Shown here: positions 1 to 64,000 of the stretch, one piece after another
How the letters are laid out: each line of letters opens with the position of its first letter
How positions within the stretch are numbered: the stretch's first letter is position 1
From: a phage
Direction: 5' to 3' (one strand)
NCBI GenBank assembly: GCA_026066175.1
Contig: GCA_026066175.1_4721.1
DNA length: 64,000 nucleotides
The notes under the pieces: generated by a model
Seen by the model: only the letters and a program-made list of their open reading frames with translations
Databases searched by the model: none
What the model was told of the DNA's origin: nothing
Position numbers and translations under genes: made by a program

Positions 1-1217
1 GCAGCCGGTGTACCCATATCGTCGGTAACACGTTGTGGGCTATCCGCAACCAGTTTCGCCATCGCGTTATACCCGTAAGCAGAAGTCACCATGTCGATCG
101 TGATATTGCTTTCCTTATTACGCATGATGCGTGTATAATTGCTGGCTTCAAGTGTGCGTGCAAAGAACTCGGGTATATTCGCGTTCTGTTCTAACATCGC
201 ACCGACAATGACATCGTCAGGAAGTTTATACAACTCGTGGATGCGATTATGCTCGAAGGTCAAATGCGTTTTCAAGCCGCTATCACGGACAATAACTTCC
301 AACGTTAAATCGCGAAGTGATTCAGCACCATCAGCACGTTCAACGAAATAGCTGACGTAATCAACAGGAATCCCGTAATCACGATGCGTAAGCATGCGGA
401 TACTATTTTCCTGGTTGGTGTGGTAGTAACGTCCTTTTCCGTTAGGGCCTTTCACGTAAATATCGACATCATCACGATACTGAATCTTAATATCTTTCTC
501 ATCTTTCGGTGGATGAATCAGATACTTCACTTTCTTGTCCAGATCGCTGTTATACGTTTTAAGGTCTTCGACACGGAAACTGTAACGATGGACAACCGTA
601 CCGTCGTAAACGACCTGAATGCTATCACCGATCTTAAAACTTGACGGCGGGATATCTTCAACCGCTTCACCGTTGATGCTACAATGCGTCCAACCGATTC
701 CGGTTTCCTGGATCTTTTTACGCCATGCGTATAGCTGACGTTGCCACTGCAGAACCTGTGTGGAACTCGTCACGATACCGCCCAGGATATGCACTTCACG
801 ACCCGTCGGTTTTGTATACGCTGGATAACCTTCAGCGAAGTCTGCGTTGAGATAGGTACGCCAGTAATAATCACCAACGCCAAGATCGGCGATATTCGGT
901 TGATCCAGTACGCAGATCAACATCGTTTCATTTTCCAGGTTACCGGTCCACGTCAGTGTTAACGGGAATTCTTTACCGTCTTCGGTATAGATGTTGTAAT
1001 AAGACCCTTTCACTTCGCAGAACTTGCTCAGTTCTCGCCACCATAACCGACCCGCCCCGACATTAAAATCCTCCCCCATATGGCGTCCGATAACAAACAC
1101 ATGGAACGTATTCGTATCGTCAGGAAGATTGAAGGTTCGATGCCATGCGGTAAAATTTTTTACAGCGCCGGTTTTTCCGGTGATACGACGCATCTTGATA
1201 CGATGCTGGTTGTCCAT
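1..1217 (-). CDS. hypothetical protein, partial (3' end lies beyond the window start)
   Basis: Manual reverse-strand translation from ATG (revcomp of ~1215-1217) gives >400 sense codons with no stop to the window edge (MDNQHRIKMRRITGKTGAVKNF...). Absent from the ORF track because the stop is outside the window; the plus-strand ORFs listed here are short. Start codon not certain (frame stays open further upstream). Confidence 0.5.
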   Translation of the reverse strand, partial: MDNQHRIKMRRITGKTGAVKNFTAWHRTFNLPDDTNTFHVFVIGRHMGEDFNVGAGRLWWRELSKFCEVKGSYYNIYTEDGKEFPLTLTWTGNLENETMLICVLDQPNIADLGVGDYYWRTYLNADFAEGYPAYTKPTGREVHILGGIVTSSTQVLQWQRQLYAWRKKIQETGIGWTHCSINGEAVEDIPPSSFKIGDSIQVVYDGTVVHRYSFRVEDLKTYNSDLDKKVKYLIHPPKDEKDIKIQYRDDVDIYVKGPNGKGRYYHTNQENSIRMLTHRDYGIPVDYVSYFVERADGAESLRDLTLEVIVRDSGLKTHLTFEHNRIHELYKLPDDVIVGAMLEQNANIPEFFARTLEASNYTRIMRNKESNITIDMVTSAYGYNAMAKLVADSPQRVTDDMGTPA

Positions 1218-1275
1218 TAACGGACGGCAGTTCACGTTCAGCGCAGCATGATTGATCAAGTATTGCGCGGTAGGA

Positions 1276-2223
1276 TTAGAAGCGTTCAACACCACGGCAT
1301 GCCTCCAAGAGGTATTTCATATTGGCTTGGAAATCATTGACGTCACGCGCCATGCGACGCTGATCCGCCATGAGACGAGCCAACACGGTATCACGATAAC
1401 CACGGTCGTGGTCAGCAGAAGAGCATAAAAGGATAAATGTTGGCGGATGCTCTAAAGCGATCCCGGCAACTTCTTTACTGTATCCCCCAACCCAACTGTA
1501 GGCGGTAATCTCAAACAACAGCGCTTGCGTTAACGTGTTCAAACGTGGGCTGATATTGCTTTCTTTTAATGCGGTAACAAAAGCCGCCATGTTAGGGATA
1601 AAGCCCAGGTTCTCGGTAACGATTCCGATGCTCGCAAAGTCGTAACGAAGCGTTGTCTGGATGGTACGTACCATCGTGAGTCTTTCATTATTTGTAAGGC
1701 TATCTTTAAATAAGCAAAGATAGTACCACGCTGTTATGATGGCAACATCACGACGCTGTTGGAGATCCAAACCTAAACGTTGAGTAATTTGTCCGCTGAT
1801 CCAATCGCAGAAGACACGCATCGGGATAGGACCAAGACGTTCAAAAGGGCGTGTGCCCAAGGATTCCCATCCTACCTGAAGATACGCACGTGATTGAAGA
1901 AAGTTATATTCACGTTCGTTAACGACGGTAGTACGCGATCCTGGGCGTGAAGTGTCGGTTGGTGTGCGAGCATAGGCACGCTGGTCGATGACGACGCGTT
2001 GTCCATCCATCACCGTTTTAATCACCAGCGGATGACCGAAGGAAGGAATATCGTCTAACGTGTTTTTGTTACCGATAACTTCTAAGACGGGGGTGTTTAC
2101 ACCATTTTCTTCTCCGGGTGCGCTTAACAACCCACCGACATAAGCAACCTCGATGGCGGTGCGAATACGGTCAATCCCTTTGAGTTTTGTTCCAACAGTT
2201 GTGTCGTAAGGAGAGATGAACAT
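1276..2223 (-). CDS. hypothetical protein
   Basis: ORF track 1276..2268 trimmed to internal ATG (MFISPYD...) preceded by AAGGAA Shine-Dalgarno; no recognisable motif. Confidence 0.6.
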   Translation of the reverse strand: MFISPYDTTVGTKLKGIDRIRTAIEVAYVGGLLSAPGEENGVNTPVLEVIGNKNTLDDIPSFGHPLVIKTVMDGQRVVIDQRAYARTPTDTSRPGSRTTVVNEREYNFLQSRAYLQVGWESLGTRPFERLGPIPMRVFCDWISGQITQRLGLDLQQRRDVAIITAWYYLCLFKDSLTNNERLTMVRTIQTTLRYDFASIGIVTENLGFIPNMAAFVTALKESNISPRLNTLTQALLFEITAYSWVGGYSKEVAGIALEHPPTFILLCSSADHDRGYRDTVLARLMADQRRMARDVNDFQANMKYLLEACRGVERF

Positions 2224-2368
2224 AGATAATTCCTTTATTACGGCATAGTAAGAAAACGGGTTACGCACACAGATTTAAGCATAATGGTAATATTTTACGT
2301 AATGCCTATGACATTGTGTCACGTGTGCAATTATGTCATACAATTTCCTTAATTTAAGGAGAGTTATA

Positions 2369-4447
2369 ATGAGGCTCAAAAACAGTACGCCTCGCGCGAT
2401 TTTCACGGGCTTTAAAGAGGGTCTCACTACGGATCCGGTAACCGCCCCTGAGATCACGCCCATTCACCTCCCGTATGTATACATTCAGGGTGGTCGTGGT
2501 AAAGAGGATACCTTGCTTTTAACAGGGGACGCCCTGTCCACCGTTTACGGTGACGAAATGTTGAATTACCGTAGTAAGTATGCTTCTCCTGCAACACTGA
2601 TTGCACGTCAAGCGGCTTCAACCGGTAGCGCAATTTTCACCAAACGTTTGGTATCACCCGATGCAAAATACGCACGTATTCGTATCGGCGTAGAAGTGGT
2701 TGACGATGTTCTTCCGGTATGGCAACGTAACCCCGACGGCTCCTATAAAAAGGATCAGGACGGTAACCGTATTCAGGATGCAGACAAGACCACAAACAAA
2801 GTTAAAATGCGTTGGGTCGTTAACCACGACAAAGACGCTGACTCACCGCATGAATTCGGTAAAGATGAGGTCACTATCGGATCAATGACCGCAACCGCGG
2901 ACGACGCGCAGAGTAACTACTATCCGATTCTGGATGGCCTGGTAAGCTGGCGTGGTGAGGAAGGCAACAATATCGGTCTGCGTTTAGAAGCGCCTACCGC
3001 ATTGAGCAGCAATCCGACCCGCACCGACATCATCGAACGCATCGGTGCATTCCTGTATCGCATTCAGTTCGTTGAACGTAAATCGGCACGTACTGCGCCA
3101 ACTGTCGTTCGCACCATCAGCGGTATGGAACAAGAAACGTTCGCATTGCAGACAGGTGTTATTCACCCGGACGACGAAACCGATCTGTCCTTTGATAAAG
3201 TCGTTGTTGATGCCTACGAGTACAATGAAACGGGGAATACCCCGATCTTTGCACCGATGGATCAACTTCACATTTATCAGAAGAATATCGACGAGCTGAC
3301 TAAGCGTCTGTATGATGCTGAGAAAGCGGAAGCCGGAAACCATCTGCTGACCGACGTGGAATTCGTTGAAGGTCAGATGAACATCCTTACCGGTGTTGAC
3401 TACAACGGTATTCCGTACTACGCGGTGGAAGTCCTGGATGCGGACGAAGGCGGCGTTATCTTTGATGGTAGCAGCACCTTCTACGCGATCGACGGCAGCG
3501 ATGGCACCGTTGACTGGGATACCTTCGATGCGTTAGCGCAACAGCAGTTCGCGTCGTTCGGTAACATGGGTGAAGACCTGGAAGACATGGCGTATTATCC
3601 GTTCTCTATCGTGTACGACATTGGTTACAAAGTCGATACGAAGAAAGCAATGGCTAACGTCTTGTCCCTGCGTCCAGACGTCATGATTATTGCGTCAACC
3701 CATACCTGGAAAGGTGTGGAACTGAACGTCGACGAAGAAAGCTCCATGGGTGCAATGCTGCGTAACTATTATCGCCTGCATCCAGAAAGCGTGCTTTATA
3801 ACACCCCAGCGTGTCGTGCTGCTGTGTTCATGCAGTACGGTGAAAGCATCGAAGCGCCGAGCTTAGGTAAAGTTCCATTAACCATGGAAGTGGCTAACAA
3901 GCTGGCAACCTACATGGGTGCTTCCGATGGTGTTATTCGTGGAACCCGCATCGATAACAACCCTGGTAACGTTGTCACAACGATGCGTAAAATCAACAAG
4001 ACGTATCGTAACGCAACGGTTCGTGATCGTGATTGGGAAAACGGTTTGAACTATGTTCAGACTTATAACCGTAATTCCAACTTCTTCCCGGCGTGGGGCA
4101 CGATCTACAACAACGACCGTTCGGTATGGCGTTCGTTGATCAACGTGATCATCGGTTGCGATCTGACTCGCGTATGCTATCGTCTCTGGGCAGAAACCAC
4201 CGGTACAACAGGAATGGATGAAACCCTGTTCCTGAAACTGATGGGCGAACGCTTCCTGGAATACACCACGGGTCGTTATAACGACCACGTGACCGTTAAG
4301 GGACGTTTCTACCTGGATAAAGAAGACGGTTATAACGGCTTCAGCTATCATGGTGATATTAGCCTGATCGGTGATCCGGGTATGACCGTGGGTACGTTTA
4401 CCATCACCGGGCTGCGTCGTAACACCGAAGCAGCTGAAGCGGCGTAA
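2369..4447 (+). CDS. putative tail sheath protein (by size and context only)
   Basis: ORF track 2333..4447 trimmed to ATG at 2369 with AAGGAG SD. ~692 aa, immediately followed by a ~296 aa gene and a strong hairpin terminator; size pair resembles the sheath/tube pair of phiKZ-like myophages. No motif-level confirmation. Confidence 0.4.
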   Translation: MRLKNSTPRAIFTGFKEGLTTDPVTAPEITPIHLPYVYIQGGRGKEDTLLLTGDALSTVYGDEMLNYRSKYASPATLIARQAASTGSAIFTKRLVSPDAKYARIRIGVEVVDDVLPVWQRNPDGSYKKDQDGNRIQDADKTTNKVKMRWVVNHDKDADSPHEFGKDEVTIGSMTATADDAQSNYYPILDGLVSWRGEEGNNIGLRLEAPTALSSNPTRTDIIERIGAFLYRIQFVERKSARTAPTVVRTISGMEQETFALQTGVIHPDDETDLSFDKVVVDAYEYNETGNTPIFAPMDQLHIYQKNIDELTKRLYDAEKAEAGNHLLTDVEFVEGQMNILTGVDYNGIPYYAVEVLDADEGGVIFDGSSTFYAIDGSDGTVDWDTFDALAQQQFASFGNMGEDLEDMAYYPFSIVYDIGYKVDTKKAMANVLSLRPDVMIIASTHTWKGVELNVDEESSMGAMLRNYYRLHPESVLYNTPACRAAVFMQYGESIEAPSLGKVPLTMEVANKLATYMGASDGVIRGTRIDNNPGNVVTTMRKINKTYRNATVRDRDWENGLNYVQTYNRNSNFFPAWGTIYNNDRSVWRSLINVIIGCDLTRVCYRLWAETTGTTGMDETLFLKLMGERFLEYTTGRYNDHVTVKGRFYLDKEDGYNGFSYHGDISLIGDPGMTVGTFTITGLRRNTEAAEAA

Positions 4448-4462
4448 TGAGAGGAGTCCATA

Positions 4463-5353
4463 ATGCGTCCTGATAATACCCTACTCGGTGAACAGGGTGT
4501 TGGTGCTCTTAGCAACGCGGCTATGGTCGATATTCGTGCAGGTGCCCAAAACGGGTACATCAGCAATATCGGTACGTACGTTGCTAACGCCAACTACATT
4601 CCGAACCAAATGTTCTGCCTCCTGCTGGAGGCACCACGTGGTTTCAACTACCTGCCTAACCCGGATGTCCAGATCGGCTATCTGAAAGCGCTGGTAGAAG
4701 AAGTTGCGCATTCGATTACCGGTCTGCAACGTGGACTGGAAGTTGAATTCGTTAGCGTCCCGGTTTCTGGTTCCGGTGAAATCCAGGAAGAAGTCTCTGA
4801 CGTTAAACGTCCTCGCTCTAACCCGACCTTCGGGATCTATGAGAAAGAAGGCCGTTCTGTCAGCTACTTCCTGGAGCAATGGATCACGTATCTGTTGATG
4901 GATCCGGATGCCAAGTATCCGATGCTGTCGTCTATCGTATCCACTGGTGGTCCAACCGACCTGCTGGCGGATTATCGTAGCGCAACAATGCTGTTCGTTG
5001 AGCCAGACCGTCAACACAAGAAAGTGGTTAACGCCTGGCTGTGCACGAACATGATGCCTCACGGTACCGGTGACTGGACATCACGTCGTAACAAGAACGA
5101 TGCGCCAAACGTGGTAGAATTGAGCATTCAGTTCACCGCGTTAACACAGACCAACTACGGCGTGCGTGCTTTTGCACAACGTCTGCTGGATAAGATGAAC
5201 CTGCTTAAAGTGAACCCGGATTTCCGTCCGGCATACTTAAGCGACATCGATCCGGCTGTTGCTGCACAGAAGGTGGGTTACACCTTCGACTTTGATAACA
5301 ACGATACCTTCGAGGTACCGAGCGCTTATCAAAACGTAACACCTCGCGTGTAA
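4463..5353 (+). CDS. putative tail tube protein (by size and context only)
   Basis: 296 aa ORF with GAGGAG SD, 15 nt after the upstream gene, followed by an A-run and a 12-bp-stem hairpin; context-based call. Confidence 0.4.
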   Translation: MRPDNTLLGEQGVGALSNAAMVDIRAGAQNGYISNIGTYVANANYIPNQMFCLLLEAPRGFNYLPNPDVQIGYLKALVEEVAHSITGLQRGLEVEFVSVPVSGSGEIQEEVSDVKRPRSNPTFGIYEKEGRSVSYFLEQWITYLLMDPDAKYPMLSSIVSTGGPTDLLADYRSATMLFVEPDRQHKKVVNAWLCTNMMPHGTGDWTSRRNKNDAPNVVELSIQFTALTQTNYGVRAFAQRLLDKMNLLKVNPDFRPAYLSDIDPAVAAQKVGYTFDFDNNDTFEVPSAYQNVTPRV

Positions 5354-5374
5354 CGTAAAAAAAAAACATATTAC

Positions 5375-5412
5375 ATCCTCCTTCCCCGGCCTGATGGCTA
5401 GGGAAGGAGGAT
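5375..5412. terminator. GC-rich hairpin, likely bidirectional intrinsic terminator (ATCCTCCTTCCC-loop-GGGAAGGAGGAT)
   Basis: Perfect 12-bp inverted repeat with 14-nt loop between convergent genes, flanked by A10 and T-rich tracts; same arms recur at 52920-52957 with the loop reverse-complemented. Confidence 0.6.
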
Positions 5413-5422
5413 TATGGTTTAT

Positions 5423-5962
5423 TTACTGTTGGTTCTTAGCTTCACGAATGAAAATGACATCAGGGTATTCTTGGGATTCAATGAATTCAGGATTACGATA
5501 ACGACGAATATGACGCATTGTCGTACAAGCAAGTTTGTAAAGATGTTCCTCCTCACGTTGTGTTAATAACATCAGTTGCGCGTCTGGAATCACGAATGGG
5601 AGTCTTTCATTCACGTATTCCCGAAGGTCATCGAGATCATCGTGATGAATGCCCTCTGAGAGCTTATATAACGCTTCCAGCAATTCTAATCCACCGAACT
5701 GGTAACTTCCTATTGTCGTCTTAAACAATGCGCCAGAACGCGTGGTGGATGCTCTATCGGCGACATCGTATTGTTCTAACATATATCCGTAGACCATGCT
5801 ACGTCGATCCAGTGTATCCGTAACGAGATTACGCCACCGTTCCAGTCTTTCGAGCGCTTTGTCGATAGAGTAAACGATCATGCCATGTTCATCCAACTCT
5901 TCCGCAATACCCAATAGTTCATTGTTGTTAGGTTTTGCTGCACCGATAAGAAAAACACTCAT
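5423..5962 (-). CDS. hypothetical protein
   Basis: 179 aa ORF; start ATG overlaps the stop of the upstream gene (TAATG), suggesting translational coupling. Confidence 0.65.
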   Translation of the reverse strand: MSVFLIGAAKPNNNELLGIAEELDEHGMIVYSIDKALERLERWRNLVTDTLDRRSMVYGYMLEQYDVADRASTTRSGALFKTTIGSYQFGGLELLEALYKLSEGIHHDDLDDLREYVNERLPFVIPDAQLMLLTQREEEHLYKLACTTMRHIRRYRNPEFIESQEYPDVIFIREAKNQQ

Positions 5963-6375
5963 TACTCAAACTCCTTATTCCAAAACTCGATTAATGAATC
6001 GAGCTGTTCCTTACTGGTTATCTCACCTCCCCTAACAAAATGAAATCGTTCCTGAATGGCGATCTTTTCAAGGATATCGGTAAGCAAATGACGGTGACAG
6101 AAATTTCCTGCAGGACAATAACACCCTAACACCACAACAGGATGGGAGAATAAAACCAACCATTCCGGTGTATGATCAACAAAGCTTTTGCGCATAAGCG
6201 CGTAGTAGCCTGTGGTATATTCATCCTCGGTTAACGTTTTTGATTTGATTCCTGTAACAAGTTCCCATGAAGGTGCGAAGAGTGGGTTACCTGTTTTCAC
6301 CGTCGTGTCCAGTAGGAACGCTCGTGTGTCTGAAAGCCAACGATGTTTGGCTAATTGAAGGGTGTATAAAAACAC
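5962..6375 (-). CDS. DUF488/DUF4326-like protein (conserved C-x-C...CHRH motif)
   Basis: 137 aa ORF containing VVVLGCYCPAGNFCHRHLL, resembling the LLC-x-C...CHR signature I recall for DUF488-type proteins; not database-verified. Confidence 0.45.
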   Translation of the reverse strand: MFLYTLQLAKHRWLSDTRAFLLDTTVKTGNPLFAPSWELVTGIKSKTLTEDEYTTGYYALMRKSFVDHTPEWLVLFSHPVVVLGCYCPAGNFCHRHLLTDILEKIAIQERFHFVRGGEITSKEQLDSLIEFWNKEFE

Positions 6376-6414
6376 AGCGCTAACCCCAAAGGATAAAAAT
6401 AAAACCTTGACATA

Positions 6415-6450
6415 ACCACCACCGCAACCCCATACAGGGCTACGGTGGGG
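6415..6450. terminator. imperfect GC-rich hairpin downstream of minus-strand gene 6481..6960
   Basis: ACCACCG...CGGTGGGG inverted repeat followed by T-rich tract on the transcribed strand. Confidence 0.4.
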
Positions 6451-6480
6451 TTTATACAGAGAGACGAGTTAAATTACAAA

Positions 6481-6960
6481 TTAGCCTTTCAGCAGCTCAG
6501 CTGCATATGCACTGATGTTATCGCGAATATGCTTAACCTGAGTTGTTGGGAAGGATTTCTTATACGCGGTAGTCAGACGTCCGTAAACCTGTTTCTTCTC
6601 GTTAGAGCCGAAACCAACTTCAGCGCTACGTTGAACGGTTGCTGATACAACGTCTTTACCCAGCGGCAGCGTAACAGAAACAACGTCAACCTGCTTGTTG
6701 TCTGCCATGAACTGCGCACCAACGCGACCCACTGCCAGGCCATGAGCCAGACCGATGTCTGTTGTCAGTTTCTGTGCTTTTTCCAGGATTTCTTTTTCTT
6801 CTGGTGTTACCAGCGTACCAATGAAATCACTGCCCAGCTTCTGGCTACCTGATTCGTCCAGTTTGAGACCAGCAGCGATTTTATCAGAAAGAGCCTGAAC
6901 TTCCGGACGTACGTTAGAAGTGGTTTCAGTCGCTACGGTGGTTTCTACTGCTTCAGACAT
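6481..6960 (-). CDS. hypothetical protein
   Basis: ORF track 6481..6993 trimmed to ATG (MSEAVETT...) with GGAG SD; lies ~120 nt downstream of a TATATTAC-type motif on its strand. Confidence 0.65.
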   Translation of the reverse strand: MSEAVETTVATETTSNVRPEVQALSDKIAAGLKLDESGSQKLGSDFIGTLVTPEEKEILEKAQKLTTDIGLAHGLAVGRVGAQFMADNKQVDVVSVTLPLGKDVVSATVQRSAEVGFGSNEKKQVYGRLTTAYKKSFPTTQVKHIRDNISAYAAELLKG

Positions 6961-7080
6961 GTTAGTACTCCAATTAGTTTTTCGATCGATCAAAAGGATA
7001 AAATCAGAAGATTCTTTTCTTCATAGGGAAAACACAAGTCGGTTAAGGTTTACTTCTCAAACTCCTTGCGTTCTATCAGT

Positions 7081-7095
7081 TAGGTAATATAGACC
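7081..7095 (-). promoter_or_regulatory. candidate phage early promoter motif (GGTCTATATTACCTA on the transcribed strand)
   Basis: Plus-strand TAGGTAATATAGACC; one of five copies of GTAATATAG(C/T)C, all placed so that TATATTAC reads toward a downstream minus-strand gene start. Confidence 0.45.
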
Positions 7096-7893
7096 TCAAC
7101 TTTTTTCCAATAATGCCGCAACGGAACGGGCGAATCGGATAACCTTGTAGTTGCGTGTCTGTGTGACATCTTCCCCATCGCTGTCCTCTTCGGACGGATC
7201 TTCCCACGTGAACTCTTGTTCCTCCGCTTTCTGGAGGTAACGATACAACTGCACCATACTGCGGGCTGTCGGAGAGATCGCTTGAAGTTCAGTTAAGTCA
7301 TCTTCCGTCAACAACACGTGCGGTGAACGCAGCGGTTCCATCGTGGTATTGCATAACAGACGAATCAGAAGATCCACGCATGGAATAATCGAACCTGGTG
7401 ACGCGATTTCAGGATGCAGCGTATACTGCCAATATACAGTGTTGTAATACGTCAATACCGCAGGTAACGACGGGTGTTCCATTACACGTGCGATTTGCTG
7501 TCTTACGATTGATGCGCGATCATTCAGAACATCAAGCGTGATCTGTTGTGGTTCCATCACCGCCATTGAAATGCCGTATGCGTCAGCCACGCCCAGGATT
7601 TCATGAAGGGACTGATGTTCTTCTTCAACAGATGTTGTTCCAACGGCTTTACGTCCAGCCAGCTCAATAAGCATGGGTGTAACGGTCTCTTTAACCGCGT
7701 TAAAAGAAGCCTGGTAAGCATGCTTGTGGAGATACAACGTCCAGGCTAATGCACGTTCTGCCGTATGCAGAAGATCAACATAAGACAGATCTTGATAACA
7801 AGGTCCGTATACGCTTACGGCAAGCTTGGTGGCTTTCTCGGATGCAGCCATAATAGCATCCGGTGATTTAGGCATATCGCGTTCTTCTTGCAT
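7096..7893 (-). CDS. hypothetical protein
   Basis: 265 aa ORF from track; no motif recognised. Confidence 0.65.
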   Translation of the reverse strand: MQEERDMPKSPDAIMAASEKATKLAVSVYGPCYQDLSYVDLLHTAERALAWTLYLHKHAYQASFNAVKETVTPMLIELAGRKAVGTTSVEEEHQSLHEILGVADAYGISMAVMEPQQITLDVLNDRASIVRQQIARVMEHPSLPAVLTYYNTVYWQYTLHPEIASPGSIIPCVDLLIRLLCNTTMEPLRSPHVLLTEDDLTELQAISPTARSMVQLYRYLQKAEEQEFTWEDPSEEDSDGEDVTQTRNYKVIRFARSVAALLEKS

Positions 7894-7904
7894 CTTTTTA
7901 ATTC

Positions 7905-7994
7905 CTACTCAACAAAAGGTTCGTGTTCGACATCACGTGTCATGTATCCGTAGAATAATGAGTCCTGGTAAGCTTTTACATCAAAAGACGGCAT
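7905..7994 (-). CDS. possible small ORF (29 aa, MPSFDVKAYQDSLFYGYMTRDVEHEPFVE)
   Basis: Found by manual translation; ATG preceded by GAGGAGG SD at ~10 nt spacing; too short for the ORF track. Confidence 0.2.
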   Translation of the reverse strand: MPSFDVKAYQDSLFYGYMTRDVEHEPFVE

Positions 7995-8177
7995 AAAAAG
8001 TACCTCCTCACCCACAAGGGGCAAGGAGGTTCGTCCATCACGACGGAAGGACGTTATGTGACGCGGTGTCCATAACGGCCCTGGTAGCAGGCATTAAAGA
8101 TAACAAAAAGGATGTAAGTTGAGCTAAACCACCTAAATACGGTAACGATGACTTCCGTACACAATATACTGCAACAC

Positions 8178-8987
8178 TTACCACTGGTTAAAGCTACCCG
8201 CTTTAACGACATCGCAACGCAGATGGTTACGTAACTGATCCAGGAAGACAACCGGGCTATCGCCGGATAGCATGGTCAGGGCATGTTGTCCACCGGAACG
8301 AACAACCAGCTCATCAACCATCGGTGCGGTAATCGGAAGATCGTACGCATCCATGATGGCTTTAGCTTCCTGTTCGAGGTCTTTCTGGAAGCCTTCCATC
8401 GTTGGAGAGTCGTATTTGGTTGCAAACTCGATCCCCGGTAAGTTGACATAATCGTACGTCATAACGCGGGTCATTACACGACGTCGCTCATGTTGCCAAA
8501 TCTGAGGATCGGTTAACGCGCGTACTGAAAAACACACGTTCACCAACGGCGTTTCAAAGTCTTTACGTAACGCATCACCATACGGACCACAAGGAATAAC
8601 ATCCCCCATCACCATCACGACAGGACGACCACGACGGTCGCGTCCTGATTCCTCTAACCAAATCTTAGAAAAGCAATGGCTTACCTTGGTTTCTTCGATT
8701 CGTAATGCACGCTGTAAAAAACTGGTTGCATCCTGACCAACTTCTGGTTTCGGATGACCGTACTCACCTTTCAATGAACGGTTACGTGCATTCGTTTGCA
8801 ATAAGCTGTTTTCTAAGAACAGCGGTTTCGAACGTTCAAGTTCGTAATATTCTTCGGTATTGTTAAAGCAGTTAAATCCGCCTATGACACAGGTGTAGGC
8901 ACCGTCGGCGTTAGGACGGATAATGCCTTTCTTATTTACACCAAGATAACTGGTGCAAACAAGATTACTAATTGGTGGTTGCATCAT
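8178..8987 (-). CDS. hypothetical protein
   Basis: 269 aa ORF with AAGGGG SD. Confidence 0.65.
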   Translation of the reverse strand: MMQPPISNLVCTSYLGVNKKGIIRPNADGAYTCVIGGFNCFNNTEEYYELERSKPLFLENSLLQTNARNRSLKGEYGHPKPEVGQDATSFLQRALRIEETKVSHCFSKIWLEESGRDRRGRPVVMVMGDVIPCGPYGDALRKDFETPLVNVCFSVRALTDPQIWQHERRRVMTRVMTYDYVNLPGIEFATKYDSPTMEGFQKDLEQEAKAIMDAYDLPITAPMVDELVVRSGGQHALTMLSGDSPVVFLDQLRNHLRCDVVKAGSFNQW

Positions 8988-9020
8988 AACCCCTTAATAA
9001 GCAACTAAATGAAAACACGA

Positions 9021-9752
9021 TTACCACGCATACGATCCAGCGCTTTGATGTCCTAAAAGGACCAACGCATCATCTTTAGCAGCCAGGTATTTATCCATTG
9101 TAATTTTCGTTACCGACACATTGGAAAAATCCATAACCCCCAACCGATGATCGTAATGGTTAATTTGCATTCGGTAATACCCTTTCTTTACAACCAGGAA
9201 CTCACCTTGACGCAACCATAACGGAACATCATCGACTTCCGCATGAATGTAGAACACAGGACACTCTGTCGATACGGAGCTGTCTTTTCCGTCTTTGTCC
9301 TTGATCTTACCCTTGGGTATAGCCGCAATAAAACATTCACCGATACGTTTGGTGTGGTAACCTTCCGGGTATCGTGGGTCGTGAAATAACCAATGTTCGT
9401 CACTGATATCAACATCGGATAACAGCGTACGATGAGGACGTAATGCAAGATCGAACGGAACCCGATAGATGACATACCCACCTAACCAGTGCGCGAGATT
9501 ACCCCCAGAGTAGTACTGCTTAATGGCGGTGCTGTAGCCGTATATGCAACCCATCAGACTGCTGGATACACAAATCCGTGGAAACGAACCATCCTCCATC
9601 CTCAAGGTACGCTGAGGAATACGAGGTGTCATCGTTGTCAATTCGGTATCGGTGCTGATGTGTAATAAGCCGAACGGTAACGTTCTGCTGGGTACCCACG
9701 CACAGCGTTCCATAATCGCTCTTGGGACAATTGTCTCGATAGTCGATAACAT
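9021..9752 (-). CDS. hypothetical protein
   Basis: 243 aa ORF with GAGGGGG SD. Confidence 0.65.
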   Translation of the reverse strand: MLSTIETIVPRAIMERCAWVPSRTLPFGLLHISTDTELTTMTPRIPQRTLRMEDGSFPRICVSSSLMGCIYGYSTAIKQYYSGGNLAHWLGGYVIYRVPFDLALRPHRTLLSDVDISDEHWLFHDPRYPEGYHTKRIGECFIAAIPKGKIKDKDGKDSSVSTECPVFYIHAEVDDVPLWLRQGEFLVVKKGYYRMQINHYDHRLGVMDFSNVSVTKITMDKYLAAKDDALVLLGHQSAGSYAW

Positions 9753-9753
9753 A

Positions 9754-10464
9754 TTACCCCCTCAGAATCGCTTCTGTTTCGCTGATCGTATCCGCAGGAT
9801 AAACCAAACTACTGTCGATGGCGTTATTGACATAACCACCCATTAAGTTGGTGATGGTGTTTGTACCGCTATCGATGATGTTTCGTAATCCGATATCGAT
9901 GGCTTTTAACGTGCTGCGTTCCTCATCCGAAAGCAAACGCCATGCCCGACGACGGTCGTTGGGATCACGCGTGGTGATAGACGCCAGAACAGAATAAATG
10001 CTGCTGTCTGCGTTCAGCTTAACTCCGGCTAATTTTGCAGAGGTATACAACAACTGGTATTTCTCTTTCTCGGTATACCACCATGGTACCTTACCGAGTG
10101 TGTAGATCTCGTTATACATCAACCAAGGAAAAGAGTTGCGCATAACAACATCGGTCGATACCAACACGGTATCACCTGGAAGAAAGACAAATTCATAAAA
10201 CGGTTGACCATCCATGGTAATCTCACGGATGTCGGACGGGTCGATATGGAGCTGGGTCAATGCGTGGCTGACACCATACTGACCATCAGGAAGAAGAATC
10301 GGGCAGCATGCACATACCCGGTTCTCGCTCCCGATGATAGATAAACCCAATCCTTCGTAACGGACGGGTGTCAGAATTGAACACCCGCCTCGTGTCACAA
10401 CGGATTTATCTTCTTGTATGTCCCAGTCCGCCAGTACCGCAGCACCGTTGCGGACAAGCGCCAT
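9754..10464 (-). CDS. hypothetical protein
   Basis: 236 aa ORF; ATG immediately after the TAA of the upstream gene with GAGGTG SD. Confidence 0.65.
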   Translation of the reverse strand: MALVRNGAAVLADWDIQEDKSVVTRGGCSILTPVRYEGLGLSIIGSENRVCACCPILLPDGQYGVSHALTQLHIDPSDIREITMDGQPFYEFVFLPGDTVLVSTDVVMRNSFPWLMYNEIYTLGKVPWWYTEKEKYQLLYTSAKLAGVKLNADSSIYSVLASITTRDPNDRRRAWRLLSDEERSTLKAIDIGLRNIIDSGTNTITNLMGGYVNNAIDSSLVYPADTISETEAILRG

Positions 10465-11985
10465 TTACACCTCGCTAATCTGAATAACGTAAAGCTGCTG
10501 GGCCACGTAATCGGTGGTCAGATGCATCGTTGCGATCGTTGCCGCTTCGAAAACGGTAAGCTCGGGACGTTCGCGCATGATCAAATCGATTTCATCGATC
10601 AAACGGTTAACGCCCTGGGCGTCTTCATGATGCATGACTTTGACGTATAGCGTACGGAAGTATTGCTGGAAATTAGCCACGTCGGTATCGGTCAGATTAG
10701 CCACTTCACCGCGTACGATTTCCAACACTTTCTTACGGGTGTCTTCATCGAGGTCTACCGTAATCAAATCAGCAAATACACCCTGCAGCGCCAACGCGTA
10801 TGCGCGTAAGCGGTTTGCAGCTTGCTGGCTGGCTTTCATGTTAATGTAGTTACGATAGTGCTGCATGAAGCCTGCACCGTTCGCTAACAGTTCATCTTTG
10901 CTTATGAGTTCACGTTCCAACAGAACCGCTGCGGTTAATGCTTCTGGTGAACCACCTTCTTGCAGATAACTCATGTAGACATCGGCGTTAACGAAGATCG
11001 TCATCGTTGATGCATCTTCGGCACGTTGAATCTGAGATGCGGATGGCGCAGAAAGAATCAGTTCACCACGCTCCATACGCAGGATACGATCACGACCAAT
11101 ACGTGCCATCCCGTTGATCGCTGCACTACGGGCCTGTTGCATCTTCGCACGATAGTTCTCGAGCATCATGTCGTTACCGTCCTGGATATCTTCCAGTAGG
11201 TTAACCGCCCACATATAGCAGAGGAAAGCCGGGGTTGCAGCGGCACGTGAACCCTGGAAGGCGACGTTGTCGCTATCCGGATACGCGATCAGGAAAACGT
11301 TGTTGGTAGCGGATGCCGAACCACGGAAGAAATGGTTGTAAATATCTTCCAGTGCTTGATCGCTCATTCCTTCGGTTGCTTGCTGGACGAAACGGTCCAG
11401 GTTTTCATTACCGGTATACAACAAAGTGCGGAGTTTGTCGCCGGTGATATAGGCCAGCTTCTCGGTTGGGGTAAACTCATTGTTAACATCGATCAGGCCG
11501 TTAAGGTTATACTCACCCACCAACGCCTGATATTCTTCAGAGTTATAAAACTCAGGATAGTAACTCAAACTTACTGTCGGGATCAGTTTAGGTGCCAGGA
11601 TGATCGCGTCGATGCGTTTTTCCAGTTCCGGGTACAAGGCACGGCATTTCGGCAGGATGGTATTACGCGCCAGCTCTTTGGCATACACCACCTTTTCCAC
11701 CACGTCTTGAACTGCGGTCTGTAAAACTTCATCATGAATATAAACCTCGCGTTCGCCAGCAGGTCGTACGACACCGTCCTCGGTTTCATCAAGGGTTTCA
11801 GCGACCACCACACGCTCAGCACTCAGCTGTACTAATGCATCAGCATCTTCTGGCGGTTGGTTCCAATGCATAGTTTCACAAACCGCAGCAAGCGGGGTAC
11901 CTGGAATTGCTGCAACGATCTGGTTGCGTTTAATAAACCCTTCAACGATCGGCTCAACGGCATAAACGGTTTTATTGGTAATCAT
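10465..11985 (-). CDS. hypothetical protein (506 aa)
   Basis: Long ORF in the same operon as 9021..12218; no convincing motif. Confidence 0.65.
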   Translation of the reverse strand: MITNKTVYAVEPIVEGFIKRNQIVAAIPGTPLAAVCETMHWNQPPEDADALVQLSAERVVVAETLDETEDGVVRPAGEREVYIHDEVLQTAVQDVVEKVVYAKELARNTILPKCRALYPELEKRIDAIILAPKLIPTVSLSYYPEFYNSEEYQALVGEYNLNGLIDVNNEFTPTEKLAYITGDKLRTLLYTGNENLDRFVQQATEGMSDQALEDIYNHFFRGSASATNNVFLIAYPDSDNVAFQGSRAAATPAFLCYMWAVNLLEDIQDGNDMMLENYRAKMQQARSAAINGMARIGRDRILRMERGELILSAPSASQIQRAEDASTMTIFVNADVYMSYLQEGGSPEALTAAVLLERELISKDELLANGAGFMQHYRNYINMKASQQAANRLRAYALALQGVFADLITVDLDEDTRKKVLEIVRGEVANLTDTDVANFQQYFRTLYVKVMHHEDAQGVNRLIDEIDLIMRERPELTVFEAATIATMHLTTDYVAQQLYVIQISEV

Positions 11986-12218
11986 TACTGCGCTCCCTCC
12001 AACGCGTTGTTACGTACCGGCTCTTTGGTTTCCAGACGGCTGTTCAAGCGCGCAGCAACCGCATCTTCCAATCCCAACGGCATAACCTTTTTATTCACAT
12101 CAGGATCCGCTGCATCGTTACCGACGGTCTGACGGACGACCTCAGCAACCAACGTTACCGCGTTCGTCAGCGCAACAAAGCTCGCTGCCCGAGCCGTATT
12201 AAGTTGTTCTTGGTTCAT
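11985..12218 (-). CDS. hypothetical protein (77 aa)
   Basis: Short ORF from track, first gene after the terminator hairpin at 12253-12278; 1-nt overlap with the downstream gene. Confidence 0.45.
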   Translation of the reverse strand: MNQEQLNTARAASFVALTNAVTLVAEVVRQTVGNDAADPDVNKKVMPLGLEDAVAARLNSRLETKEPVRNNALEGAQ

Positions 12219-12252
12219 TCACTTTTCCTTTACCACGTTCAGCGAAATAAAT

Positions 12253-12278
12253 GAGCAGGGGCATAACGCCCCTTGCTC
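12253..12278. terminator. hairpin terminator after the RNAP beta-like fragment
   Basis: GAGCAGGGGC-ATAAC-GCCCCTTGCTC stem-loop, followed by a U-rich tract on the minus-strand transcript, directly after the stop at 12279. Confidence 0.55.
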
Positions 12279-13409
12279 TTATTTGGCTTCATTAAAATAA
12301 ATATCAACGGCACGTTCCGTTGCGTAGAGAAGACCCAGATTCACGGTCCCTACCACTTCCGGTGAACCGATGATACGGTTAGCGATACTGGTGCCACTGA
12401 AGATAGCATCAAGGGTGTGCCCGTCTTCGGTTTTGTTCACACCATGACCCACGGAAGAGACAACGGATTTCGCCTGTGCGGCGAAGGTACCTTTATCCCC
12501 CATTCCCGCACCAAGGTCGTAACGCATGAAAATACGGATCGCGATCTGGTTCTCACCTAACGGATTACCGTCTATTCTCACGTTACTGTTATTGATGCGT
12601 CCCGTTGTTGCTTCGTTGAGTTTCAGTTCCTTAACACGTTTAGCTCGCGCCTTATCAGCGTCACCCACAAGTGCTGCCATGGTTTCGCTCATGTCTTCAA
12701 TCTGAGCGCGGTACAACACATCGATCTGTACGACTTCACCATGCACGTCAGCGCGTGGGTTATACTGACTCATACGGCGTAACGCTTCAACCGCTTCCTG
12801 ACTTTCATCGCTCAGATCGGTTGCAATAGGTTCTTCCAGTGTTGCCAGGATCGTCCGAGGTTCAACATGATCGCCGATTTTCACCAAACCACGAATGTTG
12901 AGATGAGCGTCAACAATGAGCGTACGGCTCTTAATCGATGGGGTTACGAGACGATCGGCAAGATTGTCGAAGATATACGAACTGTCCTCGTGCGTTTCTG
13001 GAATATCCAGAATACCAACCAGAGACAACACGCCTGCGCGCCAAACAACCTGACCTGGGTTCCACCAATCCCGTTTAAAATAAAGACGATGGAAAACCAC
13101 TACATCCTGGTCCTTAACGCGATCCCCGACTTTATAATCGGTAATGAGATCGTGAGGATAATACTTACCTGGTCCTTTCCCGATTATCGTACCGAGTTGG
13201 AAAACCTCTTCCCCTAATTCTGGATCGTCGTATTGTATCGTAAGCGCTGTTTTGGTGACCTTCTTCACAACACCATCGCCTTGAGCAGCTGCTGCGAAGA
13301 GTTTACCAACACGATGCGCGATAACAGTCTCGCCACCAGTGCGCCATGGTTGTACGTCGTAACCTTCAGCGGCTATCATGCGGTTGTGTTGGATGCCTAT
13401 AAACACCAA
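12279..13409 (-). CDS. multisubunit RNA polymerase beta-like subunit, central fragment (possible downstream exon)
   Basis: By-eye alignment to bacterial RpoB: FIGIQHNRMIAA resembles the conserved ANRALMG segment; IRIFMRYDLGAGMGDKGTFAAQAKSVV resembles [26 protein letters not shown]. Track start is TTG with no SD and the frame is open for 8 codons upstream, consistent with an exon. Not database-verified. Confidence 0.5.
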   Translation of the reverse strand: MVFIGIQHNRMIAAEGYDVQPWRTGGETVIAHRVGKLFAAAAQGDGVVKKVTKTALTIQYDDPELGEEVFQLGTIIGKGPGKYYPHDLITDYKVGDRVKDQDVVVFHRLYFKRDWWNPGQVVWRAGVLSLVGILDIPETHEDSSYIFDNLADRLVTPSIKSRTLIVDAHLNIRGLVKIGDHVEPRTILATLEEPIATDLSDESQEAVEALRRMSQYNPRADVHGEVVQIDVLYRAQIEDMSETMAALVGDADKARAKRVKELKLNEATTGRINNSNVRIDGNPLGENQIAIRIFMRYDLGAGMGDKGTFAAQAKSVVSSVGHGVNKTEDGHTLDAIFSGTSIANRIIGSPEVVGTVNLGLLYATERAVDIYFNEAK

Positions 13410-13733
13410 TCTCTTGGGCGAATTTAGTTCTTATTCAGTATTAACATACCGTTACCGAAATAAGACTGAGATTAGATTGTTCAGATAAGGTCGTTAATCT
13501 TATCCCGGAGGTGATGATAGGCACATCACCTCCCGCTTACGTTCTCACGCAAGAGCAGACTATATCACATCTCGTTTCAAACGGTGCTTCTTCAGCACCT
13601 CAACGAGAGTTCACTTCTTCCCAGCGCATCCAGCGCCATTCTCTTATCCAAGGAGAATGCCTCACTCGAGGGGTACAGGGGGATGAATCCCTTAGTCGTT
13701 GAACCGTCACCCTAGAACGTTTCACAACGATCC

Positions 13734-14945
13734 TTAGGCGATTGGCTGCGGATTACCCTTGGCCTGCGGACCACGAACTTTTGTCGCGGTCAACTCTTCA
13801 TTTTTAAAGCCTGCTTCACGAGCAATACGTCTCGCTTCTCGCACGTCTAACGTTTCCGTTTCCGCTTTGGCTGAAGGCAGCATTGGGCGTCCCCGCAATT
13901 CAATGAATCTCGTCCATACGTCACCGTATAAACGGACCCGCTCTTTGTAAACAGAATAGTAGATATAACGTTTTCCGTCAGGAAATTTAGTCATTCCATC
14001 CGACTTTAAACGGTAATTGAGTAACGTAGTAGATATACCCATTTCTTCAGCGCAATCGACGGCCGAAAGGTACAACAGAGGTACATCATTTTCAGGAATG
14101 ACGACAATAGCACGTTTGTTGGTTGTCTTCTCCAACTCCAGGATACTATCTTCGACTTCTCGCCATGGCGTCTCATCAGTAACCCACTTAACTTGATAAC
14201 AACCATTAACGACAGGTTGGTTCTTGTCGTTAACGTACATCGACGCAGTGGATAACTTAACACCAATGTGATTCGCGAATTCAGTCAATGATTCGAAAAG
14301 ATGAATCTCTTTTGTTATCGTTGACCTTGCAATCACACCCTTACTTCCCGTATCCGTCAACGTTGCTAACTCGTATTTGGTGGGAATACGCCATGGTTCA
14401 TCGCCGTAATCTTTGCGGTACTGCTTACGTTCAGGAAACGCTCGCTGTTTGCCTCTATAGACACGATGATGAATGAAGTCGATATTCACACCAAGATCGC
14501 GTGCCGCTTCCGTCATGGATGGATATCTGGTTACAACACCGGTATCAACATCACGAACCTGAATAGGTTTACCGTAGGCAGCAATTGAACGTTTACGCAT
14601 GTTCATAATGCGAGCATGCTGATTGTTCTCTTTCTGCGTAACCCATTCAAGATTGTCATTCTCGGCGTTACCGTCGGGATCAAGGTAGTTATTAAGTCTG
14701 TTGCCGTCCTTGTGGTTCACATGGAGCAAATGCGCATCATCGATGTTACGGAACGTTAACATTAGAAGCCTGTGCATGGAACGGTAAACCAATGTTCCAT
14801 CGTGACCTCGAAACGAATAACGATAATACCCAGCAATGATGGTGGGCAAATATTCAAACTTCGATTCCTTGTTACGCAATGTTCCATCTATGGATATCTC
14901 CAGGAACGGGAATTCCGGTACGGTCTTAAATACCTTCTCACTCAT
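13734..14945 (-). CDS. HNH homing endonuclease with NUMOD-like DNA-binding repeats
   Basis: HVNHKDGNRLNN...NLEWVTQKENNQHA HNH motif near the N-terminus; three helix-turn-helix-like repeats (TEAARDLGV, TEFANHIGV, VDCAEEMGI). AAGAGGAA SD before the ATG and a TATATTAC-type motif ~45 nt upstream. Confidence 0.8.
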   Translation of the reverse strand: MSEKVFKTVPEFPFLEISIDGTLRNKESKFEYLPTIIAGYYRYSFRGHDGTLVYRSMHRLLMLTFRNIDDAHLLHVNHKDGNRLNNYLDPDGNAENDNLEWVTQKENNQHARIMNMRKRSIAAYGKPIQVRDVDTGVVTRYPSMTEAARDLGVNIDFIHHRVYRGKQRAFPERKQYRKDYGDEPWRIPTKYELATLTDTGSKGVIARSTITKEIHLFESLTEFANHIGVKLSTASMYVNDKNQPVVNGCYQVKWVTDETPWREVEDSILELEKTTNKRAIVVIPENDVPLLYLSAVDCAEEMGISTTLLNYRLKSDGMTKFPDGKRYIYYSVYKERVRLYGDVWTRFIELRGRPMLPSAKAETETLDVREARRIAREAGFKNEELTATKVRGPQAKGNPQPIA

Positions 14946-14985
14946 TGACTATATTCCTCTTGTGCAGTGAAACTAACTACACTTT

Positions 14986-14997
14986 CGTAATATAGCC
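14986..14997 (-). promoter_or_regulatory. candidate early promoter motif upstream of the HNH gene (GGCTATATTACG on the transcribed strand)
   Basis: Plus-strand CGTAATATAGCC in the 75-nt gap between the beta-like ORF stop and the HNH start. Confidence 0.4.
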
Positions 14998-15020
14998 TTA
15001 ATTCTGTTTACATTGAAGCC

Positions 15021-18000
15021 TTAATCATCTCTATCAGCAGCAGGTACTGCAAGTGCTGATGTACTCATTATTGACGAGCTACCATCCGTTTTCTCGTCGT
15101 AGGGTTTCGTTTCACCGTATACAGACACAATGTTTGCGTTAGGTGCGAGGTAAGCAGAAATACCTACGTCCCCACTATCCTTCGTACCTTCGGATACAAC
15201 ACCAATGTCCGACTTGTCGTACTCACGATCGCGTGCGCGTCGAAGCGATGTTTTCGAACGACCCCCGATACCGGTCATCGTTGCTTCTTCACCCTGCTTG
15301 ATATCCAGCATCGGGTTGGTTTCATCGATGACGATAGAAGCACTGTCGTCAAGGATTTGGTTCCAAACGCTCACCGGACTGATTGAGATCTTCTGTCGGT
15401 TGCCTTGGCTGCTGTTCTCGTTTTGACGAATAGCACCAACCAGATCCTTATACACCAACTCAGCGAACTTATCGTACGTTTTGAAGCGCTGGTAGTTCAC
15501 GTCGTTCGTGTTAGGTGCCCAATCGTCCAGAAGCAGTTCAACCGCACGTAATAACAACATGGCGAAATCAGTCGGTTCGCCCATGTTCTGTAATAACGTA
15601 CGACTTACCGGGTCGACGAAAAGACGCTCCATGAGTTCAAGTTCGCGAAGATGACGAACCTTAAGACCTGCACCATCGACAACGTTAAAATAGATATCCC
15701 GATTGTCGAAAGCACCTCGAGCGTAACCAATGTAGTTACGGTATTCGTTGAATCCGCCTAACAACAATGTCGTCATTCGATCATCTTTACTGAAGATCAA
15801 ACTTTCATCGTCGAAGCTCACCGCGAATTCATCCGATGCTAATCCCATACGAGAACCACGAGGTACCGTACGGTAGTTCGCTTTAAGATGTTCTAATAAC
15901 GGTGTAAGACCACCTAAGTAACTTAACACAACACCAACCGGAATACGTACGCCCATGAACTCAAGGTCAGCGGCTTCGATGGGCATCTTCGCGGCATTGA
16001 TACCGAAGAAATCAGGGAACGTTCCAACCGGCGTTGGGGTTTGATTCGGTTCGTAAACGTATAACTGATTCTGACCATCCACCGCCAGGAATTCGCCGTT
16101 GGTGTTTTTGGCGAACGTTAAGAATCCACCCGCCAGCTGTTCGGTGAATAAATCTTCACCGATGTGTTCCGGCAACGTTTTGATATCGAGGCGTATGTCC
16201 CAATCCGCAAATTGGATTTGGGTGTAGTTACGTGCAAGCACCGCGAAGTAATACGGAACTTTGACAGACGGATCAAAGACGTTACCACGTTTTAAGGTGG
16301 TTAAGGGCGAGGTTTTATCGTAATACATCGCTGTGAGTTGACGTGTTAACCAACGACCAGCATTATTAACCACGCGTTCTGAACGCTTAACGAACACCTT
16401 ACCGTAGGCGGTACTCAACGCAACTTCGGATGACGATACCTTTCTGATTGGTTTATCGACACGTTGTTTACGCATTCGATATTTAATGCCGTTAACGACA
16501 TAAATGCCGTCCTTACGAACCTTCGGTAACATCACCGGGAACGTGGTCGGAACACCGCCTACCGGAGCCAGCTTGATCGTGATGACCTGGTAATCACCCA
16601 TCACGTCAACAACATCTTCAACTTTATATCCGGTAACAGGATAGCCCGCTTGCTGCACCGCCACAACGGCTGCTGCGATGTCCTTTTGCATGACATGTTC
16701 GACGTAGTGTTTATCCCATACGGCAAGCGTCGATTTGCACAAGCTCTTATCAACGATAACGTCCGCTTCCGGCATCACCTTCTCAGGTGCTAATTTCGCG
16801 GCTTTTGGTTTAACCTCAACGTATTCAGCAAGCGTGAGTCCAGAACCGTCAGGTGCTTCAATTTCATGAATCGCGTCAGCGTTACGCATCGCTGCTTTAT
16901 ATTGAACGCCGCTTAATTGACCAGCATCCGCGAGGTCGCTTGCACGTACCAGCACTGCATCGGATAACGACTGAATATATTCACCGTGCGTTTTCGGTAA
17001 CGTTGCCGCATCGAAGACATCAACTTTTTCTTCCGGCATGTCATCGTTGACAACCTCAAAGAGATCATCGGTGATGTCTTGATCTTCGTCCGGTTGAAAA
17101 TCGGGCTGAACTTCAACGCCAGGGACTTCACGAACATCTTCAAACGCACGTTCAACAACCGCGTTCCATGCTTCAGCGTCGTCATCTTCATCCGATCCTC
17201 CGATCAACTCGCTTTCCAGTTCATCGGGGTCAAGAACGGTATCAAGGTCCTCACCGTTAGGAAGCACGACATCACGTTCATCGTACTCCGCATCGGGACT
17301 GTCTGCGAGAATATCACGCTCTTGACGAAGAACCTGCTCCTCTTCTTGTTTCTGTTCTTCTTCATTGGCGCTCTGCGACCACAGACGGGTTACCGCCATC
17401 ATCCAACGACGCTGGAACGTTTCAAGCGTTGTCTTATCAAGTTCCTCGCCTTCCTTCGCTAAACCCGAACGCCATTCTTCCATTAAACCAAGATTCAGAG
17501 TAAAGAAATAGACGCCGTCCGTAAATACAACGTTAAGCTTATCCAGCGAAGCACGGTCCAATGATACCATCGTGCTGTTCTCACGATCGACACCTAACCA
17601 ACGGAAGAAGTCAAAGAACGACAGCTCCTCGGAGGTGGCAAAATTCATGAGGTTATTACGGGTTGGGGCTTGTTGTGTCGTACGCATCAACGATATCTTC
17701 GGTAACGTCGACGGGATACGGAATAACAAGAACTGCTGACGGTCGCTTTGTTGGGCGATCTCGTTTGCTTGCGTCCAAATCGTTTTACGCACGTTGAACC
17801 ATTCATCATACCAACGGGTCAGTGTCGGACGATAGATGTACATGTGGTTAAGATGCGCATAGTTAGCCACGATCTGGGCGTTGATGTTCTTCTCAACCTT
17901 GCTAAGATCGGTGACCAAACGAAAACGACGATGCGATGCACGGTAATCCAGTTTCGCACGCGGTAGCTGGAATCGCTGATCGCGTCGAGGTGCGCCTTGC

Positions 18001-18230
18001 TTGGTTGCAAGATCATCCGCGAATGATATCCAAAGCTGGGCGCTTTCTTTGCTCAGCATGTATTCGTTTTCAGGAGGACCGATTAACGAAGGATCGGTTG
18101 CTGTATAATGATAAACCGCATAACGCGGCAGCTGCAAAAGCTGCACCAAACGCAATCTAGGTGATAATAACTCTTGATAACGTCGTACACCGAATTGTCT
18201 GTAGTAATCAAGGTATTTAAGTTTTGCCAT
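15021..18230 (-). CDS. multisubunit RNA polymerase beta-like subunit, N-terminal fragment (possible upstream exon; ORF tail may be intron-encoded)
   Basis: 1069 aa ORF starting 4 nt after the beta-prime fragment stop. C-terminal RSKTSLRRARDREYDKSDIGVVSEGTKDSGDVGISAYLAPNANIVSVYGETKPYDEKTDG resembles the RpoB segment ...[44 protein letters not shown]. Contains a strongly acidic insertion around 17030-17380. By-eye comparison only. Confidence 0.5.
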   Translation of the reverse strand: MAKLKYLDYYRQFGVRRYQELLSPRLRLVQLLQLPRYAVYHYTATDPSLIGPPENEYMLSKESAQLWISFADDLATKQGAPRRDQRFQLPRAKLDYRASHRRFRLVTDLSKVEKNINAQIVANYAHLNHMYIYRPTLTRWYDEWFNVRKTIWTQANEIAQQSDRQQFLLFRIPSTLPKISLMRTTQQAPTRNNLMNFATSEELSFFDFFRWLGVDRENSTMVSLDRASLDKLNVVFTDGVYFFTLNLGLMEEWRSGLAKEGEELDKTTLETFQRRWMMAVTRLWSQSANEEEQKQEEEQVLRQERDILADSPDAEYDERDVVLPNGEDLDTVLDPDELESELIGGSDEDDDAEAWNAVVERAFEDVREVPGVEVQPDFQPDEDQDITDDLFEVVNDDMPEEKVDVFDAATLPKTHGEYIQSLSDAVLVRASDLADAGQLSGVQYKAAMRNADAIHEIEAPDGSGLTLAEYVEVKPKAAKLAPEKVMPEADVIVDKSLCKSTLAVWDKHYVEHVMQKDIAAAVVAVQQAGYPVTGYKVEDVVDVMGDYQVITIKLAPVGGVPTTFPVMLPKVRKDGIYVVNGIKYRMRKQRVDKPIRKVSSSEVALSTAYGKVFVKRSERVVNNAGRWLTRQLTAMYYDKTSPLTTLKRGNVFDPSVKVPYYFAVLARNYTQIQFADWDIRLDIKTLPEHIGEDLFTEQLAGGFLTFAKNTNGEFLAVDGQNQLYVYEPNQTPTPVGTFPDFFGINAAKMPIEAADLEFMGVRIPVGVVLSYLGGLTPLLEHLKANYRTVPRGSRMGLASDEFAVSFDDESLIFSKDDRMTTLLLGGFNEYRNYIGYARGAFDNRDIYFNVVDGAGLKVRHLRELELMERLFVDPVSRTLLQNMGEPTDFAMLLLRAVELLLDDWAPNTNDVNYQRFKTYDKFAELVYKDLVGAIRQNENSSQGNRQKISISPVSVWNQILDDSASIVIDETNPMLDIKQGEEATMTGIGGRSKTSLRRARDREYDKSDIGVVSEGTKDSGDVGISAYLAPNANIVSVYGETKPYDEKTDGSSSIMSTSALAVPAADRDD

Positions 18231-18233
18231 GAG

Positions 18234-19913
18234 TTAGGCTCCACGAGGTCCCGTTAAGTTGCGTAATAGGAACGCAACCGTATCGTAACCAATATCAATG
18301 TTGAATTTATTTTTACCGCTTACCCAGAAAGCACGCTTCTTGTGCGAGTTGGTAATTTCGTCGATGGCTTCCATGGAATAAAGAACGTTAACAGAGACCG
18401 TATCACCGTCGAAATCGGCCCCGAGCCCGGCGAGAAACACTTGGCCGACTTGGGTCGTTTCTACGAACGATGCTTTTAATGACCAATCTGGGTATTCCCA
18501 CGCCATATAACGATAGCCTTCCATCGGTTGCCAGCTATCGTCGAGTTCTATTCTCGGTTTTGTATTAACCGTCGTTCTCACATAGCAAGTTAACGGTATA
18601 ACTGACTGCATCCCGGATACCGGATAACGTGTAACCATCGCACCGAGTTTATTCCAAAGATGGTAACCACTCAGATAAATCAACTCGCAATAGGTAATTG
18701 GGTGAACATTCGCACCAGGTTTGTTAAGCATCTCTGGTGGTAATTCACTCATACCACGGAACAGCCGGAATGAGTTGTTGTTCACATAGACCAAACAGAG
18801 ATAGCGACCATTCACCATGATAGGTTCGTTACGTACACCAGGATCGCTTAGGGTGTTTAATAAACGTTCGATGCCGTCCCAGGTTGTAAAGTCATCGATG
18901 GTATCTGGGTCTAGCGTGACACGTTCACGTTCCATCGTTTCGGTATCGATAAGCTCAGCTTCAGTAACATCGCGAACAAAGATTTCTTGTAATATCCCTG
19001 TACGTAACGCATGTTGCGTTATCGGAAGGGCTGCTTTGCTCATCTGGTATAGGCCGAGCTGTACAGACGTACACGATGTTTGGTTTGGAGAGCCAAGAAC
19101 TTCGGTCGTTGGAATAACTGCTGAAATAACGTTACGGGTTGAGTTCCAAACACGACGTGAACCGAACTTACCTTGGAAGATCCCTTTCTTACCCTGGAAC
19201 ATATCCAACAGCAATGCGTAGATATCATTGAAGGTTCTTTGCAGGCTCCAGCGCTGTCCGTCGTAGACAGGATCGTTGTAGTCCTTTAACCCATCGGGAA
19301 CGGTATTGGAGATAGCAAGGAAACGACGATAAAGCTCCGTGATTTCTTGTTCGCTTTCATACCCGCCTTCTTTTACTTCTATTTCACGAAGACCAGCAGG
19401 TAACACCAATAAATGACGGGTCATCGCTTTGAACATGTTTTCTTCGACAACTTTAATACGCAGTTCTCGTTGCGCTGAACCTGTTGAAACGAACATGATC
19501 TCCGCAACGTGTTGTGCGAAGAAACCGTAGCCGGTTTGTCCCGTTAACGCATCAGCGGCAACGAAATCACGTTGTTCTGGATCCCATCGCGCATAAGCTT
19601 TACCGGACATGATATCGCCATAAAGGTGTTTCAATCGAATAAGGCGATCGTAAATGACCGGATGCAAGATTTCCACTTTACACTCGATGACCGCAAAGCG
19701 GCGATCACGATCTTCGCTTCCCGCGCTCCCAAAAATGGTGTACGAATAAAAACCATCGTCATGGAAATTACCCGTGCTCGGGTCGCGGATACTCATGCTG
19801 GTAATCTTAGGAAGGAAACGCAACTGCTGCTTATCAAGATGCAGTATACTGATATTGAACGGCTCTCTGACTTTAGCCATGGATGCACTCCTTAAATAAG
19901 GCGGCGGTATCAT
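18234..19913 (-). CDS. multisubunit RNA polymerase beta-prime-like subunit, N-terminal fragment (virion RNAP-like)
   Basis: Contains GADFDGDTVSV (universal beta-prime catalytic NADFDGD motif), GIFQGKFGSRRVWNSTRNVI (cf. RpoC [20 protein letters not shown]) and LVLPAGLRE (cf. VLPPDLRP). The ORF ends ~50 aa after DFDGD, as expected for the split beta-prime of phiKZ-like phage RNAPs. Confidence 0.8.
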   Translation of the reverse strand: MIPPPYLRSASMAKVREPFNISILHLDKQQLRFLPKITSMSIRDPSTGNFHDDGFYSYTIFGSAGSEDRDRRFAVIECKVEILHPVIYDRLIRLKHLYGDIMSGKAYARWDPEQRDFVAADALTGQTGYGFFAQHVAEIMFVSTGSAQRELRIKVVEENMFKAMTRHLLVLPAGLREIEVKEGGYESEQEITELYRRFLAISNTVPDGLKDYNDPVYDGQRWSLQRTFNDIYALLLDMFQGKKGIFQGKFGSRRVWNSTRNVISAVIPTTEVLGSPNQTSCTSVQLGLYQMSKAALPITQHALRTGILQEIFVRDVTEAELIDTETMERERVTLDPDTIDDFTTWDGIERLLNTLSDPGVRNEPIMVNGRYLCLVYVNNNSFRLFRGMSELPPEMLNKPGANVHPITYCELIYLSGYHLWNKLGAMVTRYPVSGMQSVIPLTCYVRTTVNTKPRIELDDSWQPMEGYRYMAWEYPDWSLKASFVETTQVGQVFLAGLGADFDGDTVSVNVLYSMEAIDEITNSHKKRAFWVSGKNKFNIDIGYDTVAFLLRNLTGPRGA

Positions 19914-20053
19914 CTGAACACATGAGAGACGTAATGGGTGAAGCCATCACCCATCGCTTCCCTGCTTGATGCGAGGAAGGTATTAAATTACGTACCTGTT
20001 CGACAGCATCGAACAGGCGATGTATGAAGCTATGCTTCAATTTGGAGGTATAC

Positions 20054-23000
20054 ATGGTAGATAAAACCCGTGTTGAGGGTGATGATAATTGGGATAACTG
20101 GGATGATGACTTCTCCCTGGATCTCGATTTTAACGAACCCAAAGACGATCGTAAACCGATAACACGCTTTGCGGTAGGCGCGGTTAAAGGTGCTGCTGAG
20201 GATCTTACTTCCTACGAAAGAATGAAGGAGATCGCCAGAAACGCATTACCTAAGGGTTATAGCGACGGTATGGATCTTATCGATTCCGCCGTCGGATCCA
20301 CGAAGGAACTATACAATGAAGCCGTTCGTGACATTCTTCCGAAGGTACAAAGCTCAAAACGGTTAGCCGCACAACTGACGAAAAAATACCGTGCGAGCAT
20401 GCCCGATTTCTCGAAGAAAATCATCGAGCGTTGGGAGCAGGAAGCCAAGGAAGAAGACGAACGTAAGCAGGCGGAAGCCGATCTCAAACAACGCATGGCG
20501 AATGCAGGTGATGAAGAAATCGCTCGCAAGGTCGCTGAAGCGTTAGGCGAAGCGGCTAACCAGAACGCGGATCAGTTTGCGGAACAACAAGCAAAAGAAA
20601 GTATCCGTGACGATATTGCTGATAAACGTTATAATGTCACCAACAAACAGATGAGCGCGATGCAGGAAGGCATCGCCAAGATGGTTGGTTTCAATAACGA
20701 ATTCGCCGCACGCTATATGCGTAAAAGCCTGGAACTGAAATACCGTTCTTTGGCGATACAACGCGCGAGTTTCGATCAGCATAAAAAGTTAGCCGAAGTC
20801 TATATCGGTTTATTACAGAACATCCAAAAGAACACAGCTTTACCGGATGCGGCTAAAGCAAAAATGTCGGAAGAATTTCGTCGTACGGCGTACCAACGTT
20901 TCTTTGGTAACGCATTGAATGCGATGAGTTCTTTCGAGAACCGTTTCTTTGCTGATGTTAAGAAAAACCTTGCAACCAATGCACTGGGTGCGTTAAAAGG
21001 TGTTGCGTCTGGTGCGCACGACGCCCTCTCTGGTTTAAACGAAGCACGTGACTCGATGTCCATGATGGACGGCATGGGGTCAGAAGGCGATATTAAGGAA
21101 ATGCAAGGGAAGATGTTGGGTCAGTTAATCGGCTCAACCGTTGCACCATGGATGGCTAATAAAGGCATGACGGCATTGCGGGATTTAGCAAAACGCCATC
21201 CTAACGCTAAATTCGCCAACGCGTTAAAAGCGGTCGATCAAGGCGGTGAAGCTGCCGCTTATACAACGCGTAACGTCGGGAAACTGCTGCAAGAAGATAT
21301 TCGTAAAAACGAATTCAACCTCAGCGATCCTTTCTACAAACAGTTCCTCCGTGGAGCTGGACGTTGGGCCTTCAATCTGGACGGCGGTCGTAACTTCCGT
21401 GTAATGAACGACACCGCAGAGACATTAGCCGAACAAACGTCTTTCGATGGTTTAACCTATCGTAGCATCAACGAGGTCATTCCTGGATTTCTTGCTCGGA
21501 TACTGAAAAGCACTGAAGGTATCCGTACCGGTGAAAGCGATCCTGATTACGAGGTCTATGATGGCATCAGTGGGCAATTCGTTGCTCAGCGTACCCGCGA
21601 GCAAGGCGTAACCGACACGCTCTTTAACAAACGCTCGTTCGGTTATTACGCCGGTCGTTTTAATGAAGTTATCTCGGTTATCGATCCTGATAAACAGCTG
21701 TCAGAAAAGGCAAGGAAAGCCTTGGCTAAACAGCTGGCACGCGACAGCGATGCGAACATGGCTTTCGATCCTGCTCGATATACCGACGAAAGTAACTTTG
21801 ATCGCAGCATCGATAGAGACGCCATTAAAGAACTTTCTGCGTATTTCAAAGATCGTTACGGTATTCGTGATGATGTTGATGATGAAGGTAACCGTCAGCA
21901 GGTTATTGAAAACCGTGGGCAGTACTACACGGAACGTAACCGCGCTGACCTGCGGTACGGTAATCTGAAATCATTACAGCCGGATATCCAACGCAACCTT
22001 AACCTTCTGAAGCGTACCGGTGATATTCAATACCTGGAACGTATCGGGATCGTAACAAGAAACAGCGATGGCAGTTATTCGGTTAATCACGATCGTTACT
22101 TCTCTGAAATCGATCGATACATCGACCGACCGGAATATGCTGACCGCGGCGATGTTAACACGCGACTCAGTGCCCAACAGACCAGGGCGTTAGCGTTAGG
22201 CTATCGTGATGACGTTGCATCAAACACTGACGTACAAAATCGTGCGTTACCAAACCTTGATCGAACAACGGTCGGGACGGTAAACATCGATGAGAACATC
22301 GGGTACGAGAAATGGTGGAACGACGCGGGTGTTATCACCACATCGCTTGAAGACCAAAATCGCGCATGGCAAGAACTCTATCTTGAAGCGCTTCAGGAAG
22401 CTTCACATCAGCGTGAAACAATGCTGGAACTTCTGAAAGCGATCTCAGAAAAAGAATGGGGTGGTAACGGCATTGGACTCCAGGGCGAACCTGGCGGGGA
22501 AGAAAGTGATGATCGCTCTATGTTAAGTCGGATCTCCGACTTAACACTGGGTAAAGCCGGTAGCTATGCCTGGAAAGGTGCGAAAGGGGCTACCAAGTTC
22601 GGATGGAAATGGGGTCGAAAAGCGGCAACATGGGGCGCGAAACGTACATGGGGAAGCTTCGTAAACTCAGCGCGTCGAATTATCAACTTCAACCGTTTTG
22701 TGTTTGGCGCATTATCTAAGGTCGATCAAGTTCCGTTTGACATTTACGTTAAAGGTGAAGATCGTCCACGTATCTTAGCTGCGAAACTTCGTCAAGGTCT
22801 TTATTTCGATGAAGCCACCGGCAAAGCCGTCAAACGGATGAAGGATATTAAAGGTCCGTTAGTTGATGCTGATGGCAATATCGTCATCAGCGCTGAAGAT
22901 ATCGAGAAGGGCTTGATTACGCGTGCTGGACGCGCCTTCGAAAACTCCGGTTTGAAAGCATGGGCACGTGAAGGTATTAACGGTATCACCACGGTCTTAA

Positions 23001-26000
23001 GTTTACCAAGACTTTTAAAGCGTGGTGCTACGGAGCTGTACAAGCATTTCGATAAAACACCTGATGTATACGTGGCCGGTGAATCCACCCCACGTTTGCT
23101 TTCTCTGGTGATGGCAGCTGGCGGTTATTTCCGTAAGTCCGATGGGAAAGTCATCAAGCATCTGGAAGACATCGACGGTGATGTGGTTGACGCACAAGGA
23201 AACGTCATCCTGACCCACGCTGATATGCAGAAAGGGTTGGTCGATAAATACGGTAAGAAGATACGTCGCCTGAAAGAAAAGCTGATCAACTTCGGTGTGA
23301 AAGCTTTCACCTTACCGTTAACCTTATTGCGTAAGACAAAAGACATCCTGAAGAATCTCCCCACGAAAGCCATGAACGGGTTGCGTCGTATGGGCCTGAA
23401 CTTCCGTTTACCGGAAGAGGTGCTTATCGGTACAACCGCAGGCATGGTGGATCGTCTTGACGCTATTTATCAGCTTCTTGATAAACGCATGCCGGGTGGA
23501 GATAAGGATTATCGTGATTGGAACGGTGACGGTGTCCGTGAAGGATCGCTTGAAGATCTGAAACGTAAACGCGCTGAGAAAGAAGGAGAAAAAGGAGAAG
23601 GTACAGGTAAAGGATCCGGGAAAGGAGAAGAGAAGGAGAAGAAAAAAGGAATTCTTGGGAGCCTTTTCGACATGCTTGGTGACACCGCACTTGGTAAACG
23701 TTTAATGGCGAGTCCGCTTGGAAAGATTCTGGGTGGCCTTGGATCCATTCTCAGTGGTGGTGCATCATTAACGGGGTTACTCGGGAAAGGTTTGCTTAAA
23801 GGCTCAGGCGCACTCCTCAGAGGGGGTTTAAGTGCTGCGGGTTGGTTAGGGCGCGGTGCTCTGATGGCGGGCGGTGCTGCGCTTAATGCGGTAGGAGGAT
23901 TATCCGGGCTTGGTGCTGCGCTTATCTCCCCGGTTGGGTTAGCGATTGCCGGTGGGGCATTAGCGGTATACGTAGGCTGGAAGATCTATCAGCATTATGC
24001 TGAGAAACCTGACCCGATGCAGAAGCTTCGTCTTATTGCATACGGTGCAAAAGGGGATGACAAGGACTTCAACAAGAAGTTATTACAAACTGAAACCTAC
24101 CTTACCGACCATGTGGTCATGACGGGAGATACCATCGGATTCAATCCAAAAGCGGATTCTGAAAAGATTCTTGAAATCTGGGAACTGTCATTGGAAGATA
24201 CCGACCGGATGAATGAATGGAAGCGCTGGTATCTGCATCGCTTTATCCCCGTTTTCGCTCGTGCGTATAAGCTCTGGAAAGAGCATATGCCGGACGAGAA
24301 GAAGTACATGGAGATGGACGACTACCCCAACGGTGAGAACAAGGTCAAATGGTCGGAAGCCTTCATCTGGCCATCGGACAGTCCAGACAGCCCGTACTAT
24401 GTTGAAGCTAACCCGTTAGGTTCGGCTGGCGCAACGTTATACATCGCAGGGCAAGATGTTAAAAAGCTCATGGAGAGCCAACTGGAAGTCATCAGGAAAG
24501 AATATCAAAACCAGATCAAGAAATACACGCACGATGAAGCGATTAAAGACTGGTCGAAGATGTCTGACGCTCAGCGTAAATCTGTTGCACCTAACGCGTT
24601 ACGTGGTCAGAAAGCCTCTTTACGTTTCAACGACAAACGTTATAACAGTGCGGGTGTTAAAGGTCGTCAGAAACTGGACGCTACCGCGGTTGTTGAAAGC
24701 GTGGATCGTCGCGGTAAGAAATGGATGGCCGGTGGGTATATTGATGAACTTACCAGTTTGCGTATCCGTGCGTATGGGTTAGAGGTTCCGCTGTTAAGCC
24801 AAATCAAGGTATTGATGGAACTGGAAGACGCGGTTGAACCTGGCGTTGTTGCTGAAGGTAAAGGCGTCAAATACGGCGGTAATCTCGCGGAGCTGTATAA
24901 GAAGTTCGCGTCTAAGTTCGGTCGGGATGTCAACGGCAAACAAGACCAGAACATCTGGTTCGCCTGGATGAACAACCGTTTCTTGCCGGTCTTCTTAACG
25001 TACTATCAGCAAGTTGGCGAGATGGGCGGACAAGGGCTGTTATCAGATGTTGTACAGAATCTGAAAGACAGCCAGCGTTGGGAAATCGGTGAGGCGTTGG
25101 TTGCTGCGCAATACAAGGATGAGAAGGGTGCGCTACAGCCGGTATGGTCGTGGAACAGTTGTGGTTTCTCTGGCACCAAAGCAAACATGTCCAGCAGTTC
25201 AACCAAGAGCCAACTCGATCTGTTAAAAGAATACGCAGATAAAGAGAAGGTTCGTGAGAAGAACGCTGAAGCATCGCAGGAGGATGAAGATAAATTATCG
25301 AAAATCCAAGAGCAGTTGATGAAGCAAGCGGGATATGAGAAGAAGGACGGTGTTTGGCAGAAGAAATCACGTATCACGGGTGGGATGAGCAACGCGGAGG
25401 CGAACTACAATCCGAACCGTAACGAGGTTGGCAGAAGTAGCTTTACTGCTTCAGCAACCTCCAGCGCAGGTTTGGGTAGTGGTGGACCGGATATCACCGG
25501 GTTACCGAACATGGGACTGAAGAAACCCGCATCAGGTCCTGGTCCAGAAGCGGGTCGTCGTGCGGCAATTAAATCAGCGGTGAAGCACGGTATTACCGAT
25601 CCGATGGAAATGGCGATGTTCTTATCGAACCTCGAACATGAATCCGGTAACTACAGGTATGTCCGCGAACTTAACTACACAAAACCCGAAAGTCTGAAGA
25701 AAGCGTTCAACCGGAAATTCAGGGATGAACAAGACGCTGCGCAGACCATCAGCATGGGTCCAGAGGCTGTATTCGAACGTGTTTATGGCATGCGTAAGGA
25801 CCTGGGAAATACCCAGAAAGGTGACGGAGCGAAATATCTGGGGCGTAGTTATATCCAGGTTACAGGCAAAGCCAACTACGCACGATTGTCGAAGATCCTG
25901 AATAAAGATCTGGTTAGCGATCCATCGTATTTGGAAACCCCAGAAGGTGCAGCCGAAGGGAGTGTTGCATGGTGGCTTAACAGGGGTAACGTATTACGTG

Positions 26001-26725
26001 ATCCTGCAAAGCGTGGCGATGTGCGCCAGGTTCGTTATCTGGTTAACGGAGGATATAATGGGCTACGCGATGTTGAGCAACGTTCAGCGTATTGGATTCA
26101 AGCTGCTAAAAGCGGCACGTTGAAGAAAATGATGGATGAGGTTGCGGGTGCAACCTCGGACGATCAAGCTGAAGGTCCGTCTACCGCCAGCCAAGTGAAG
26201 AACGAGGAGGCGCAAGAAACCAACAGCACGCCAACGTCAAGCAACGATCCGCAAGCACCGACGGCGACCACGACGCCTGAAGTCAAACCATCAGCGGCCT
26301 CCGGCACTGCACCCGCACCCGGAACGGCAACACCGACACCAGGAAGTTTCGATACCGCAAAAGCTGCTGCTGGACAACCAGCATCAACACCAGCACCTAG
26401 CGATTTACCGTCAAACCCTGGTGCAAATCGAGGAATTTCAGTTCCAAATACACCCGCGCAGGTTGCGCAGTCCGCAACACAAACATCGGCAGCAAGTGAA
26501 AACTTCTACGGTAGTGCAGGTGAGATTCTTCGTCAGCAGTTGACCGTGCAACAAAACATCGAGAAGAACACCGGTAAGACCAACGAACTTATCTCAGAAT
26601 TGATCCAGGCTGTTAAAGGGTCAACGATCGGTAAAGGTTCGACAGGATCTTCTCAACAACAGACGATGTCGCTACCTAATCGTCCGCAAGGGATCTCTCC
26701 AACACGGACAAGGTACGCGCAGTAG
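20054..26725 (+). CDS. giant virion-associated protein (~2220 aa) with C-terminal GH19-type muralytic (lysozyme/chitinase-like) domain
   Basis: ORF track 20024..26725 trimmed to ATG with GGAGG SD. Region ~25560-26060 encodes AMFLSNLEHESGNYRY...YLGRSYIQVTGKANY...VAWWLNRGN, matching GH19 endolysin signatures. Also has tandem ~108 aa internal repeats (~22738-23390), a KE-rich tract and a ~110 aa Gly-rich segment (~23650-23990). Architecture is analogous to the phiKZ giant tail protein with a C-terminal lytic domain. Confidence 0.75.
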   Translation: MVDKTRVEGDDNWDNWDDDFSLDLDFNEPKDDRKPITRFAVGAVKGAAEDLTSYERMKEIARNALPKGYSDGMDLIDSAVGSTKELYNEAVRDILPKVQSSKRLAAQLTKKYRASMPDFSKKIIERWEQEAKEEDERKQAEADLKQRMANAGDEEIARKVAEALGEAANQNADQFAEQQAKESIRDDIADKRYNVTNKQMSAMQEGIAKMVGFNNEFAARYMRKSLELKYRSLAIQRASFDQHKKLAEVYIGLLQNIQKNTALPDAAKAKMSEEFRRTAYQRFFGNALNAMSSFENRFFADVKKNLATNALGALKGVASGAHDALSGLNEARDSMSMMDGMGSEGDIKEMQGKMLGQLIGSTVAPWMANKGMTALRDLAKRHPNAKFANALKAVDQGGEAAAYTTRNVGKLLQEDIRKNEFNLSDPFYKQFLRGAGRWAFNLDGGRNFRVMNDTAETLAEQTSFDGLTYRSINEVIPGFLARILKSTEGIRTGESDPDYEVYDGISGQFVAQRTREQGVTDTLFNKRSFGYYAGRFNEVISVIDPDKQLSEKARKALAKQLARDSDANMAFDPARYTDESNFDRSIDRDAIKELSAYFKDRYGIRDDVDDEGNRQQVIENRGQYYTERNRADLRYGNLKSLQPDIQRNLNLLKRTGDIQYLERIGIVTRNSDGSYSVNHDRYFSEIDRYIDRPEYADRGDVNTRLSAQQTRALALGYRDDVASNTDVQNRALPNLDRTTVGTVNIDENIGYEKWWNDAGVITTSLEDQNRAWQELYLEALQEASHQRETMLELLKAISEKEWGGNGIGLQGEPGGEESDDRSMLSRISDLTLGKAGSYAWKGAKGATKFGWKWGRKAATWGAKRTWGSFVNSARRIINFNRFVFGALSKVDQVPFDIYVKGEDRPRILAAKLRQGLYFDEATGKAVKRMKDIKGPLVDADGNIVISAEDIEKGLITRAGRAFENSGLKAWAREGINGITTVLSLPRLLKRGATELYKHFDKTPDVYVAGESTPRLLSLVMAAGGYFRKSDGKVIKHLEDIDGDVVDAQGNVILTHADMQKGLVDKYGKKIRRLKEKLINFGVKAFTLPLTLLRKTKDILKNLPTKAMNGLRRMGLNFRLPEEVLIGTTAGMVDRLDAIYQLLDKRMPGGDKDYRDWNGDGVREGSLEDLKRKRAEKEGEKGEGTGKGSGKGEEKEKKKGILGSLFDMLGDTALGKRLMASPLGKILGGLGSILSGGASLTGLLGKGLLKGSGALLRGGLSAAGWLGRGALMAGGAALNAVGGLSGLGAALISPVGLAIAGGALAVYVGWKIYQHYAEKPDPMQKLRLIAYGAKGDDKDFNKKLLQTETYLTDHVVMTGDTIGFNPKADSEKILEIWELSLEDTDRMNEWKRWYLHRFIPVFARAYKLWKEHMPDEKKYMEMDDYPNGENKVKWSEAFIWPSDSPDSPYYVEANPLGSAGATLYIAGQDVKKLMESQLEVIRKEYQNQIKKYTHDEAIKDWSKMSDAQRKSVAPNALRGQKASLRFNDKRYNSAGVKGRQKLDATAVVESVDRRGKKWMAGGYIDELTSLRIRAYGLEVPLLSQIKVLMELEDAVEPGVVAEGKGVKYGGNLAELYKKFASKFGRDVNGKQDQNIWFAWMNNRFLPVFLTYYQQVGEMGGQGLLSDVVQNLKDSQRWEIGEALVAAQYKDEKGALQPVWSWNSCGFSGTKANMSSSSTKSQLDLLKEYADKEKVREKNAEASQEDEDKLSKIQEQLMKQAGYEKKDGVWQKKSRITGGMSNAEANYNPNRNEVGRSSFTASATSSAGLGSGGPDITGLPNMGLKKPASGPGPEAGRRAAIKSAVKHGITDPMEMAMFLSNLEHESGNYRYVRELNYTKPESLKKAFNRKFRDEQDAAQTISMGPEAVFERVYGMRKDLGNTQKGDGAKYLGRSYIQVTGKANYARLSKILNKDLVSDPSYLETPEGAAEGSVAWWLNRGNVLRDPAKRGDVRQVRYLVNGGYNGLRDVEQRSAYWIQAAKSGTLKKMMDEVAGATSDDQAEGPSTASQVKNEEAQETNSTPTSSNDPQAPTATTTPEVKPSAASGTAPAPGTATPTPGSFDTAKAAAGQPASTPAPSDLPSNPGANRGISVPNTPAQVAQSATQTSAASENFYGSAGEILRQQLTVQQNIEKNTGKTNELISELIQAVKGSTIGKGSTGSSQQQTMSLPNRPQGISPTRTRYAQ

Positions 26726-26735
26726 TCATTAGTTC

Positions 26736-26756
26736 GGGGTGGGGAATCCCCACCCC
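26736..26756. terminator. hairpin terminator GGGGTGGGG-AAT-CCCCACCCC
   Basis: Perfect 9-bp stem, 3-nt loop, 10 nt after the stop of the giant gene. Confidence 0.5.
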
Positions 26757-26775
26757 CCTTCTTGAGGAATGGTAC

Positions 26776-28917
26776 ATGGGTATTCTTGTTCAAAACGCCC
26801 TCATCACAAAACAAGCCTTTTTATTACCCGGTGACAGCAGCACGCTTAGTGCTGACATGATTAAAGCGAGACATACACCCTATTCCTACGATAACGTCGA
26901 TGATACAACACTGGGTGGGAACTGGGTACTTAACCCGCCACCGCAATATACGAAATTTGCTGATATCAAAGAACGACGGCGTGCAGTTATGCCTGGATCA
27001 ACAGGTATGGGACGTGGGTACAGTGAAAGCATCAACAGCTTTAAAGAAGTTGTTACATTACGATTCGGTAAACCACGTTTTACAGGTGCGAGTATCTTCT
27101 TTACTGATTTCTACGACGCCGATGTTGCGGTCACCGTGAAAACCGGTCGTGACCCAGGTATTCTTTATTACGCCGCCAAAGCGTATACCACCGTGCTTTC
27201 TTATCTCACACCGTTACCTTATATCTACATGCTGGGTCGTATCGGCCGATACTTCATGGGCAAACCAACCAGTCAGTACTACTATCAAGTACCGACCATG
27301 CATGTATACTGGTCCTCGTTCCAGACGTTGGTTAACCAAGCAGCAATAAACATGGGTATCGTTGCGGGGATGGGTAAGGACAAAGGGTATGTCGAGGAAG
27401 GCGGTACCGTACTCCACCAATTCTCGATTGGTGGTCAGGATGTTGAAGAATTCATCAACTACGCTTCTAAAACGCTCCCAGGCATTTATAAGAAAGGCGG
27501 TGGGATCGATATCTATCAAATTGCAACACGTCGCCAACGCATACAGAACGCATGGGTTCGACGTATTCAATCCATGATGGAGAACGATTACGCGTCTTAC
27601 GAGGAATTCTGGAACGATCTTGATAAACGACTCGATAGCGGAGCATTTCCATCGGACGTTACCGGCCGTACGCTAACACAGTACCTTGCTGATACACAGA
27701 AGTCTGCCGTTTACAGTGCTGCAGCAGGTGATAACAAACAGACGATGGACGACCTGTTATTCGGCAGGGCTTCCTACAGCAACAAAGATGCTGATGCTAA
27801 CTTCAATATCTCTGCTGCCACCTCCGACGGCGGTACGTCAGCACAAAGTCAGGGTACGACAGCTAACGTCGGTAATTCAACATCGGGGACAACGCAAGCT
27901 TCAACCGCAGCATCAACGGCTGGAGGTGCGAACGTACAGAGCAAAGGCATCGGGCAAACGAATGCGGCTGAAGAAGCGACGTTCCTTGATCTGATGGATG
28001 CCGAACTGGCCGATGGTGCTCAGTTTATCAGTTTTCGGGTCGATTCTGTAACCAGTGTAACCGAAACATTCTCAAACAGCGCTTCGGAAAGTTCAATCGC
28101 ACAAACGATGAACAGCAAAGCGCAGGCGAACATCGAACGACGTTTTACGTTGTCTGGCGGTCAAACCGGCTGGGCTATGCTGGACGCGGCGATAAAGGGT
28201 GTGTCGGATACCATCAACGGTGCTATTTCAGGAATGGGTTTGGATGGTATCTTTGGTGCCTTCATGGGTTCTGGCTTCGCAGACATTCCAAAGTTCTATT
28301 CTGGGTCATCGGTAAGCCTTCCACGTGCAGATCTGACAATGGAATTACGTTCCTGGAGTGGAGATCGTTGGTCGATCTTTACGAACCTCATGGTACCGCT
28401 TTTAGCGATCCTTGCAGGCGGTTTACCGCAGTCTACCGGTAAATCGTCTTACGGGATGCCATTCATGTGCGAGTGTTATATTCCTGGTAAGGTCCAGATT
28501 AAAATGGGTCTTATTGATAATATCACAGTTACACGCCATGTCGGGAACGTGCCGTCAACACGTGAACGCTTACCGTTAGGTATTGATGTCAGTTTCAGTG
28601 TGTATGACCTGTCGTCGATCGTTGCAATGCCGATCACCACCACAGCAGCATCATTAGCAAAATTGGATCCTCGTGGCTTCTTAAGTGATCTTCTTGCTGA
28701 TGATACGCCGCTGAACAACTATCTTGCTGTGTTATCGGCGTTGACGCTTACCGAACAGGTTTACATGATCCCAGATTTAAGTCGTCGTATGCATAAGACC
28801 ATGGCTGATATCGATAGTTTCTGGAGCAAAGGTAATTTTGCTAACTGGTTATCGGACACCATGCCTGGCAGGATAGCATCAGGGCTGTTATGGAAACGTA
28901 CCGAACGACCGTTCTGA
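26776..28917 (+). CDS. hypothetical protein (713 aa), probable virion protein by context
   Basis: Long ORF directly downstream of the giant virion protein gene; Ser/Thr/Ala-rich central region; no motif recognised. Confidence 0.6.
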   Translation: MGILVQNALITKQAFLLPGDSSTLSADMIKARHTPYSYDNVDDTTLGGNWVLNPPPQYTKFADIKERRRAVMPGSTGMGRGYSESINSFKEVVTLRFGKPRFTGASIFFTDFYDADVAVTVKTGRDPGILYYAAKAYTTVLSYLTPLPYIYMLGRIGRYFMGKPTSQYYYQVPTMHVYWSSFQTLVNQAAINMGIVAGMGKDKGYVEEGGTVLHQFSIGGQDVEEFINYASKTLPGIYKKGGGIDIYQIATRRQRIQNAWVRRIQSMMENDYASYEEFWNDLDKRLDSGAFPSDVTGRTLTQYLADTQKSAVYSAAAGDNKQTMDDLLFGRASYSNKDADANFNISAATSDGGTSAQSQGTTANVGNSTSGTTQASTAASTAGGANVQSKGIGQTNAAEEATFLDLMDAELADGAQFISFRVDSVTSVTETFSNSASESSIAQTMNSKAQANIERRFTLSGGQTGWAMLDAAIKGVSDTINGAISGMGLDGIFGAFMGSGFADIPKFYSGSSVSLPRADLTMELRSWSGDRWSIFTNLMVPLLAILAGGLPQSTGKSSYGMPFMCECYIPGKVQIKMGLIDNITVTRHVGNVPSTRERLPLGIDVSFSVYDLSSIVAMPITTTAASLAKLDPRGFLSDLLADDTPLNNYLAVLSALTLTEQVYMIPDLSRRMHKTMADIDSFWSKGNFANWLSDTMPGRIASGLLWKRTERPF

Positions 28918-28931
28918 TATTCGCTGCATAG

Positions 28932-28967
28932 AGCCCTCCTCCTTCCCTTCCGGGTTGGAGGAGGGCT
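28932..28967. terminator. GC-rich hairpin (AGCCCTCCTCC-TTCCCTTCCGGGTT-GGAGGAGGGCT), bidirectional terminator candidate
   Basis: 11-bp inverted repeat between convergent genes 26776..28917 (+) and 28972..30039 (-). Confidence 0.6.
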
Positions 28968-28971
28968 TATG

Positions 28972-30039
28972 TTAACCTAACGTCACCGTCGGTAAATCAG
29001 GATAAAGTTTCTTCAAGCCTGCCATCGTGGTGGTAGTTGTATAATTCTTACCCATCACAGCAAGAGATGCGTATTTCCTACTGCGGGAGAAAAGAGAATA
29101 GAACCCACTGGATGTTTCCATCCACATCGTGAGACGTTCTGCATCCTTACCGTGATAGTTCGTTTTACCCCATCCCGGTTTAAACGCATCAGCAAAATCA
29201 ATTAAACGTGACGCTTCAGCGTCGTATTCTTTAAGGGTGATGTACGACGGTATACGGTAGTTGCGAAATAGCAAAGTGATGAGTTCAGGGACCACACTAC
29301 GTGCGCGTTCAGCCGTAATGAGTTCGGTAATAACGGCAGCTGTACGGAAATCACCGTTCTGACCAACGCTACTTAATGACTCTGCTAAAGTGGTTGCCAT
29401 CGCCACTTTATCTTCCGCTGATCCTGAATCATACAAACTACGCACGTCGATATAGTTGCCCGCTAATGCAGCTTGACGAATCAACGACGTAACAACAGTT
29501 TGGTTCGTCTTGTAGTCGTTATAGCTGAACGACGTACGTTCCTTTCCTTGGTCAGAAAGATACTTATCAACGATCGTAGACAGTTTGTAATACTCATCGC
29601 CAGACATCAGACTGTCGAGAAGTTTTACATTACCCTCTTTATCGATAAGCTTCCCTAGCGCACCATTAGACTGTTGGTTGATGGTGCTGTAAATCTGATC
29701 TTTGACTTGCGATAAGATGTTATCCGTTGATGTGATATTCAAGCCGGTAACATCTTTGATCTTATTCATTAACGCGTTTTCATTCAGCGAGATTTTACCG
29801 CCGCTGATGTCAATAAAGGAGTTAAGATCGCTGATGGAAATCAGGTTTCCTGTTAACGCCGATAATGTACTGTTGATGCTATTCGTAATACTGCTACGAA
29901 AACTGGTTAATGCGTCTGCTGCTGAAACAGCGGTACCGCTAACCGCTTTAAGGAGCGTATCACGCCCGGTTGAAAAATCGCTGGTGATGGTTTTGATCTT
30001 GGACGTATCTATACTCGGCAGTTTGTCGTAAAGACTCAT
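28972..30039 (-). CDS. hypothetical protein (Ser/Thr-rich)
   Basis: ORF track 28972..30090 trimmed to ATG (MSLYDKLP...) with AGGAGG SD. Confidence 0.6.
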   Translation of the reverse strand: MSLYDKLPSIDTSKIKTITSDFSTGRDTLLKAVSGTAVSAADALTSFRSSITNSINSTLSALTGNLISISDLNSFIDISGGKISLNENALMNKIKDVTGLNITSTDNILSQVKDQIYSTINQQSNGALGKLIDKEGNVKLLDSLMSGDEYYKLSTIVDKYLSDQGKERTSFSYNDYKTNQTVVTSLIRQAALAGNYIDVRSLYDSGSAEDKVAMATTLAESLSSVGQNGDFRTAAVITELITAERARSVVPELITLLFRNYRIPSYITLKEYDAEASRLIDFADAFKPGWGKTNYHGKDAERLTMWMETSSGFYSLFSRSRKYASLAVMGKNYTTTTTMAGLKKLYPDLPTVTLG

Positions 30040-30121
30040 CACGTCCTCCTGAAAAAGAAAAAAGAAATACGGCATAAAGCCTACCCACACAATGGTGGGT
30101 AGGCTAAGATCAACATCGATG

Positions 30122-30634
30122 TTAAACTTCTTCGTTTTCTGAACCTAATGATTCAGCATCTGGATCGTCAACAGGAACGGTTGCATCAAAATACCGCTTC
30201 GTATGCGTGGTTGTGTACCCTACGCTATCCGTAATGGAAATCGTAAACGTCACTTCCCTTGCACGTATTAAACGCAACTTGTTCATGAAGTTCCGAAAAG
30301 GCATGGATCCACGATTCAACTCCTTGATGACGTTTCCTCGAATGCTGGAAATGTCTTTATTCGTTTTATCGGGATGCCGTTTCTTCACGTCACGCATATG
30401 TCGGGTGATATACGAATTGAGCTGATTTGCGCCGATCCCTCTCTCCGTATAAATCTGCAACAAGAACTCCGTCAGGAAATCCTGTCTACCCGTAGGCGTC
30501 CAGAAGTTGTTACCGTGGTTATAGTTAGTCGCTCGTCCTCGATTACTTTGAGGATTTTCATCATCGCTTTCGTCACGACGCTTAAGCGGATTAATGCGTG
30601 CGCGAAAAGAGACTTCGTTATATTTATCTATCAT
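30122..30634 (-). CDS. hypothetical basic protein
   Basis: ORF track 30122..30679 trimmed to the ATG that overlaps the upstream stop (ATGA), implying translational coupling. Confidence 0.55.
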   Translation of the reverse strand: MIDKYNEVSFRARINPLKRRDESDDENPQSNRGRATNYNHGNNFWTPTGRQDFLTEFLLQIYTERGIGANQLNSYITRHMRDVKKRHPDKTNKDISSIRGNVIKELNRGSMPFRNFMNKLRLIRAREVTFTISITDSVGYTTTHTKRYFDATVPVDDPDAESLGSENEEV

Positions 30635-31146
30635 AGTACACCAGTGTATTGACTGAGTGCGAAGGTTAGGAGTTCGCAACAGTCTCTCGCTAGTTTCCTT
30701 GTTTTGCGTAATCCATAAGCCGCATCCAAATCGTCACGTTCCGCCAGCGCGTCTAACCACGTCGCAAGTATGCGTCCATACTCGATAACGTCACGCATGA
30801 GAACGTCGAACTGGATAACACGACCATCGGCATCAGCAAGCCAACGATTGAATGTAATTTGTGGTGCTAATATTGCATAGGTTCTCTCCTCTAATGTTAT
30901 TATGTTTATGTTGCCTTCGTTATCGAACGCTTGATGCCAACGGCGTAGGTCAAGCATCAACGACTCAGCATCCATATACCACAACGGTAAATACGTTTTA
31001 CGTGCAACACGTATATCGTAGATGTTGTGAACCCAGGACGTTGTTTTATAGAGCAACAAGAGTTCGTTTAACCGTTGCCTATCATCTTGAAACGTCTTCC
31101 TTTTATAACGTTGGAAAGCACGCCTCAAGAAAAAGCGATGTAACAT
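30631..31146 (-). CDS. hypothetical protein
   Basis: 171 aa ORF; first gene downstream of the TATATTAC-type motif at 31237-31249. Confidence 0.6.
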   Translation of the reverse strand: MLHRFFLRRAFQRYKRKTFQDDRQRLNELLLLYKTTSWVHNIYDIRVARKTYLPLWYMDAESLMLDLRRWHQAFDNEGNINIITLEERTYAILAPQITFNRWLADADGRVIQFDVLMRDVIEYGRILATWLDALAERDDLDAAYGLRKTRKLARDCCELLTFALSQYTGVL

Positions 31147-31236
31147 GGCATCACCTATGTATCATTCTTGCAGGTATCAATGATACCGTCACAAGAAGGT
31201 AACGTTTTACGTCGCCTCCATGACTGTTATCATGAA

Positions 31237-31249
31237 GGTAATATAGTCC
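31237..31249 (-). promoter_or_regulatory. candidate early promoter motif (GGACTATATTACC on the transcribed strand)
   Basis: Plus-strand GGTAATATAGTCC, ~90 nt upstream of the minus-strand start at 31146, in a divergent intergenic region. Confidence 0.4.
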
Positions 31250-31280
31250 TGATATTTTTTTCAATACGGAGAATAGAATA

Positions 31281-31895
31281 ATGAGCGAATACGGTGTTGT
31301 CCCCGTAGATGATGAACCGCAAGAGGCACCCGATAAATTCGAGGTCCGTCTCGATGAAACTCGTAACATCCGTCAACGATTTATTCAGCGTCTTGAAATG
31401 CTGTTAGATAGCGAATTCAAGGAATTTGAGCATAATCCCGGTGCGGATAATAAAGCCATCGTTGACGTAGAAAACGTCGACCGAATCGGGAAACTATTGC
31501 TGAAATCGTTGGGTGATAATGATAAAGTCGACTTAACGCTGAAACGCATTAGTGCTGACCAGGCCATGAACGACAGCGCATTGAAAACGGCGCAGGCCCT
31601 AACCGAAACCATGCTGCGCCGCTTAGGTCAGATGGATCAACATCCTCTCGCAGCAGGGGCTGTTTATGATGGCGAAGTCGTGCAACCGGTTACACCGGAA
31701 GAGCGCGATCGTCGACTTGGTTTTGCGTCGTTGGAAGAATTCGACAGCAAAGAGTTTTCACCGGGTATTCTCATCCAGGGACGTGTTGAAGAAACCAGCG
31801 ATGCTTTTTACGCTAGAATGGCTCAACTGACGGCGTCGGTTCGTGAAGAGGTGTCTCAGCAGATGACTGCTGAGGACGCACGCGAGGGGGAATAA
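31281..31895 (+). CDS. hypothetical protein
   Basis: 204 aa ORF with GGAGAA SD; its 3' end overlaps the convergent ORF 31813..32592 by 83 nt. Confidence 0.55.
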   Translation: MSEYGVVPVDDEPQEAPDKFEVRLDETRNIRQRFIQRLEMLLDSEFKEFEHNPGADNKAIVDVENVDRIGKLLLKSLGDNDKVDLTLKRISADQAMNDSALKTAQALTETMLRRLGQMDQHPLAAGAVYDGEVVQPVTPEERDRRLGFASLEEFDSKEFSPGILIQGRVEETSDAFYARMAQLTASVREEVSQQMTAEDAREGE

Positions 31896-32592
31896 AATAA
31901 CTGAACCATTTTATTCCAAAGAACCGCATGAACATCACGGGTGCGTTAGAAAGTTCAATCGCTTCGTAAAGTTGATCGTAAGCCAGATCGGAGTCAGGAA
32001 TGGTTTCGCTGATCCGTCTGGCTACCACCAATACGTTACAAATCGGATTATCTTCCAACAGCATTTGATTCGGGAGATGCCAACGTTTGAAATCGTAAAA
32101 GAACATCGCGTTATACGTTTTACGGATTTCTGCGGGATGCATCGTCGCCGGATGACGGTAGATAATCTCGACGATATCTTGCGCACCGAGATACTGTTGA
32201 ATACCCTCTTTTAACGCAACAGCTGCATCACCGACAAACTCAAACGGGTATGTGTTGACATGAACCGAAAAATCCGGCGATGCGATACCGGTTAATCGAT
32301 CCTTCATGTAATCCGCAACCACATAACACAACCGCCACATTAACTCCGTAGGAATGCATTTATCGAGAATGGTTTCGTCGATATTTGCTAACGCGTCCTT
32401 AAACTCCTCGTAAGTATAAGTAACGCCCGCCTGTTTCTCAGGTTCCAGGTTATAGGGCCTGTAATGCCATTTCTTTCCCCACTTCCTGATCGCTTCTGGA
32501 TCCAACGTTGTCGCTACTGCCATCTCAATGTCGAGCAGCGCTTCGAGTTCGACATAAACCGTAACATACGCTGCGCTTTCAATCATCATCAC
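31813..32592 (-). CDS. hypothetical protein
   Basis: 259 aa ORF; the 4-nt overlap of its start with the upstream gene (32589) supports it being real; 3' end overlaps the convergent gene. Confidence 0.6.
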   Translation of the reverse strand: MMMIESAAYVTVYVELEALLDIEMAVATTLDPEAIRKWGKKWHYRPYNLEPEKQAGVTYTYEEFKDALANIDETILDKCIPTELMWRLCYVVADYMKDRLTGIASPDFSVHVNTYPFEFVGDAAVALKEGIQQYLGAQDIVEIIYRHPATMHPAEIRKTYNAMFFYDFKRWHLPNQMLLEDNPICNVLVVARRISETIPDSDLAYDQLYEAIELSNAPVMFMRFFGIKWFSYFIPPRVRPQQSSAETPLHEPTPSVEPF

Positions 32593-33290
32593 TCTCCAGT
32601 ATTACCCGTTAGCATCTGCGCGTCAGGCGACGTTGCCATTTTCTTCTCGTACTCTTTGGTTTGTTTGAAGACCAACTCACCGATTTCTTCCAGTTCTTCA
32701 ACGGTGACGGTATGCAAATAGAGTAGCGGAATAATCCAGGTGTTCGCATTAAGCATGTCGCGGATATCATCAACGGATGGGAGTTCGGTAAAGAACTGTT
32801 CATCAACTGCGAATAAATCCCGTGCGATGCCGTCAACGAGTTTGTGATTGCTTTCATGGATCCATGCGAAACTTTCAGCAAGATGTTCCACGAGCATTTT
32901 AATATCATCGTCCGTTGAGAACACCGTACGACGAACATGCGTTGTAAGATCCATCGTGAATCCCATCAGCGAAGGGGTATCCTCAGAACGGAGTTCGCGC
33001 CACAAACGAAGCATGTTTTCAGGGATAAACAAATCATGGATAAAGGTGACACTGAACTTCGTCACCCAATCTCGAATCGTCGCGCCTTTCGAATACTGTT
33101 GCGGCGGGGAATACAAATACACCCAGCGTTTTGTATACGCGATGACTTCCTTTCGCATCATCGCATCTAAAACAAGCACATAACGATCGGAAGCAAGTTC
33201 TTCCAATAAAAGCTCGAACGCCGTATCGCTTTCTGGAGAGAACGATCGTTTGATCTCTGCAATACGTCGTGATAACGAACTACGTAGCAT
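32589..33290 (-). CDS. hypothetical protein
   Basis: 233 aa ORF in a tightly packed minus-strand operon. Confidence 0.6.
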   Translation of the reverse strand: MLRSSLSRRIAEIKRSFSPESDTAFELLLEELASDRYVLVLDAMMRKEVIAYTKRWVYLYSPPQQYSKGATIRDWVTKFSVTFIHDLFIPENMLRLWRELRSEDTPSLMGFTMDLTTHVRRTVFSTDDDIKMLVEHLAESFAWIHESNHKLVDGIARDLFAVDEQFFTELPSVDDIRDMLNANTWIIPLLYLHTVTVEELEEIGELVFKQTKEYEKKMATSPDAQMLTGNTGE

Positions 33291-33292
33291 GA

Positions 33293-33967
33293 TTAACCCT
33301 CGTCGAGATTATTCTGGAGATGCATTGCGGTGAGAATAACGCCAACTGCTGAAACCGATTTTGCTTTACTGTCTTCCGGAAGCTGTTCCAGACTTACCGT
33401 ACCGGTTTCTAACAACATGCGGTTCATCGCGTTGAACTTCTTATCGTCACCACCACGCGCCTGCATCAACTCTCGGTTTACGTTCGGCATCGACCGTCCT
33501 AACGTCGCCTGCATTTCTGGCTGGCTCCACGTTGAGCCTTTACTGTCACCCGTTGGCTGGTTGGTCAACTGGTCTTTGGTGTTGTTGTTCTTCGGGATCG
33601 ATATCTTAGCGCTCAACGTTTCAGCTTGGCGGCGGTTAGGAATCAAATACAATCGGGTTGGACGGTCACGAAGCACCAGCTGGCCGGTCTTCTGATCGGT
33701 AAGATAAATACGTTGGAAAAAAGGAAAACCGTATTTCTTTCCCACTTCCAAGGCACGCTTTATCGTGACCTCATTTTTGTTCATGTTGGGTACCCAGATG
33801 GGGAGGATTTCTTTCTTATCCCGACATAAACGCATATAAGCATCAAACGTCTCATCATCGATTTCAGCGAAACGTTTTTTGTAAATAGCGTATGTCGGGC
33901 TCGATTCTCCCACCAGGTCTTTGATGTACCCAAGAATGAATTTCTCTGCTGCAGCGCGGTTGGACAT
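33293..33967 (-). CDS. hypothetical protein
   Basis: 224 aa ORF. Confidence 0.6.
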   Translation of the reverse strand: MSNRAAAEKFILGYIKDLVGESSPTYAIYKKRFAEIDDETFDAYMRLCRDKKEILPIWVPNMNKNEVTIKRALEVGKKYGFPFFQRIYLTDQKTGQLVLRDRPTRLYLIPNRRQAETLSAKISIPKNNNTKDQLTNQPTGDSKGSTWSQPEMQATLGRSMPNVNRELMQARGGDDKKFNAMNRMLLETGTVSLEQLPEDSKAKSVSAVGVILTAMHLQNNLDEG

Positions 33968-33976
33968 AAACGTCTC

Positions 33977-34318
33977 CTATTGTCGTGTCTGTTGCGGAAA
34001 TACCCGAAACACCTGAACAATGATGTTCTTGTCCTCGCGGTTGGCGATGTCGATCATGTGTTTTGTTCCAGGGCTCTTAAAATCCCAGAACGCGATCAAA
34101 TGCGTAATAACATCGCCCATCCACTCATTGCGTCTGAATCCAGCACCTTTACGATAAGGACCATCCCAATCAGCAGGAAACGTGGTGTATTTAAACCCGT
34201 AATCCTTCGCGTAGCGGCGCACATGCAAATCAGCGCCTGAATGCGCACCGCCAGCAATGAGATGAACTTTGTCGTGAGGAAGGTTGTGTAACATCTGGTT
34301 CATACGCTTTTCGAACAA
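33977..34318 (-). CDS. hypothetical protein (113 aa)
   Basis: ORF from track with motif GGAHSGADLHVRRYA...AGFRRNEWM; no family confidently recognised. Confidence 0.55.
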   Translation of the reverse strand: MFEKRMNQMLHNLPHDKVHLIAGGAHSGADLHVRRYAKDYGFKYTTFPADWDGPYRKGAGFRRNEWMGDVITHLIAFWDFKSPGTKHMIDIANREDKNIIVQVFRVFPQQTRQ

Positions 34319-34371
34319 GGGATAATCATCCCAGTAGCGTGATCCTGATACCCCTACACGATAGGGTTCAC

Positions 34372-34692
34372 TTATCTTCCACCGCGCAATGACTTTACGT
34401 TGCGTGCAATAAACGGTGCAACGTAGTCGCGGAAATTATGGATCCATCCTTTAATGGGTTGGTTGTCGAGCAAACATTCTCGTACTGAGAATGTGCTGAC
34501 TTCTAATACGCCAAACTGCAATCGCCAATAACGGTTAATTTCAGCTTGGGTATGTTCTAATGTCATGTACTCAGGAACACGAGCCAGCAGGTCGTGTTTA
34601 AACTGCTCGGCAATCGCGGGTTGATGCGACGCAATCGTCTGCGTAACAACATCAATCAGTTCATGCGCGTGCTTGATAGCAGGTGCTGTCAT
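34372..34692 (-). CDS. hypothetical protein (106 aa)
   Basis: ORF from track. Confidence 0.55.
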   Translation of the reverse strand: MTAPAIKHAHELIDVVTQTIASHQPAIAEQFKHDLLARVPEYMTLEHTQAEINRYWRLQFGVLEVSTFSVRECLLDNQPIKGWIHNFRDYVAPFIARNVKSLRGGR

Positions 34693-34704
34693 TTATTTAG
34701 CCTT

Positions 34705-36195
34705 TTATTTTTTGCTCGGACGATTCAGCGCAGGCACCGGATTTTTCGGTTGCTTTGTTTTTTCATCCATCCAGTACGGGAAGTATTCACCTGTACGCAT
34801 GCGCAGTAAGTCCATGGTGGAAAGGAACGGAAGCGGATTTGGGTCGTCCAGATACGTCCAATAACCACGTGTGTTTAACAGTACATCCCAGTCGAAACCT
34901 TTTGCTTTAAGATCGTCGTACAGTTCCTGTGGAGTGCAATAAAGCTGTGGGTTCTCGTAAACTTCTTGACGCCAGAGATTATGCATCTGGCACAACTCCG
35001 AGGTAATCTCCAGAGCGCGTTGCAGATATTCATCTTCCTCGCAAAGAGAACGAATGGTTGTACGCTGTAATGCAACATCCGGATAAATATCCAAATACAC
35101 CGTAGAAGCACCCTCAGCAGGTTTACCACCGGATGCATGCATACCCCAACCACGCATCCATTCTTTATCGCGTAGGTAATGGTATTCTGTTAACGACGGT
35201 TTAACGCCTTCGCTCTGACTGACGACAATCGGAAACGGTAAACCTGTCGGTCCGTTTTTAGCACGCATGTTAAAGACTTGAATCAACTGCAGATCAGTAT
35301 CCCCGATAAGGTTGTCACCAGGCCCACGCGGATAAAGGACGCGTTTATCAGCGTTCTGAAGAATCGTCAGTTTATCGATTTTCCAGAGGTTATTCGTATA
35401 AAACGTGAAGCGTTCCGGGACGTTCTTAAACTTCTCATCGCCCTTAAACCCTTTCAGTTTTCGTACCGGTTGCTGTCCCGGCATACCACCAACGTTTACA
35501 CCGTCACCAAGGTGGGCGGTCATGGTAATGTAGATACCCGCCGACGCTGTGAGTACTGGCATCTGTGATAAAATCTGGCTTTTCGCTGCTGCGGAACGCA
35601 TCGCTTCAGCATTCAGTTTTGCACCACCTGCGGTTTCTTTATCGAACAGTGCATCAACGGCATCGATTGGTAATCCAGAGAAACTGTCAATGAGGACAAC
35701 GGTCGGTAACCACCAGGTGTAGTTCTCGCCGTGTTTATTAATAAACGGAACAGCTTTACGTTGTGACTTGTCTTTAACTTTGTCATCACGGAATTTCTTG
35801 ATTGCGTCGAACCAGATGTTGCCGCTCATCTGAACAGCGTCAGTGATAAACACACGTTCTTCTTCGAACAGGTCAACACCAGCGATATTAGACATGTTCA
35901 TCGCGAGCGTGAGGATACGGGTTGTCGTTAACGACATTTCGGTGTCATAAACGCTACTGTTACTGTTAGCGTAACGATCGATAACACGTAACAAGCGAAA
36001 CATTATGAACGTGGTTTTGTTCATGTTGCCGCGAGCGCCTGCGCCCTCAACGAGCATCATGCCGCCATTACAAATGCTTTCGCCGTGCTTACCGATGTAG
36101 TACCGACCACCAGATGTGGGAATATCCATCAAGCAACCAATGTTGAGATTAAAACGCATCTCTTCACCAGGAGAAAGGTACTTATTAAGATTCAT
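34705..36195 (-). CDS. hypothetical protein (496 aa)
   Basis: Long ORF; first gene of the minus operon diverging from 36294..37136. Confidence 0.65.
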   Translation of the reverse strand: MNLNKYLSPGEEMRFNLNIGCLMDIPTSGGRYYIGKHGESICNGGMMLVEGAGARGNMNKTTFIMFRLLRVIDRYANSNSSVYDTEMSLTTTRILTLAMNMSNIAGVDLFEEERVFITDAVQMSGNIWFDAIKKFRDDKVKDKSQRKAVPFINKHGENYTWWLPTVVLIDSFSGLPIDAVDALFDKETAGGAKLNAEAMRSAAAKSQILSQMPVLTASAGIYITMTAHLGDGVNVGGMPGQQPVRKLKGFKGDEKFKNVPERFTFYTNNLWKIDKLTILQNADKRVLYPRGPGDNLIGDTDLQLIQVFNMRAKNGPTGLPFPIVVSQSEGVKPSLTEYHYLRDKEWMRGWGMHASGGKPAEGASTVYLDIYPDVALQRTTIRSLCEEDEYLQRALEITSELCQMHNLWRQEVYENPQLYCTPQELYDDLKAKGFDWDVLLNTRGYWTYLDDPNPLPFLSTMDLLRMRTGEYFPYWMDEKTKQPKNPVPALNRPSKK

Positions 36196-36293
36196 GGGGT
36201 AAAGACTCCTTCGATTCTTCGACTAATTCTTAGTGTTCAGAGAATAACTATTTTTAGTTAAGACTGACAACCGTTATTTCCACGAGGACAATC

Positions 36294-37136
36294 ATGCATA
36301 AATTTACTATTCCTGAAGACCCGATTACGTTACAGACCCTTTGGGATTCGCATCGTGCATTATCGATGGAAGGCTTCGCACAAGACTTCGCATCATTGAC
36401 TGCGGTAACAAACCTTCGTAATATGTTCACCAACGGTAAAAAGTTCGTTACCGACTGGTTGAAGAAACGCGATGTTTCAGTCTACCCTAAAGTGTTCAAC
36501 GATCTTGATGCTATCTTCGATTATAACACGTATAGCGAGCTTATCGGCTATCGTGCTTTTATCCCTAACGGTCTGAACGTACCGATGTCGGATTATGTTC
36601 CGGCGTTAACACAAAGTCTCGATAGCGTTTTAGGTACCATCTTACCTGACCTGGATAAATTGACAACAACGTGCGCTAAAGCCGTCAACGACGTTAACTT
36701 CCGTCGTAGTAGTGGTATGGCTCAAACGTTACCTAAAAACGATCCAGAGAACGTTTTAGAGACGTTACGAACGATGTTCAAACGTGGGACTGTAACACAA
36801 ACGACAGTAGGTCGCGCGTATAAGAACGAAGATGATATTCGTTTAACCGGTAAAGACCTCGATGGATCGCGTACACGCGCATTGAACGTGAATCCTAAAG
36901 ACGTGAAGAAAGCCATCGAGCGTTTCATGGAAGTCGCGGACCGTCTCACCGAGATTCTCGTTCAGGATTATAACGAAGGTGCAGTCAGCAACGCGATGAT
37001 TCGTGATATCAGTGATGCGATTTACCAGACAGCGAAACAAGCCGAGCTGTATGCGTTTCTCGTGAATGCGTTGGCTGAAGCCATCATCGCATATAACGAC
37101 ACCTGGGACGCGGTTAAAAAGAACGCGAAAAAATAA
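36294..37136 (+). CDS. hypothetical protein
   Basis: 280 aa ORF followed by the hairpin terminator at 37145-37180. Confidence 0.65.
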   Translation: MHKFTIPEDPITLQTLWDSHRALSMEGFAQDFASLTAVTNLRNMFTNGKKFVTDWLKKRDVSVYPKVFNDLDAIFDYNTYSELIGYRAFIPNGLNVPMSDYVPALTQSLDSVLGTILPDLDKLTTTCAKAVNDVNFRRSSGMAQTLPKNDPENVLETLRTMFKRGTVTQTTVGRAYKNEDDIRLTGKDLDGSRTRALNVNPKDVKKAIERFMEVADRLTEILVQDYNEGAVSNAMIRDISDAIYQTAKQAELYAFLVNALAEAIIAYNDTWDAVKKNAKK

Positions 37137-37144
37137 CATAATAA

Positions 37145-37180
37145 CCCACCCTACTACCCCATTGAGGGCGGTAGGGTGGG
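37145..37180. terminator. hairpin CCCACCCTAC-loop-GTAGGGTGGG, bidirectional terminator candidate
   Basis: Perfect 10-bp stem between convergent genes, followed by a T-rich tract. Confidence 0.55.
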
Positions 37181-37187
37181 ATAAGGT

Positions 37188-37619
37188 TTATTTGCCGTAT
37201 AGATGTACCACTCGTTGTGTCGTAGGAACGCAGACTCTTACCAGAAGCTTTTTAATCTCCTGACGAATCGTTGCTTTATCATCATAGTAAAGCCATGGCG
37301 GAACGCGCTGCATGATACGCTGCACAGCTTCATCGTAGTTCGTCGTTTCGTTAAGTAACGTCTCACTATCCAGATCTTTCCATGCAGTGATGCCCAGTCG
37401 CGCAGCAAACATCAGCGCTGAAACTGACTCCGCTATCTCCAGTCGCTCATTCATATCCGCAAGACCTTTTAGCATGATGTAATTATCATCGTGCCGATGT
37501 AAGGTACCAAACAAACTTCCAAAGAGGAGGATGCGTTTGGCTTTTGCGGTTAAGAGGAACGACAGGAGAGCGTGTTTCAACGGTTGTTTCTCACGTTCTA
37601 CCTGTTCGACCATCTCCAT
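37188..37619 (-). CDS. hypothetical protein
   Basis: 143 aa ORF. Confidence 0.6.
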   Translation of the reverse strand: MEMVEQVEREKQPLKHALLSFLLTAKAKRILLFGSLFGTLHRHDDNYIMLKGLADMNERLEIAESVSALMFAARLGITAWKDLDSETLLNETTNYDEAVQRIMQRVPPWLYYDDKATIRQEIKKLLVRVCVPTTQRVVHLYGK

Positions 37620-37622
37620 TGA

Positions 37623-39149
37623 TTACTCCAACACATAACGTGGGTTACTGTATATGTTAGCCCATATCCCCACATCGTTACCTGATTCAATAATCACAGC
37701 AAAACGAAACGCGATATCAGACTCACGATAGGTTACTGCATACGCTTTCGTTTCGGGCGATGCTAAATAGCTCAAGTTCAGACGTTGAGGCAGGTCTAAC
37801 CCCAAGGACATGGTACACGACGTAACACCTTGTTTATCAGGGTTCAGTCTGTAGTTCATGTCCACTTTCAGGCTTTTCGTCACCTGCGTAATCGCACTAT
37901 GCACTTTGGTCACCGGTTTCCCTTTCTTGTCCTTTTCTGTTTCGAAAAGCACATCGGTAATATCAGTGACAACCAAACGCGGTGTGGATTCACGGTTATT
38001 GTCCAGCCATTCATCCAGTAACGTCTTCAAGAAGTTCAAGGAATCAATCGCACGCCAAGCAAGGTTCGGTGGATTACATGCTTCCATGAGAATCGCGGTG
38101 TTCGATCCACCCAACGGAAGATGCACGCTCTTACCGAGGCCCGTTGGACGCATGGTAAGATCGCACTCGCCCTCAAGAATATCGCGATGGTATTGACGAT
38201 GATGAAGGTTATCGATGTATGCAATATACACTGATTCCGTTGTCCCATGCTCTAATACCCGAGATGCATGCATACGCATAATCTCGACAGCATCATCTGG
38301 TTTGCTTAGATAGACAACGCTATACGCACTATCGCTGATTCTTTTCCCTAATTCAAGACGTCCTTTATTATCTTTATCGGTGTTACCACCGAAGTAGATA
38401 TAGCGACCATCTTTCGCACGTTCTTGCTGCTGGTTGGTGGTGAAGTAACAGCGCGAGAACGTAAAGAACGGGCTTATTTCCGGCTCGGGGTTCCAATAAC
38501 CTTTCGCTGGAAGCTCTCGGCGTATTTGGGTTCGTACAGCCCAGTCCTGGTTTTGTGACAGATACGTTCCACGCGTCGCCAGCATATCGGCACGCTCGTT
38601 ACCGATATTGCCCTCGTGTCCAGGAACGTATCGCAGCGAAATATCGATAGCGTCGCGCTTTGCATCCCTGATTGCACTATCGAGTTTTCGCCACCGTTCA
38701 GCATTCAACAACGGTTTATTATCGGATTTCACCCAGTTGTTTTCTCGCCAGTTAGCAAGATGGTTGGTGGTACCTACAACAACATATTGGCTATCCGACA
38801 ATAGCTGAATCCGTTTTGCCCCCTTCGCTTTTCCAAGTTCAATCGCACGAATCGCTGCGTCCAACTCCGCCTGATTGTTCGTCACGTTGAAACCTAACGC
38901 TTCTAACTCATCCACGTACTCTTTGGGTTCGACCAGCACAGCGTCTTTAGGAAAGTCGAGTTTAGGATCGACGTAACCGTATTGCGTCGGTTTGGGCTTT
39001 CCACTTTTTGAAGGTTCCAAGGTGCCTTTCACTTCTTTCATCAAATCGTAGGTGTAGCCATGTACGCCATAGCCACCGTACCCACTTGACGTTGGACGGG
39101 ATCCCCCGTCACAATAGAAAACGGCACCAAGCTCGTTATTTCCTGCCAT
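37623..39149 (-). CDS. RNase HI-like domain protein fused to a ~320 aa C-terminal domain of unknown function
   Basis: N-terminal ~190 aa carry RNase H signatures: YCDGGSR (Asp1), NNQAELDAAIRAIE (Glu), LLSDSQYVV (Asp), VPGHEGNIGNERADMLA (His/Asp; cf. E. coli RNase HI VKGHAGHPENERCDELA). Start trimmed to ATG with GAGG SD. Confidence 0.7.
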   Translation of the reverse strand: MAGNNELGAVFYCDGGSRPTSSGYGGYGVHGYTYDLMKEVKGTLEPSKSGKPKPTQYGYVDPKLDFPKDAVLVEPKEYVDELEALGFNVTNNQAELDAAIRAIELGKAKGAKRIQLLSDSQYVVVGTTNHLANWRENNWVKSDNKPLLNAERWRKLDSAIRDAKRDAIDISLRYVPGHEGNIGNERADMLATRGTYLSQNQDWAVRTQIRRELPAKGYWNPEPEISPFFTFSRCYFTTNQQQERAKDGRYIYFGGNTDKDNKGRLELGKRISDSAYSVVYLSKPDDAVEIMRMHASRVLEHGTTESVYIAYIDNLHHRQYHRDILEGECDLTMRPTGLGKSVHLPLGGSNTAILMEACNPPNLAWRAIDSLNFLKTLLDEWLDNNRESTPRLVVTDITDVLFETEKDKKGKPVTKVHSAITQVTKSLKVDMNYRLNPDKQGVTSCTMSLGLDLPQRLNLSYLASPETKAYAVTYRESDIAFRFAVIIESGNDVGIWANIYSNPRYVLE

Positions 39150-39199
39150 TGTAAACCTCATTAATCATTGTCCGTATGATAGCCCAAAGTTGTACGGTA

Positions 39200-39751
39200 T
39201 TACCGATTCTGTTCTGTTGATGTCGATTGATTGCGATTAACCTTCATTGACTGTAGTTTTCCTCCATTAATCACGCACTGATTGCGTTGTTCAACAGTAG
39301 TGAGGCTATTGCAGACATAGTAAGTATCAATGAAACGATCCACGCGTTCTTGAAACTTCCTTTCATCAGCTTGTTCTCGTTCGTAAGTTCGTAACGCACG
39401 ATCAACTTCACCCTGCAGGATCCGGTTCTGTTCAACCATACTGTCGATTAAACGGCCTCTTACTTCGTTCGATGTGTAGAGTTGACGAATCAGTTCTCGG
39501 TTGGTATCACGCGCATAACGCAATGTTGCATTCTCCTGACGTAAGCTATTAACATCAGCCATCAAGGTAATGATTTTTTCGCCAGCAAATAACGTCACGA
39601 TACCCAATACGATGAAAAAACCCGTAATCAAGAATATCGAGGACTGCCGAGCTCCATCTCGACGAGAACGTGCAGGCGGTCGCTTACTTCGCCGAAACAG
39701 CTCGCGAAGAAAAGGGAAAAGCCAGGGCAACGCCTTGAGTGTAGTAAACAT
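39200..39751 (-). CDS. predicted membrane protein with one TM helix and a coiled-coil-like C-terminal region
   Basis: ORF track 39200..39895 trimmed to ATG (MFTTLKALPW...) with AAGGA SD; IFLITGFFIVLGIVTLFAG hydrophobic helix, then a heptad-like charged region. Confidence 0.5.
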   Translation of the reverse strand: MFTTLKALPWLFPFLRELFRRSKRPPARSRRDGARQSSIFLITGFFIVLGIVTLFAGEKIITLMADVNSLRQENATLRYARDTNRELIRQLYTSNEVRGRLIDSMVEQNRILQGEVDRALRTYEREQADERKFQERVDRFIDTYYVCNSLTTVEQRNQCVINGGKLQSMKVNRNQSTSTEQNR

Positions 39752-39805
39752 GCGTGTGTCCTTGATAGTATGAAATTTCCAATACAACTTAACCGAGGAC
39801 GTCGA

Positions 39806-41146
39806 ATGATTAATATTTTTGGTTTTTATACGTACAAAGGGTACGCTAATAACCACCCAAAAACCACGGCGAAATTCGGTGAGTTCAGTCAGCACAGTGC
39901 TACGTTCAGTCGCGAGATCGGCATCTATACCAACACGGCGTACGCACGTACGACCTTATTAGTGTTGAATGCAGAAAACGAAGCTGGTGAGGCACAAACG
40001 CTGGATGACGACACCGCAGGCCGCATTCTTCAGGTTGGTCAATGGTTGCTGGAAAAAGCCTCATCGGGCGAAATCCAGGAAGACAGAGACCAAGTTATCA
40101 GCTACCTAAAAGACGACTTCACAACGTATCTGGATTCTATCGACATCCCAACACCCACCACCGATGGGAAAGTCTATCTACCGGCGTGGATCAGTTTCAA
40201 GATAACAGCCACCGGCGATGTTGTCAAGATTTGGTTGTCTGATAGCGTATTCCAAAGTCAATATCCAAAATACGAATATGAAGTCGTTCCTCCTGTTCCT
40301 AAGGATCAGTTAGATACCTTCTTCGAAGATCTGGCAACATTGAAGAAACTGGTTGACAGTCGAAGCAGCGAGAAACTGACCGAAGAAATCAACGAGGTGC
40401 GCGACCAATTCCCAGACACACAATTGTGGACGAAAACCTATAAAGCGTACGATTACACCGACGATTCGAAATACATTAATACCGATTGGACGGTGATCAT
40501 CTACGGTGCGGCAGGTAACAACATTGATAATATCAAGGAGTTCCTGCAAAACTGGATTCTTAGCAACAGCACGCACGGACGTCCAGACTGGGAAATCGTT
40601 CTGCCGGATCTTTTTATTCCGACGGAACACATCTTCATCCCAATCTGGAACCGCCACAGCGCCCCGGAAATGACCAATCAGGCACGTATCTATAGTCCTA
40701 TCTTCGATGATTCGTTGATGGATACCTACCTGAAAAACTTTGCTGATGGTTACGGTGAAACCACCGAAGTCCGTAAATCGCTTCAAGCTGTGCCGACGTT
40801 GTGGCGCTCGATCGGTTTCTTAAGCGTTGGTAACTCACGTAACCGTGACGGTAAGCTTAAGTTCTACGATCGCTGGCCGCAATACGCACTTATCAGCACA
40901 ACCAGTATCGACATTAACCGTATCGACGATGCGACACGTGAATTCATCACCTTCACTTACGAAATGCTGAAACTGGCAGAATCGCTCACCGAAGACGATC
41001 CAGTACCGTTGGGCTATAGTCGTGTTACGCGTGGCAGCAATAGCTTCTTAGCGAAAAGCCACAACGATGTTCAGTATCTCTTCTTAACAAAAGAAGCGTT
41101 CCTGAAGAAAATGCCGGATGAAGCCGACACACCTGTTGGAGGTTGA
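39806..41146 (+). CDS. hypothetical protein
   Basis: ORF track 39770..41146 trimmed to ATG with GAGGA SD. Confidence 0.6.
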   Translation: MINIFGFYTYKGYANNHPKTTAKFGEFSQHSATFSREIGIYTNTAYARTTLLVLNAENEAGEAQTLDDDTAGRILQVGQWLLEKASSGEIQEDRDQVISYLKDDFTTYLDSIDIPTPTTDGKVYLPAWISFKITATGDVVKIWLSDSVFQSQYPKYEYEVVPPVPKDQLDTFFEDLATLKKLVDSRSSEKLTEEINEVRDQFPDTQLWTKTYKAYDYTDDSKYINTDWTVIIYGAAGNNIDNIKEFLQNWILSNSTHGRPDWEIVLPDLFIPTEHIFIPIWNRHSAPEMTNQARIYSPIFDDSLMDTYLKNFADGYGETTEVRKSLQAVPTLWRSIGFLSVGNSRNRDGKLKFYDRWPQYALISTTSIDINRIDDATREFITFTYEMLKLAESLTEDDPVPLGYSRVTRGSNSFLAKSHNDVQYLFLTKEAFLKKMPDEADTPVGG

Positions 41147-41148
41147 TT

Positions 41149-41775
41149 ATGGCTGTAACACGCATGACGCCAAGTCCCGGCGCGGTCGGGGTATTCACAG
41201 TATCAGCGCCGTTCTCCGTTGGTGCATCAACGTTATATACCGTTACAGCGTTGCGAAGATTCAGCGAAGTCATCGGTAGTGGAATCGATCTATTTACGGA
41301 ACTATACGAACCGTTATCGATAGACAAATCCACTTTCGAAGCGCATCTTGAAGCAAATGCTTATCTCGTCACGTTACAGCCGGATTATGGTGCGCCAGTA
41401 CTGGTACCAGATACGTATATCACGTCGTACCCAAAGAACGATTCCTTACGGTATCGTCGCATTATTCTGGGTATTGATTTCGGGCCTCTTCCTCCCGGTC
41501 TTGACCTTTCGTATTTAACAACGATATTGAAAGGTAAAGCCAGTGATATTCTTGGTGTCGAACCTGAAGTTAAAACGATGGAAATCACTCTCGATGATAC
41601 CGTTACGCAGGAACAACATCAGATAAACGAAGCCCGTCGTCAGGCCGCGATAAAAGAGCGAGATACCATATACGCACGCTGTGAAACGCAAGAGAAGCAG
41701 ATAACGGCTTTGCTTGCAACCCAAAAGCAACTTATCAAATTGCTTCAAGACGCCGGTATCAATCCGACACCTTAA
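41149..41775 (+). CDS. hypothetical protein with C-terminal coiled-coil-like region
   Basis: Start ATG with GGAGG SD immediately after the upstream stop; followed by the hairpin at 41782-41813 and an A16 run. Confidence 0.6.
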   Translation: MAVTRMTPSPGAVGVFTVSAPFSVGASTLYTVTALRRFSEVIGSGIDLFTELYEPLSIDKSTFEAHLEANAYLVTLQPDYGAPVLVPDTYITSYPKNDSLRYRRIILGIDFGPLPPGLDLSYLTTILKGKASDILGVEPEVKTMEITLDDTVTQEQHQINEARRQAAIKERDTIYARCETQEKQITALLATQKQLIKLLQDAGINPTP

Positions 41776-41781
41776 CATATT

Positions 41782-41813
41782 CCCTCCTCCTTCCCTTACG
41801 GGTTGGAGGAGGG
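41782..41813. terminator. GC-rich hairpin (CCCTCCTCC-TTCCCTTACGGGTT-GGAGGAGGG) followed by A16
   Basis: Perfect 9-bp arms; the inner loop can itself form CCC/GGG around a UUAC (GUAA on the opposite strand) tetraloop; between convergent genes. Confidence 0.6.
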
Positions 41814-41888
41814 CTATGCCGTAAAGCAAAAAAAAAAAAAAAATGATAGTCACGAGCCCTCCAATGAAGGAGAGCCGTGACCGTCAGT

Positions 41889-42590
41889 TTAGGATGCGGA
41901 TAATCTAGCGTACTTTTGTCGAATATGGTTCTTACGGCGAACTTCGTCATCCTCGTCGCGCCATTCGAGGTAAGCTACGAATCGCCGTAACTGCGCTGCA
42001 GTCATTGTTGCTGACAGATCTTCTATTTCTAAAACAACATAGTGAACTTCGCCGACACCATCGCAGTCAGTATAACGGAATACCAAAAGATCCTTATCAT
42101 ATTCCGTGATAATAACCTTGAATCGTTTCTCGAACAAATAAAACAGTTCCGATTCGATAATCATCGGGATAACACAATTATCGTCACGTTCAATGATTTT
42201 CATCATCACACGTAACGCACGAAGCGTGTGATGGGCGAACGAACCATTAAATCGTTGATTCATTGCTTGTCCCACATCAACGATCTTTGTTCCTGGCCAG
42301 GGACGGATTACTGATTTCGGTGGTGTAAGACGGCAGCGGTACGCTTGTATAAACAACAGAATATCGGCGACATTAGGAAATTCTTCCTGGTCTTTGTACA
42401 GCTTACGGATAATATCCGGGATCGTAGTCAACAAATATTTCCTATCGCCTCCCACTTTCTCGAGATTAGCGATATGCCCTTCTACCACCGGCTGGTAAAC
42501 GAAATTATACCAGTGGTGGTATTTTGCAACGTGTTGGTATTTCGGGATGAAATTAAGAACAGCGTTCACTGCGCGTTTTAATGGGTTCAT
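41889..42590 (-). CDS. hypothetical protein
   Basis: 233 aa ORF. Confidence 0.6.
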   Translation of the reverse strand: MNPLKRAVNAVLNFIPKYQHVAKYHHWYNFVYQPVVEGHIANLEKVGGDRKYLLTTIPDIIRKLYKDQEEFPNVADILLFIQAYRCRLTPPKSVIRPWPGTKIVDVGQAMNQRFNGSFAHHTLRALRVMMKIIERDDNCVIPMIIESELFYLFEKRFKVIITEYDKDLLVFRYTDCDGVGEVHYVVLEIEDLSATMTAAQLRRFVAYLEWRDEDDEVRRKNHIRQKYARLSAS

Positions 42591-42604
42591 CAGAAGAATC
42601 CTTC

Positions 42605-43039
42605 TTATGTTTTAATATGCACATCGTCAATCCCCTCGGTAATCCAGCCGATGGGAAGGACAATCGTTGTTATCGTGTTATGTGTGTAAGGATTAAGAAA
42701 ATGGAAATAGTAATTTGTGTTAGATTGTTCGATGCGTAGGTCGAGCTGTGCGTCTTCAGGTAACCGTAACCAGGCACCGTACAGTTCATTAAACTTACGC
42801 TGAATTTTACCTGGGTTCATTGGAACCCCACGACCACGTTGATGTAGCTGACGTAATGATTCAATCAAACACTCAGAGATACCCGTTGTCGTTCCGTTAT
42901 CGCTTGTATCGACAACGATGAACTCTCGTGACCCACGACCAAGATAAAAACCAGCAACAAAAGCTGCAGCAACAAAAAATATCGTACCGATACCAATATA
43001 CCAATAGTAAGTATCCATAACGGCCTCACTTATACCCAA
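42605..43039 (-). CDS. small membrane protein (one N-terminal TM helix)
   Basis: 144 aa ORF; hydrophobic stretch IGIGTIFFVAAAFVAGFYL. Confidence 0.55.
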   Translation of the reverse strand: MGISEAVMDTYYWYIGIGTIFFVAAAFVAGFYLGRGSREFIVVDTSDNGTTTGISECLIESLRQLHQRGRGVPMNPGKIQRKFNELYGAWLRLPEDAQLDLRIEQSNTNYYFHFLNPYTHNTITTIVLPIGWITEGIDDVHIKT

Positions 43040-43557
43040 TAGTCGGCAAGCGGTTTCACCTTATTAACGGGTAATTGTACTTTACCGATATTCTCTACAT
43101 CTGCATCCGCGTAGAGAACAATTTTATCATTGTCTCTTTCCCAACGAATAATAAATCGACCAGGAAGAAGATTACCCTGTTCAAGAGACGCAGTAACCTG
43201 CTGCGTTAACACCGACAACCAAGCAGGCATCAGTGTTGCAATATCTAAGTCATTTGACCATTCAGCACGTTGCTCCACAGGGCGTAACATCCGTTGGATG
43301 GTGCGTTGAACCGTCGCAGTGATATAGCCTTTATCTTCATCACTGATCGGATCCGGACGAGACACAAAACGTTCAGTAGGCTTGTGGGTAATATGTTCAT
43401 GCAATTCGATGAGTGGTGTTGTCATAGTACTCGCTCCGTCAGAATGTAATTGGGTAACCCGCAGGGTTGTCTGCATGGTATTCAGAAGCGCAAAAGCGCC
43501 ATAAACAACAACGACACTAAGTACAACCAAAACAGAAATCATTAACGTATATTGCAT
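43030..43557 (-). CDS. small membrane protein (one N-terminal TM helix)
   Basis: ORF track 43030..43605 trimmed to ATG (MQYTLMISVLVVLSVVVVYGAFALL) with GAGGAGA SD. Confidence 0.55.
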   Translation of the reverse strand: MQYTLMISVLVVLSVVVVYGAFALLNTMQTTLRVTQLHSDGASTMTTPLIELHEHITHKPTERFVSRPDPISDEDKGYITATVQRTIQRMLRPVEQRAEWSNDLDIATLMPAWLSVLTQQVTASLEQGNLLPGRFIIRWERDNDKIVLYADADVENIGKVQLPVNKVKPLADYWV

Positions 43558-43625
43558 TGATATCTCCTCTTCATACGCATCTTGAAGATTAGTTAAAATC
43601 AACAAAAGAAAAAACGATATAAAGC

Positions 43626-43651
43626 AAGGTCCTCTGATATCAGAGGACCTT
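43626..43651. promoter_or_regulatory. perfect 26-bp palindrome AAGGTCCTCTGATATCAGAGGACCTT
   Basis: Read directly; lies between two membrane-protein genes of the same operon; could be an RNA hairpin (processing site or attenuator) or a dimeric protein-binding site. Confidence 0.4.
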
Positions 43652-43658
43652 GGATCAA

Positions 43659-44315
43659 TTAGCTTGCAGCTTCTTCATTTGTTTCAGGTTTGCTTCCCCC
43701 TAACAAACCGTCAAACAGACCCGTATGTTTCAGGTAGAAGAGAGCGATAGCGCCCATTGCTGCTGCGCTCGTCGCCGTTAATGCAACCCCTGCACGATAC
43801 TGCCATTTACGGTCAGGCTTTTGATCAAGCGCCATACGACGCATGTATTCAGCCTCTGCTTCATTCCGATGAATTTCGGATTCGGCCAAGCGGGCTAAGG
43901 TATCGCGGTCAAGGTTATCATAACGTGCGTTCATGGTGGTTTCCTCTTGTTTGGAAGTTGATTGCTTGGTAGATTCTTGGTCAACAGTCGTTTCGGTTGG
44001 TTCAAACGGCTGGTTGTTCATTTTCTGATCTTTATTGGACATGATAGGCTCCTTCGATTTTTGAGACGAAATTGATTTAAACCATCGTGGATGGCGGTAT
44101 TCGGTTTTACATGTACAGTTAAGTTTCTCATGCAGGAAGGCGTAAAAACGTTTCGCACCTACACGTAAGGCTTTCAGCATTACCCATCCACGAGCACTCA
44201 AACGGTGTAGCTGTTGCGGTATGTCGAGTTTCCTAGCCAAGCGAAAGTATCTCTCAATCACTTCGATAGGAAACCATTGTTGTTCCACATCGGTGAGACT
44301 GAAAGTCTTATCCAT
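43659..44315 (-). CDS. membrane-anchored protein (C-terminal TM helix)
   Basis: 218 aa ORF; C-terminal GVALTATSAAAMGAIALFYL hydrophobic helix; first gene after the motif at 44346-44357. Confidence 0.55.
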   Translation of the reverse strand: MDKTFSLTDVEQQWFPIEVIERYFRLARKLDIPQQLHRLSARGWVMLKALRVGAKRFYAFLHEKLNCTCKTEYRHPRWFKSISSQKSKEPIMSNKDQKMNNQPFEPTETTVDQESTKQSTSKQEETTMNARYDNLDRDTLARLAESEIHRNEAEAEYMRRMALDQKPDRKWQYRAGVALTATSAAAMGAIALFYLKHTGLFDGLLGGSKPETNEEAAS

Positions 44316-44345
44316 GAATGAAATCTCGCTGGCTTACTTCACTTA

Positions 44346-44357
44346 AGTAATATAGCC
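44346..44357 (-). promoter_or_regulatory. candidate early promoter motif (GGCTATATTACT on the transcribed strand)
   Basis: Plus-strand TAAGTAATATAGCCGTGAAA, ~30 nt upstream of the start at 44315; the same 20-mer recurs at 59607-59626. Confidence 0.45.
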
Positions 44358-44465
44358 GTGAAAAATGATGGAATAAGTTAAATACGACAACCGCAACTAA
44401 TTTTATAGGCTTTTAGCCTAAACCAATCATCTTCGGAATCATCATCTTTGAAACAGGAATCTATC

Positions 44466-45287
44466 ATGGAAAAAGTATTTGTTTGTAAGTTGTTTACCAA
44501 CGGCAATAGCCAACCAATGTATCTGACCGATCCTGTTCTAGGTAATCGGAACAGTACCGTATTCAAAGAAGCTTTCGAATACGCTAAAAATAAAGCCGTG
44601 AGAACACTGACGTCCGATGACTGTATCAACGGTATCACGTGGGCAGAGTTATTCGGTGATGCTGTTAGACACTTCGTTCAGGACGCAAGAAAACAGGAAA
44701 TCAGTCTCACGACTATCGTTGTGCGCGAAAACGCAGAAATTTTATCAAACGTTTTAGTTGATTTTAATGACGTTTGCGTGTTTAATCCAGAGAACACGTT
44801 TGAACAATATCTTACTACCCTGAACAACCAGCTCGGTAAAGATATTCATCCCGAATTCGCCAAGTTAACGTATCAAGTGCTTTTTAACGACGTCGATCCA
44901 AACACAAAGATCAACACCAGCTTATCGTCCCTGGTAAAGAAATACGGATCGGTTCTTGCTACGGCAACACCCACCACCGATGGCGGTTATGATATCGAAT
45001 TGGATGGTCCATTAAAAGAACAAGAACCTACTGGGATTCGGGCGGTACATCACAACCTCGTCGTTAAATCTGATGGATGCGATGAACATTACGCTATGAT
45101 AAACGATGAAAACAATTACCGTTTAAGTCAAGCGATTGGTGTTCTACGCTATACCGAACCCACTGTTGTAGACGATTATACATCGACAACAACACACACC
45201 ACGTGTTTCATTTTCATCTATCCCAATGAAAGTGTATACATTACCGACTGCTATGGCAATACCGTAGATAGCTTACGTCGTTATTAA
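44466..45287 (+). CDS. hypothetical protein
   Basis: ORF track 44448..45287 (TTG start) trimmed to ATG with AGGAA SD. Confidence 0.6.
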   Translation: MEKVFVCKLFTNGNSQPMYLTDPVLGNRNSTVFKEAFEYAKNKAVRTLTSDDCINGITWAELFGDAVRHFVQDARKQEISLTTIVVRENAEILSNVLVDFNDVCVFNPENTFEQYLTTLNNQLGKDIHPEFAKLTYQVLFNDVDPNTKINTSLSSLVKKYGSVLATATPTTDGGYDIELDGPLKEQEPTGIRAVHHNLVVKSDGCDEHYAMINDENNYRLSQAIGVLRYTEPTVVDDYTSTTTHTTCFIFIYPNESVYITDCYGNTVDSLRRY

Positions 45288-45292
45288 TCATC

Positions 45293-45320
45293 AAGCCTGT
45301 CCTTCGGGGCAGGCTTTTAT
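45293..45320 (+). terminator. intrinsic terminator (AAGCCTGTCC-TTCG-GGGCAGGCTT + TTTT)
   Basis: Classic stem-loop plus T-tract 5 nt after the stop of 44466..45287. Confidence 0.65.
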
Positions 45321-45395
45321 GCCGTTAAATAACTGGAATAAGAATTAACAAAATAGGAAAATGGTGTGAATATAACACAAAGGAGGGAGATGATT

Positions 45396-45512
45396 ATGTT
45401 ACTCATTCTAATGGAGAGAGCATTGCTGGCGGGTATCTGCGCATTCTCTGTTAAACACGCTGTTGCTATCATGGCTGAAGAAAGGCGTAATACGCATAAT
45501 GTATTACGCTGA
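45396..45512 (+). CDS. possible small hydrophobic protein (38 aa, MLLILMERALLAGICAFSVKHAVAIMAEERRNTHNVLR)
   Basis: Found by manual translation; AAAGGAGGG SD 7-9 nt upstream of the ATG; below the ORF-track size cutoff. Confidence 0.3.
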   Translation: MLLILMERALLAGICAFSVKHAVAIMAEERRNTHNVLR

Positions 45513-45621
45513 AAACACTGTGTGCATTAGTGTATGACGAGAAATCGTCGAGGCCCCCGTCTTCACGAGGGCCAACACCTATGCATGATTATCCACCGTC
45601 TGTTAAACAAAGGTTATAAAC

Positions 45622-45930
45622 ATGAGCAATTTGAACGTTGAGTTTACTTCAACAACGCCTGTCATGAATGGTGTTGGCACTGAAACCAAAATCGTATTAG
45701 AACCCATTCCAGGGTTACGCGATCTCGGTGATTTTTATCCACTGATGCCGCGTATACGGAAGGCCTTAAACAGTATCGATCTTGATTCCAATAAAGATTT
45801 CCAACACGATACAGAAAATACCGATCATGTATTGCTGCCATCAGGGATCGCAAAATTCACCTACACGCAAACATTGAAAGCCTCTGATGGTGAAATCCGT
45901 CGTTTTATCGTTGAAGTAGAAAGCGCATAA
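45622..45930 (+). CDS. hypothetical protein (102 aa)
   Basis: ORF with AAAGG SD, followed by the hairpin at 45935-45966. Confidence 0.55.
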   Translation: MSNLNVEFTSTTPVMNGVGTETKIVLEPIPGLRDLGDFYPLMPRIRKALNSIDLDSNKDFQHDTENTDHVLLPSGIAKFTYTQTLKASDGEIRRFIVEVESA

Positions 45931-45934
45931 AAAC

Positions 45935-45966
45935 CATCCTCCCAACCCGTAAGGGAAGGGAGGATG
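45935..45966. terminator. GC-rich hairpin (CATCCTCCC-AACCCGTAAGGGAA-GGGAGGATG)
   Basis: 9-bp arms; the loop is the reverse complement of the loop at 41791-41804; between convergent genes. Confidence 0.55.
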
Positions 45967-45983
45967 AAATATGCCGTTAAACG

Positions 45984-46613
45984 TTATTCAACAAACCCTG
46001 CGTTCAACAGATTGTCGTAAACACGATTAGCGACATCAACAGGAGAATGTGTGTTACTGGTATCTATACGCAGCGTTTTCGCGTCGCCGAGATAGTCCAT
46101 AAAATCCATGTAACGATAACGTCGTTTATTGAATGTCGCTTCATCGATGTTATCAAACATCTGATGTTTAGCGTGACGAACACGGAACCGTCTTAAATAC
46201 GTAGGATAGTCAATATCCAGATAAACATAGTAAGATGGCATGATAATCGACGGTAGGTTCGGCAACAATGCGTCAAACAACTTAACGTTAGCGTCATTAA
46301 CCTGATAAACATACGTCGAAGCAATCGAACGATCGCTAAGCACGGTCTTCCCTTCGTTAAGGGCTGGATGAATCACCTTGTTGAAGAGATGATTACGTTG
46401 CGACATCATCGCCAACAGTTCAGTTTCTGGATCGAATCTGTTCGTTGGTGTCTGATCTTCCAGGATAAGTTTACGAATGGCTTCTCCGTAGAGCGTACCA
46501 CCGGGTTCACGTACAACACAGACGTTGTTTAAACGACTGTGTAAAGACGAGATAACCGAACTCTTTCCTGAATAATCCAAGCCTTCAATAACGATATATT
46601 TATTACGAGACAT
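45984..46613 (-). CDS. tmk: thymidylate kinase (dTMP kinase)
   Basis: P-loop IVIEGLDYSGKSS (cf. Tmk IVIEGLEGAGKTT), REPGGT lid-like motif and LSDRSIASTYVYQ (DRY/DRH-type motif); start trimmed to ATG (MSRNKY...). Confidence 0.75.
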   Translation of the reverse strand: MSRNKYIVIEGLDYSGKSSVISSLHSRLNNVCVVREPGGTLYGEAIRKLILEDQTPTNRFDPETELLAMMSQRNHLFNKVIHPALNEGKTVLSDRSIASTYVYQVNDANVKLFDALLPNLPSIIMPSYYVYLDIDYPTYLRRFRVRHAKHQMFDNIDEATFNKRRYRYMDFMDYLGDAKTLRIDTSNTHSPVDVANRVYDNLLNAGFVE

Positions 46614-46629
46614 TCCCCGCTCCAATTAA

Positions 46630-47805
46630 CTACTTCGTTTTCGCCGTTATCGGCTGCGATACTGTAATCTCGACCCGATCGACATCGGTACGTTTAACGA
46701 TGATAAGGCTGCGTCCATCACCAAATGGTTCTGAAACCTTACAAGCCTCTTTAAGATTTTCGAGAATCTTGCCATATGGTTCAAACACCGCAAAACCGGA
46801 ACTAGCGTCGATTCTTATTAGACTTACACGCGTACCGTTTACGGTAATGGTGTCATCCGTCTTGAATTCACAACAGGAGGGTAGACGGAACTGGCCGGGA
46901 ATACCGGCTACGTATGCCTCACCACCGAACATTTCTATTAATGTCACCGGTTTGAATGCTTTCTCTGGGAAAGCACTATTAAGGGTATCGTTTCCATTCA
47001 CAAACCAGATCGTTACTTTATCTTCGGAATACGCTAGACGGTACGGTTGGGTTGCGGACGCTTGCGCTTTATGCTGGTTGAATAACTTTGATTTTGTCGC
47101 AATTACAGCACGACCTTGGGCATCAAAGTACAGAACTTCATACCCAACACATCCGATAAACACGCGACGGTTATTAAGTTCCGGAATTCTGACTACTAAT
47201 GCATTACCATCTTCCGTCGGTGTAATACCACGTAGAATAATCGATTCGTTATTCAATACTGAGTTGTCCACGACGATGCTTCGCATTACCGCTGGGGTTA
47301 CTGTTTTATCTGCGGTAGGTTCAGGTTGCTCAGCAATGCGGTCAAAAGGTTCGATGGATACCATGGGAACGAAGTATTCAACTATATGCTTGTTTGCAGC
47401 ACCGACGTCCATGACGGTGATCTGCAAACGCGTAGCATCCGAATTCAATGCTTGTTTCACACGTTCTGCATTAGGAGTATCACGGTCAATATGAATCAAG
47501 GCTTTTACCACACCGTCGTCTTCCAACCATCCCGTTAAAACGCGACCGACGATATCGTTCACGTCACGAATCGGGAAGCACAGTTCAGCGCCATCGAGCA
47601 CCGCTTCGATTTTACTGCTAATGACGGGCACCTTACCGTCGTTAAGATGCGCCAGCAGACCGGTTACTGCACCTTCACTAACCGGATGTTTTGTCGTCGT
47701 ACTGACCAACGGTACGATAAAACGATCTTCGCTGTATTTCTCTGCACCACAGATAACCGGGACTTGAGGACAATAATCAACCAGGCCCCATTCAACAGTA
47801 TTCAT
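46630..47805 (-). CDS. hypothetical protein
   Basis: ORF track 46630..47883 trimmed to ATG (MNTVEWG...) with AAGGAA SD, which removes the overlap with the upstream gene. Confidence 0.55.
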   Translation of the reverse strand: MNTVEWGLVDYCPQVPVICGAEKYSEDRFIVPLVSTTTKHPVSEGAVTGLLAHLNDGKVPVISSKIEAVLDGAELCFPIRDVNDIVGRVLTGWLEDDGVVKALIHIDRDTPNAERVKQALNSDATRLQITVMDVGAANKHIVEYFVPMVSIEPFDRIAEQPEPTADKTVTPAVMRSIVVDNSVLNNESIILRGITPTEDGNALVVRIPELNNRRVFIGCVGYEVLYFDAQGRAVIATKSKLFNQHKAQASATQPYRLAYSEDKVTIWFVNGNDTLNSAFPEKAFKPVTLIEMFGGEAYVAGIPGQFRLPSCCEFKTDDTITVNGTRVSLIRIDASSGFAVFEPYGKILENLKEACKVSEPFGDGRSLIIVKRTDVDRVEITVSQPITAKTK

Positions 47806-47839
47806 AACGTTTTTTCCTTCTTGGGTTTTGTACGAGTTG

Positions 47840-48454
47840 CTAACGGCGTTTTGTACCGACCTTCCCGTTTCGATGGTCATCAAGAATACGCCATTCTTCG
47901 AACAGGAGTTCAGCTGCGAAATAACCGACGGCGATGCTGTCTATTGCATGCTCATCAAGATTCGCTAACACAACACCGTTCCTAGGTGTGATGTTCATGA
48001 GGTTCAACACTTTCTGGCGAACATCATCCTTACCGACACGGGACGTCATAATCCCAACAGCGCGTTTTGCGCTTCGGTTATCAACCCCTAAGAAAGACAC
48101 CGTAGGGTCAAAATCGATAACCGTCGTCTGAATCGCTGAAAACAGCTCACTGAGCGCCATACCGCTTTGCTTGAAACGACCGATGAATGGCGTCTCACAA
48201 GCGACCGCTTGCGGCCGGTACTCTTGCAATAACGTTGTCAGCGAACGACGGTGTTCTTGGATACGTGCGGCACGATTACCGTATCCAAGCGCAATATCAC
48301 CATCGGGATCATATCGACGTGAAGCGTGCCATGTCCCCGCATACAGCAGTTCAATATCTTCGACACGCACGTCCAAACGTAGTAACGACGCACCGAGCGT
48401 ATCGGTGCCAGGGTCGATTGCCAGAATATCGTAAGCGTATTCTGGTGGGATCAT
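47840..48454 (-). CDS. RuvC-like Holliday junction resolvase
   Basis: YDILAIDPGTDTLGASLL (RuvC motif I, cf. ILGIDPGSRVTGYGV), AVACETPF (Glu) and LDEHAIDSIAVG (cf. DAADALAIA); start ATG overlaps the upstream stop (ATGA). Confidence 0.7.
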   Translation of the reverse strand: MIPPEYAYDILAIDPGTDTLGASLLRLDVRVEDIELLYAGTWHASRRYDPDGDIALGYGNRAARIQEHRRSLTTLLQEYRPQAVACETPFIGRFKQSGMALSELFSAIQTTVIDFDPTVSFLGVDNRSAKRAVGIMTSRVGKDDVRQKVLNLMNITPRNGVVLANLDEHAIDSIAVGYFAAELLFEEWRILDDHRNGKVGTKRR

Positions 48455-49266
48455 GGTGTTACAACAGCCTCTACTGACCATGGGAAGGTTTTCGCAATAA
48501 CACCTTCCAGGAAGCGTTCAACTTCCGATTGCTCATACACCGAAAGCTTTTCAAACGGCGTTTGGTCTTCGGTTAAACCCACCGCGTGAATAGGACCCAG
48601 GTCTTTAACCAGAGTAACTTCGCCTTTAACGCCTTCGCGTTTAACGATGATCGCATGATCATTAACCTTAGGATCATACAGCACACGCATCATGGTTACC
48701 GCGTCATCCGGTTCATGACCGAAATCGATGGCAACACGAGCATTCGTCCCTTCTTCGTCCAGAAGCTTGCTTAGCGCTTTACAACGGTCTTCAATCCAAT
48801 CCAACGCGACCACGGTTTCTTGGCGTAGCTGAACCTCAACCTCTTTTCCTTGTTCGTCGATACGTTTCACGGTAACAAAATCATGCAATAAACGGTCAGG
48901 GAGGAGAGAAGCAATAAGTTCAACGTTGGGTTCAGGTTTTTCGTTTTCCAGAATGATGGTCGCTTGTGCGTCCAGATGTTCTTTAAAACGGATGTAACGT
49001 GTTAATCGCAGAACTTCATCTTGGGATTTTGCGTCTTCGGGAATAATCTCCGTCATGACGTTATAAATCTTTTCAGCGAACGTCGGAATTACGGTGATTG
49101 TAATTCGTGCTGGTGTACCACGCTCCTGGTACTCATCGGCTAACTTCTTCGCCATCCCGTTAAAATAAGTCTGGAGAAACGGTTGCTGCGTTAAAAACAT
49201 TTTCTCCAGATCGGAATAGCGATGCTTGCGTGCATGGCCTAGCTTCTTCATGGGTTTTTTCATCAA
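48451..49266 (-). CDS. hypothetical protein, translationally coupled to the RuvC-like gene
   Basis: 271 aa ORF between the SbcC-like and RuvC-like genes; no Mre11/SbcD phosphoesterase motifs seen. Confidence 0.6.
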   Translation of the reverse strand: MMKKPMKKLGHARKHRYSDLEKMFLTQQPFLQTYFNGMAKKLADEYQERGTPARITITVIPTFAEKIYNVMTEIIPEDAKSQDEVLRLTRYIRFKEHLDAQATIILENEKPEPNVELIASLLPDRLLHDFVTVKRIDEQGKEVEVQLRQETVVALDWIEDRCKALSKLLDEEGTNARVAIDFGHEPDDAVTMMRVLYDPKVNDHAIIVKREGVKGEVTLVKDLGPIHAVGLTEDQTPFEKLSVYEQSEVERFLEGVIAKTFPWSVEAVVTP

Positions 49267-49284
49267 CAGAAATCCTTATTTGTC

Positions 49285-51741
49285 TTAAATAATCGTGACG
49301 TGTTCGTTATATGTTTCAGGGAGAATGATGTTCGTTTTATCAAGAACCATACACTCGGCTTTACGGAATGATGCATGGTTGATCACATAGTGACTGATGA
49401 ACCACACCTGGCTTACGCGGTGACCATCAACCAGACGACGAACAAAATCCATGGCATTAGATTGGTGCTGCGGATCAAATGTTGATGCGAATTCATCTAA
49501 CATCAACGGATAATCCGTAAACCCCTTGTAATGCATCATCGCGATGATGAACGCGATATTGATAATTTCCTTTTGTCCCTTACTCCCATAAACAATATCT
49601 TTTCGCGGTGTCGGATACTTCTCAGTTAAAAGCGGAAAACGATAGTTCAATCCTTGCGCGTCGATAGCACACGGGAGTATCTGCAGTTGGTATTCCCAAA
49701 TACTCGCAATGATGCCGTTCATGTACTCAACGAACGCGTTGATGGGACCCGCAATTGTTTCGGCAATCAGTCCGTTGGATGGACTCAACTCATCCAGAAC
49801 AAGTTGTGCGTAACTGAGCTGTTCTTCCACCTCTTTTTGTGTCGTTTCCAACTGAGCCAGAAGCTGCTGGTCGGTTTTAGCTTCCTGTAGTTGCTGTTCG
49901 ACATGACTTATTCGGCGAACTGTATCAGACATCGCAGCACGTAACGATTTCGTGTAGAGGTGTTGCAGATACTCTAACCACAGTTGCGTTAACGCTTTAT
50001 CGCTGTTATCAGAACGTACCTGATCTTCCATAATCGCCGTAATGGTTTCCAATCTACCTTCCGTAGCTGTGATGGCTTGTGTTAACCGCTCAACGGTTGT
50101 TAACAACTCTGTCCTGTTCTTATAAAGCAATTCTCGACGTTGCTGTAACGGTTCAACATCAACCGCTTGTACCCGTTCGAGCATGCCTTGAAGATGTTTA
50201 CGTTCTTGTTCGGCTTGTGTATAACGTGCGAGTTTCTCGAATGCAAGCAACCAATCATTAATGATTCCAATGCTGCGGAATCCTAATCCGTTTTTACGTC
50301 CTTCTTCCAGCAGATTGTCCCACATGGGTTTAATGGCGTAATAATCCTTCGTCCAACGTGTTAACTGACGATGTTGTTCCATCCAGAGCGTATAACGCTG
50401 AACCTTCTCGCTAAGCTCAGCTAACGATTTCTCTTGTTCTTCAACCCAAGCACGGCCTTTCTGAATGCGTTGTTCAATACTCGCTTTGCTGGTCTTTTCC
50501 GTTTCACCAACATGAAAGCGATAATTGCATTTTGGACAGCTGGTCTGGGGTTGATGATTCAGATGGTCGAGATGCGCTTCCAAATCGGCTAACGCATGTT
50601 TCGCGTTACGCAAACGCATTCTTGCTGCCTCTTCCTCCTTGATGTAAGCTTCAGCATCGTAAACATGATAGGTGTTGTCGGTATCAATCCATTCTTGCAA
50701 TAGTTCTGTTAACGGAGCCTGAACTTGCGTGAGCTGTTGTAAACAAACCGCGGCGTCCAGATTCATCGTCAAAAGCTCACCCGGATGATCTTGCTGAAGT
50801 TGTTCGTCCAAACGTGCGAGGCGGGCTTTAATCTGATCGATATCGCCTTCGCCAGACTGTTTCAACTGGTCAAGGATATTATCGATACCCAACAGCTCGT
50901 CGACCTGACTTTCAAGTTTCGCATTCGCATTCGCGAGTTGTTCTCTTAGTTCAGCCAGATTCTGCTGTTCTTGTTGCGATGTTCCTCCTTGGTAACGAAC
51001 AACCGCGCGAAGAAGTTCGCGATTAAAATGATGGGCACGTTGTGCGGATTCCAGAAGCTGTCGTTGATCAACATCACTATCGAATAACGGCAATCCCATC
51101 ATCGCTTCGAGCGCTGAGCGTTGCTGTTTTAACTCTGCTTCCAATCCCTGGTGGTCGGTTCCGGTGTATTTCGCTTCAATTCGCTGTGATGTTTCAACCA
51201 ACTTATTCAATGTATGCTCATTCACCGCTTTCAGTGAACGTACTTGTTGCTTAACCACCTGAAACAACTCAAGCGCATAATCGACGTTAACCGGACATAT
51301 TTGTGTTAATCGTTCGCGTCGTTTCATCGGTCCCATTTCGGTGAACTGGTAAGCTGTTTCGTAACCTAACAACAAACGAATGGTGTCGTCATTAAGTTCG
51401 AAATGTTCTTCGATCAGTTTCCACTGGGCTGGTTGTGTACCACCACCGTTCAGGTTCTCACTGTCGTTAACGTAGAACTCATGCTTAAACCCTTTTTCTA
51501 AACGACTGATAAGACGGTATTGCTTATTACGGTGTTCGCAGCGGTACTCGTAATACCCATCTTTATCAAAATCGGCGCGCTCGGGAACGGTTGGATACAG
51601 CAAAGGCAGTAGACTACTCTTACCCGAACCGTTGCTGCCTAAAATGAGTTGTACGGGATTATCTGGCCGGATGACCAGCTCCCGAATCATCCCGGTATCA
51701 AAACGATTGAATCCACGTAAGTGGAGATACGTACATCGCAT
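49285..51741 (-). CDS. SbcC/Rad50-like ATPase with zinc hook
   Basis: N-terminal Walker A LILGSNGSGKSSLL, long heptad-rich middle region containing CPKCNYRF (CxxC hook), C-terminal LMLDEFASTFD (Walker B/D-loop). Confidence 0.7.
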   Translation of the reverse strand: MRCTYLHLRGFNRFDTGMIRELVIRPDNPVQLILGSNGSGKSSLLPLLYPTVPERADFDKDGYYEYRCEHRNKQYRLISRLEKGFKHEFYVNDSENLNGGGTQPAQWKLIEEHFELNDDTIRLLLGYETAYQFTEMGPMKRRERLTQICPVNVDYALELFQVVKQQVRSLKAVNEHTLNKLVETSQRIEAKYTGTDHQGLEAELKQQRSALEAMMGLPLFDSDVDQRQLLESAQRAHHFNRELLRAVVRYQGGTSQQEQQNLAELREQLANANAKLESQVDELLGIDNILDQLKQSGEGDIDQIKARLARLDEQLQQDHPGELLTMNLDAAVCLQQLTQVQAPLTELLQEWIDTDNTYHVYDAEAYIKEEEAARMRLRNAKHALADLEAHLDHLNHQPQTSCPKCNYRFHVGETEKTSKASIEQRIQKGRAWVEEQEKSLAELSEKVQRYTLWMEQHRQLTRWTKDYYAIKPMWDNLLEEGRKNGLGFRSIGIINDWLLAFEKLARYTQAEQERKHLQGMLERVQAVDVEPLQQRRELLYKNRTELLTTVERLTQAITATEGRLETITAIMEDQVRSDNSDKALTQLWLEYLQHLYTKSLRAAMSDTVRRISHVEQQLQEAKTDQQLLAQLETTQKEVEEQLSYAQLVLDELSPSNGLIAETIAGPINAFVEYMNGIIASIWEYQLQILPCAIDAQGLNYRFPLLTEKYPTPRKDIVYGSKGQKEIINIAFIIAMMHYKGFTDYPLMLDEFASTFDPQHQSNAMDFVRRLVDGHRVSQVWFISHYVINHASFRKAECMVLDKTNIILPETYNEHVTII

Positions 51742-51806
51742 GCTATGATAATCCTTATTCGGTACTATTTTCTATATCGTTATTCAAATCAGTAGGAGAT
51801 TACAGC

Positions 51807-52895
51807 ATGGGTGATCAGGCAACGGATAACCGTACAAAAGGGAGCCAACTCGCTCCGGATAACAACGTCAGCGTTTTTCGTATTTTTGCCTTGGGTACTG
51901 TAGCAGCTGACTTTTCCAACAAAAGCCTGGAAGAAGACCCTAATCAAACGCTGGAAGTCTTTCTCGATGAAATGATGTCAGGCGCTGACGGGAAAGTTGA
52001 AGCAGCTGGAAGCGTTAAGGAAGTGAGTGCGACAGACGCACAAGGAAACAGCTATACAGCAAAGGCTGCAACAACAACCAGCGTACAATGTTACTGGTTA
52101 CCATTCGGAAGCAACCGCATGACCGCACCTAACTTAAGGAAAGGTCAACGTGTGGTGGTTTGGCGTACCGCGGATGAAGAACAGCTTTATTGGCAGCCTA
52201 AAGGGGGCGATAGTGAGCTGATGACCATGGAATCGGTGATTCTTACCGTGAGCGCACGTCCGAGCGCGAAGAAAGATCGTAAGTCGATTTCCACCGAAGA
52301 CTGTTACTACCTCATGGTCGACACGTTCCTCAAGAAAGCCGTTATCGGCACCAGCGCCCAGCTTGGTGAAGTCACGCAGGTATACATGGAACTGAACTTG
52401 GATGAAGGCTATCTACAGGTGGCGGATAGCGTTCATCAAAACCTGTTGTTGCTGCATTTCGTTGAACACATGCTGCGTTATCAAAACCAAGATGACAGCA
52501 TCATTGATGTAACGAAGAAAAACATCACGTTCCAATGCGAAGACACACTCAAAGTTATCGCTAAGAACGATATCCGGATGAAAGCGAAAAACATCTATAC
52601 GGAATGCGAGAATTTCGAACGGACAAGCAAGACAGAGAAAGTAACCAGTCAGAACGTTTCATTGAAGTGTGAACGCTATACCGCACAGGTCTCTGGACAA
52701 ACCACGTTCAAATGTCCGAAAACGGTATTCACTGGTGCGGTAAGCTTCACCGGTGAAGACGGCAACACCATGACGTTGAATGGAAACTTCGTGCATGTAG
52801 CGGGGTCTTGGCGTTCACCATCAGGAACCAACGTCTACACGCACGATCATGGTGGCGTAGAACGTGGTGGTGGTAAAACAGATCCGTTCCATTAA
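51807..52895 (+). CDS. putative tail spike / cell-puncturing protein (beta-helix-like repeats, C-terminal HDH motif)
   Basis: C-terminal third has repetitive short beta-strand-like segments (KNITFQCEDTLKVIAKNDIRMKAKNIYTECENFERTSKTEKVTSQNVSLKCERYTAQVSGQTTFKCPKTVFTGAVSFTG) ending in YTHDHGG, reminiscent of gp5/gpV-type spikes with metal-binding His; pattern-based only. Confidence 0.35.
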   Translation: MGDQATDNRTKGSQLAPDNNVSVFRIFALGTVAADFSNKSLEEDPNQTLEVFLDEMMSGADGKVEAAGSVKEVSATDAQGNSYTAKAATTTSVQCYWLPFGSNRMTAPNLRKGQRVVVWRTADEEQLYWQPKGGDSELMTMESVILTVSARPSAKKDRKSISTEDCYYLMVDTFLKKAVIGTSAQLGEVTQVYMELNLDEGYLQVADSVHQNLLLLHFVEHMLRYQNQDDSIIDVTKKNITFQCEDTLKVIAKNDIRMKAKNIYTECENFERTSKTEKVTSQNVSLKCERYTAQVSGQTTFKCPKTVFTGAVSFTGEDGNTMTLNGNFVHVAGSWRSPSGTNVYTHDHGGVERGGGKTDPFH

Positions 52896-52919
52896 TCAAA
52901 AAAAAAAAACAATGTTGTT

Positions 52920-52957
52920 ATCCTCCTTCCCTAGCCATCAGGCCGGGGAAGGAGGAT
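52920..52957. terminator. GC-rich hairpin, same arms as 5375-5412 with reverse-complemented loop
   Basis: ATCCTCCTTCCC-TAGCCATCAGGCCG-GGGAAGGAGGAT preceded by A12 and followed by TTATGGTTTATTTA, the same flank as the 5375 copy. Confidence 0.6.
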
Positions 52958-52970
52958 TATGGTTTATTTA

Positions 52971-53360
52971 TTAACGGATTGCGTTTTGGATGATTTCTTT
53001 TCCGATCGTAATCAAAGCAGGTATCTGTACTGCGGTTGCACCTTGATGACGAAACGCGGTCGCTAACGCGGTATCGATGCTCACAGCACGTCCGTGAAGA
53101 CGATCGAAATAGACTTGAGTGATAGCAGCGGCATACTCTTTTCGCTGTTTCTTGGTTTGGTTTACCATCGTCGCACTACTACCGACGATGAAATAAGCGA
53201 TTAAGAAGAATGCGGCTGACCGTGAGCCGGGTAGAAAGCCTTGGCGTTTAGGAAGCATTTCACAATCACGAACAGTAATACTGTTCGTGAGCTTTTCCAT
53301 GTCGACATGGCATAATTTTGCATAGGTGTGAAGATGATGGGTAAAAGTAGAATTTAACAT
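52971..53360 (-). CDS. hypothetical protein with one hydrophobic helix
   Basis: 129 aa ORF with GAGGAAAGAA SD; last gene of the minus-strand operon that starts at 59523. Confidence 0.55.
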   Translation of the reverse strand: MLNSTFTHHLHTYAKLCHVDMEKLTNSITVRDCEMLPKRQGFLPGSRSAAFFLIAYFIVGSSATMVNQTKKQRKEYAAAITQVYFDRLHGRAVSIDTALATAFRHQGATAVQIPALITIGKEIIQNAIR

Positions 53361-53464
53361 TTCTTTCCTCGGTTACAATGAGTTCAATGTATGGCGTAAA
53401 CGTCACAGAACGACGTATAACAGTTTGTTTTGATTTCTAAGGTGTTTCCCTATCTAAGAGTGAA

Positions 53465-53827
53465 TTAAAGCGTTCTGAAGAGTTCTGTGGCGTTCTCAGC
53501 ATGTAAACATGCTTCGTTCAACAACTCCGCTAACAACTTCGATCTAACTTCAACGAATGTCCTGGTACGATGCTCCCAGTCTAAACGGATGGTGTAAGTA
53601 TCATCCATGTTTCTGTGGTCAACAACAGATGTTGAACAACGTGTTTCTTGTTTATTCACAGCACTCCAGACATCACGGATAATCTTCATGCCTTTCTTGG
53701 TGCACGTAAACGTCAAGATACAACGATTATTCGCTGCTTCTTCACAAACGTGAATAAATTCGCTTCGTAGCGATGAGGTCTTGGTCAATCGATCGATAGC
53801 AAGCGATAACCCAATACGTTGTTGCAT
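53465..53827 (-). CDS. small paralog family A protein (120 aa), unknown function
   Basis: Shares LTFTCTKKGMKIIRDVW with FTFVCTALGKTLLEAAFW (53829..54242) and LGFVFSQTGKDVLENIFW (54258..54701). Confidence 0.55.
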   Translation of the reverse strand: MQQRIGLSLAIDRLTKTSSLRSEFIHVCEEAANNRCILTFTCTKKGMKIIRDVWSAVNKQETRCSTSVVDHRNMDDTYTIRLDWEHRTRTFVEVRSKLLAELLNEACLHAENATELFRTL

Positions 53828-53828
53828 A

Positions 53829-54242
53829 TCAAATTCCTTCTTTCAAAATCTCATTAAGGCCGTCTGCAACCGCGTCCAAATGGGCATCCATATCCGTTAC
53901 GGTGCCAGCGGTAACTGTCCAGACGTGCCGTATTAATGTCTCACCATTCGTACATTTTACCATTTCCATCGCCAACTTTGTTTGTCCTGACGATGGTGAG
54001 ATCTCATTGCTCCGCCAAAACGCAGCCTCGAGTAATGTTTTACCTAACGCTGTACACACAAAAGTAAATTCTACTTGACCAATACCTACCACCGAAGCGG
54101 ATAACGGTTGGATATGTTCGCGCAGCTTATCATCTTCACGTAGGAGCAGCAGTGTACGATGTAAGTGTGTACGGTGGGTAACAATAGCGTCGTAATGACC
54201 GATGCGTACATCGGCTACTGATTCAGGCCAGTTAATTTTCAT
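53829..54242 (-). CDS. small paralog family A protein (137 aa), unknown function
   Basis: See shared motif F-x-F-x-x-T-x-x-GK-x-[LI]-[LI]-x-x-x-[FV]-W; starts 2 nt after the upstream gene. Confidence 0.55.
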   Translation of the reverse strand: MKINWPESVADVRIGHYDAIVTHRTHLHRTLLLLREDDKLREHIQPLSASVVGIGQVEFTFVCTALGKTLLEAAFWRSNEISPSSGQTKLAMEMVKCTNGETLIRHVWTVTAGTVTDMDAHLDAVADGLNEILKEGI

Positions 54243-54257
54243 GTTCGATTCCTCGTA

Positions 54258-54701
54258 TTAACACTGTGTTCCATTCGATAAGCGGGTGGTATCAAAACGA
54301 TCCAGTTGGTGTACAATGCTATTAGCAACACGATGCAAATAGTGTATTTTGTCCATTCGTGAAATCGCAGAAATCGTCCAGCAAGCCTCTGACGTCCAAT
54401 AGGTGCCGTCTTCACTAAGGCTAACGTTATAAACTAACTTCGTCATCACATTTCTCGCCTTATGCTCAGCAGACCAGAATATGTTTTCTAACACATCCTT
54501 CCCCGTTTGTGAAAACACGAACCCAAGCTTCACGTCGAAGTCGGATGCTTCAAGATTAACAAAGTGAAGATGATTCTCCAAAGGCGCAAAAGAGGCTAAA
54601 CGTTCCAGCGCGTTTTGCAGCGTGGGATGATCGAGCTTTTCGAGATCATCCACAGGTTGTTCAGGTACAATCGCGATCGATTTACAGAATTTAATTTCCA
54701 T
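54258..54701 (-). CDS. small paralog family A protein (147 aa), unknown function
   Basis: Shared motif as above. Confidence 0.55.
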   Translation of the reverse strand: MEIKFCKSIAIVPEQPVDDLEKLDHPTLQNALERLASFAPLENHLHFVNLEASDFDVKLGFVFSQTGKDVLENIFWSAEHKARNVMTKLVYNVSLSEDGTYWTSEACWTISAISRMDKIHYLHRVANSIVHQLDRFDTTRLSNGTQC

Positions 54702-54731
54702 GGTAGGTTCCTCTTGATAGATGGTAGTAAC

Positions 54732-54751
54732 GGGGATACCGCGGTATCCCC
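54732..54751. promoter_or_regulatory. perfect 20-bp palindrome GGGGATACCGCGGTATCCCC within the operon
   Basis: Read directly; in the 57-nt gap between 54759..55229 and 54258..54701. Confidence 0.4.
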
Positions 54752-54758
54752 TAAGTCT

Positions 54759-55229
54759 TTATAACACGCCCCAAGCCATATTGGGTACAGGCTCGTTACG
54801 TTCGATGTAATACATCAAGCGTTCTTTAAGTTTGGTTAACGCCTCAGCAACGATGTTCTCCATGGCAATCACCTTTCCAATGTAATCCATGGTATCCTGC
54901 CACGTAAACCATTCGACGGTATTGACGATGTAAAGGGTTTCATCGTCGTCGGTCATGACCTTGGCATTTTCACGATGATCGCGGGTCGCGTATAACGGTG
55001 TTTTTAGATTCGCTCTGATACGTACCCAGAGCTTCTCCAGGAAATCGCTCGGTTGACTATCTGTCGTGATGATAAGTTCACTCCGTACTGAACGCTCTCC
55101 ACGCTTTTCAATAACAAGTAAACCATCGTAAGTGATGTTCATCAAGTTACGAAGGTCATCATTGCTATTCCAGTCTTTTACAACAGCAGGAAGTTGGCTA
55201 TTGTACTCTTCAGGTAATCTCTTAAGCAT
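54759..55229 (-). CDS. hypothetical protein
   Basis: 156 aa ORF; 8-nt overlap with the upstream gene. Confidence 0.55.
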   Translation of the reverse strand: MLKRLPEEYNSQLPAVVKDWNSNDDLRNLMNITYDGLLVIEKRGERSVRSELIITTDSQPSDFLEKLWVRIRANLKTPLYATRDHRENAKVMTDDDETLYIVNTVEWFTWQDTMDYIGKVIAMENIVAEALTKLKERLMYYIERNEPVPNMAWGVL

Positions 55230-55674
55230 CGGTTTCTGCTCCTATATCACGTTTGAGTTCGGCGACCAGTTTGTCGTAATGGTCTTTTATCACATTCGCC
55301 ATAACGAATTGCGCTTTTCTCACTAGCTGCTCATTGGCATCACTGAATGTAAAATACTCTCGCACTTCAACCGGATGTGATACGCCACCGATATCGTAGG
55401 CTTTATTCGATGTGCGTTGAGCGATCACTGGGAGCGGTTTCGCGGCGTTCAGCGCAGTACAGATTTCCGTAACGAGTTCTTGAATTTGGCTTTTCCCTTC
55501 GATGATAACGCTGCAACGATAAACATCCACCTCGTTAAGTTGTTCAACAACATCCGCCTTGATTTTGAATTGACCTACAAGCGCGCTTACTAAAGTGCGG
55601 TGCCAATTGTTCACCACTCCAACCAGCAATGGATGATTCTCAAGATCTCTTCTGTTCATTTCTGAGCTCCTCAA
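55222..55674 (-). CDS. hypothetical protein
   Basis: 150 aa ORF. Confidence 0.55.
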   Translation of the reverse strand: MRSSEMNRRDLENHPLLVGVVNNWHRTLVSALVGQFKIKADVVEQLNEVDVYRCSVIIEGKSQIQELVTEICTALNAAKPLPVIAQRTSNKAYDIGGVSHPVEVREYFTFSDANEQLVRKAQFVMANVIKDHYDKLVAELKRDIGAETDA

Positions 55675-55697
55675 TCGCTCTATAACAAACTTTTAGA

Positions 55698-55720
55698 GGA
55701 AGGGAATATGTTTCCCTTCC
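55698..55720. promoter_or_regulatory. hairpin GGAAGGGAA-TATGT-TTCCCTTCC within the operon
   Basis: Perfect 9-bp inverted repeat in the gap between 55739..56014 and 55222..55674. Confidence 0.4.
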
Positions 55721-55738
55721 TTGAGTTAGTTTATTGCG

Positions 55739-56014
55739 TTATACAACTTTTCTGTGCGCGTAGAACACCTTCGTTCCGTTGTTGATCGCCTCAACCACAT
55801 CCAGGGTTAACACAACGGCGTTATCGCTTCGCGACGACGGTGCGTAATACCCTTCACCGTTCTCGGTAATCAGGCGATAACGGACTAAGCCTATACATGG
55901 TTCAACGCGTACCACTCTTTCGAGTTTGTACTTGATGATCTTCGTCAGGCCGATAGTCTCTGATGCGTAGATGGCTTTATAAACTTTGTTCTTTGCTGTC
56001 GTTTTCATCAACAT
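55739..56014 (-). CDS. hypothetical small protein (start uncertain)
   Basis: ORF track 55739..56083 overlaps the 3' end of 55977..56873; trimmed to an internal ATG (MLMKTTAKN...), leaving ~38 nt of overlap; weak SD. Confidence 0.4.
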   Translation of the reverse strand: MLMKTTAKNKVYKAIYASETIGLTKIIKYKLERVVRVEPCIGLVRYRLITENGEGYYAPSSRSDNAVVLTLDVVEAINNGTKVFYAHRKVV

Positions 56015-56873
56015 GGTTTCTGTTTTCCTTGGTTTGTTGTGGTCCCAGGTCAGAGATATCCCAACGGATATAACCAACATCACGGATTCGCTCGGCTATT
56101 TCTTCGAATTGTGAATCACGACTGATAACCGGTAACCATTCCCCTTCTCGGGTTATCTTAACTTCGGCGATCTGTAAGCTCATGTTCCAACGAACGTCAT
56201 AAACCAGCGCGTAACCAAGAGGATGAACAAGCCCATCCTGGTTATACATCTTCAAAAGACCTCTTACGTCTTCGCTGCGCGGTAATTCCGCCATAGCAGG
56301 ACGTACACGTTGAAGTCTCTTTGTGGTATCGTATCCTAGCTCAATATCTTTCCAGCCCGTCATGACGTAAGGAACAACGTTGCGGCGACGGAGTTGATGG
56401 TTGTGAGTGGTTTCTTCGGCGGTAAGGTGTACCCAACCGAGATCGCTGTACGCCACGAACCGCGCTCCTTCTCCATCGAGCACTGTGTGCTCATCTAACG
56501 CTGCTGCAACACCATGGCCTGCGTAATACGGCGGAAGAACGTTCAGCATTTTAATACGGCTTTCTTGACCGGTATGGTCAGGGTCGATATGCGCGTAGTA
56601 ATAATTACGGCTTACCGGACGACCTTCCGCCATACGTCCACGGAAGACAGGGTCCTGCATTCCAAGCGGATGGTAATACGCGAGCTGTTGTTCGTCACCT
56701 TCCCCGATGACCAACAAACGATCTTCACGACTTGGTGTGCTAGGATCTTTCACCGTGATGTAGGTAACAATCACTTTCAGATTGTCTAAAATGTCCTGTG
56801 GAAGTTTCTCTAAATCCCGTGCGTCGTAAATACGATTAACAACAACGTTTGCAATGTGTTTTGGTAAGCTCAT
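55977..56873 (-). CDS. paralog family B protein (298 aa), unknown function
   Basis: Shares blocks with three upstream paralogs: AYYHPLGMQDPVF, GWVHL, VVPYVMTGWKD, KRLQRVRP, GLVHPLGYALVYDVRWN, WLPVIS, GYIRWDISDL. Confidence 0.6.
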   Translation of the reverse strand: MSLPKHIANVVVNRIYDARDLEKLPQDILDNLKVIVTYITVKDPSTPSREDRLLVIGEGDEQQLAYYHPLGMQDPVFRGRMAEGRPVSRNYYYAHIDPDHTGQESRIKMLNVLPPYYAGHGVAAALDEHTVLDGEGARFVAYSDLGWVHLTAEETTHNHQLRRRNVVPYVMTGWKDIELGYDTTKRLQRVRPAMAELPRSEDVRGLLKMYNQDGLVHPLGYALVYDVRWNMSLQIAEVKITREGEWLPVISRDSQFEEIAERIRDVGYIRWDISDLGPQQTKENRNHVDENDSKEQSL

Positions 56874-56953
56874 TTTAGATCTCTCTTTGTTATTGGTAAA
56901 ATAAATAACGGCATAAAGGGGACATAACTGCCCCCGTGTTAAATATCAACTGT

Positions 56954-57796
56954 TCACGCTTTCAGATCTGAAATATCCCAACGTACGTAACCGGTACGCT
57001 CAATGTCGTCAACCAGTTGCTTGGTTTGATTTTCAACACCAACGACAGGCACCCAATTTAAACGCCAGCGCCCACCGACATTAACCTCAACACGCTGCAG
57101 ATCTTCATTCCAACAAACCCCATTCGGTCTCAAAAAGCCCATCGGGTGGACGAAGTCCTCATCGTAATCTTTCAATAGCGCGAGAATATCGCTTCGGCTA
57201 TAAGTCTTCACGCTTGCTAGATGTACGCTTTGTAGCTTATCGCGCAGACCCCAACCATACTCACAATCACGCCATTCAGGCATGACAACCGGCAGTACAT
57301 TCCGATGACGGATGTATTTTGCCGCTTCAGCAATATCAGCTGGAAGATGTATCCAACCTAAATCGCTGTTAGCAATAAAATCAGGACTGTCCATTTCATG
57401 GATGTAATGATCGTAAAGCGTAGCAGCGAGTCCTTCAGCAAGCACGTTTGTTGGAAGGAGGCAGTTGGCGCTTATCTTGAAATCGAATACATCGGCATCA
57501 GGATCCACATACGCGTAAAACCCGCGTGCGAAAGCGCCGCCATGTTCTTTGAAGCAGTACTGGAATACATTGTTTTGCATTCCGATGGGGTGGTAGTAAG
57601 CCAACACACGTTGTTCGCCGTCCGTGATTTCAATGAGCTGATCTTTCGGCTTCGGCCAGGTGATCTTCTCAACACCGCAAACGCTGACGATCTTTCGTAG
57701 ATTCACCTTGATATGTTCCGGGAGATGCCCGATTTCATTTTCATGATAAACACGGGTGATAACGGTATTGATAACCGGCTGTGGTTTAGCTATCAT
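56954..57796 (-). CDS. paralog family B protein (280 aa), unknown function
   Basis: AYYHPIGMQNNVF, GWIHL, VLPVVMPEWRD, DKLQSVH, FVHPMGF, WVPVVG, GYVRWDISDL; GAGGAA SD. Confidence 0.6.
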   Translation of the reverse strand: MIAKPQPVINTVITRVYHENEIGHLPEHIKVNLRKIVSVCGVEKITWPKPKDQLIEITDGEQRVLAYYHPIGMQNNVFQYCFKEHGGAFARGFYAYVDPDADVFDFKISANCLLPTNVLAEGLAATLYDHYIHEMDSPDFIANSDLGWIHLPADIAEAAKYIRHRNVLPVVMPEWRDCEYGWGLRDKLQSVHLASVKTYSRSDILALLKDYDEDFVHPMGFLRPNGVCWNEDLQRVEVNVGGRWRLNWVPVVGVENQTKQLVDDIERTGYVRWDISDLKA

Positions 57797-57836
57797 TTAT
57801 CGTTTCCTCTTCGTTTTGTGGTTATTGATATTCGTA

Positions 57837-58703
57837 TTACGGTTTAAGATCTGCGATGTCCCAGCGGACATAGCCAACACGTTCGATTTCGCGAGCAAGG
57901 TCTTCGTTGTGAACGTCTACCCCAACAACAGGTAACCAGTTCCCATCTTTGCTGATCTTCACATGAACGATGTTTTGCGAAGTGATGAACTGATTAACAT
58001 CGTGCACCAACGCATAGCCTAACGGATGGATAAAGCCTTCAGCGCAGCATGAATCACGAAGAACGCTCAACATGTCGACGGCTGAAGGGCTAACGCAACG
58101 GACAGGGCGTACGCTTTGCAATTTGTCGGATGCCGCTTGGGCAACGCGTGCATCACGCCATCCCGTCAAGTATACCGGTTTTATATCCCGTTTTAGTAGA
58201 TGTTCGATCTGGATCGCTGTGTCATTATGAACATACACGCAGCCCTGTTCGGTTTCGGTGTCGTAGTCACCTTCATTAAACGCGTTTATTCGGGCAGGAT
58301 AAACCTTCTGGTCTATCGTCACGGCAACCCCTTCAGCGAATGTGGTCAACGGAAGAAGACGTTCTAAACACGCGATTGGATAATCCGCTGATGCTCCAGG
58401 ACGAATATGCGCCAGCATTCCCCAACCATCAGGGAATCCATGTCGGTACATGTATTGCTGGAATACCTCATCCTGCATTCCTAACGGGTACCAGCGTGCA
58501 AGCCGCTGCTGCTCACCGTCCTGAATAACAAAAAGCATTTCTTTGCGTTTAGGCCAGCGGTGATGTTCTACGGCCAAGCCCTCAACGATCGGTTTCAAAT
58601 TGGCTTTGATATGCTCAGGAAGTTGATCCACCTCTTCACGACGATAAATACGATCGATGAGGGTAACGTCGATCTTCTGGCCCATCATCTGCATTAAACT
58701 CAT
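57837..58703 (-). CDS. paralog family B protein (~288 aa), unknown function
   Basis: ORF track 57837..58844 trimmed to ATG (MSLMQMM...) with AGGAG SD; ARWYPLGMQDEVF, PVYLTGWRD, DKLQSVRP, FIHPLGYALVHDV, WLPVVG, GYVRWDIADL. Confidence 0.6.
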   Translation of the reverse strand: MSLMQMMGQKIDVTLIDRIYRREEVDQLPEHIKANLKPIVEGLAVEHHRWPKRKEMLFVIQDGEQQRLARWYPLGMQDEVFQQYMYRHGFPDGWGMLAHIRPGASADYPIACLERLLPLTTFAEGVAVTIDQKVYPARINAFNEGDYDTETEQGCVYVHNDTAIQIEHLLKRDIKPVYLTGWRDARVAQAASDKLQSVRPVRCVSPSAVDMLSVLRDSCCAEGFIHPLGYALVHDVNQFITSQNIVHVKISKDGNWLPVVGVDVHNEDLAREIERVGYVRWDIADLKP

Positions 58704-58770
58704 TTTTATTTCTCCTGCTGTTTTACGATGCATCGTTTTGCTCCTGTGGTTCTTTGTTTTCGGTATCGTG

Positions 58771-59523
58771 TTATGCCTGGCGTAGCATGGTAACGTCCCA
58801 TCGTACCAGCTTGCTTCGCTCAAGCATCCCCTGCGCATGCGCAACGCTTAAGTCCGACGGCACCACCACCGGCAACCAACGTTCGTTAAGCACCTTCGCT
58901 TCCAGCCGCTGCTTGCGTTTGTTGTAACGCACCTCGCTAACCCATGCATAACCGAAAGGATGGATAACCCGTAGGTAGTAACGTTTCAGCATGGCAAGAC
59001 GTTGCTGATAAAGCATATCGGAACCTGCGCTGACGAACAAGGCCACCCGTTCCAACCGCCTGGTGTAATACGTTCCAACGGTATGGTTGATCCAACCCGG
59101 AAGCACCAGTTCATCAGGCGTATCCGCCCATGAGGTATCGTGCACCTCACCGCTATACACCGTCCCAGTCACCTGGCCCGATGCGTCCAACAACGACCGT
59201 GGTAAATCATCCGCGGTAGGATACAACCATGCATCATCAAGTCGCTCCCCCGATGCAAGCACGCGTAACCCGCTTGCGCTTACCCGCGATGGATGCTGGC
59301 TCTTATGCGCACGCAATGACACCACAGACAGATCCGTTGGATGAGCAAGACAACACCCCCGCTGACGGAATAACCCAACCGTACCATCCACCCCTTCGAT
59401 CATGCTTCCTTCCAAACCGTCCCACCAGTAGTTTACCTGCACGCATTCTGCTTTCACTGCCTCAGGCAACAGTAAATAGTCACGTTCAATGAACACGGTA
59501 TCAAAAATGATTTTATCGCTCAT
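58771..59523 (-). CDS. paralog family B protein (250 aa), most diverged member
   Basis: VIHPFGYAWVSEVRYN, WLPVVV, LVRWDVTML align with the other three; AAGGAA SD; first gene downstream of the motif at 59608-59622. Confidence 0.55.
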   Translation of the reverse strand: MSDKIIFDTVFIERDYLLLPEAVKAECVQVNYWWDGLEGSMIEGVDGTVGLFRQRGCCLAHPTDLSVVSLRAHKSQHPSRVSASGLRVLASGERLDDAWLYPTADDLPRSLLDASGQVTGTVYSGEVHDTSWADTPDELVLPGWINHTVGTYYTRRLERVALFVSAGSDMLYQQRLAMLKRYYLRVIHPFGYAWVSEVRYNKRKQRLEAKVLNERWLPVVVPSDLSVAHAQGMLERSKLVRWDVTMLRQA

Positions 59524-59607
59524 GGATAAAGTTCCTTGTTTTCACGTTGTTTGATTAACGTACTGATTTCTATTTGACAGAAGACGAACATTGTACGCAT
59601 CTATCAC

Positions 59608-59622
59608 GTAAGTAATATAGCC
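59608..59622 (-). promoter_or_regulatory. candidate early promoter motif (GGCTATATTACTTAC on the transcribed strand)
   Basis: Plus-strand GTAAGTAATATAGCC, ~90 nt upstream of the start at 59523; 20-mer TAAGTAATATAGCCGTGAAA is identical to 44343-44362. Confidence 0.45.
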
Positions 59623-59734
59623 GTGAAAGGATTTGTATTACAGAAAGGATATTTGTTTTCTAAGAAGGGATGGTTACCAGGAAGGAGGTTATCGATAGGT
59701 GTATTTCAAGGAAGGTTTAAGAGGATAGGTATTG

Positions 59735-59905
59735 TTGTTTTGTTTATCTTAGTTTGTCTATGTATTCGTTTAATGTGTTATCTTAGTTTTAATGATCTTT
59801 TCAAAAGTGTTATCATGTTTATCTTAGGTTATATTTTAATTGCTTTAAGTTATTTGTTTTATCTATCTTGTTATCTTGTTTAAGTTGTTAATTGCTTATC
59901 TTCAA
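59735..59905. repeat. cluster of at least 8 direct repeats of TTATCTT(A/G) in an AT-rich noncoding region
   Basis: Copies read at ~59745, 59779, 59805, 59819, 59860, 59865, 59872, 59894; embedded in a ~800 nt region with no credible ORF. Confidence 0.5.
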
Positions 59906-60335
59906 AACAATGGATAACATGTGTTTACTACAACTTCAGTAACACATGTCATCTGTGCATTACACTACGTTACATGCTTATAATCAGATAACTCTAAAAA
60001 ACCATTTGTGATACTCTTCTTCACGTTGTTCATCAGAGTATCTCGTCTACACTTGCTTCGCGCGTATACGACATCACCGTTAACGCTAACGCTACGCTTA
60101 TAGCTTATAACTCTAAGGATAAAAACATAAACTCGCTTCGCTCGTTTAGTTTTTCTTTTTCTTAGAGTTATCCTGTTGCTCGTCTCTAAAGGACTTCGCT
60201 CCTCCCCCGTCCCCCGAAGGGGCCGAGGTCGTGGAAATTTTACTTTCCAAATACATTTACAACGTCTGTAAACTTTTACCGACACATACCTAATCTTATA
60301 TTTAAATATTAGAAAAAGAGAAAATACGAACATAA

Positions 60336-60367
60336 CCCTCCTCCTTCCCTGATGGGTTGGAGGAGGG
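60336..60367. terminator. GC-rich hairpin (CCCTCCTCC-TTCCCTGATGGGTT-GGAGGAGGG)
   Basis: Perfect 9-bp arms, immediately downstream of the stop of minus-strand gene 60385..61278. Confidence 0.55.
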
Positions 60368-60384
60368 GATAACAGTCTATTTAA

Positions 60385-61278
60385 TTAATCGGAAGTGTTA
60401 TAACCGAATACTGCTTTACCGTAGGTGTGAGTACCATCACTTAGTGACAATACCAATACGTGGTTATACGCATCGTTAACACCCTTGTCGGTAGAATCGG
60501 TGGTAACACCGTTGTAGACAAAGGTAGCTGATTGCAGATTGGTTTTCAGTTCATTGATGATATCATCACTTACACCAGTCTGCTCTTTAATCAGAGTAGT
60601 CAGGTTACCTGCTAAGCTTGCGTCGAGATTTACTTCGTTGCCAGTAATAGCTTGTAAACCTGAAGCGTAAGTACTGAAGTCTAACGGATAGGTTAACAGA
60701 CGTGCTGACGTTTTGGTACCATTGCCTTCATCAACGTAGGTTAAGTTACCCAGGTTGGTAACCTTGATGATGTTAGACAGATCCAGCGTTGTGTTATAAA
60801 CTTTAACTTGAACAGAACCATACCAAGCCAACGAATCTTCTTTGGCTTCCAGGGTAACGGTTTGGATACCTGACTGATCAAAGGTAACGGGATTAGATAA
60901 CGTTTCAGCTTTGATGTCTTTTGTTTTATCCAGGAACTTCTCGCCGGAAGGCGTAACCATACCGTAGCGTTGAGCTACGAGGTCGACCACGTCACCGATG
61001 GTGGTGTTTGCTTCAACACTAACGCGCACCGCGATCTTCTGGAACCATTTAGCCAGATCCAGACGATGATAGGTGACATCGCGGGTATTGAAGTACGGTG
61101 TACCATCACCCGGACTGAGTGTTAATGTTGCTGCACTATCAGAATCGCTTTTGGATTTAAGAACGTATTTGAGATCAGTGTATTTGAAACTGGCTCCCGT
61201 ATCGGCGTTAAGCTGGTTGATCTCATCAACGATAAGTTGCCACGGTGTTTTCAAAGTAAGTGATACTCGACTTGTCAT
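60385..61278 (-). CDS. hypothetical protein; distant paralog of 61420..61962
   Basis: 297 aa ORF with GAGGTAAAAA SD; segment GIQTVTLEAKEDSLAWYGSVQVKV resembles VGQVTLNAIENGLVYTGTLQVAL in the divergent neighbour. Confidence 0.6.
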   Translation of the reverse strand: MTSRVSLTLKTPWQLIVDEINQLNADTGASFKYTDLKYVLKSKSDSDSAATLTLSPGDGTPYFNTRDVTYHRLDLAKWFQKIAVRVSVEANTTIGDVVDLVAQRYGMVTPSGEKFLDKTKDIKAETLSNPVTFDQSGIQTVTLEAKEDSLAWYGSVQVKVYNTTLDLSNIIKVTNLGNLTYVDEGNGTKTSARLLTYPLDFSTYASGLQAITGNEVNLDASLAGNLTTLIKEQTGVSDDIINELKTNLQSATFVYNGVTTDSTDKGVNDAYNHVLVLSLSDGTHTYGKAVFGYNTSD

Positions 61279-61419
61279 TTTTTACCTCGATGGTTGTTAC
61301 ATCACTCTCAAAAGATGTAAATGTTTACAGAAAATAATATATTTTATATTTAATGTAAATGATATGGAGAACGACTCCGAATCTCCTTTTCGACCATCAA
61401 AATCAGAGGACACACAGTC

Positions 61420-61962
61420 ATGGCCTTAGACTTTAACAAAGCAGCGAAATCCCTTCTGCTCGATCTTATCAACACCAAAGCAACTCGCACACTGACCGAA
61501 GAAGAACTGCAGTTCGGTACTCCGGGGGCATCTTCCGAACATTCTAAGAACACCGTTATTCAGCTGGATGCTGCGGATGAAGCAGAAAACCTGCAGGGTA
61601 CTCAGCAGTTCTACTACGATCGTCTGGCTCTATCTGACGTTTTCGCTGATGTAACCGGCGATGTTACTTTCGAACTGCCGCACGGTACTGACAGCATTCA
61701 GGCTTCTGAGCTGGTAAGCAAGCTGGTCACCAAATTCGGCCTGGCTTCCCTGACCGGTGAAATCAAAGAAGAAACCTTCCAGCTGTCTGCAGGTACTGTT
61801 GGTCAGGTAACTCTGAATGCGATCGAGAACGGCCTGGTATATACCGGTACTCTGCAGGTTGCCCTGACCTATGCAGCAGCACCGAAAGACGAACTGGCAA
61901 CCGTTCTGGCGAATAACGTAGCTGAAGGTTTCGTGAAACCTGAAGTAGCTGTCGTTGGCTAA
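61420..61962 (+). CDS. hypothetical protein with strongly biased host-optimal-like codon usage (likely very highly expressed)
   Basis: 180 aa ORF with GAGGA SD; almost exclusive use of CTG, GGT, ACC, CCG, GAA, AAA, CGT codons, unlike neighbouring genes. Confidence 0.65.
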   Translation: MALDFNKAAKSLLLDLINTKATRTLTEEELQFGTPGASSEHSKNTVIQLDAADEAENLQGTQQFYYDRLALSDVFADVTGDVTFELPHGTDSIQASELVSKLVTKFGLASLTGEIKEETFQLSAGTVGQVTLNAIENGLVYTGTLQVALTYAAAPKDELATVLANNVAEGFVKPEVAVVG

Positions 61963-62161
61963 TAAGCACGTAGAGCAATAGTATGGGTTTTGTACAGCTC
62001 GGCTATTGCTCTTCTACAATTTGGTTGTAACAATCTGCGTGGTTGCACGCTTATCTTTCTCATTGAACGCTTCGTATGATGCGTGGTGTTGAAAGGGTTG
62101 TGGATCTCCTCAAGCGGCCAGGGACCCAGACCAACCTGAATAAACACAAACACATGTTAAG

Positions 62162-62195
62162 CCCCTCCTCATCCGTTATTGGGTGGGGAGGGGTC
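62162..62195. terminator. GC-rich hairpin (CCCCTCC...GGAGGGG)
   Basis: Inverted repeat ~200 nt downstream of 61420..61962 and ~60 nt from the stop of the convergent endolysin gene. Confidence 0.4.
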
Positions 62196-62256
62196 TTATA
62201 CGTCTTTATGCGTTCCGTTCGTTCTGGAGCGTTTTAGAACGGTTTACGACAGGGTT

Positions 62257-62892
62257 TTATTCAGCACTGAAACCGTTCAAACGGATAGCTTCGTAACGTT
62301 TACGTTCACGACGTTTACGCGCCTGCCAACCGTAAATGAACTTCTCGTCTTTCTCACGACGTTCAGCTAATTCGATGTAATACATGCTCTGCATATCCAG
62401 CATCGCGTCGATAAGGTAATCTTTACCTTGCTCGCCACGTTTTGCGATATAAGCGTCCAACGCACCTAAGGTTTTAGGTCCCATCCCACCATCAGCGTCA
62501 ATATCTTTCCAGTAAGTTTGACGGTTGTTCATGACGTTGAGGTAACGCTGGAGGTTCTTAACGGCAACGGATTTGCCTGCATTGATACCTAAGTCAAAGA
62601 GACGGTCAGCTAAGAACACGGAACGCTTCATGACGTCATCAAGCTTCATCTTATCCCAGAAGTGGGTTTTGTAGATGAAGAACGCCATGTCGTAGGTCAG
62701 ATTGCGCATATTACCATTCCAACCGAATTTCGTTTTCAGCGTGGTTTTGTATTGATCGGCGAGCGCTTTCGTAATTCCCATCATGGTTTCATTACCGCTG
62801 TCATCCGGGTCGTTGACATAACCTGCTTCGATATTTGTTTTATCACGAATGATGAATTCGCAGGTAAAATCTTTTTCAGTAATCTTGGTCAT
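62257..62892 (-). CDS. endolysin, GH108-type N-terminal domain with PG_binding_3-like C-terminal domain
   Basis: EAGYVNDPDDSGNETMMGITKA matches the GH108 signature EGGYVNDPxDxGGxTxxGIT; C-terminal GMGPKTLGALDAY resembles the PG_binding_3 motif; GAGGAG SD. Confidence 0.75.
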   Translation of the reverse strand: MTKITEKDFTCEFIIRDKTNIEAGYVNDPDDSGNETMMGITKALADQYKTTLKTKFGWNGNMRNLTYDMAFFIYKTHFWDKMKLDDVMKRSVFLADRLFDLGINAGKSVAVKNLQRYLNVMNNRQTYWKDIDADGGMGPKTLGALDAYIAKRGEQGKDYLIDAMLDMQSMYYIELAERREKDEKFIYGWQARKRRERKRYEAIRLNGFSAE

Positions 62893-63031
62893 TAGAACTC
62901 CTCGTTTAAAATCGTTATTTTAAAGGGATAGGAAGCCCTAGAACATAACGAACGGCTTAAGGTGAGGGTTTGCCTACCTTAAAACTTTTTTGCGTTAAAT
63001 CGTGTTCCAGAGCTTTTTAAATGATGGGACA

Positions 63032-63988
63032 TCAGGCAACCAGTTTACCGGTGCGTGCCCATTGCAACGCTTCCTCGATGGTAGCGTAACCACAACCTAA
63101 CATGAACGCGTAACTTGTTAATACGTCGTTAGGCATCCTACCATGTGAGCTAGGGTCGTACACAAGCAAATCGGATCGTTCAAAATACCGTCTTACAGCC
63201 GACGCCGTACGCTGTGGATCAAGTCTGTTGAACGTACCAACGCCTAATTGCCTCAAGAACGATTCGATTTCACTGAATCGACTATCGCTTGCGTTATTAG
63301 GACCGTAGAACGACACACGGCTACGGGTGAAGTTATACAACCGGTTGCGTCCTGTTTGTACGTTGGTTAACCAGTTCCCACTGATCATCTGCGATGCCCA
63401 ACCAGGAACAGCATTCCCTTTCGCATTCATGACGTCGGTTGCCCAGCCAGGGAAGCCTCGCTCTTGACGATAAAGCGATAGTCCGATCACCGAACAGAAC
63501 CCGTAAGAACGTGCACTGTTAAGATCGCCGCAACAACCGAATGGGAGAAGACGATCGATGTATTGTTCGACCGGTATGGGTTGTTTAAGATCCAAATTGC
63601 GGATGTAGTTAGGCACGCCATCTTTAGGTTGGTCGGAGAAGTTAATCGAGGAAATTGCGACGTTTCTTCCGATCTGGCTCCAGGGTTTGTTCCTGGGGTC
63701 GATGGAACCGGGATCCATCATGATCGGTGTTAACCACCAATAATGACGACCACTATGTTTCTGTTTGCGGCTCCAGCAGTCAAGAAGGATAGCATCGATA
63801 GTACAACCACGATACTGCTGAAGTTTGGCACGTAAGTCAACACAGAAGATTTGAATCCCGTCGTTATAATACTCACCGCCCGGTTCATTCCCATAGCCCG
63901 TGGTTAGACCCGTCCATCGTGTCTGGTTGGTGTTCGCTACCGAACTATGTTTAACCCGATCGAATTTAACCCACACCCTAGCCATCAT
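63032..63988 (-). CDS. hypothetical protein (318 aa)
   Basis: ORF with AAGGAGGG SD at the window edge; no motif recognised. Confidence 0.6.
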   Translation of the reverse strand: MMARVWVKFDRVKHSSVANTNQTRWTGLTTGYGNEPGGEYYNDGIQIFCVDLRAKLQQYRGCTIDAILLDCWSRKQKHSGRHYWWLTPIMMDPGSIDPRNKPWSQIGRNVAISSINFSDQPKDGVPNYIRNLDLKQPIPVEQYIDRLLPFGCCGDLNSARSYGFCSVIGLSLYRQERGFPGWATDVMNAKGNAVPGWASQMISGNWLTNVQTGRNRLYNFTRSRVSFYGPNNASDSRFSEIESFLRQLGVGTFNRLDPQRTASAVRRYFERSDLLVYDPSSHGRMPNDVLTSYAFMLGCGYATIEEALQWARTGKLVA

Positions 63989-64000
63989 AGCCCTCCTTGC

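Follow-up and report, generated by a model that had tools for sequence, protein, structure and literature searches.

Bipartite GC-rich hairpins with invertible inserts are predicted transcription terminators in Goslar-like jumbo phages

Genomic context and comparison set

The DNA analyzed here, a 64,000-nucleotide stretch of contig GCA_026066175.1_4721.1 (hereafter the window), matches Escherichia phage Goslar at 82-95% identity with a colinear gene order. By its sequence, the window belongs to a chimallivirus: a nucleus-forming, Goslar-like jumbo phage that infects E. coli. Genes for RNA polymerase beta- and beta-prime-like subunits are annotated in the Goslar (Goslarvirus) record, which is syntenic with the window; by this comparison the elements described below reside, as phiKZ-type terminators do, in a chimallivirus that has virion and non-virion RNA polymerases of its own. 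We compared 15 orthologous hairpin sites across approximately ten Goslar-like genomes, the closest relative of the window being contig JACXXQ010000003.1 (L217), with 98.7% identity. Terminator features in the Goslar record (GenBank MK327938) are predictions only; the orthologues of the window hairpins at 37145, 52920 and 62162 are annotated there as putative terminators. The Goslar genome contains approximately 25 copies of the hairpin family, and its record breaks exactly within one of them, most simply through misassembly of a repeat.

A family of bipartite hairpins

Eight intergenic hairpins of the window are built to one design: a perfect outer stem of 9-12 bp, with a CCTCC-type 5' arm and a GGAGG-type 3' arm, encloses a 2x2 mismatch, either AA/AA or TT/TT, followed by an inner CCC/GGG stem with a tetraloop (Table 1). 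The initial annotation had listed nine hairpins lying mostly between convergent genes. All nine are present at their coordinates, and seven of the eight family members have a convergent context, the exception being the minus-strand unidirectional copy at 60336. The ninth hairpin (26736-26756) was rejected as a family member: it is a simple hairpin of another kind between co-directional genes, in which the purine arm precedes a loop of 3 nt. Pyrimidines make up at least 80% of the 5' arm, and its GC content is at least 55%, in all eight window copies and in the approximately 25 copies from Goslar. The abundance of the family is far above chance: the pattern CYYCCWWCCCNNNNGGGWWGGRRG occurs four times in the window against 0.00 expected occurrences, and 15 GC-rich perfect stems of at least 9 bp are observed against 1.41 +/- 1.29 in dinucleotide shuffles.

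Table 1. Predicted terminator hairpins of the window, with the genes that they adjoin, their sequence elements and the predicted fold energies of the two strands
Feature	Coordinates	Strand	Gene context	Sequence elements	Fold energy (kcal/mol)
Bipartite terminator hairpin (predicted)	5375..5412		between convergent 4463-5353(+) and 5423-5962(-)	arms ATCCTCCTTCCC / GGGAAGGAGGAT, insert CGGCCTGATGGCTA; stem-to-TATG distance 0 nt (+), 4 nt (-)	-30.8 / -30.7
Unidirectional terminator, same class (predicted)	8002..8030	minus		G.U pairs; minus-strand 3' flank tttTATGCCGT (7995-7988)	-24.5 minus, -19.9 plus
Bipartite terminator hairpin (predicted)	28932..28967		between convergent 26776-28917(+) and 28972-30090(-)	arms AGCCCTCCTCC, insert TT-CCC-TTCC-GGG-TT, flanks CATAG and TATG	-34.5 / -32.4
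Unidirectional terminator (predicted)	30078..30105	minus		AGCCTACCCAC / GTGGGTAGGCT, then tTATGCCGT (30076-30069); same in Goslar	
Related hairpin	37145..37180		between convergent 36294-37136(+) and 37188-37619(-)	arms CCCACCCTAC, 16-nt insert, inner stem CCCC/GGG(G)	-27.3 / -28.3
Bipartite terminator hairpin (predicted)	41782..41813		between convergent 41143-41775(+) and 41889-42590(-)	CCCTCCTCC-TTCCCTTACGGGTT-GGAGGAGGG, then cTATGCCGT and A16 run	-27.1 / -27.0
Unidirectional terminator (predicted)	45293..45316	plus	3' of 44448-45287(+)	AAGCCTGTCC-TTCG-GGGCAGGCTT, one G.U pair, then tTATGCCGT (45318-45325)	-18.5 plus, -14.0 minus
Bipartite terminator hairpin (predicted)	45935..45966		between convergent 45622-45930(+) and 45984-46625(-)	CATCCTCCC-AACCCGTAAGGGAA-GGGAGGATG, then aaaTATGCCGT	-23.5 / -24.6
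Bipartite terminator hairpin (predicted)	52920..52957		between convergent 51807-52895(+) and 52971-53360(-)	arms as in 5375; insert TAGCCATCAGGCCG	-30.1 / -31.2
Unidirectional terminator (predicted)	56918..56935	minus	3' of 56954-57796(-)	minus-strand 3' flank ttTATGCCGT (56915-56908)	-14.0 minus, -10.1 plus
Bipartite terminator hairpin (predicted)	60336..60367	minus	3' of 60385-61278(-)	CCCTCCTCC-TTCCCTGATGGGTT-GGAGGAGGG	
Imperfect relative	62162..62195		between 61420-61962(+) and 62257-62892(-)	arms CCCCTCC / GGAGGGG with imperfect continuation; plus-strand fold stronger	-30.6 plus, -21.9 minus

RNA folding, which had been suggested as a check, predicts stable structures of -22 to -35 kcal/mol across the window hairpins, nearly equal on the two strands (a gap of at most 3 kcal/mol in seven of the eight copies). 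In these folds the apparent loop is itself structured, comprising the 2x2 mismatch, an inner stem of 3-4 bp and the tetraloop. Comparison of the outer stems across copies reveals compensatory double changes at 5 of the 12 pairs; 98.2% of cells are paired, and the family arms show no single-sided (G.U) change in the same pair-by-pair comparison. Unlike these arms, other, unidirectional predicted terminators of the window contain G.U pairs and fold more weakly on the opposite strand. The 2x2 mismatch and the inner CCC/GGG stem are invariant in all copies compared, and the tetraloops are limited to RNNA when read in the A-rich sense, GTAA being the commonest. A purely neutral insert does not explain the constant mismatch and the restricted tetraloops.

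Probable inversion of the insert

The hairpins at 5375 and 52920 have identical 12-bp arms, share 13 downstream bases (TATGGTTTATTTA) and are both preceded by an A-run, and their 14-nt inserts are exact reverse complements of each other. The inserts at 41782 and 45935 are likewise exact reverse complements, and neither is a palindrome. Both relationships had been noticed in the initial annotation and hold to the base. Among the Goslar-like genomes, at least one flip is found at 12 of the 15 orthologous sites. Seven cases are clean small inversions, in which the 14-nt insert is exactly reverse-complemented between unchanged arms and flanks: Goslar sites 4149, 48107 and 174267 in genome B, 97885 in genome C, 93445 in L204 and 134586 in H and L298, and the window site 41782, where L217 carries the insert AACCCGTAAGGGAA. 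Site-specific arms are kept exactly in flips, e.g., CATCCTCCC at 4149 and 174267 and AGCTCCTCC at 97885, and several flips are common to independent assemblies.

Other window sites show a similar polymorphism. The hairpin at 45935 is the same in Goslar and genome A and cleanly flipped in genome B; the orthologues of 28932 have the AA orientation in Goslar (224384) and the TT orientation in genomes A and B and the window; the orthologue of 52920 (Goslar 11186-11220) has a flipped insert in genomes B and E. At 5375, the Goslar orthologue (200229-200265) differs in its arms as well as in the orientation of the insert. No flip was seen among the compared relatives at the 37145 site (Goslar 232609-232644, annotated 'putative transcriptional terminator'), which displays loop substitutions only, and at 62162 (Goslar 17603-17637) the changes in relatives restore or break the palindrome.

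These comparisons support inversion of the loop in place at orthologous sites, between the inverted-repeat arms, as had been proposed from the window copies. Because the arms form a perfect inverted repeat, the 14-nt insert could be inverted where it stands, likely through a replication template switch or recombination between the arms. Since both orientations fold about equally well, a flip would be nearly neutral and could segregate among related phages. The insert orientation in Goslar is biased 13:2, which is not expected from unconstrained flipping and counts against purely unconstrained flips.

Each flip might instead result from gene conversion or inter-locus template switching, the donor being a family paralogue aligned in inverted register, which the palindromic arms make possible. 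Several sites point to such exchange: the window hairpins at 5375 and 52920 are the same over 38 nt bar the flip, with different arms in the Goslar orthologue of 5375; the window hairpin at 60336 matches the Goslar hairpin at 237246 over 32/32 nt, while Goslar and genomes A, B, D, E and F keep other arms (CCTTCCTCC) in the opposite orientation at this site; the whole hairpin at Goslar site 93445 varies between genomes within conserved flanks; a 4149-type hairpin is nested within the resident hairpin of contig QZLZ01001428.1 (L260); and many flipped inserts carry the common GTAA tetraloop. As an account of the flips themselves this is possible but doubtful, since the seven flips with exact site-specific arms and flanks are simplest as in-place inversion, and an intramolecular event needs no donor in matching relative orientation. 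Replacement of a whole hairpin by a paralogue nevertheless seems to occur, and in-place inversion would then be accompanied by occasional overwriting of one copy by another.

Position, flanking motif and predicted termination

A family hairpin is located at each of the seven non-overlapping convergent junctions of the window, whereas only one of approximately 49 co-directional junctions has one. The stems start 5-30 nt past stop codons. Within approximately 9 nt of the stem, TATG is present in 45 of 72 flanks overall and in 11 of the 16 flanks in the window, against a background of approximately 2%; the consensus of the flank is TATG-Y-Y-G-T, and TATGCCGT lies 3' of six window hairpins. The motif is found on both sides at 5375, 28932, 41782 and 45935. 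At 60336 it occurs only on the minus-strand 3' side, and this copy is therefore predicted to be unidirectional. Roughly ten co-directional sites, identified by comparing the listed flanks with the gene table of Goslar, all carry TATG on the transcribed side, and one of them also on the other side.

A stable GC-rich hairpin just past the stop codon, shared by both convergent transcripts, resembles canonical intrinsic terminators. No contiguous U run adjoins the stem at the window hairpins, where the first 10 nt contain 2-7 T, and the U runs at 5375 and 52920 (minus strand) begin 8-10 nt from it. A canonical U-tract (Rho-independent) terminator was thus rejected: the conserved TATG(YYGT) stands in the position of the U-tract.

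The same arrangement is known from related phages. In phiKZ, the motif 5'-BCCYCCCCHWWDGGGRRGGBYTTATKYYGT-3' is found at 61 termination sites mapped by ONT-cappable-seq, and bidirectional terminators occur where genes converge (Putzeys et al. 2024, PMC10914365). Phage 201phi2-1 has the same motif (motif A), and eight of its terminators were validated in vivo (PMC11512511). The window copies display both the CCYCC/GGRGG arms and the TTATKYYGT-type flank. Both groups have a GC-rich stem whose 5' arm is rich in pyrimidines and whose 3' arm is rich in purines, with (T)TATGYYGT as the 3' flank; both are placed at gene 3' ends, including bidirectional convergent cases, in a chimallivirus with its own multisubunit RNA polymerases. 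By contrast with the phiKZ stem of approximately 7 bp and a tetraloop, the Goslar-clade stem is longer and bipartite (9-12 bp outer, 2x2 AA/AA or UU/UU, 3-bp inner); its arms are perfectly palindromic, so that one element would serve both strands.

We infer termination from this homology and from the genomic context. One hairpin per convergent junction, near-equal folds and strictly Watson-Crick arms support the bidirectional terminators of the initial annotation, although the canonical U-tract that intrinsic terminators would have is missing. It is very probable, taking both parts together, that the hairpins are the Goslar-clade, mostly bidirectional form of the known chimallivirus (phiKZ-type) terminator and that their inserts invert in place. 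The long bipartite copies at convergent junctions would serve both directions: either transcript would fold the same hairpin, at roughly -25 to -34 kcal/mol, and then reach TATG on its own 3' side. The effect of the hairpin may be termination, 3'-end protection, or both.

The strictly Watson-Crick arms without G.U pairs and the invariant mismatch and inner stem would also suit elements that act as DNA, as cruciforms or protein-binding sites for replication, recombination or packaging, and the break of the Goslar record within one copy could be read in the same way. However, strict pairing is equally predicted by RNA function on two strands or by template switching, and misassembly of a repeat is the simplest reading of the record break. 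The copies invariably sit at the 3' ends of genes, the unidirectional ones carry TATG in a strand-specific manner, and the phiKZ and 201phi2-1 counterparts coincide with mapped RNA 3' ends, which makes a DNA-level role improbable.

The many copies, the near-identical inserts at distant loci and the nested copy in L260 could suggest a mobile miniature repeat (REP/BIME- or MITE-like) inserted either way round, its terminator-like position being incidental. Every site, however, holds a hairpin in each genome covering it, with colinear flanks; neither empty sites nor target duplications, the marks of REP/BIME or MITE elements, were found among the sites and genomes examined. The flank motif tracks the direction of transcription, and the same design is conserved as the phiKZ terminator. 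We give mobility only a slim chance; the spread in either orientation suggested by the initial annotation finds no support as transposition among these genomes, and replacement by paralogues does seem to take place.

Control of translation, in which the Shine-Dalgarno GGAGG of the 3' arm is sequestered by the anti-SD-like CCTCC of the 5' arm, is very unlikely in general and finds no support in the window, where seven of the eight copies lie between convergent genes with no translated gene downstream on either strand, TATGYYGT is kept at these sites although no gene start is possible there, and the sole ORF starting at the TATG of a window copy (59965-60333, downstream of 60336) is not conserved, shrinking to 11 codons in Goslar; it may still apply at three co-directional Goslar sites, where Goslar_00047, Goslar_00167 and Goslar_00183 are annotated as starting at the ATG of the motif, right after a family hairpin.

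Discussion

The TATG that follows the predicted terminators is the core of phiKZ late promoters, where it is bound by the beta-like subunit of the polymerase (PMC4666361, PMC12809450). We tentatively suggest, as a reading with limited probability, that the hairpin and TATG(YYGT) together could form an intrinsic terminator that needs no U-tract and is specific to the non-virion RNA polymerase of chimalliviruses: the beta-like subunit, which binds TATG on the non-template strand at late promoters, would recognize it again during elongation, and this recognition would pause the polymerase a few nucleotides after the hairpin forms, replacing the U-tract. If this is true, the 2x2 mismatch and the RNNA tetraloop are functional rather than neutral. 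Because the four bases past the stem also define the late promoters of phiKZ, it can be tested directly whether the non-virion polymerase terminates there. The predicted terminators provide a catalogue for Goslar-like phages, the E. coli model of nucleus-forming jumbo phages, and suggest that enterobacterial chimalliviruses share the phiKZ design, in which TTATGYYGT follows a pyrimidine/purine hairpin.

Hairpins of non-coding chloroplast DNA are sites of small ('minute') inversions (Kelchner and Wendel 1996, as cited in PMC12371153), and replication template switching gives rise to loop inversions (Monttinen and Loytynoja 2022, PMC8794818). The flips described here resemble both: at orthologous sites, a short segment (4-50 bp) between inverted-repeat arms is found either way round while arms and flanks stay the same, recurrently in related lineages and often at gene 3' ends. 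Unlike the chloroplast inversions, they affect many paralogous terminators of a phage at once, are combined with paralogue replacement and have a high rate, with most sites polymorphic among genomes that are 88-99% identical. The promoter-early stem-loop (PeSL) cassettes of T4-type phages, reportedly described by Arbiol et al. in 2010, are said to be similar in being a repeated, conserved intergenic stem-loop of a large virulent phage that serves as terminator and as recombination substrate between copies. PeSLs reportedly flank variable ORFs and shuffle genes, whereas in Goslar-like phages the genes keep their order and change is confined to the hairpins. The frequent clean flips constitute a natural viral example of inverted-repeat-mediated inversion, and they call for caution in alignment-based phylogeny and SNP calling, because a single flip mimics up to 14 substitutions.

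Relationship to Goslar and comparison genomes

BLAST of a 14-kb piece of the window returned a sole match at 93% identity, the Escherichia phage vB_EcoM_Goslar (Goslarvirus), a nucleus-forming jumbo phage of 237 kb. Window and Goslar are syntenic at 82-95% identity over the whole-window alignment, and the full annotated Goslar genome served as the reference for comparison. Pattern scans supplied other Goslar-like genomes: A and B from IMG/VR, at least five large metagenome contigs (C, D, E, F and H), and fragments; the closest relative of the window is 98.7% identical over 2.4 kb. Orthologous sites were identified through their flanks. Hairpins are named here by their start coordinate in the window or, where so stated, in Goslar.

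Collinear segments of the window and Goslar, and clean loop flips (arms and flanks the same, insert exactly reverse-complemented)
Feature	Site	Counterpart or genome with the flip	Basis
Collinear segment	window 1-41843	Goslar 194856-237307	whole-window BLAST
Collinear segment	window 41789-62906	Goslar 1-18349	whole-window BLAST
Clean flip	Goslar 4149	genome B	
Clean flip	Goslar 48107	genome B	
Clean flip	Goslar 174267	genome B	
Clean flip	Goslar 97885	genome C	
Clean flip	Goslar 93445	contig L204	
Clean flip	Goslar 134586	genome H and contig L298	
Clean flip	window 41782	contig L217 (JACXXQ010000003.1), closest relative of the window	

The Goslar GenBank record starts inside the 41782-type hairpin, and its first and last ~55 bp overlap (window 41789-41843); the record thus seems to have been broken during assembly at a repeated hairpin, rather than to end at physical termini of the genome. 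An A16 run 3' of hairpin 41782 (41828-41843) is kept in relatives. The window also carries a 1.6-kb insertion (13409-15054) not present in Goslar, with the Goslar_00228 orthologue split into 12279-13409 and 15021-18230. It contains a group I intron (Rfam RF00028, 51.4 bits; core 13536-13959, minus strand) and a 403-aa minus-strand ORF (13734-14945), whose NUMOD1 and I-TevI DNA-binding domains point to a homing endonuclease. A Goslar group I intron with an HNH/NUMOD1 gene (Goslar 211817-213710) is missing from the window near 18413-18454.

Structure of the hairpin family

The hairpin family is real: every hairpin listed in the initial annotation was recovered at its position. The copies 5375 and 52920 share identical 12-bp arms, 13 identical downstream bases and an upstream A-run, and their inserts are exact reverse complements, as are those of 41782 and 45935, neither of which is a palindrome. 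The hairpin at 26736, previously taken for a variant, belongs to a separate, simple type. The 14-nt insert between the outer CCTCC/GGAGG-type arms, originally described as a loop, has a structure of its own, comprising a 2x2 mismatch (TT/TT or AA/AA; C/A in the 5375 type), an inner CCC/GGG stem of 3-4 bp and a tetraloop. Predicted RNA folds lie between -22 and -35 kcal/mol, with little difference between the two strands. The family pattern occurs 4 times in the window against 0.00 expected, and perfect GC-rich stems of at least 9 bp number 15 against 1.41 ± 1.29 in shuffled sequences, a design far beyond chance. The Rfam search of the window matched no family at any hairpin, its sole match being the group I intron.

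Pairing of the arms is strictly maintained. Among 19 distinct family hairpins of related genomes, compensatory double changes occur at 5 of the 12 pairs and single-sided changes at none, with 98.2% of cells paired. G.U pairs never appear in family arms; an element that is read from both strands requires just such strictly Watson-Crick pairing. Across the bipartite copies of the window and of genomes A-H, the inner stem and the AA/AA (or TT/TT) mismatch show no variation, and the tetraloop, read in the A-rich sense, is always RNNA (GTAA, GTCA, GTGA, GGAA, ATCA, ATTA, AACA, AGCA), while its middle bases evolve faster than the hairpin flanks. The two insert orientations stand at 13:2 in Goslar and, by our own count, at 6:6 in genome B. 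The invariant mismatch and inner stem, the RNNA tetraloops and the orientation bias in Goslar are hints that the insert may be constrained in some way.

Probable identity as phiKZ-type terminators

Genes were modelled by simple longest-ORF calls checked against the Goslar annotation. Each of the 7 junctions in the window where genes converge without overlapping has a family hairpin, and hairpin 60336 is the only one found among ~49 co-directional junctions. Other, simpler hairpins at co-directional junctions (8002, 30078, 45293, 56918) contain G.U pairs and fold more weakly on the opposite strand. Downstream of hairpin 60336 in the minus sense, several hundred bases (window ~59500-60333, Goslar 14971-15826) hold no conserved ORF and no Goslar annotation.

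The window hairpins lack the U-tract which, placed after the stem, is one of the features that define canonical intrinsic terminators. Instead, 45 of 72 flanks (window and Goslar pooled) have a TATG no more than ~9 nt 3' of the stem, compared with a background of ~2%, and the bases after TATG give the consensus Y-Y-G-T. Over the whole window, the exact 8-mer TATGYYGT shows no enrichment (12 occurrences, 8.9 expected); the signal is its placement directly after hairpins, not the number of occurrences. At ~10 co-directional sites, by our comparison of the listed flanks with the Goslar gene table, TATG lies on the 3' side of the transcribed strand in all, and on the opposite side in one. The CATA...TATG flanks were also considered as a mere extension of the stem, which is rejected since TATG is one-sided at unidirectional sites; the motif therefore tracks the direction of transcription.

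The hairpin with its TATGYYGT flank matches the conserved motif 5'-BCCYCCCCHWWDGGGRRGGBYTTATKYYGT-3' found at 61 ONT-cappable-seq termination sites of phiKZ, for which bidirectional terminators were also reported where genes converge (PMC10914365). Phage 201phi2-1 has a similar motif, with 15 bidirectional terminators, and eight of its terminators were validated in vivo (PMC11512511). Putative terminators are already marked in the GenBank record of Goslar at the positions orthologous to 37145, 52920 and 62162. Scanning IMG/VR by pattern brought up the same CCTCC...GGAGG hairpins, flanked by CATA/TATG, almost exclusively on jumbo-phage contigs, one of them kin of Erwinia phiEaH2 and Salmonella SPN3US-like chimalliviruses. 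A scan with CCTTCCCN{14,15}GGGAAGG was unspecific, yielding at least three useful loci and mostly unrelated contigs among at least 120 matches; a 272-kb contig (locus L018) had no megablast match among GenBank phages. On the motif match, the Goslar annotations and the jumbo-phage hairpins, we file the family as putative terminators, the Goslar-clade version of a known chimallivirus terminator in its mostly bidirectional form, and so a further member of a known family. The initial annotation, which took them for likely bidirectional intrinsic terminators, was thus right in kind, given the convergent junctions, the folds on both strands and the phiKZ motif.

Possible roles of the TATG flank

In phiKZ, the core of the late promoter is TATG, and transcription starts at its G (PMC4666361); the beta-like core subunit of the non-virion polymerase binds TATG in the non-template strand (PMC12809450). 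From the same TATG in the position of a U-tract, we infer that the non-virion polymerase may recognise TATG again while elongating and pause there; the parts of the phiKZ literature available hold no statement linking promoter and terminator TATG. Occurrences of TATGCCGT with no preceding hairpin (2240-2247, 11957-11964 and 12077-12084, all minus strand) may be late-promoter-type TATG, not terminators.

The arms had also been proposed to sequester Shine-Dalgarno sequences, an idea that finds no support at convergent sites, where there is no downstream gene to translate. A start codon in the TATG after 60336 was rejected, because the ORF it would open (59965-60333) is not conserved and spans only 11 codons in Goslar. 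At three co-directional Goslar copies (49776, 152277 and 166927), the ATG in the TATG behind the hairpin is annotated as the start codon of Goslar_00047, Goslar_00167 and Goslar_00183, respectively. Judging by these annotations, the terminator 3' arm may double as a ribosome-binding site at some co-directional Goslar sites, which does not explain the family as a whole.

Flips of the loop

At least one flip is seen at 12 of the 15 bipartite sites represented in two or more genomes, and seven flips are clean (Table). Relative to Goslar, the window is flipped at 5375, 28932 and 60336. Several flips are common to independent assemblies (63715 in A and E; 11186 in B and E; 134586 in four contigs; 224384 in the window, A and B) and are therefore inherited states, not assembly errors. 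The proposed inversion of the loop is supported by the clean flips with unchanged arms and flanks at orthologous sites, and loop-flip polymorphism of the Goslar-like hairpins is, at the level of genome comparison, well documented. The flips would be caused by recombination between the arms or by a template switch in replication, and the sequences fit either. Both routes have precedents, in loop inversions of rRNA and miRNA hairpins (PMC8794818) and in small inversions at chloroplast hairpins (PMC12371153). Turning the insert around alters the fold energy by no more than ~3 kcal/mol, and flips are thus expected to be nearly neutral.

Probable exchange between hairpin copies

Some hairpins differ wholesale between genomes while their flanks are kept. 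Window 5375 equals window 52920 across all 38 nt save the flip, and the arms differ in the Goslar orthologue of 5375. Window 60336 is identical to Goslar hairpin 237246 (32/32), with other arms at this site in six other genomes. These replacements point to occasional conversion between copies. Spread of the element in either orientation, the other proposal of the initial annotation, is not supported: no empty site was seen at orthologous hairpin sites of the compared genomes, and transposition is thus not indicated. Evidence that the TAGCC-type copies evolve strictly in concert is mixed, and is weakened by genome A, which has GTCAA in one copy and ATCAA in another.

At the orthologue of Goslar 97885-97914 in contig L260 (QZLZ01001428.1), a complete hairpin of the Goslar 4149 type, CATCCTCCC-AACCCGTAAGGGAA-GGGAGGATG, is nested within the resident hairpin, and looks like a chimera of two paralogous terminators formed via template switching or recombination. 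At 62162-62195 and its orthologues (Goslar 17604-17636), the changes among relatives make a quasi-palindrome perfect (a 14-bp perfect stem in genome A) or imperfect (Goslar and the window), the pattern expected from quasi-palindrome correction through template switching.

Follow-up and report, generated by a model that had tools for sequence, protein, structure and literature searches.

Candidate early promoters for the virion RNA polymerase of a Goslar-like jumbo phage

Which genes does a nucleus-forming jumbo phage read before its nucleus exists, and where on the genome does that transcription begin? A 64-kb stretch of phage DNA, hereafter the window, raises this question because an initial annotation had picked out five copies of a short motif, all in one orientation and each ahead of a minus-strand gene, and had identified it as the core of phiKZ early promoters. 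The window is ~88% identical to the related Escherichia phage Goslar, a phiKZ-like jumbo phage (chimallivirus) that forms a nucleus. It encodes subunits of the virion RNA polymerase (vRNAP), i.e., orthologues of Goslar gp207, gp205, and gp196 (RNAP β-type), the last of which has been tagged as a vRNAP subunit in Goslar (10.1101/2023.09.20.558163). In the mechanism that we propose, this multisubunit enzyme would be packaged in the virion, enter with the DNA, and transcribe early genes ahead of nucleus formation, with each of five promoters opening one minus-strand early transcription unit. We estimate at roughly 90% the probability that the five motifs are early promoters read by the phage's own vRNAP. 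This type of signal is already known, and the five sites add a further instance of it.

Occurrence and architecture of the motif

The sequence GTAATATAG is found five times in the window, on the plus strand only (starts 7084, 14987, 31238, 44347, and 59612), while 0.26 copies are expected and none of 100 shuffles contained five or more. The copies that had been claimed, and their single orientation, are therefore confirmed. Across the five sites, the base 3′ of GTAATATAG is A, C, T, C, and C and the next base is invariably C; of the (C/T)C that had been proposed to follow the core, the final C thus always holds, but the base before it is not restricted to C or T. When read on the minus strand, all five sites are CTATATTAC-N5-TG, and so have far more in common than the 8-mer TATATTAC, which alone is marginally enriched in the window (five copies vs. 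2.0 expected; 5 of 100 shuffles also gave five). With up to one mismatch allowed, CTATATTAC-N5-TG has six matches, five exact and one with a single mismatch on the plus strand (0.87 expected), a number seen in 0 of 100 shuffles. The one-mismatch copy (14949-14964, plus strand), which overlaps the ribosome-binding region of the HNH gene and has a background score, was taken as chance.

Although ~92% of the window is coding, all five sites are non-coding; one of them is overlapped by a 72-aa ORF (31151-31369), but no such ORF is annotated in Goslar. Within the window, the motif is thus neither equally common in genes nor randomly oriented, the two patterns that had been named as refuting the promoter reading. 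The distance from the conserved G to the start codon is 117, 35, 85, 25, and 82 nt (starts at 6960, 14945, 31146, 44315, and 59523), in agreement with the spacing originally given. We scored the sites (Table 1) with an independent matrix, trained only on sites from phiKZ and from the part of the Goslar genome not homologous to the window. Four sites score 38-46.5, the fifth, which lies in an intron, 15.6, and the best other position 4.8; with two position weight matrices, no further weaker site scoring between 4.8 and 15.6 was found in the window.

Table 1. Predicted promoters, transcription units, and intron features in the window
Feature	Coordinates	Strand	Elements or genes	Independent matrix score	Relation to Goslar
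P1, predicted early promoter	7077-7123	-	core CTATATTAC 7084-7092; predicted +1 G 7077; upstream ATTGGAAAAAAGTTGAGG	38.1	100% identical from ~-37 to +20
P2, candidate early promoter in intron	14980-15023	-	core 14987-14995; predicted +1 14980; weakest match of the five	15.6	
P3, predicted early promoter	31231-31277	-	core 31238-31246; predicted +1 31231; upstream ATTGAAAAAAATATCAGG; divergent intergenic region	46.5	conserved
P4, predicted early promoter	44340-44386	-	core 44347-44355; predicted +1 44340; upstream TTTTTCACGG; divergent intergenic region	45.9	conserved
P5, predicted early promoter	59605-59651	-	core 59612-59620; predicted +1 59605; upstream CCTTTCACGG	44.7	orthologue is the variant CTACATTAC
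Predicted early unit 1	5423-6960	-	three genes (6481-6960, 5962-6375, 5423-5962)		gp214-gp216 (synteny)
Predicted early unit 3	30122-31146	-	two genes only (30631-31146, 30122-30679)		gp200, gp201
Predicted early unit 4	41889-44315	-	four genes		gp004-gp001
Predicted early unit 5	52971-59523	-	~11 small function-unassigned genes		gp021-gp014, plus ~2.7 kb without Goslar match
Predicted group I intron, 1605 nt	13419-15023	-	interrupts vRNAP β gene (exons 15024-18230 and 12279-13418)		
HNH/NUMOD1 homing endonuclease gene (Pfam)	13734-14945	-	intron-encoded, 403 aa		

As for architecture, an AT-rich element of ~8-10 nt near -10 reads CTATATTAC in all five sites, with a core identical to that of phiKZ. 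Alignment of the sites and their information content reveal an A/T-rich block upstream of the core that is common to all five, with T/A-rich conservation at -20 to -35; conservation at -10, -20, and -30 has been described in the literature for phiKZ-type vRNAP early promoters. We therefore propose that the recognition element would be CTATATTAC at about -15 to -7, and that it would be preceded by the A/T-rich block at about -20 to -35, of which there are two flavours, ATTGAAAAAAA..CAGG and ATTTTTCACGG. The predicted start site would be the G of the invariant TG 3′ of the element, 6 nt past it. We placed the start from statements in PMC5312081 and PMC7598289: the vRNAP reads an AT-rich element of ~10 nt centred near -10 (review, PMC7598289), and PMC5312081 places the start 6 nt 3′ of this element in phiKZ and phiR1-37. 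At the level of sequence, the TG is found at matching spacing in all five window sites, in 12 of 12 strong Goslar sites, and in seven phiKZ sites.

When the window is compared with Goslar, conservation of the promoters and 5′ UTRs equals or exceeds that of the flanking coding DNA. The exact 17-mer TTTCACGGCTATATTAC is found in IMG/VR in four Goslar-like contigs only, its copies co-oriented inside each contig, and at the P5 position the exact 17-mer is retained in a third relative.

Goslar transcription and the predicted early units

To assign these sites to a stage of infection, we relied on Goslar RNA-seq comparing ChmA knockdown with control (bioRxiv 10.1101/2023.09.20.558163, Sup. Table 2), which separates transcription at the vesicle stage, when infection is arrested at the injected vesicle, from that of nucleus-dependent genes. 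Goslar early transcription occurs inside the vesicle that carries vRNAP, and insensitivity to ChmA knockdown was used as a proxy for vRNAP dependence. These are gene-level read counts, which place an early start to one intergenic region and not to a nucleotide. Under knockdown, nucleus-dependent genes fall 10- to 100-fold, with log2 fold changes (log2FC) of -3 to -8 for vRNAP and structural genes. Nine early blocks were counted, chmA and the non-virion RNAP genes among them. A genome-wide matrix built from the sites gives 12 matches above 26 in Goslar, all on the minus strand, the next match scoring 10.3. One of these 12 strong sites heads each of eight early blocks; the remaining block begins at a match to the core only (score 2.2).

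In Goslar, the orthologues of four window sites (P1, P3, P4, and P5) coincide with late-to-early boundaries, each at the head of a co-oriented operon. At P1, log2FC goes from about -3.9 (gp213) to about +1.1 (gp214), as expected if the operon starting at 6960 is early, which is how it had been annotated; within unit 1, values are +1.1 for gp214, ~0 for gp215, and about -0.35 for gp216, and flanking genes are at -4 to -5. The product of the middle gene (5962-6375) matches DUF488-N3a. The P5 boundary lies between gp022 (about -4.8) and gp021 (about +1.25). Beyond it, gp014-gp021 have values of +0.8 to +1.4 and gp013 about -5.5, which supports the early assignment of the 52971-59523 operon. Pfam returned no matches for the 10 unit 5 products scanned, 52971-53360 being outside the scan.

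The other two units were predicted with less precision. At P3, there is a change from about -4.3 (gp199) to about +0.5 (gp200), and the prediction of an early operon from 31146 is supported for the first two genes (gp200 +0.53, gp201 +0.58) but does not extend beyond them, since gp202 is at about -3.5. Goslar counts drop between gp201 and gp202, yet no terminator was detected between their orthologues in the window, and neither unit 3 product has a match in Pfam. At P4, where log2FC rises from about -6.7 (gp005) to about +1.24 (gp004), the trio at 42605-44315 would be early as predicted but is incomplete, because a fourth gene (41889-42590, the gp001 orthologue) belongs to the unit. Values from gp004 to gp001 are +1.24, +0.45, +0.48, and +0.28, while gp187 is at about -7. 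The first three genes would each encode one TM-like segment according to a hydropathy scan, and a terminator-like hairpin (43625-43652, 12-bp stem) follows the first gene.

A candidate promoter inside a group I intron

P2 has no Goslar orthologue because the insertion in which it lies is absent there. Residues 1-1069 and 1071-1449 of Goslar gp207 align on either side of this insertion, and predicted splicing after U 15024 and after G 13419 would join the exons in frame (...DRDD|PKRLVF). Rfam RF00028 matches 13536-13959 with 51.4 bits, against a threshold of 50. With its RF00028 core, in-frame interruption, U/G ends, and embedded ORF, the insertion is most probably a group I intron that carries a homing endonuclease gene. 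The product of this gene matches NUMOD1 (2.4e-8), the I-TevI DNA-binding domain (9e-6), and, weakly, HNH_3 in Pfam, and its best relatives are endonucleases of other chimalliviruses (~35% identity). Apart from such relatives, the only trace of the intron/HNH cassette in other phages was a 32-nt identity to T-even td introns.

The activity of P2 is the least certain of the five, because its score is low and it has no orthologue. It could be that the four other sites are real whereas the intron copy at 14987 is weak, silent, or fortuitous, with the HNH gene expressed only from the late vRNAP-β pre-mRNA. This would fit with a matrix score of 15.6 vs. 38-46 for the others, which is low because the upstream block deviates, and with the behaviour of AR9 vRNAP, for which even one departure from the consensus matters greatly (PMC5312081). 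It would also fit with Goslar ORF gp206, which is next to a group I intron annotated within the vRNAP gene cluster of that phage, lacks the motif, and is late (about -4.1). However, the core of P2 is a perfect CTATATTAC-N5-TG, its score is well above the background of 4.8, and it sits in non-coding intron sequence in the correct orientation, 35 nt 5′ of the HNH start codon. Moreover, in AR9 an intron of the late gene g189 contains both an early gene, g190, and a proven early promoter (PMC5312081). We consequently view a non-functional P2 as unlikely, albeit a serious alternative for this site.

The parallel with AR9 is close. Early promoters of AR9 have the layout AAATATATATTAT-(6N)-G+1, like that predicted for the window sites, and g189 is listed among the AR9 virion RNAP β-like polypeptides (PMC5312081). 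The window counterpart would be P2 and the HNH gene within the group I intron of the vRNAP β gene, except that the AR9 intron promoter was shown by dRNA-seq whereas P2 is a prediction. AR9 also differs from the window phage in having uracil-containing DNA and no nucleus, in being only distantly related, and in an element that ends with T rather than C. We tentatively suggest, as an idea that may well prove wrong, that the mobile intron and HNH cassette carries the early promoter along with it, so that the endonuclease would bring its own vRNAP promoter. If so, synthesis of the endonuclease would begin at the vesicle stage and precede transcription of the late vRNAP β gene by hours of phage time, and the enzyme could cut co-infecting intron-less genomes early; the early HNH transcript would also run on into the second exon of vRNAP β. 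Were the arrangement general (the AR9 g190 layout is the same), selfish elements of jumbo phages would repeatedly capture a vRNAP promoter.

Other polymerases and known early promoters

Assignment of the sites to vRNAP is indirect, which leaves room for readings in which they are middle or late promoters, some other signal for the non-virion RNAP, or binding sites for a phage regulator. The intermediate log2FC values of Goslar gp215 and gp216 point in that direction, and later enzymes may therefore also transcribe these two genes. However, middle promoters of phiKZ carry TACT near -22, and the phiKZ late promoter read by nvRNAP is TATG, with the G as start site (PMC7598289). At the conserved G, the five sites read ACTG, AGTG, CATG, AGTG, and CGTG, never TATG, and genes downstream of the orthologous Goslar sites remain expressed when the nucleus cannot form, which makes such readings highly improbable. 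Least probable of all, and rejected on hexamer spacing and a consensus scan, are host sigma-70 promoters used by E. coli RNA polymerase right after injection: TATATT does equal a TATAAT -10 hexamer at five of six positions, two sites have an upstream TTGAAA or TTGGAA, and sequence by itself would allow the host enzyme, but these hexamers are 13 nt from TATATT instead of 16-18 nt, the scan called none of the five sites, sigma-70-like sites overall are rarer than in shuffles (16 vs. 27.7, 27 vs. 33.3, and 18 vs. 27.3), the conserved C after TATATTA and TG at +1 are irrelevant to sigma-70, Goslar early transcription takes place within the vRNAP-carrying vesicle, and in phiKZ, where the same element is used, early transcription requires neither host RNAP (it is rifampicin-resistant) nor new protein synthesis, a property also known from AR9 (PMC7598289, PMC5312081).

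Early promoters read by vRNAP are, in contrast, a good match for what is known from other phages. The core named in the initial annotation is indeed the published phiKZ consensus, TATATTAC, which is listed with those of 201phi2-1 (TTTRARR_BTATATTACDWHDGTG) and EL (CTACATTAT) in PMC7058600 (Table 2). It is also present in the phiKZ sequence itself: the first 50 kb contain seven copies, all TATATTAC-N5-TG and all co-oriented with genes, one upstream of the nuclear-shell gene chmA (PHIKZ054) and six before other genes. The phiKZ and window sites share an identical 8-mer core, identical N5-TG spacing to the presumed start, and a similar A/T-rich block (AATGAAAAAAATTTGAGATTTATATTAC in the chmA promoter vs. 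ATTGAAAAAAATATCAGGACTATATTAC in P3). In both phages, the sites are co-oriented with early operons, and both have two multisubunit RNAPs and a phage nucleus. They differ in host and genus, the window phage being an E. coli Goslar-like phage with 47% GC vs. 37%, and in number of strong sites per genome, 12 in Goslar vs. 28-32 reported in phiKZ. The second upstream flavour, as in TTTTTCACGG, is closer to the 201phi2-1, N1M2, and OBP consensuses than to phiKZ. Nearly every position of the window consensus TTTCACGGCTATATTACTTAnGTGA agrees with the 201phi2-1 pattern, and that of EL is matched by the Goslar variant CTACATTAC (PMC7058600). We found no published Goslar promoter motif in the literature searched, and as of 2017 no vRNAP had been purified or assayed in vitro on such promoters (PMC5312081). 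While the promoters of 201phi2-1, OBP, N1M2, and EL are mostly bioinformatic predictions, here the RNA-seq of a close relative supports the prediction block by block.

Current understanding of how such phages work is unchanged by these findings. What they provide is a sequence rule, CTA(T/C)ATTAC-N5-TG with an upstream block, that would mark vesicle-stage, vRNAP-driven starts in Goslar-like jumbo phages of E. coli and that matches independent Goslar RNA-seq block by block. The phiKZ consensus promoter has already been used in phage engineering, and this agreement supplies an early-promoter cassette usable for engineering Goslar-like phages. The rule also points to which uncharacterised genes would act first: in the window, ~20 small early genes, three predicted membrane proteins among them.

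Motif copies in the window

The window holds five copies of the motif GTAATATAG, always on the plus strand, against an expectation of 0.26, and at least five copies were seen in none of 100 dinucleotide-preserving shuffles. Its reverse-complement 8-mer, TATATTAC, is marginally enriched when taken alone (5 versus 2.0 expected). When read on the minus strand, all five sites consist of CTATATTAC, five variable bases and an invariant TG, and lie downstream of an A/T-rich block that takes one of two forms, ATTG(G/A)AAAAAA..(C/G)AGG or (A/C)(T/C)TTTCACGG. In the window, CTATATTACN5TG is matched exactly five times, and six times with at most one mismatch (0.87 expected). Every site is non-coding, in a window that is ~92% coding by a greedy ORF map, and carries a conserved G upstream of a start codon (see table). 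These counts, together with the shared layout, non-coding position and start-codon distances, show that the initial annotation placed and oriented the five copies correctly. The base after the motif, which it gave as C or T, is A in one copy and as claimed in the others.

A matrix trained on ten sites gave scores of 38-60 for the window sites, the next-best position reaching 4.5. To avoid circularity, we retrained it using only phiKZ sites and Goslar sites outside the window-homologous region. Four window sites scored 38-46.5, the intron-borne site (P2) 15.6 and the best other position 4.8, a gap from which it follows that the matrix scans hold no further weak sites in the window. A one-mismatch core copy, CTATATTCCTCTTGTG, at 14949-14964 on the opposite (plus) strand, 16 nt from P2, overlaps the ribosome-binding region of the HNH endonuclease gene; it scores at background level and is probably due to chance.

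Predicted minus-strand promoters (P1-P5) in the window, and Goslar sites with the gene blocks behind them
Site	Core	Matched position	Conserved G (predicted +1)	Start codon	G to start (nt)	Goslar site	Goslar block	ChmA knockdown
P1	7084	7091	7077	6960	117	201944	gp214-gp216	persistent
P2	14987		14980	14945	35			
P3	31238	31245	31231	31146	85	226695	gp200-gp201	persistent
P4	44347	44354	44340	44315	25	2567	gp004-gp001	persistent
P5	59612	59619	59605	59523	82	15067 (TACATTAC)	gp021-gp014	persistent
						43266 (TACATTAC)	gp040-gp037	persistent
						49732 (TACATTAC)	gp047-gp044	persistent
						86705 (TACATTAC)	gp075-gp070	persistent
						142800, 113797	gp159-gp094	persistent
						187639 (core-only, score 2.2), 172978 (chmA), 166069, 160791	gp225 down to gp162	persistent

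Resemblance to known promoters

The predicted early promoter of phiKZ is TATATTAC, as the initial annotation stated and as the phiKZ sequence bears out, while those of OBP and N1M2 read ...TTTCARRYAKATATTATYWAAGTG (Lewis et al., PMC7058600, Table 2). Seven TATATTAC copies occur in the first 50 kb of phiKZ, and every one is on the gene strand with N5-TG behind it. One of these precedes PHIKZ054 (chmA), whose primary transcription start site carries the early promoter motif by dRNA-seq (PMC8244752); this promoter, AATGAAAAAAATTTGAGATTTATATTACTAAATTGA, is strikingly near P3, ATTGAAAAAAATATCAGGACTATATTACCTTCATGA. The layout in the window is also like that of AR9 early promoters, AAATATATATTAT-(6N)-G+1, and in phiKZ and phiR1-37 transcription starts 6 nt past the element (PMC5312081). 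According to a review, the injected virion RNA polymerase (vRNAP) reads an AT-rich element of ~10 nt centered near -10 (PMC7598289). From this layout, spacing and element, we infer that the conserved G is the predicted +1.

As for other promoter classes, the spacing is wrong for a sigma-70 promoter, with the -35-like hexamers 13 nt away, and a sigma-70 consensus scan of the window called none of the five sites. In each of the three scanned segments, sigma-70-like matches are rarer than after shuffling (16 versus 27.7, 27 versus 33.3 and 18 versus 27.3), in keeping with a phage that does without host RNA polymerase. Neither the phiKZ middle promoter, with TACT at -22, nor the phiKZ late promoter, TATG, fits the window sites.

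Expression of the orthologous genes in Goslar

Escherichia phage vB_EcoM_Goslar, a phiKZ-like jumbo phage that forms a nucleus, shares ~88% identity with the window, whose positions 1-41843 correspond to Goslar 194856-237307 and 41789-62906 to Goslar 1-18349. Both ends of the Goslar record are joined at 41789-41843 and, since ~55 bp there match both, the genome is circularly permuted or terminally redundant relative to that record. Promoters and 5' UTRs are conserved between the two at least as well as neighboring coding DNA. In IMG/VR, the 17-mer TTTCACGGCTATATTAC is found only in four Goslar-like contigs, its copies sharing one strand within each, and a third relative retains it at the P5 position. 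Orthologues of Goslar gp207, gp205 and gp196, all RNAP beta-type genes, are present in the window, and gp196 was tagged as a vRNAP subunit in the Goslar vesicle study (bioRxiv 10.1101/2023.09.20.558163).

In Goslar, all ten copies of TATATTAC are on the minus strand, eight of them with N5-TG, and the matrix yields 12 sites with scores above 26, again confined to the minus strand, ahead of a next-best score of 10.3. Four of these 12 have TACATTAC instead of TATATTAC, as in phage EL, and all four head gene blocks that persist in ChmA knockdown. The site at 49732 falls within the annotated gp047 start, so this start codon may be misannotated.

Per-gene read counts at 30 min are available for control and ChmA knockdown, which arrests Goslar infection at the injected-vesicle stage with a profile that the authors equate to 5 min of normal infection (Supplementary Table 2, bioRxiv 10.1101/2023.09.20.558163). 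The log2 fold change (knockdown versus control) is bimodal. Persistent genes (about -1.3 to +1.4) include chmA and the annotated RNAP subunits gp247, gp171 and gp165, presumably the non-virion RNAP, while dependent genes (-3 to -8) include vRNAP and structural genes, a split that is the phiKZ pattern. Eight of the nine persistent blocks that we counted start at a strong site, and the ninth at a core-only match. The first gene past each strong site is at about +0.5 to +1.3, which amounts to a jump of 4 to 8 log2 units where the upstream neighbor is a late gene.

Four window sites have Goslar orthologues. At P1, values run from -3.9 (gp213) to +1.1 (gp214), about 0 (gp215), -0.35 (gp216) and -4.9 (gp217); at P4, from -6.7 (gp005) to +1.24, +0.45, +0.48 and +0.28 (gp004 to gp001); and at P5, from -4.8 (gp022) to +0.8 to +1.4 (gp021 to gp014). 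These boundaries agree with the early genes predicted from 6960, 44315 and 59523, except that the 44315 unit takes in a fourth gene beyond the trio, 41889-42590 (gp001). At P3, gp199 is at -4.3, gp200 at +0.53 and gp201 at +0.58, but gp202 is at -3.5, so the operon proposed from 31146 is supported for two genes and no further. The Goslar copy of P5 reads CTACATTAC and has persistent genes behind it; therefore, both variants work. A strong terminator-like hairpin with a 12-bp stem (43625-43652), after the first P4-unit gene, fits the drop after gp004. Judged by these expression data, obtained independently in a close relative, the initial annotation is correct in reading the sites as predicted early promoters.

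The intron-borne site and early gene content

P2 lies in an insertion (13409-15037) that is absent in Goslar; gp207 of that phage, a beta subunit of vRNAP, aligns to either flank. The insertion contains a group I intron core (RF00028, 13536-13959, 51.4 bits) and encodes a 403-aa NUMOD1/I-TevI-like/HNH endonuclease. Predicted splicing after U at 15024 and after G at 13419 would give ...DRDD|PKRLVF in frame, placing the motif 30 nt inside the intron and 35 nt ahead of the HNH start codon. The same layout exists in AR9, where a proven early promoter and early gene g190 lie within an intron of late gene g189, gp189 being listed among the virion RNAP beta-like polypeptides (PMC5312081). The window case is a prediction: P2, the weakest match of the five, is a predicted early promoter whose activity in this phage is the least secured.

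Intron content of the vRNAP cluster differs between the two phages. The 1.6-kb intron with its HNH gene (13419-15023, minus strand) is missing from Goslar, and a 2.1-kb Goslar insertion (211753-213838, annotated group I intron plus gp206) is missing from the window at ~18413-18454. Near the intron 3' end, 32 nt (13478-13509) have 100% identical counterparts in 40 phage records, most of them T4-like genomes, the annotated matches falling within or adjoining the thymidylate synthase (td) gene; this points to a common intron core or to recent exchange.

The 117-nt leader after P1 (6961-7077, minus strand) has four differences from Goslar, including two single-base indels, and the coding sequence upstream of P1 differs much more. 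This leader, which holds a 6-codon mini-ORF (ATGAAGAAAAGAATCTTCTGA), is possibly structured or regulatory. Almost no early-unit products matched Pfam families, as is typical of early genes in such phages (PMC5312081). HNH endonuclease gene aside, the sole match among those scanned is DUF488-N3a (PF22751, E = 8e-9) in the second gene of unit 1 (5962-6375, minus strand; gp215 orthologue). In unit 5, ~2.7 kb (56030-58765) and a shorter stretch (54902-55660) have no alignable Goslar counterpart; early-gene content turns over from one close relative to another, with the promoter kept in position.

A crude hydropathy scan found one hydrophobic segment in each gene of the trio at 42605-44315 (minus strand), in line with its annotation as membrane proteins. 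These are consecutive early genes, each with one TM-like segment, and early membrane proteins are notable for a phage that first houses its genome in a lipid vesicle. The predicted early-promoter sites themselves are a well-known kind of element and leave the view of these phages unchanged.

Follow-up and report, generated by a model that had tools for sequence, protein, structure and literature searches.

Which RNA polymerase is encoded by a phage gene cluster with β- and β'-like fragments, and which of its breaks are true subunit boundaries? The question is raised by positions 12279-19913 of a 64,000-nt stretch of phage DNA (the window), where four minus-strand ORFs are found: 18234..19913 (559 aa), 15021..18230 (1069 aa), 13734..14945 (403 aa), and 12279..13409 (376 aa). 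A preliminary description had read them as a split multisubunit polymerase with a truncated β', separate β-like fragments, and an acidic insertion, and the ORFs, the DFDGD motif, and the acidic stretch that it named are all present. The cluster consists of the ordinary split virion RNA polymerase (vRNAP) genes of a Goslar-like jumbo phage, and where one of the splits seemed to lie there is in fact a mobile group I intron. The region is very probably the vRNAP core, in which a 1448-aa β gene is interrupted by this intron of 1605 nt, itself coding for an HNH–NUMOD endonuclease (Table 1).

Table 1. Coordinates of the vRNAP genes, the intron, and neighbouring features in the window.
Feature	Position	Strand	Remarks
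Candidate vRNAP β' C-terminal subunit, 236 aa	9754..10464	-	Homologue of phiKZ gp176, SPN3US gp244, Goslar gp210
Exon 2 of β gene, residues 1070-1448 and stop	12279..13418	-	Alignments to Goslar gp207, phrog_3148, Thermus β
Group I intron, 1605 nt	13419..15023	-	Starts UAAGGC after GAU GAU (Asp-Asp); ends AAUUCG before CCC AAG AGA (Pro-Lys-Arg)
Ribozyme core P2-P9, large P5 insertion	13536..13959	-	Rfam RF00028
HNH–NUMOD homing endonuclease, 403 aa	13734..14945	-	Pfam, phrog_59, PhiPA3 gp210
12-bp long-range stem, 5' strand UGUAAACAGAAU	15002..15013	-	Partner AUUCUGUUUACA at 13946..13957; brackets endonuclease ORF
Exon 1 of vRNAP β (βN) gene, residues 1-1069	15024..18230	-	Ends ...AVPAADRDD; orthologue of phiKZ gp178, SPN3US gp241, Goslar gp207
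Acidic segment, residues 284-401 of 1069-aa ORF	17028..17381	-	Links N-terminal domain to rest of protein
Basic N-terminal domain, residues 1-283, pI 9.6	17382..18230	-	No detectable similarity to cellular β
vRNAP β' N-terminal subunit (β'N) gene	18234..19913	-	559-aa ORF; orthologue of phiKZ gp180, SPN3US gp240, Goslar gp205
Catalytic DFDGD codons, residues 500-504 of 559	18402..18416	-	55 residues to ORF end; uninterrupted in the window
Giant virion protein, 2233 aa	20024..26725	+	phiKZ gp181 homologue; divergently transcribed
vRNAP β C-terminal small subunit (βC), 224 aa	33293..33967	-	Counterpart of SPN3US gp218

The window is colinear with Escherichia phage Goslar at 87% DNA identity, and its products share 28–38% identity with phiKZ gp180, gp178, and gp176; judged by its sequence, the source is a new Goslar-like (phiKZ-type, nucleus-forming) jumbo coliphage. 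Goslar (gp205-gp207; NC_048170) is the nearest sequenced relative, with a β protein of 1448 aa that is 96–99% identical.

The β'-like product matches phrog_2986 ("RNA polymerase beta subunit") with an E value of 1e-179 and phiKZ gp180 with 38% identity over 494 aa (E 9e-98). RpoC homology was upheld by profile comparison with solved structures, the β'N family profile matching AR9 β' (7s01_d, E 8.6e-16), residues 211-355 of E. coli β' (E 1.4e-6), and cyanobacterial gamma/RpoC1 chains (E 6e-8 to 1e-5). The true start is most likely the second ATG, at 19880, giving 548 aa, because it is preceded by AAGGAG at a distance of 7 nt, the alignments of Goslar gp205 and phiKZ gp180 begin there, and the gene call in a relative is 548 aa. 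The ORF had been described as ending about 50 residues past DFDGD, with the remainder of β' encoded elsewhere; the distance is indeed 55 residues, and the truncation is genuine, as in all phiKZ-like phages. The subunit (19880/19913..18234) carries the Mg-binding DFDGD loop, and the rest of β' would be supplied by separate genes. The natural division of cyanobacterial and chloroplast β' into RpoC1 (gamma) and RpoC2 likewise falls downstream of the NADFDGD loop, whereas the phage split lies nearer to the motif, what follows it is shared between two proteins, and sequence divergence is much greater. A group I intron separates D from F in the ADFDGD sequence of Goslar, phiKZ, EL, and metagenome contig L014; this site is empty in the window.

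Two of the remaining subunit genes were located inside the window. The product of the candidate β' C-terminal gene is 99.6% identical to Goslar gp210, 28% identical to phiKZ gp176 (E 4.5e-30), and 30% identical to SPN3US gp244, and its family profile had no match in the PDB; in SPN3US, the β'C role was assigned from genetic and proteomic data together with a weak match in HHpred (PMC5105663). The βC product, placed according to a published subunit scheme (PMC5694885), is 100% identical to Goslar gp196 and matches phrog_3233 ("RNA polymerase beta subunit", E 1.1e-65). The remaining part of β' would come from the candidate gene and from another outside the window.

This organization resembles the five-subunit vRNAP (βN, βC, β'N, β'M, and β'C) of phiKZ, 201phi2-1, and SPN3US (Thomas et al. 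2016, Ali et al. 2017), in which βN likewise begins with a long region that has no relation to cellular β, the N-terminal domain leads into an acidic stretch, and the genes for the giant lysozyme protein and the prohead protease are neighbours of the vRNAP genes, although the window proteins are only 28–38% identical to their counterparts. The giant virion protein of the window has a lysozyme-like domain near its C-terminus and matches phrog_3201 (E 2e-298) and endolysin families. The cluster is orthologous and syntenic with phiKZ gp181-gp180-gp178-gp177-gp176-gp175 and SPN3US gp240/gp241, and the order giant lysozyme protein/β'N/β/gp177.1-like/gp177-like/gp176-like/protease is kept in nine phages (Goslar, phiKZ, PhiPA3, 201phi2-1, SPN3US, EL, Eowyn, pTD1, and RSL2). 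The products of vRNAP orthologues have been found in virions by mass spectrometry (PMC5694885, PMC5105663, PMC10612078). The enzyme had been proposed to be packaged on the grounds of its adjacency to the giant gene; orthology and conserved gene order argue more strongly for the same view, and the cluster would encode the virion enzyme because its orthologues in conserved order in phiKZ and SPN3US have virion-detected products. Split β and β' fragments build both enzymes of these phages (PMC5694885), and yet it is extremely improbable that these genes specify the non-virion RNA polymerase (nvRNAP, middle/late), since the orthology and synteny of the cluster are with phiKZ gp180 and gp178 and not with nvRNAP genes, and it is placed among head genes, adjoining the prohead protease. 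The solved phiKZ nvRNAP chains were unmatched at E <= 1 when the PDB was searched with the single sequence and with the β profile, and were absent among the 60 best of 89 PDB matches to the β'N profile.

The acidic stretch, previously regarded as an insertion of ~115 residues encoded at ~17030-17380, in agreement with the 17028..17381 given here, has 45 D/E and 6 K/R among its 118 residues (pI 4.05, net charge per residue -0.33), and none of 2000 shuffles of the protein gave 45 D/E in any 118-residue stretch (shuffle maximum 36). The stretch itself thus stands, but it is neither peculiar to this phage nor inserted within the β fold: a comparably acidic stretch occupies the same place in 10 of 10 family members checked (including phiKZ, PhiPA3, 201phi2-1, SPN3US, EL, Eowyn, pTD1, RSL2, and Goslar), and the segment belongs to an N-terminal extension, because homology to cellular enzymes begins only near residue 572 (β profile against the PDB). 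The extension of ~570 residues is composed of the basic domain, the acidic segment, and a highly conserved region (402-570); the counterpart of the N-terminal domain is cleaved off as a propeptide in 201phi2-1 (cleavage at TFE-275) but kept in SPN3US (PMC5694885, PMC5105663). Goslar-like lineages differ in the acidic segment by 45 synonymous versus 10 non-synonymous codon changes and no indels, and the segment is under purifying selection in these close relatives. Disorder is suggested by composition only, because structure prediction of residues 1-570 gave a mean pLDDT of 35.

Most likely, the extension would direct the enzyme, already assembled, into the prohead, a role put forward for SPN3US (PMC5105663), with the acidic segment serving as a flexible, charge-conserved linker. 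It is rather unlikely, though conceivable, that the segment is instead an active module, either a DNA mimic in the cleft that keeps the packed polymerase inert, comparable to sigma70 region 1.1, or a packaging or ejection signal; roles of both kinds had been raised in the preliminary description. Such a module would fit the family-wide retention of charge although the sequence is not kept, the purifying selection without indels, a semi-conserved acidic–hydrophobic motif (DITDDLFEVV in the window, DLEVTKLIIEKDPLE in phiKZ), and the need of the enzyme to share the capsid with packaged DNA and to leave it through the tail (PMC5694885); however, the segment varies in length and aligns poorly from genus to genus, structure prediction yielded no usable model, and what has been published for the N-terminal region is a hypothesis of head targeting rather than of DNA mimicry (PMC5105663).

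The break between the two β-like pieces, previously counted as separate fragments, is a group I intron and not a subunit split. Exon 1 shares 95.7% identity with residues 1-1069 of Goslar gp207, whose 1448 aa are encoded without interruption, and matches positions 2-1050 of 1424 in phrog_3148 (E 1.4e-289), while exon 2 is 99.5% identical to gp207 residues 1071-1448 and matches phrog_3148 positions 1055-1422. Exon 2 also carries the GDKGTFAAQAKS motif, which corresponds to GDKxxxRHGNKG of RpoB and is aligned to Thermus β 822-880. Comparison of the β family profile with solved structures confirmed RpoB homology, with Thermus RpoB matched (E 1.3e-9) in four colinear stretches that include the DD motif and GDK...NKG. 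The UAA stop of the 1069-aa ORF is the first three bases of the intron, not a natural gene end, and removal of the intron yields a 1448-aa ORF colinear with Goslar gp207 (equal length) and phiKZ gp178, the joined sequence DRDD-PKRLVF corresponding to HDDPKRINF in phiKZ.

Free-standing homing endonucleases split genes in other phages, such as the T4-like phages, and a TTG could serve as the start of the 376-aa ORF; subunit splitting is, moreover, the rule in vRNAPs (PMC5694885). It is nevertheless very unlikely that β is made without splicing as two polypeptides (1069 aa and 376 aa) that assemble post-translationally around a free-standing endonuclease gene. A group I core with compensatory pairs sits exactly between the two pieces, the break is codon-precise relative to Goslar gp207, three residues (PKR) are encoded upstream of the TTG, for which a ribosome-binding context was not identified, and 201phi2-1 has ORF-less introns at the identical site, annotated as a joined CDS.

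The group I intron follows immediately on the conserved Asp-Asp codons, in the region of E. coli RpoB D675. This insertion point is identical in PhiPA3 and 201phi2-1, and, as in those phages, the base before the 5' splice site is U and that before the 3' splice site is G. The ribozyme core scores 51.4 bits against its Rfam model, just above the gathering threshold of 50 (E 7e-11), and nine base pairs (P2, P4, P6, and P8) keep pairing through two-sided changes among four related introns, these compensatory changes deriving essentially from one divergent sequence, L014. The 12-bp stem is proposed from exact complementarity and cofolding; it is invariant in four relatives, and hence without covariation support. 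A putative internal guide, GGGUC (13935..13939), adjoins the P2 hairpin (13911..13934) on its 5' side, an arrangement with an analogue in 201phi2-1 and PhiPA3, in which ACAGUC pairs with GAU|UGU; the proposed P1, with three exon base pairs and a wobble, lacks covariation support because it is invariant in relatives. The primary transcript would fold the ribozyme core, self-splice, and join ...ADRDD to PKRLVF..., while unspliced RNA would give only a truncated 1069-aa product, because the intron starts with UAA.

The intron ORF encodes a homing endonuclease that passes the Pfam cut-off for NUMOD1 (34.4 versus 22.8 bits, E 2.4e-8), matches the I-TevI DNA-binding, I-HmuI NUMOD-like, and HNH_3 families below their cut-offs, and matches phrog_59 HNH endonucleases (E 2.6e-38). 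Its closest relative in the phage database is PhiPA3 gp210 (36% identity, E 4e-56), with His78 aligned to the catalytic His82. In PhiPA3 gp211/gp210/gp209, the vRNAP β gene is known to contain a group I intron with a gene for an HNH homing endonuclease (Birkholz et al. 2024, PMC11620839), and the window shares the gene, the insertion point after two conserved Asp codons (...GATGAT), the succession of 5' splice site, short leader, endonuclease ORF, ribozyme core, and 3' splice site ending in G, the homologous endonuclease, and the flanking genes. Unlike PhiPA3, the window phage belongs to a Goslarvirus-like genus with an E. coli host, and its intron is 1605 nt rather than 1352 nt, with a large P5 insertion, an extra 3' hairpin, and an unrelated 5' leader. 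The endonuclease has 403 aa versus 330 aa in PhiPA3 because the window ORF reads on through the ribozyme core; its last ~75 codons run through P2-P6, with the stop codon in P6, and translation could therefore compete with ribozyme folding. The nicking HNH endonucleases I-HmuI, I-BasI, and I-TwoI likewise combine HNH with subsequent NUMOD-type DNA-binding modules and are encoded within group I introns of essential, highly conserved phage genes, but the target here is an RNA polymerase subunit gene rather than a DNA polymerase or nucleotide-metabolism gene, and nicking is only predicted.

Between the window and metagenome contig L012, the intron with its ORF is 96–100% identical and the exons only 80–91%, which indicates that the intron is mobile and was recently transferred among phages; identity to Goslar dips to 67–82% in ~150 nt 5' and 35 nt 3' of the intron site. 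In Goslar, the β gene is uninterrupted, and the HNH gene gp206 and a group I intron reside instead inside β'N, at the ADFDGD site. Relative to L014 and L015, the endonuclease body retains 58–78% nucleotide identity and the ribozyme 85–97%, and the ORF-less introns of 201phi2-1 occupy the identical site, as might be expected of an immobile remnant whose ribozyme still splices while the endonuclease is inactive or no longer homing. This is improbable, however, as three lineages keep the full 403-aa ORF, the catalytic His has been retained, and the disparity between intron and exon identity speaks for recent transfer.

The mobile intron has a precedent for its action, since PhiPA3 gp210 nicks phiKZ gp178 at the equivalent site (PMC11620839). 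The homologous endonuclease of the window phage would nick intron-less alleles of the β gene in co-infecting relatives, and this nicking would drive homing and, possibly, interference competition.

Among 50,697 phage records, Escherichia phage vB_EcoM_Goslar, a phiKZ-type jumbo phage that forms a nucleus (PMC12908238), is the sole close match to the window (87% identity), and the window is colinear with it from approximately 194.8 kb to the end of the record and then through its first 18 kb. On this comparison, the source of the window is taken to be a Goslar-like phage that is unsequenced, or at least undeposited. The stretch at 41789..41843 spans both ends of the Goslar GenBank record without a break (...237307 joins 1...); because the window sequence is continuous across them, these ends are arbitrary, which would fit a genome that is circularly permuted or terminally redundant. 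Approximately 3.9 kb at 56024..59894 is unmatched in Goslar by megablast, the equivalent place in Goslar being taken by approximately 1.5 kb; the stretch carries four minus-strand ORFs of 250–335 aa, none of them with a Pfam hit and the 335-aa ORF also without a PHROG hit. A local hypervariable patch within the giant virion protein gene (22390..22631) is also without a Goslar match by megablast, and a 417-aa minus-strand ORF with a TTG start (46630..47883), which matched no PHROG family, appears from its place in the colinear alignment to be the counterpart of the hypothetical Goslar gp009.

The apparent split in the RNA polymerase beta gene is attributed to a group I intron, and the 1069-aa and 376-aa ORFs on its two sides are predicted to form one protein. 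The preliminary description had treated the 1069-aa ORF as a separate beta-like fragment; this was not borne out, the ORF being an exon of a 1448-aa beta, with a group I core between the two ORFs. The 1069-aa ORF corresponds to residues 1-1069 of Goslar gp207 (95.7%), an uninterrupted protein of 1448 aa, and the 376-aa ORF to residues 1073-1448 (99.5%), and a single PHROG profile covers both (positions 2-1050 and 1055-1422, respectively). Nucleotide alignment with intron-less alleles places the intron edges at ...GAT GAT / TAAGGC... and ...AATTCG / CCC AAG AGA TTG (slashes mark splice sites), with a U before the 5′ splice site, a G before the 3′ splice site, and a 3′ end (...UYCG/) that is conserved in four relatives. 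Removal of the intron restores the frame, giving a 1448-aa ORF colinear with Goslar gp207 and phiKZ gp178; across the predicted junction (15024/13418; ...GCUGAUAGAGAUGAU-CCCAAGAGAUUGGUG...), the spliced product reads ...ADRDD-PKRLVF..., and its phiKZ counterpart reads ...EHDD-PKRINF.... As the intron opens with UAA, the unspliced frame ends at once. An intein was rejected, because this UAA directly follows the last exon-1 codon and the endonuclease ORF starts separately after a 78-nt leader, with an AGGA-type ribosome-binding site. Readings in which a free-standing endonuclease splits beta, or in which the gene is a pseudogene, were also considered and rejected.

Features of the RNA polymerase genes and of the beta intron in the window
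Feature	Coordinates	Strand	Length	Remark
beta'N ORF	18234..19913	-	559 aa	
Empty AD/FDGD intron site in beta'N	18402..18416	-		
beta exon 1 ORF	15021..18230	-	1069 aa	
Acidic segment of beta	17028..17381	-		residues 284-401
Very conserved region of beta	16521..17027	-		residues 402-570
beta intron	15023..13419	-	1605 nt	
Endonuclease ORF	13734..14945	-	403 aa	
Group I core (RF00028)	13536..13959	-		
beta exon 2 ORF	12279..13409	-	376 aa	
betaC	33293..33967	-	224 aa	identical to Goslar gp196; phrog_3233, E 1e-65
Candidate beta'C	9754..10464	-	236 aa	gp176/gp244-like; published beta'C candidate

The intron core is matched by the full Rfam model RF00028 (positions 1-253) at 51.4 bits (gathering threshold 50; E 7e-11), with the conserved core P3-P9 present and the P7 pairing (GACUA/UAGUC) recovered in the alignment fold. 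When four introns are compared, few pairs break, and nine pairs (in P2, P4, P6, and P8) are maintained despite changes on both sides; these compensations, which come essentially from one divergent sequence, show selection on the ribozyme fold. A blastn comparison of the 3′ part of the intron with phages picked up nothing beyond a conserved core element of 32 nt shared with T4-like td introns. Intron positions 11-22 (UGUAAACAGAAU, 15013..15002) are complementary at every base to AUUCUGUUUACA at 13957..13946, and the resulting 12-bp long-range stem, a putative P1 extension, would bracket the endonuclease ORF. The 3′ strand of this stem is directly followed by GGGUC and by a P2 hairpin of 10 bp capped by a GUGA loop. 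The counterpart in 201phi2-1 and PhiPA3 is ACAGUC, which pairs with GAU/UGU over the splice site; by analogy, GGUC, just 5′ of P2, would here pair with GAU/U, placing a U.G wobble at the splice site. The candidate P1 is a short exon pairing that lies outside the predicted minimum-energy fold and is without covariation, and as a brute-force internal guide search returned eleven candidates at chance level, the preferred guide is the one picked by its position and by the analogy with PhiPA3 and 201phi2-1.

The 403-aa ORF within the intron is predicted to encode an HNH homing endonuclease of the I-HmuI / PhiPA3 gp210 type; site-specific nicking of an intron-less allele is shown only for PhiPA3 gp210. 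The protein matches Pfam NUMOD1 over its cut-off, HNH_3, I-HmuI NUMOD-like, and I-TevI DNA-binding domains under theirs, and phrog_59 (E 2.6e-38); its exact sequence was not on record when looked up. Its best phage relative is PhiPA3 gp210 (36% identity, E 4e-56), whose catalytic His82 aligns with His78. Birkholz et al. (PMC11620839) showed that the gp210 gene sits within a group I intron right after the two conserved Asp of the beta gene of the virion RNA polymerase (vRNAP), and that gp210 nicks the homologous site in phiKZ gp178 (D1072; E. coli RpoB D675 region) and confers a competitive advantage on PhiPA3. The PhiPA3 and 201phi2-1 introns have exactly the same junction as the intron in the window (...GATGAT/ and ...CG/). 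PhiPA3 gp210 stops approximately 60 residues earlier than the window's endonuclease, the last ~75 codons of which (13734..13959) run through P1′, P2, P3, P4, P5, and P6, with the UAA stop in P6. The length of 403 aa is kept in three lineages, and this overlap between ORF and ribozyme may couple translation and RNA folding.

Metagenome assemblies contain relatives of the endonuclease (99%, 79%, and 72% identity, all 403 aa), and all of them occupy the same location within Goslar-like contigs (L012-L015). Identity to contig L012 (6923-8529) is 96-100% for the intron with its ORF but 80-91% for the exons, as expected of recent lateral transfer. Against contigs L014 and L015, the ribozyme is 85-97% identical, and the ribozyme together with the last ~150 nt of exon 1 is 85-100% identical, while the endonuclease body is just 58-78% identical; turnover seems to be faster for the endonuclease than for its own ribozyme. 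In the comparison with intron-less Goslar, identity falls from a background of 90-100% to 67-82% within approximately 150 nt on the 5′ side and 35 nt on the 3′ side of the site, a dip that looks like the footprint of co-conversion or of target divergence. Taken at the level of sequence, these patterns indicate that the intron with its endonuclease is mobile and has recently moved between diverged relatives.

A second intron position lies in the beta'N gene, which in Goslar, phiKZ, and EL contains an HNH gene and a group I intron. In Goslar (region 8914-10807 of the contig numbering used for its record, L001), the intron is inserted between GAT and TTC of AD/FDGD; this site is empty in the window, where the first ~40 nt of the 3′ flank equal Goslar exon 2 in all but one base. 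The present phage and L012 have the gp210-like endonuclease intron at the Asp-Asp site of beta and an empty beta' site, Goslar, whose beta site is empty, has a different HNH intron at the beta' site, and L014 has an ORF-less intron at the beta' AD/FDGD site (1001-1425) in addition to an HNH intron at the beta DD site. Related phages therefore fill the two catalytic-centre positions in different combinations. A tentative reading, which we consider rather doubtful, is that Goslar-like coliphages carry reciprocal intron “weapons” against each other's vRNAP genes.

The ORFs, the DFDGD motif, and the acidic stretch of the preliminary description are all present as it reported them. DFDGD occupies residues 500-504 of the 559-aa beta' ORF, leaving 55 residues after it, and the beta'N start is probably the ATG at 19880, because AAGGAG stands 7 nt before it, alignments with homologues begin at this point, and the gene call in a relative is 548 aa. 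A Pfam scan of all eight cluster ORFs gave no RNAP domain because the proteins are too diverged, so that PHROG and profile-versus-PDB searches were needed. PHROG RNAP beta subunit families match the 559-aa, 1069-aa, and 376-aa ORFs with E values of 1e-179, 1.4e-289, and 1.4e-118, respectively. Profiles built from seven beta'N orthologues and from seven full-length beta orthologues were searched against the PDB. The beta'N profile matches phage AR9 beta' (E 8.6e-16), E. coli beta' residues 211-355 (E 1.4e-6), and chloroplast and cyanobacterial RpoC1/gamma chains, and the beta profile matches only bacterial RpoB chains, including Thermus RpoB (E 1.3e-9). In the Thermus RpoB alignment, the main match covers beta profile positions 1053-1178 (DD motif), accompanied by three weaker colinear stretches, each not significant alone (572-588, 975-1041, and 1364-1420); the four stretches comprise IP..DG.F..NG, the NPL...GPGG...PEG fork region, the HDD-ANR region, and GDK...NKG. 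Spliced beta searched against the PDB as a single sequence gave no meaningful match. The proposed RpoB/RpoC homology of these ORFs stands, because the PHROG families matched are RNAP beta subunit families and the profiles hit solved beta' and RpoB chains; neither outcome named beforehand as refuting it was observed.

The cluster is best assigned to the virion enzyme, the vRNAP of phiKZ-like phages (Chimalliviridae). Identities to phiKZ are 38% for gp180 and 28% for gp176 (tblastn) and 32% for gp178 (multiple alignment). The gene order, which runs from the giant lysozyme protein (divergent) through beta'N, beta, a small ORF, a gp177-like gene, and a gp176-like gene to the prohead protease, is common to Goslar, phiKZ (gp181 to gp175), PhiPA3, 201phi2-1, SPN3US, EL, Eowyn, pTD1, and RSL2. 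By mass spectrometry, the orthologues belong to the virion proteins (head, ejection), and they co-purify as vRNAP (PMC5694885, PMC5105663, PMC10612078). The alternative that the cluster encodes the non-virion RNA polymerase (nvRNAP) was rejected, as both orthology and gene order follow the virion set (phiKZ gp180/gp178/gp176, beside gp181 and protease gp175). The earlier guess of a virion-packaged enzyme, made from adjacency to the giant virion protein gene, thus appears right, on grounds of orthology and conserved gene order rather than of adjacency.

The vRNAP of SPN3US is made up of five subunits, namely betaN, betaC, beta'N, beta'M, and beta'C (PMC5694885), and four of the five (beta'N, betaN, betaC, and a candidate beta'C) were located within the window. 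The expectation that the remaining C-terminal genes of beta' and beta would be found elsewhere was borne out in part: betaC and the candidate beta'C were located, and no beta'M homologue was found among window ORFs of at least 330 aa, the beta'M gene, the counterpart of phiKZ gp80 and SPN3US gp42, presumably lying outside the window. A single-sequence PDB search with betaC gave chance-level matches only. The beta'C role is taken from the literature, since a profile of the gp176-like family matched nothing in the PDB.

The acidic block of beta is real, with 45 D/E and 6 K/R in residues 284-401, a density reached in 0 of 2000 shuffles of the protein; it had been described as an insertion, but it is not inserted into the beta fold, because similarity to cellular beta starts only near residue 572. 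It is instead part of a family-wide N-terminal extension composed of a basic domain (residues 1-283, pI 9.6), the acidic segment, and the very conserved region. In each of the ten family members compared, a span of 60 residues at ~285-385 has a net charge of -14 to -24. The segment may be a passive linker or an active module, such as a DNA mimic or an aid to ejection. The acidic segment is poorly conserved in sequence and length between genera and contains a semi-conserved acidic-hydrophobic motif (here DITDDLFEVV). Among Goslar-like lineages it has 45 synonymous versus 10 non-synonymous codon differences and no indels, which argues that it is constrained, and in this it resembles the beta core. 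Residues 402-570 are the most conserved part among these lineages (1 non-synonymous versus 52-59 synonymous differences). In SPN3US gp241, the N-terminal ~400 residues are without beta homology, and this region was proposed to direct the pre-assembled enzyme to the prohead interior (Thomas et al., PMC5105663); in 201phi2-1, an N-terminal propeptide is cleaved at TFE-275, just ahead of the acidic stretch, while SPN3US retains its own (PMC5694885). In the present phage, a cut of this kind could fall, for example, after TLE-270. When the entire exon-1 protein was used to search for homologues, a single protein came back, probably because low-complexity acidic words crowded the candidate list, and a search with a beta-core query returned mostly fragments, too little for a deep N-terminal alignment. 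An AlphaFold2 model of residues 1-570 from the only usable alignment, one of two sequences (mean pLDDT 35), was uninformative on the N-terminal fold and on disorder of the acidic segment.

The core interpretation of the preliminary description is right, but the features it described are known for phiKZ-like phages: the split vRNAP and the N-terminal extension are established there and add little. The family-wide acidic segment, a putative linker, is a feature for a future vRNAP structure to explain, and for annotation, the 1069-aa and 376-aa “subunits” should be treated as a single protein. The mobile group I intron with its gp210-like homing endonuclease is likewise an element of a known kind, although the host lineage is new; the modest value of the finding lies in this intron, which places a gp210 homologue in an E. 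coli phage lineage. To our knowledge, no intron endonuclease other than gp210 has yet been shown to make a virus more competitive. With population-level sequence evidence and differing site occupancy, this phage and Goslar form a testable pair for intron-mediated competition. Should these enzymes behave as PhiPA3 gp210 does, two-way interference competition and intron exchange would result in mixed infections, and the reciprocal-weapon reading, if true, would place this phenomenon in a genetically tractable E. coli system.
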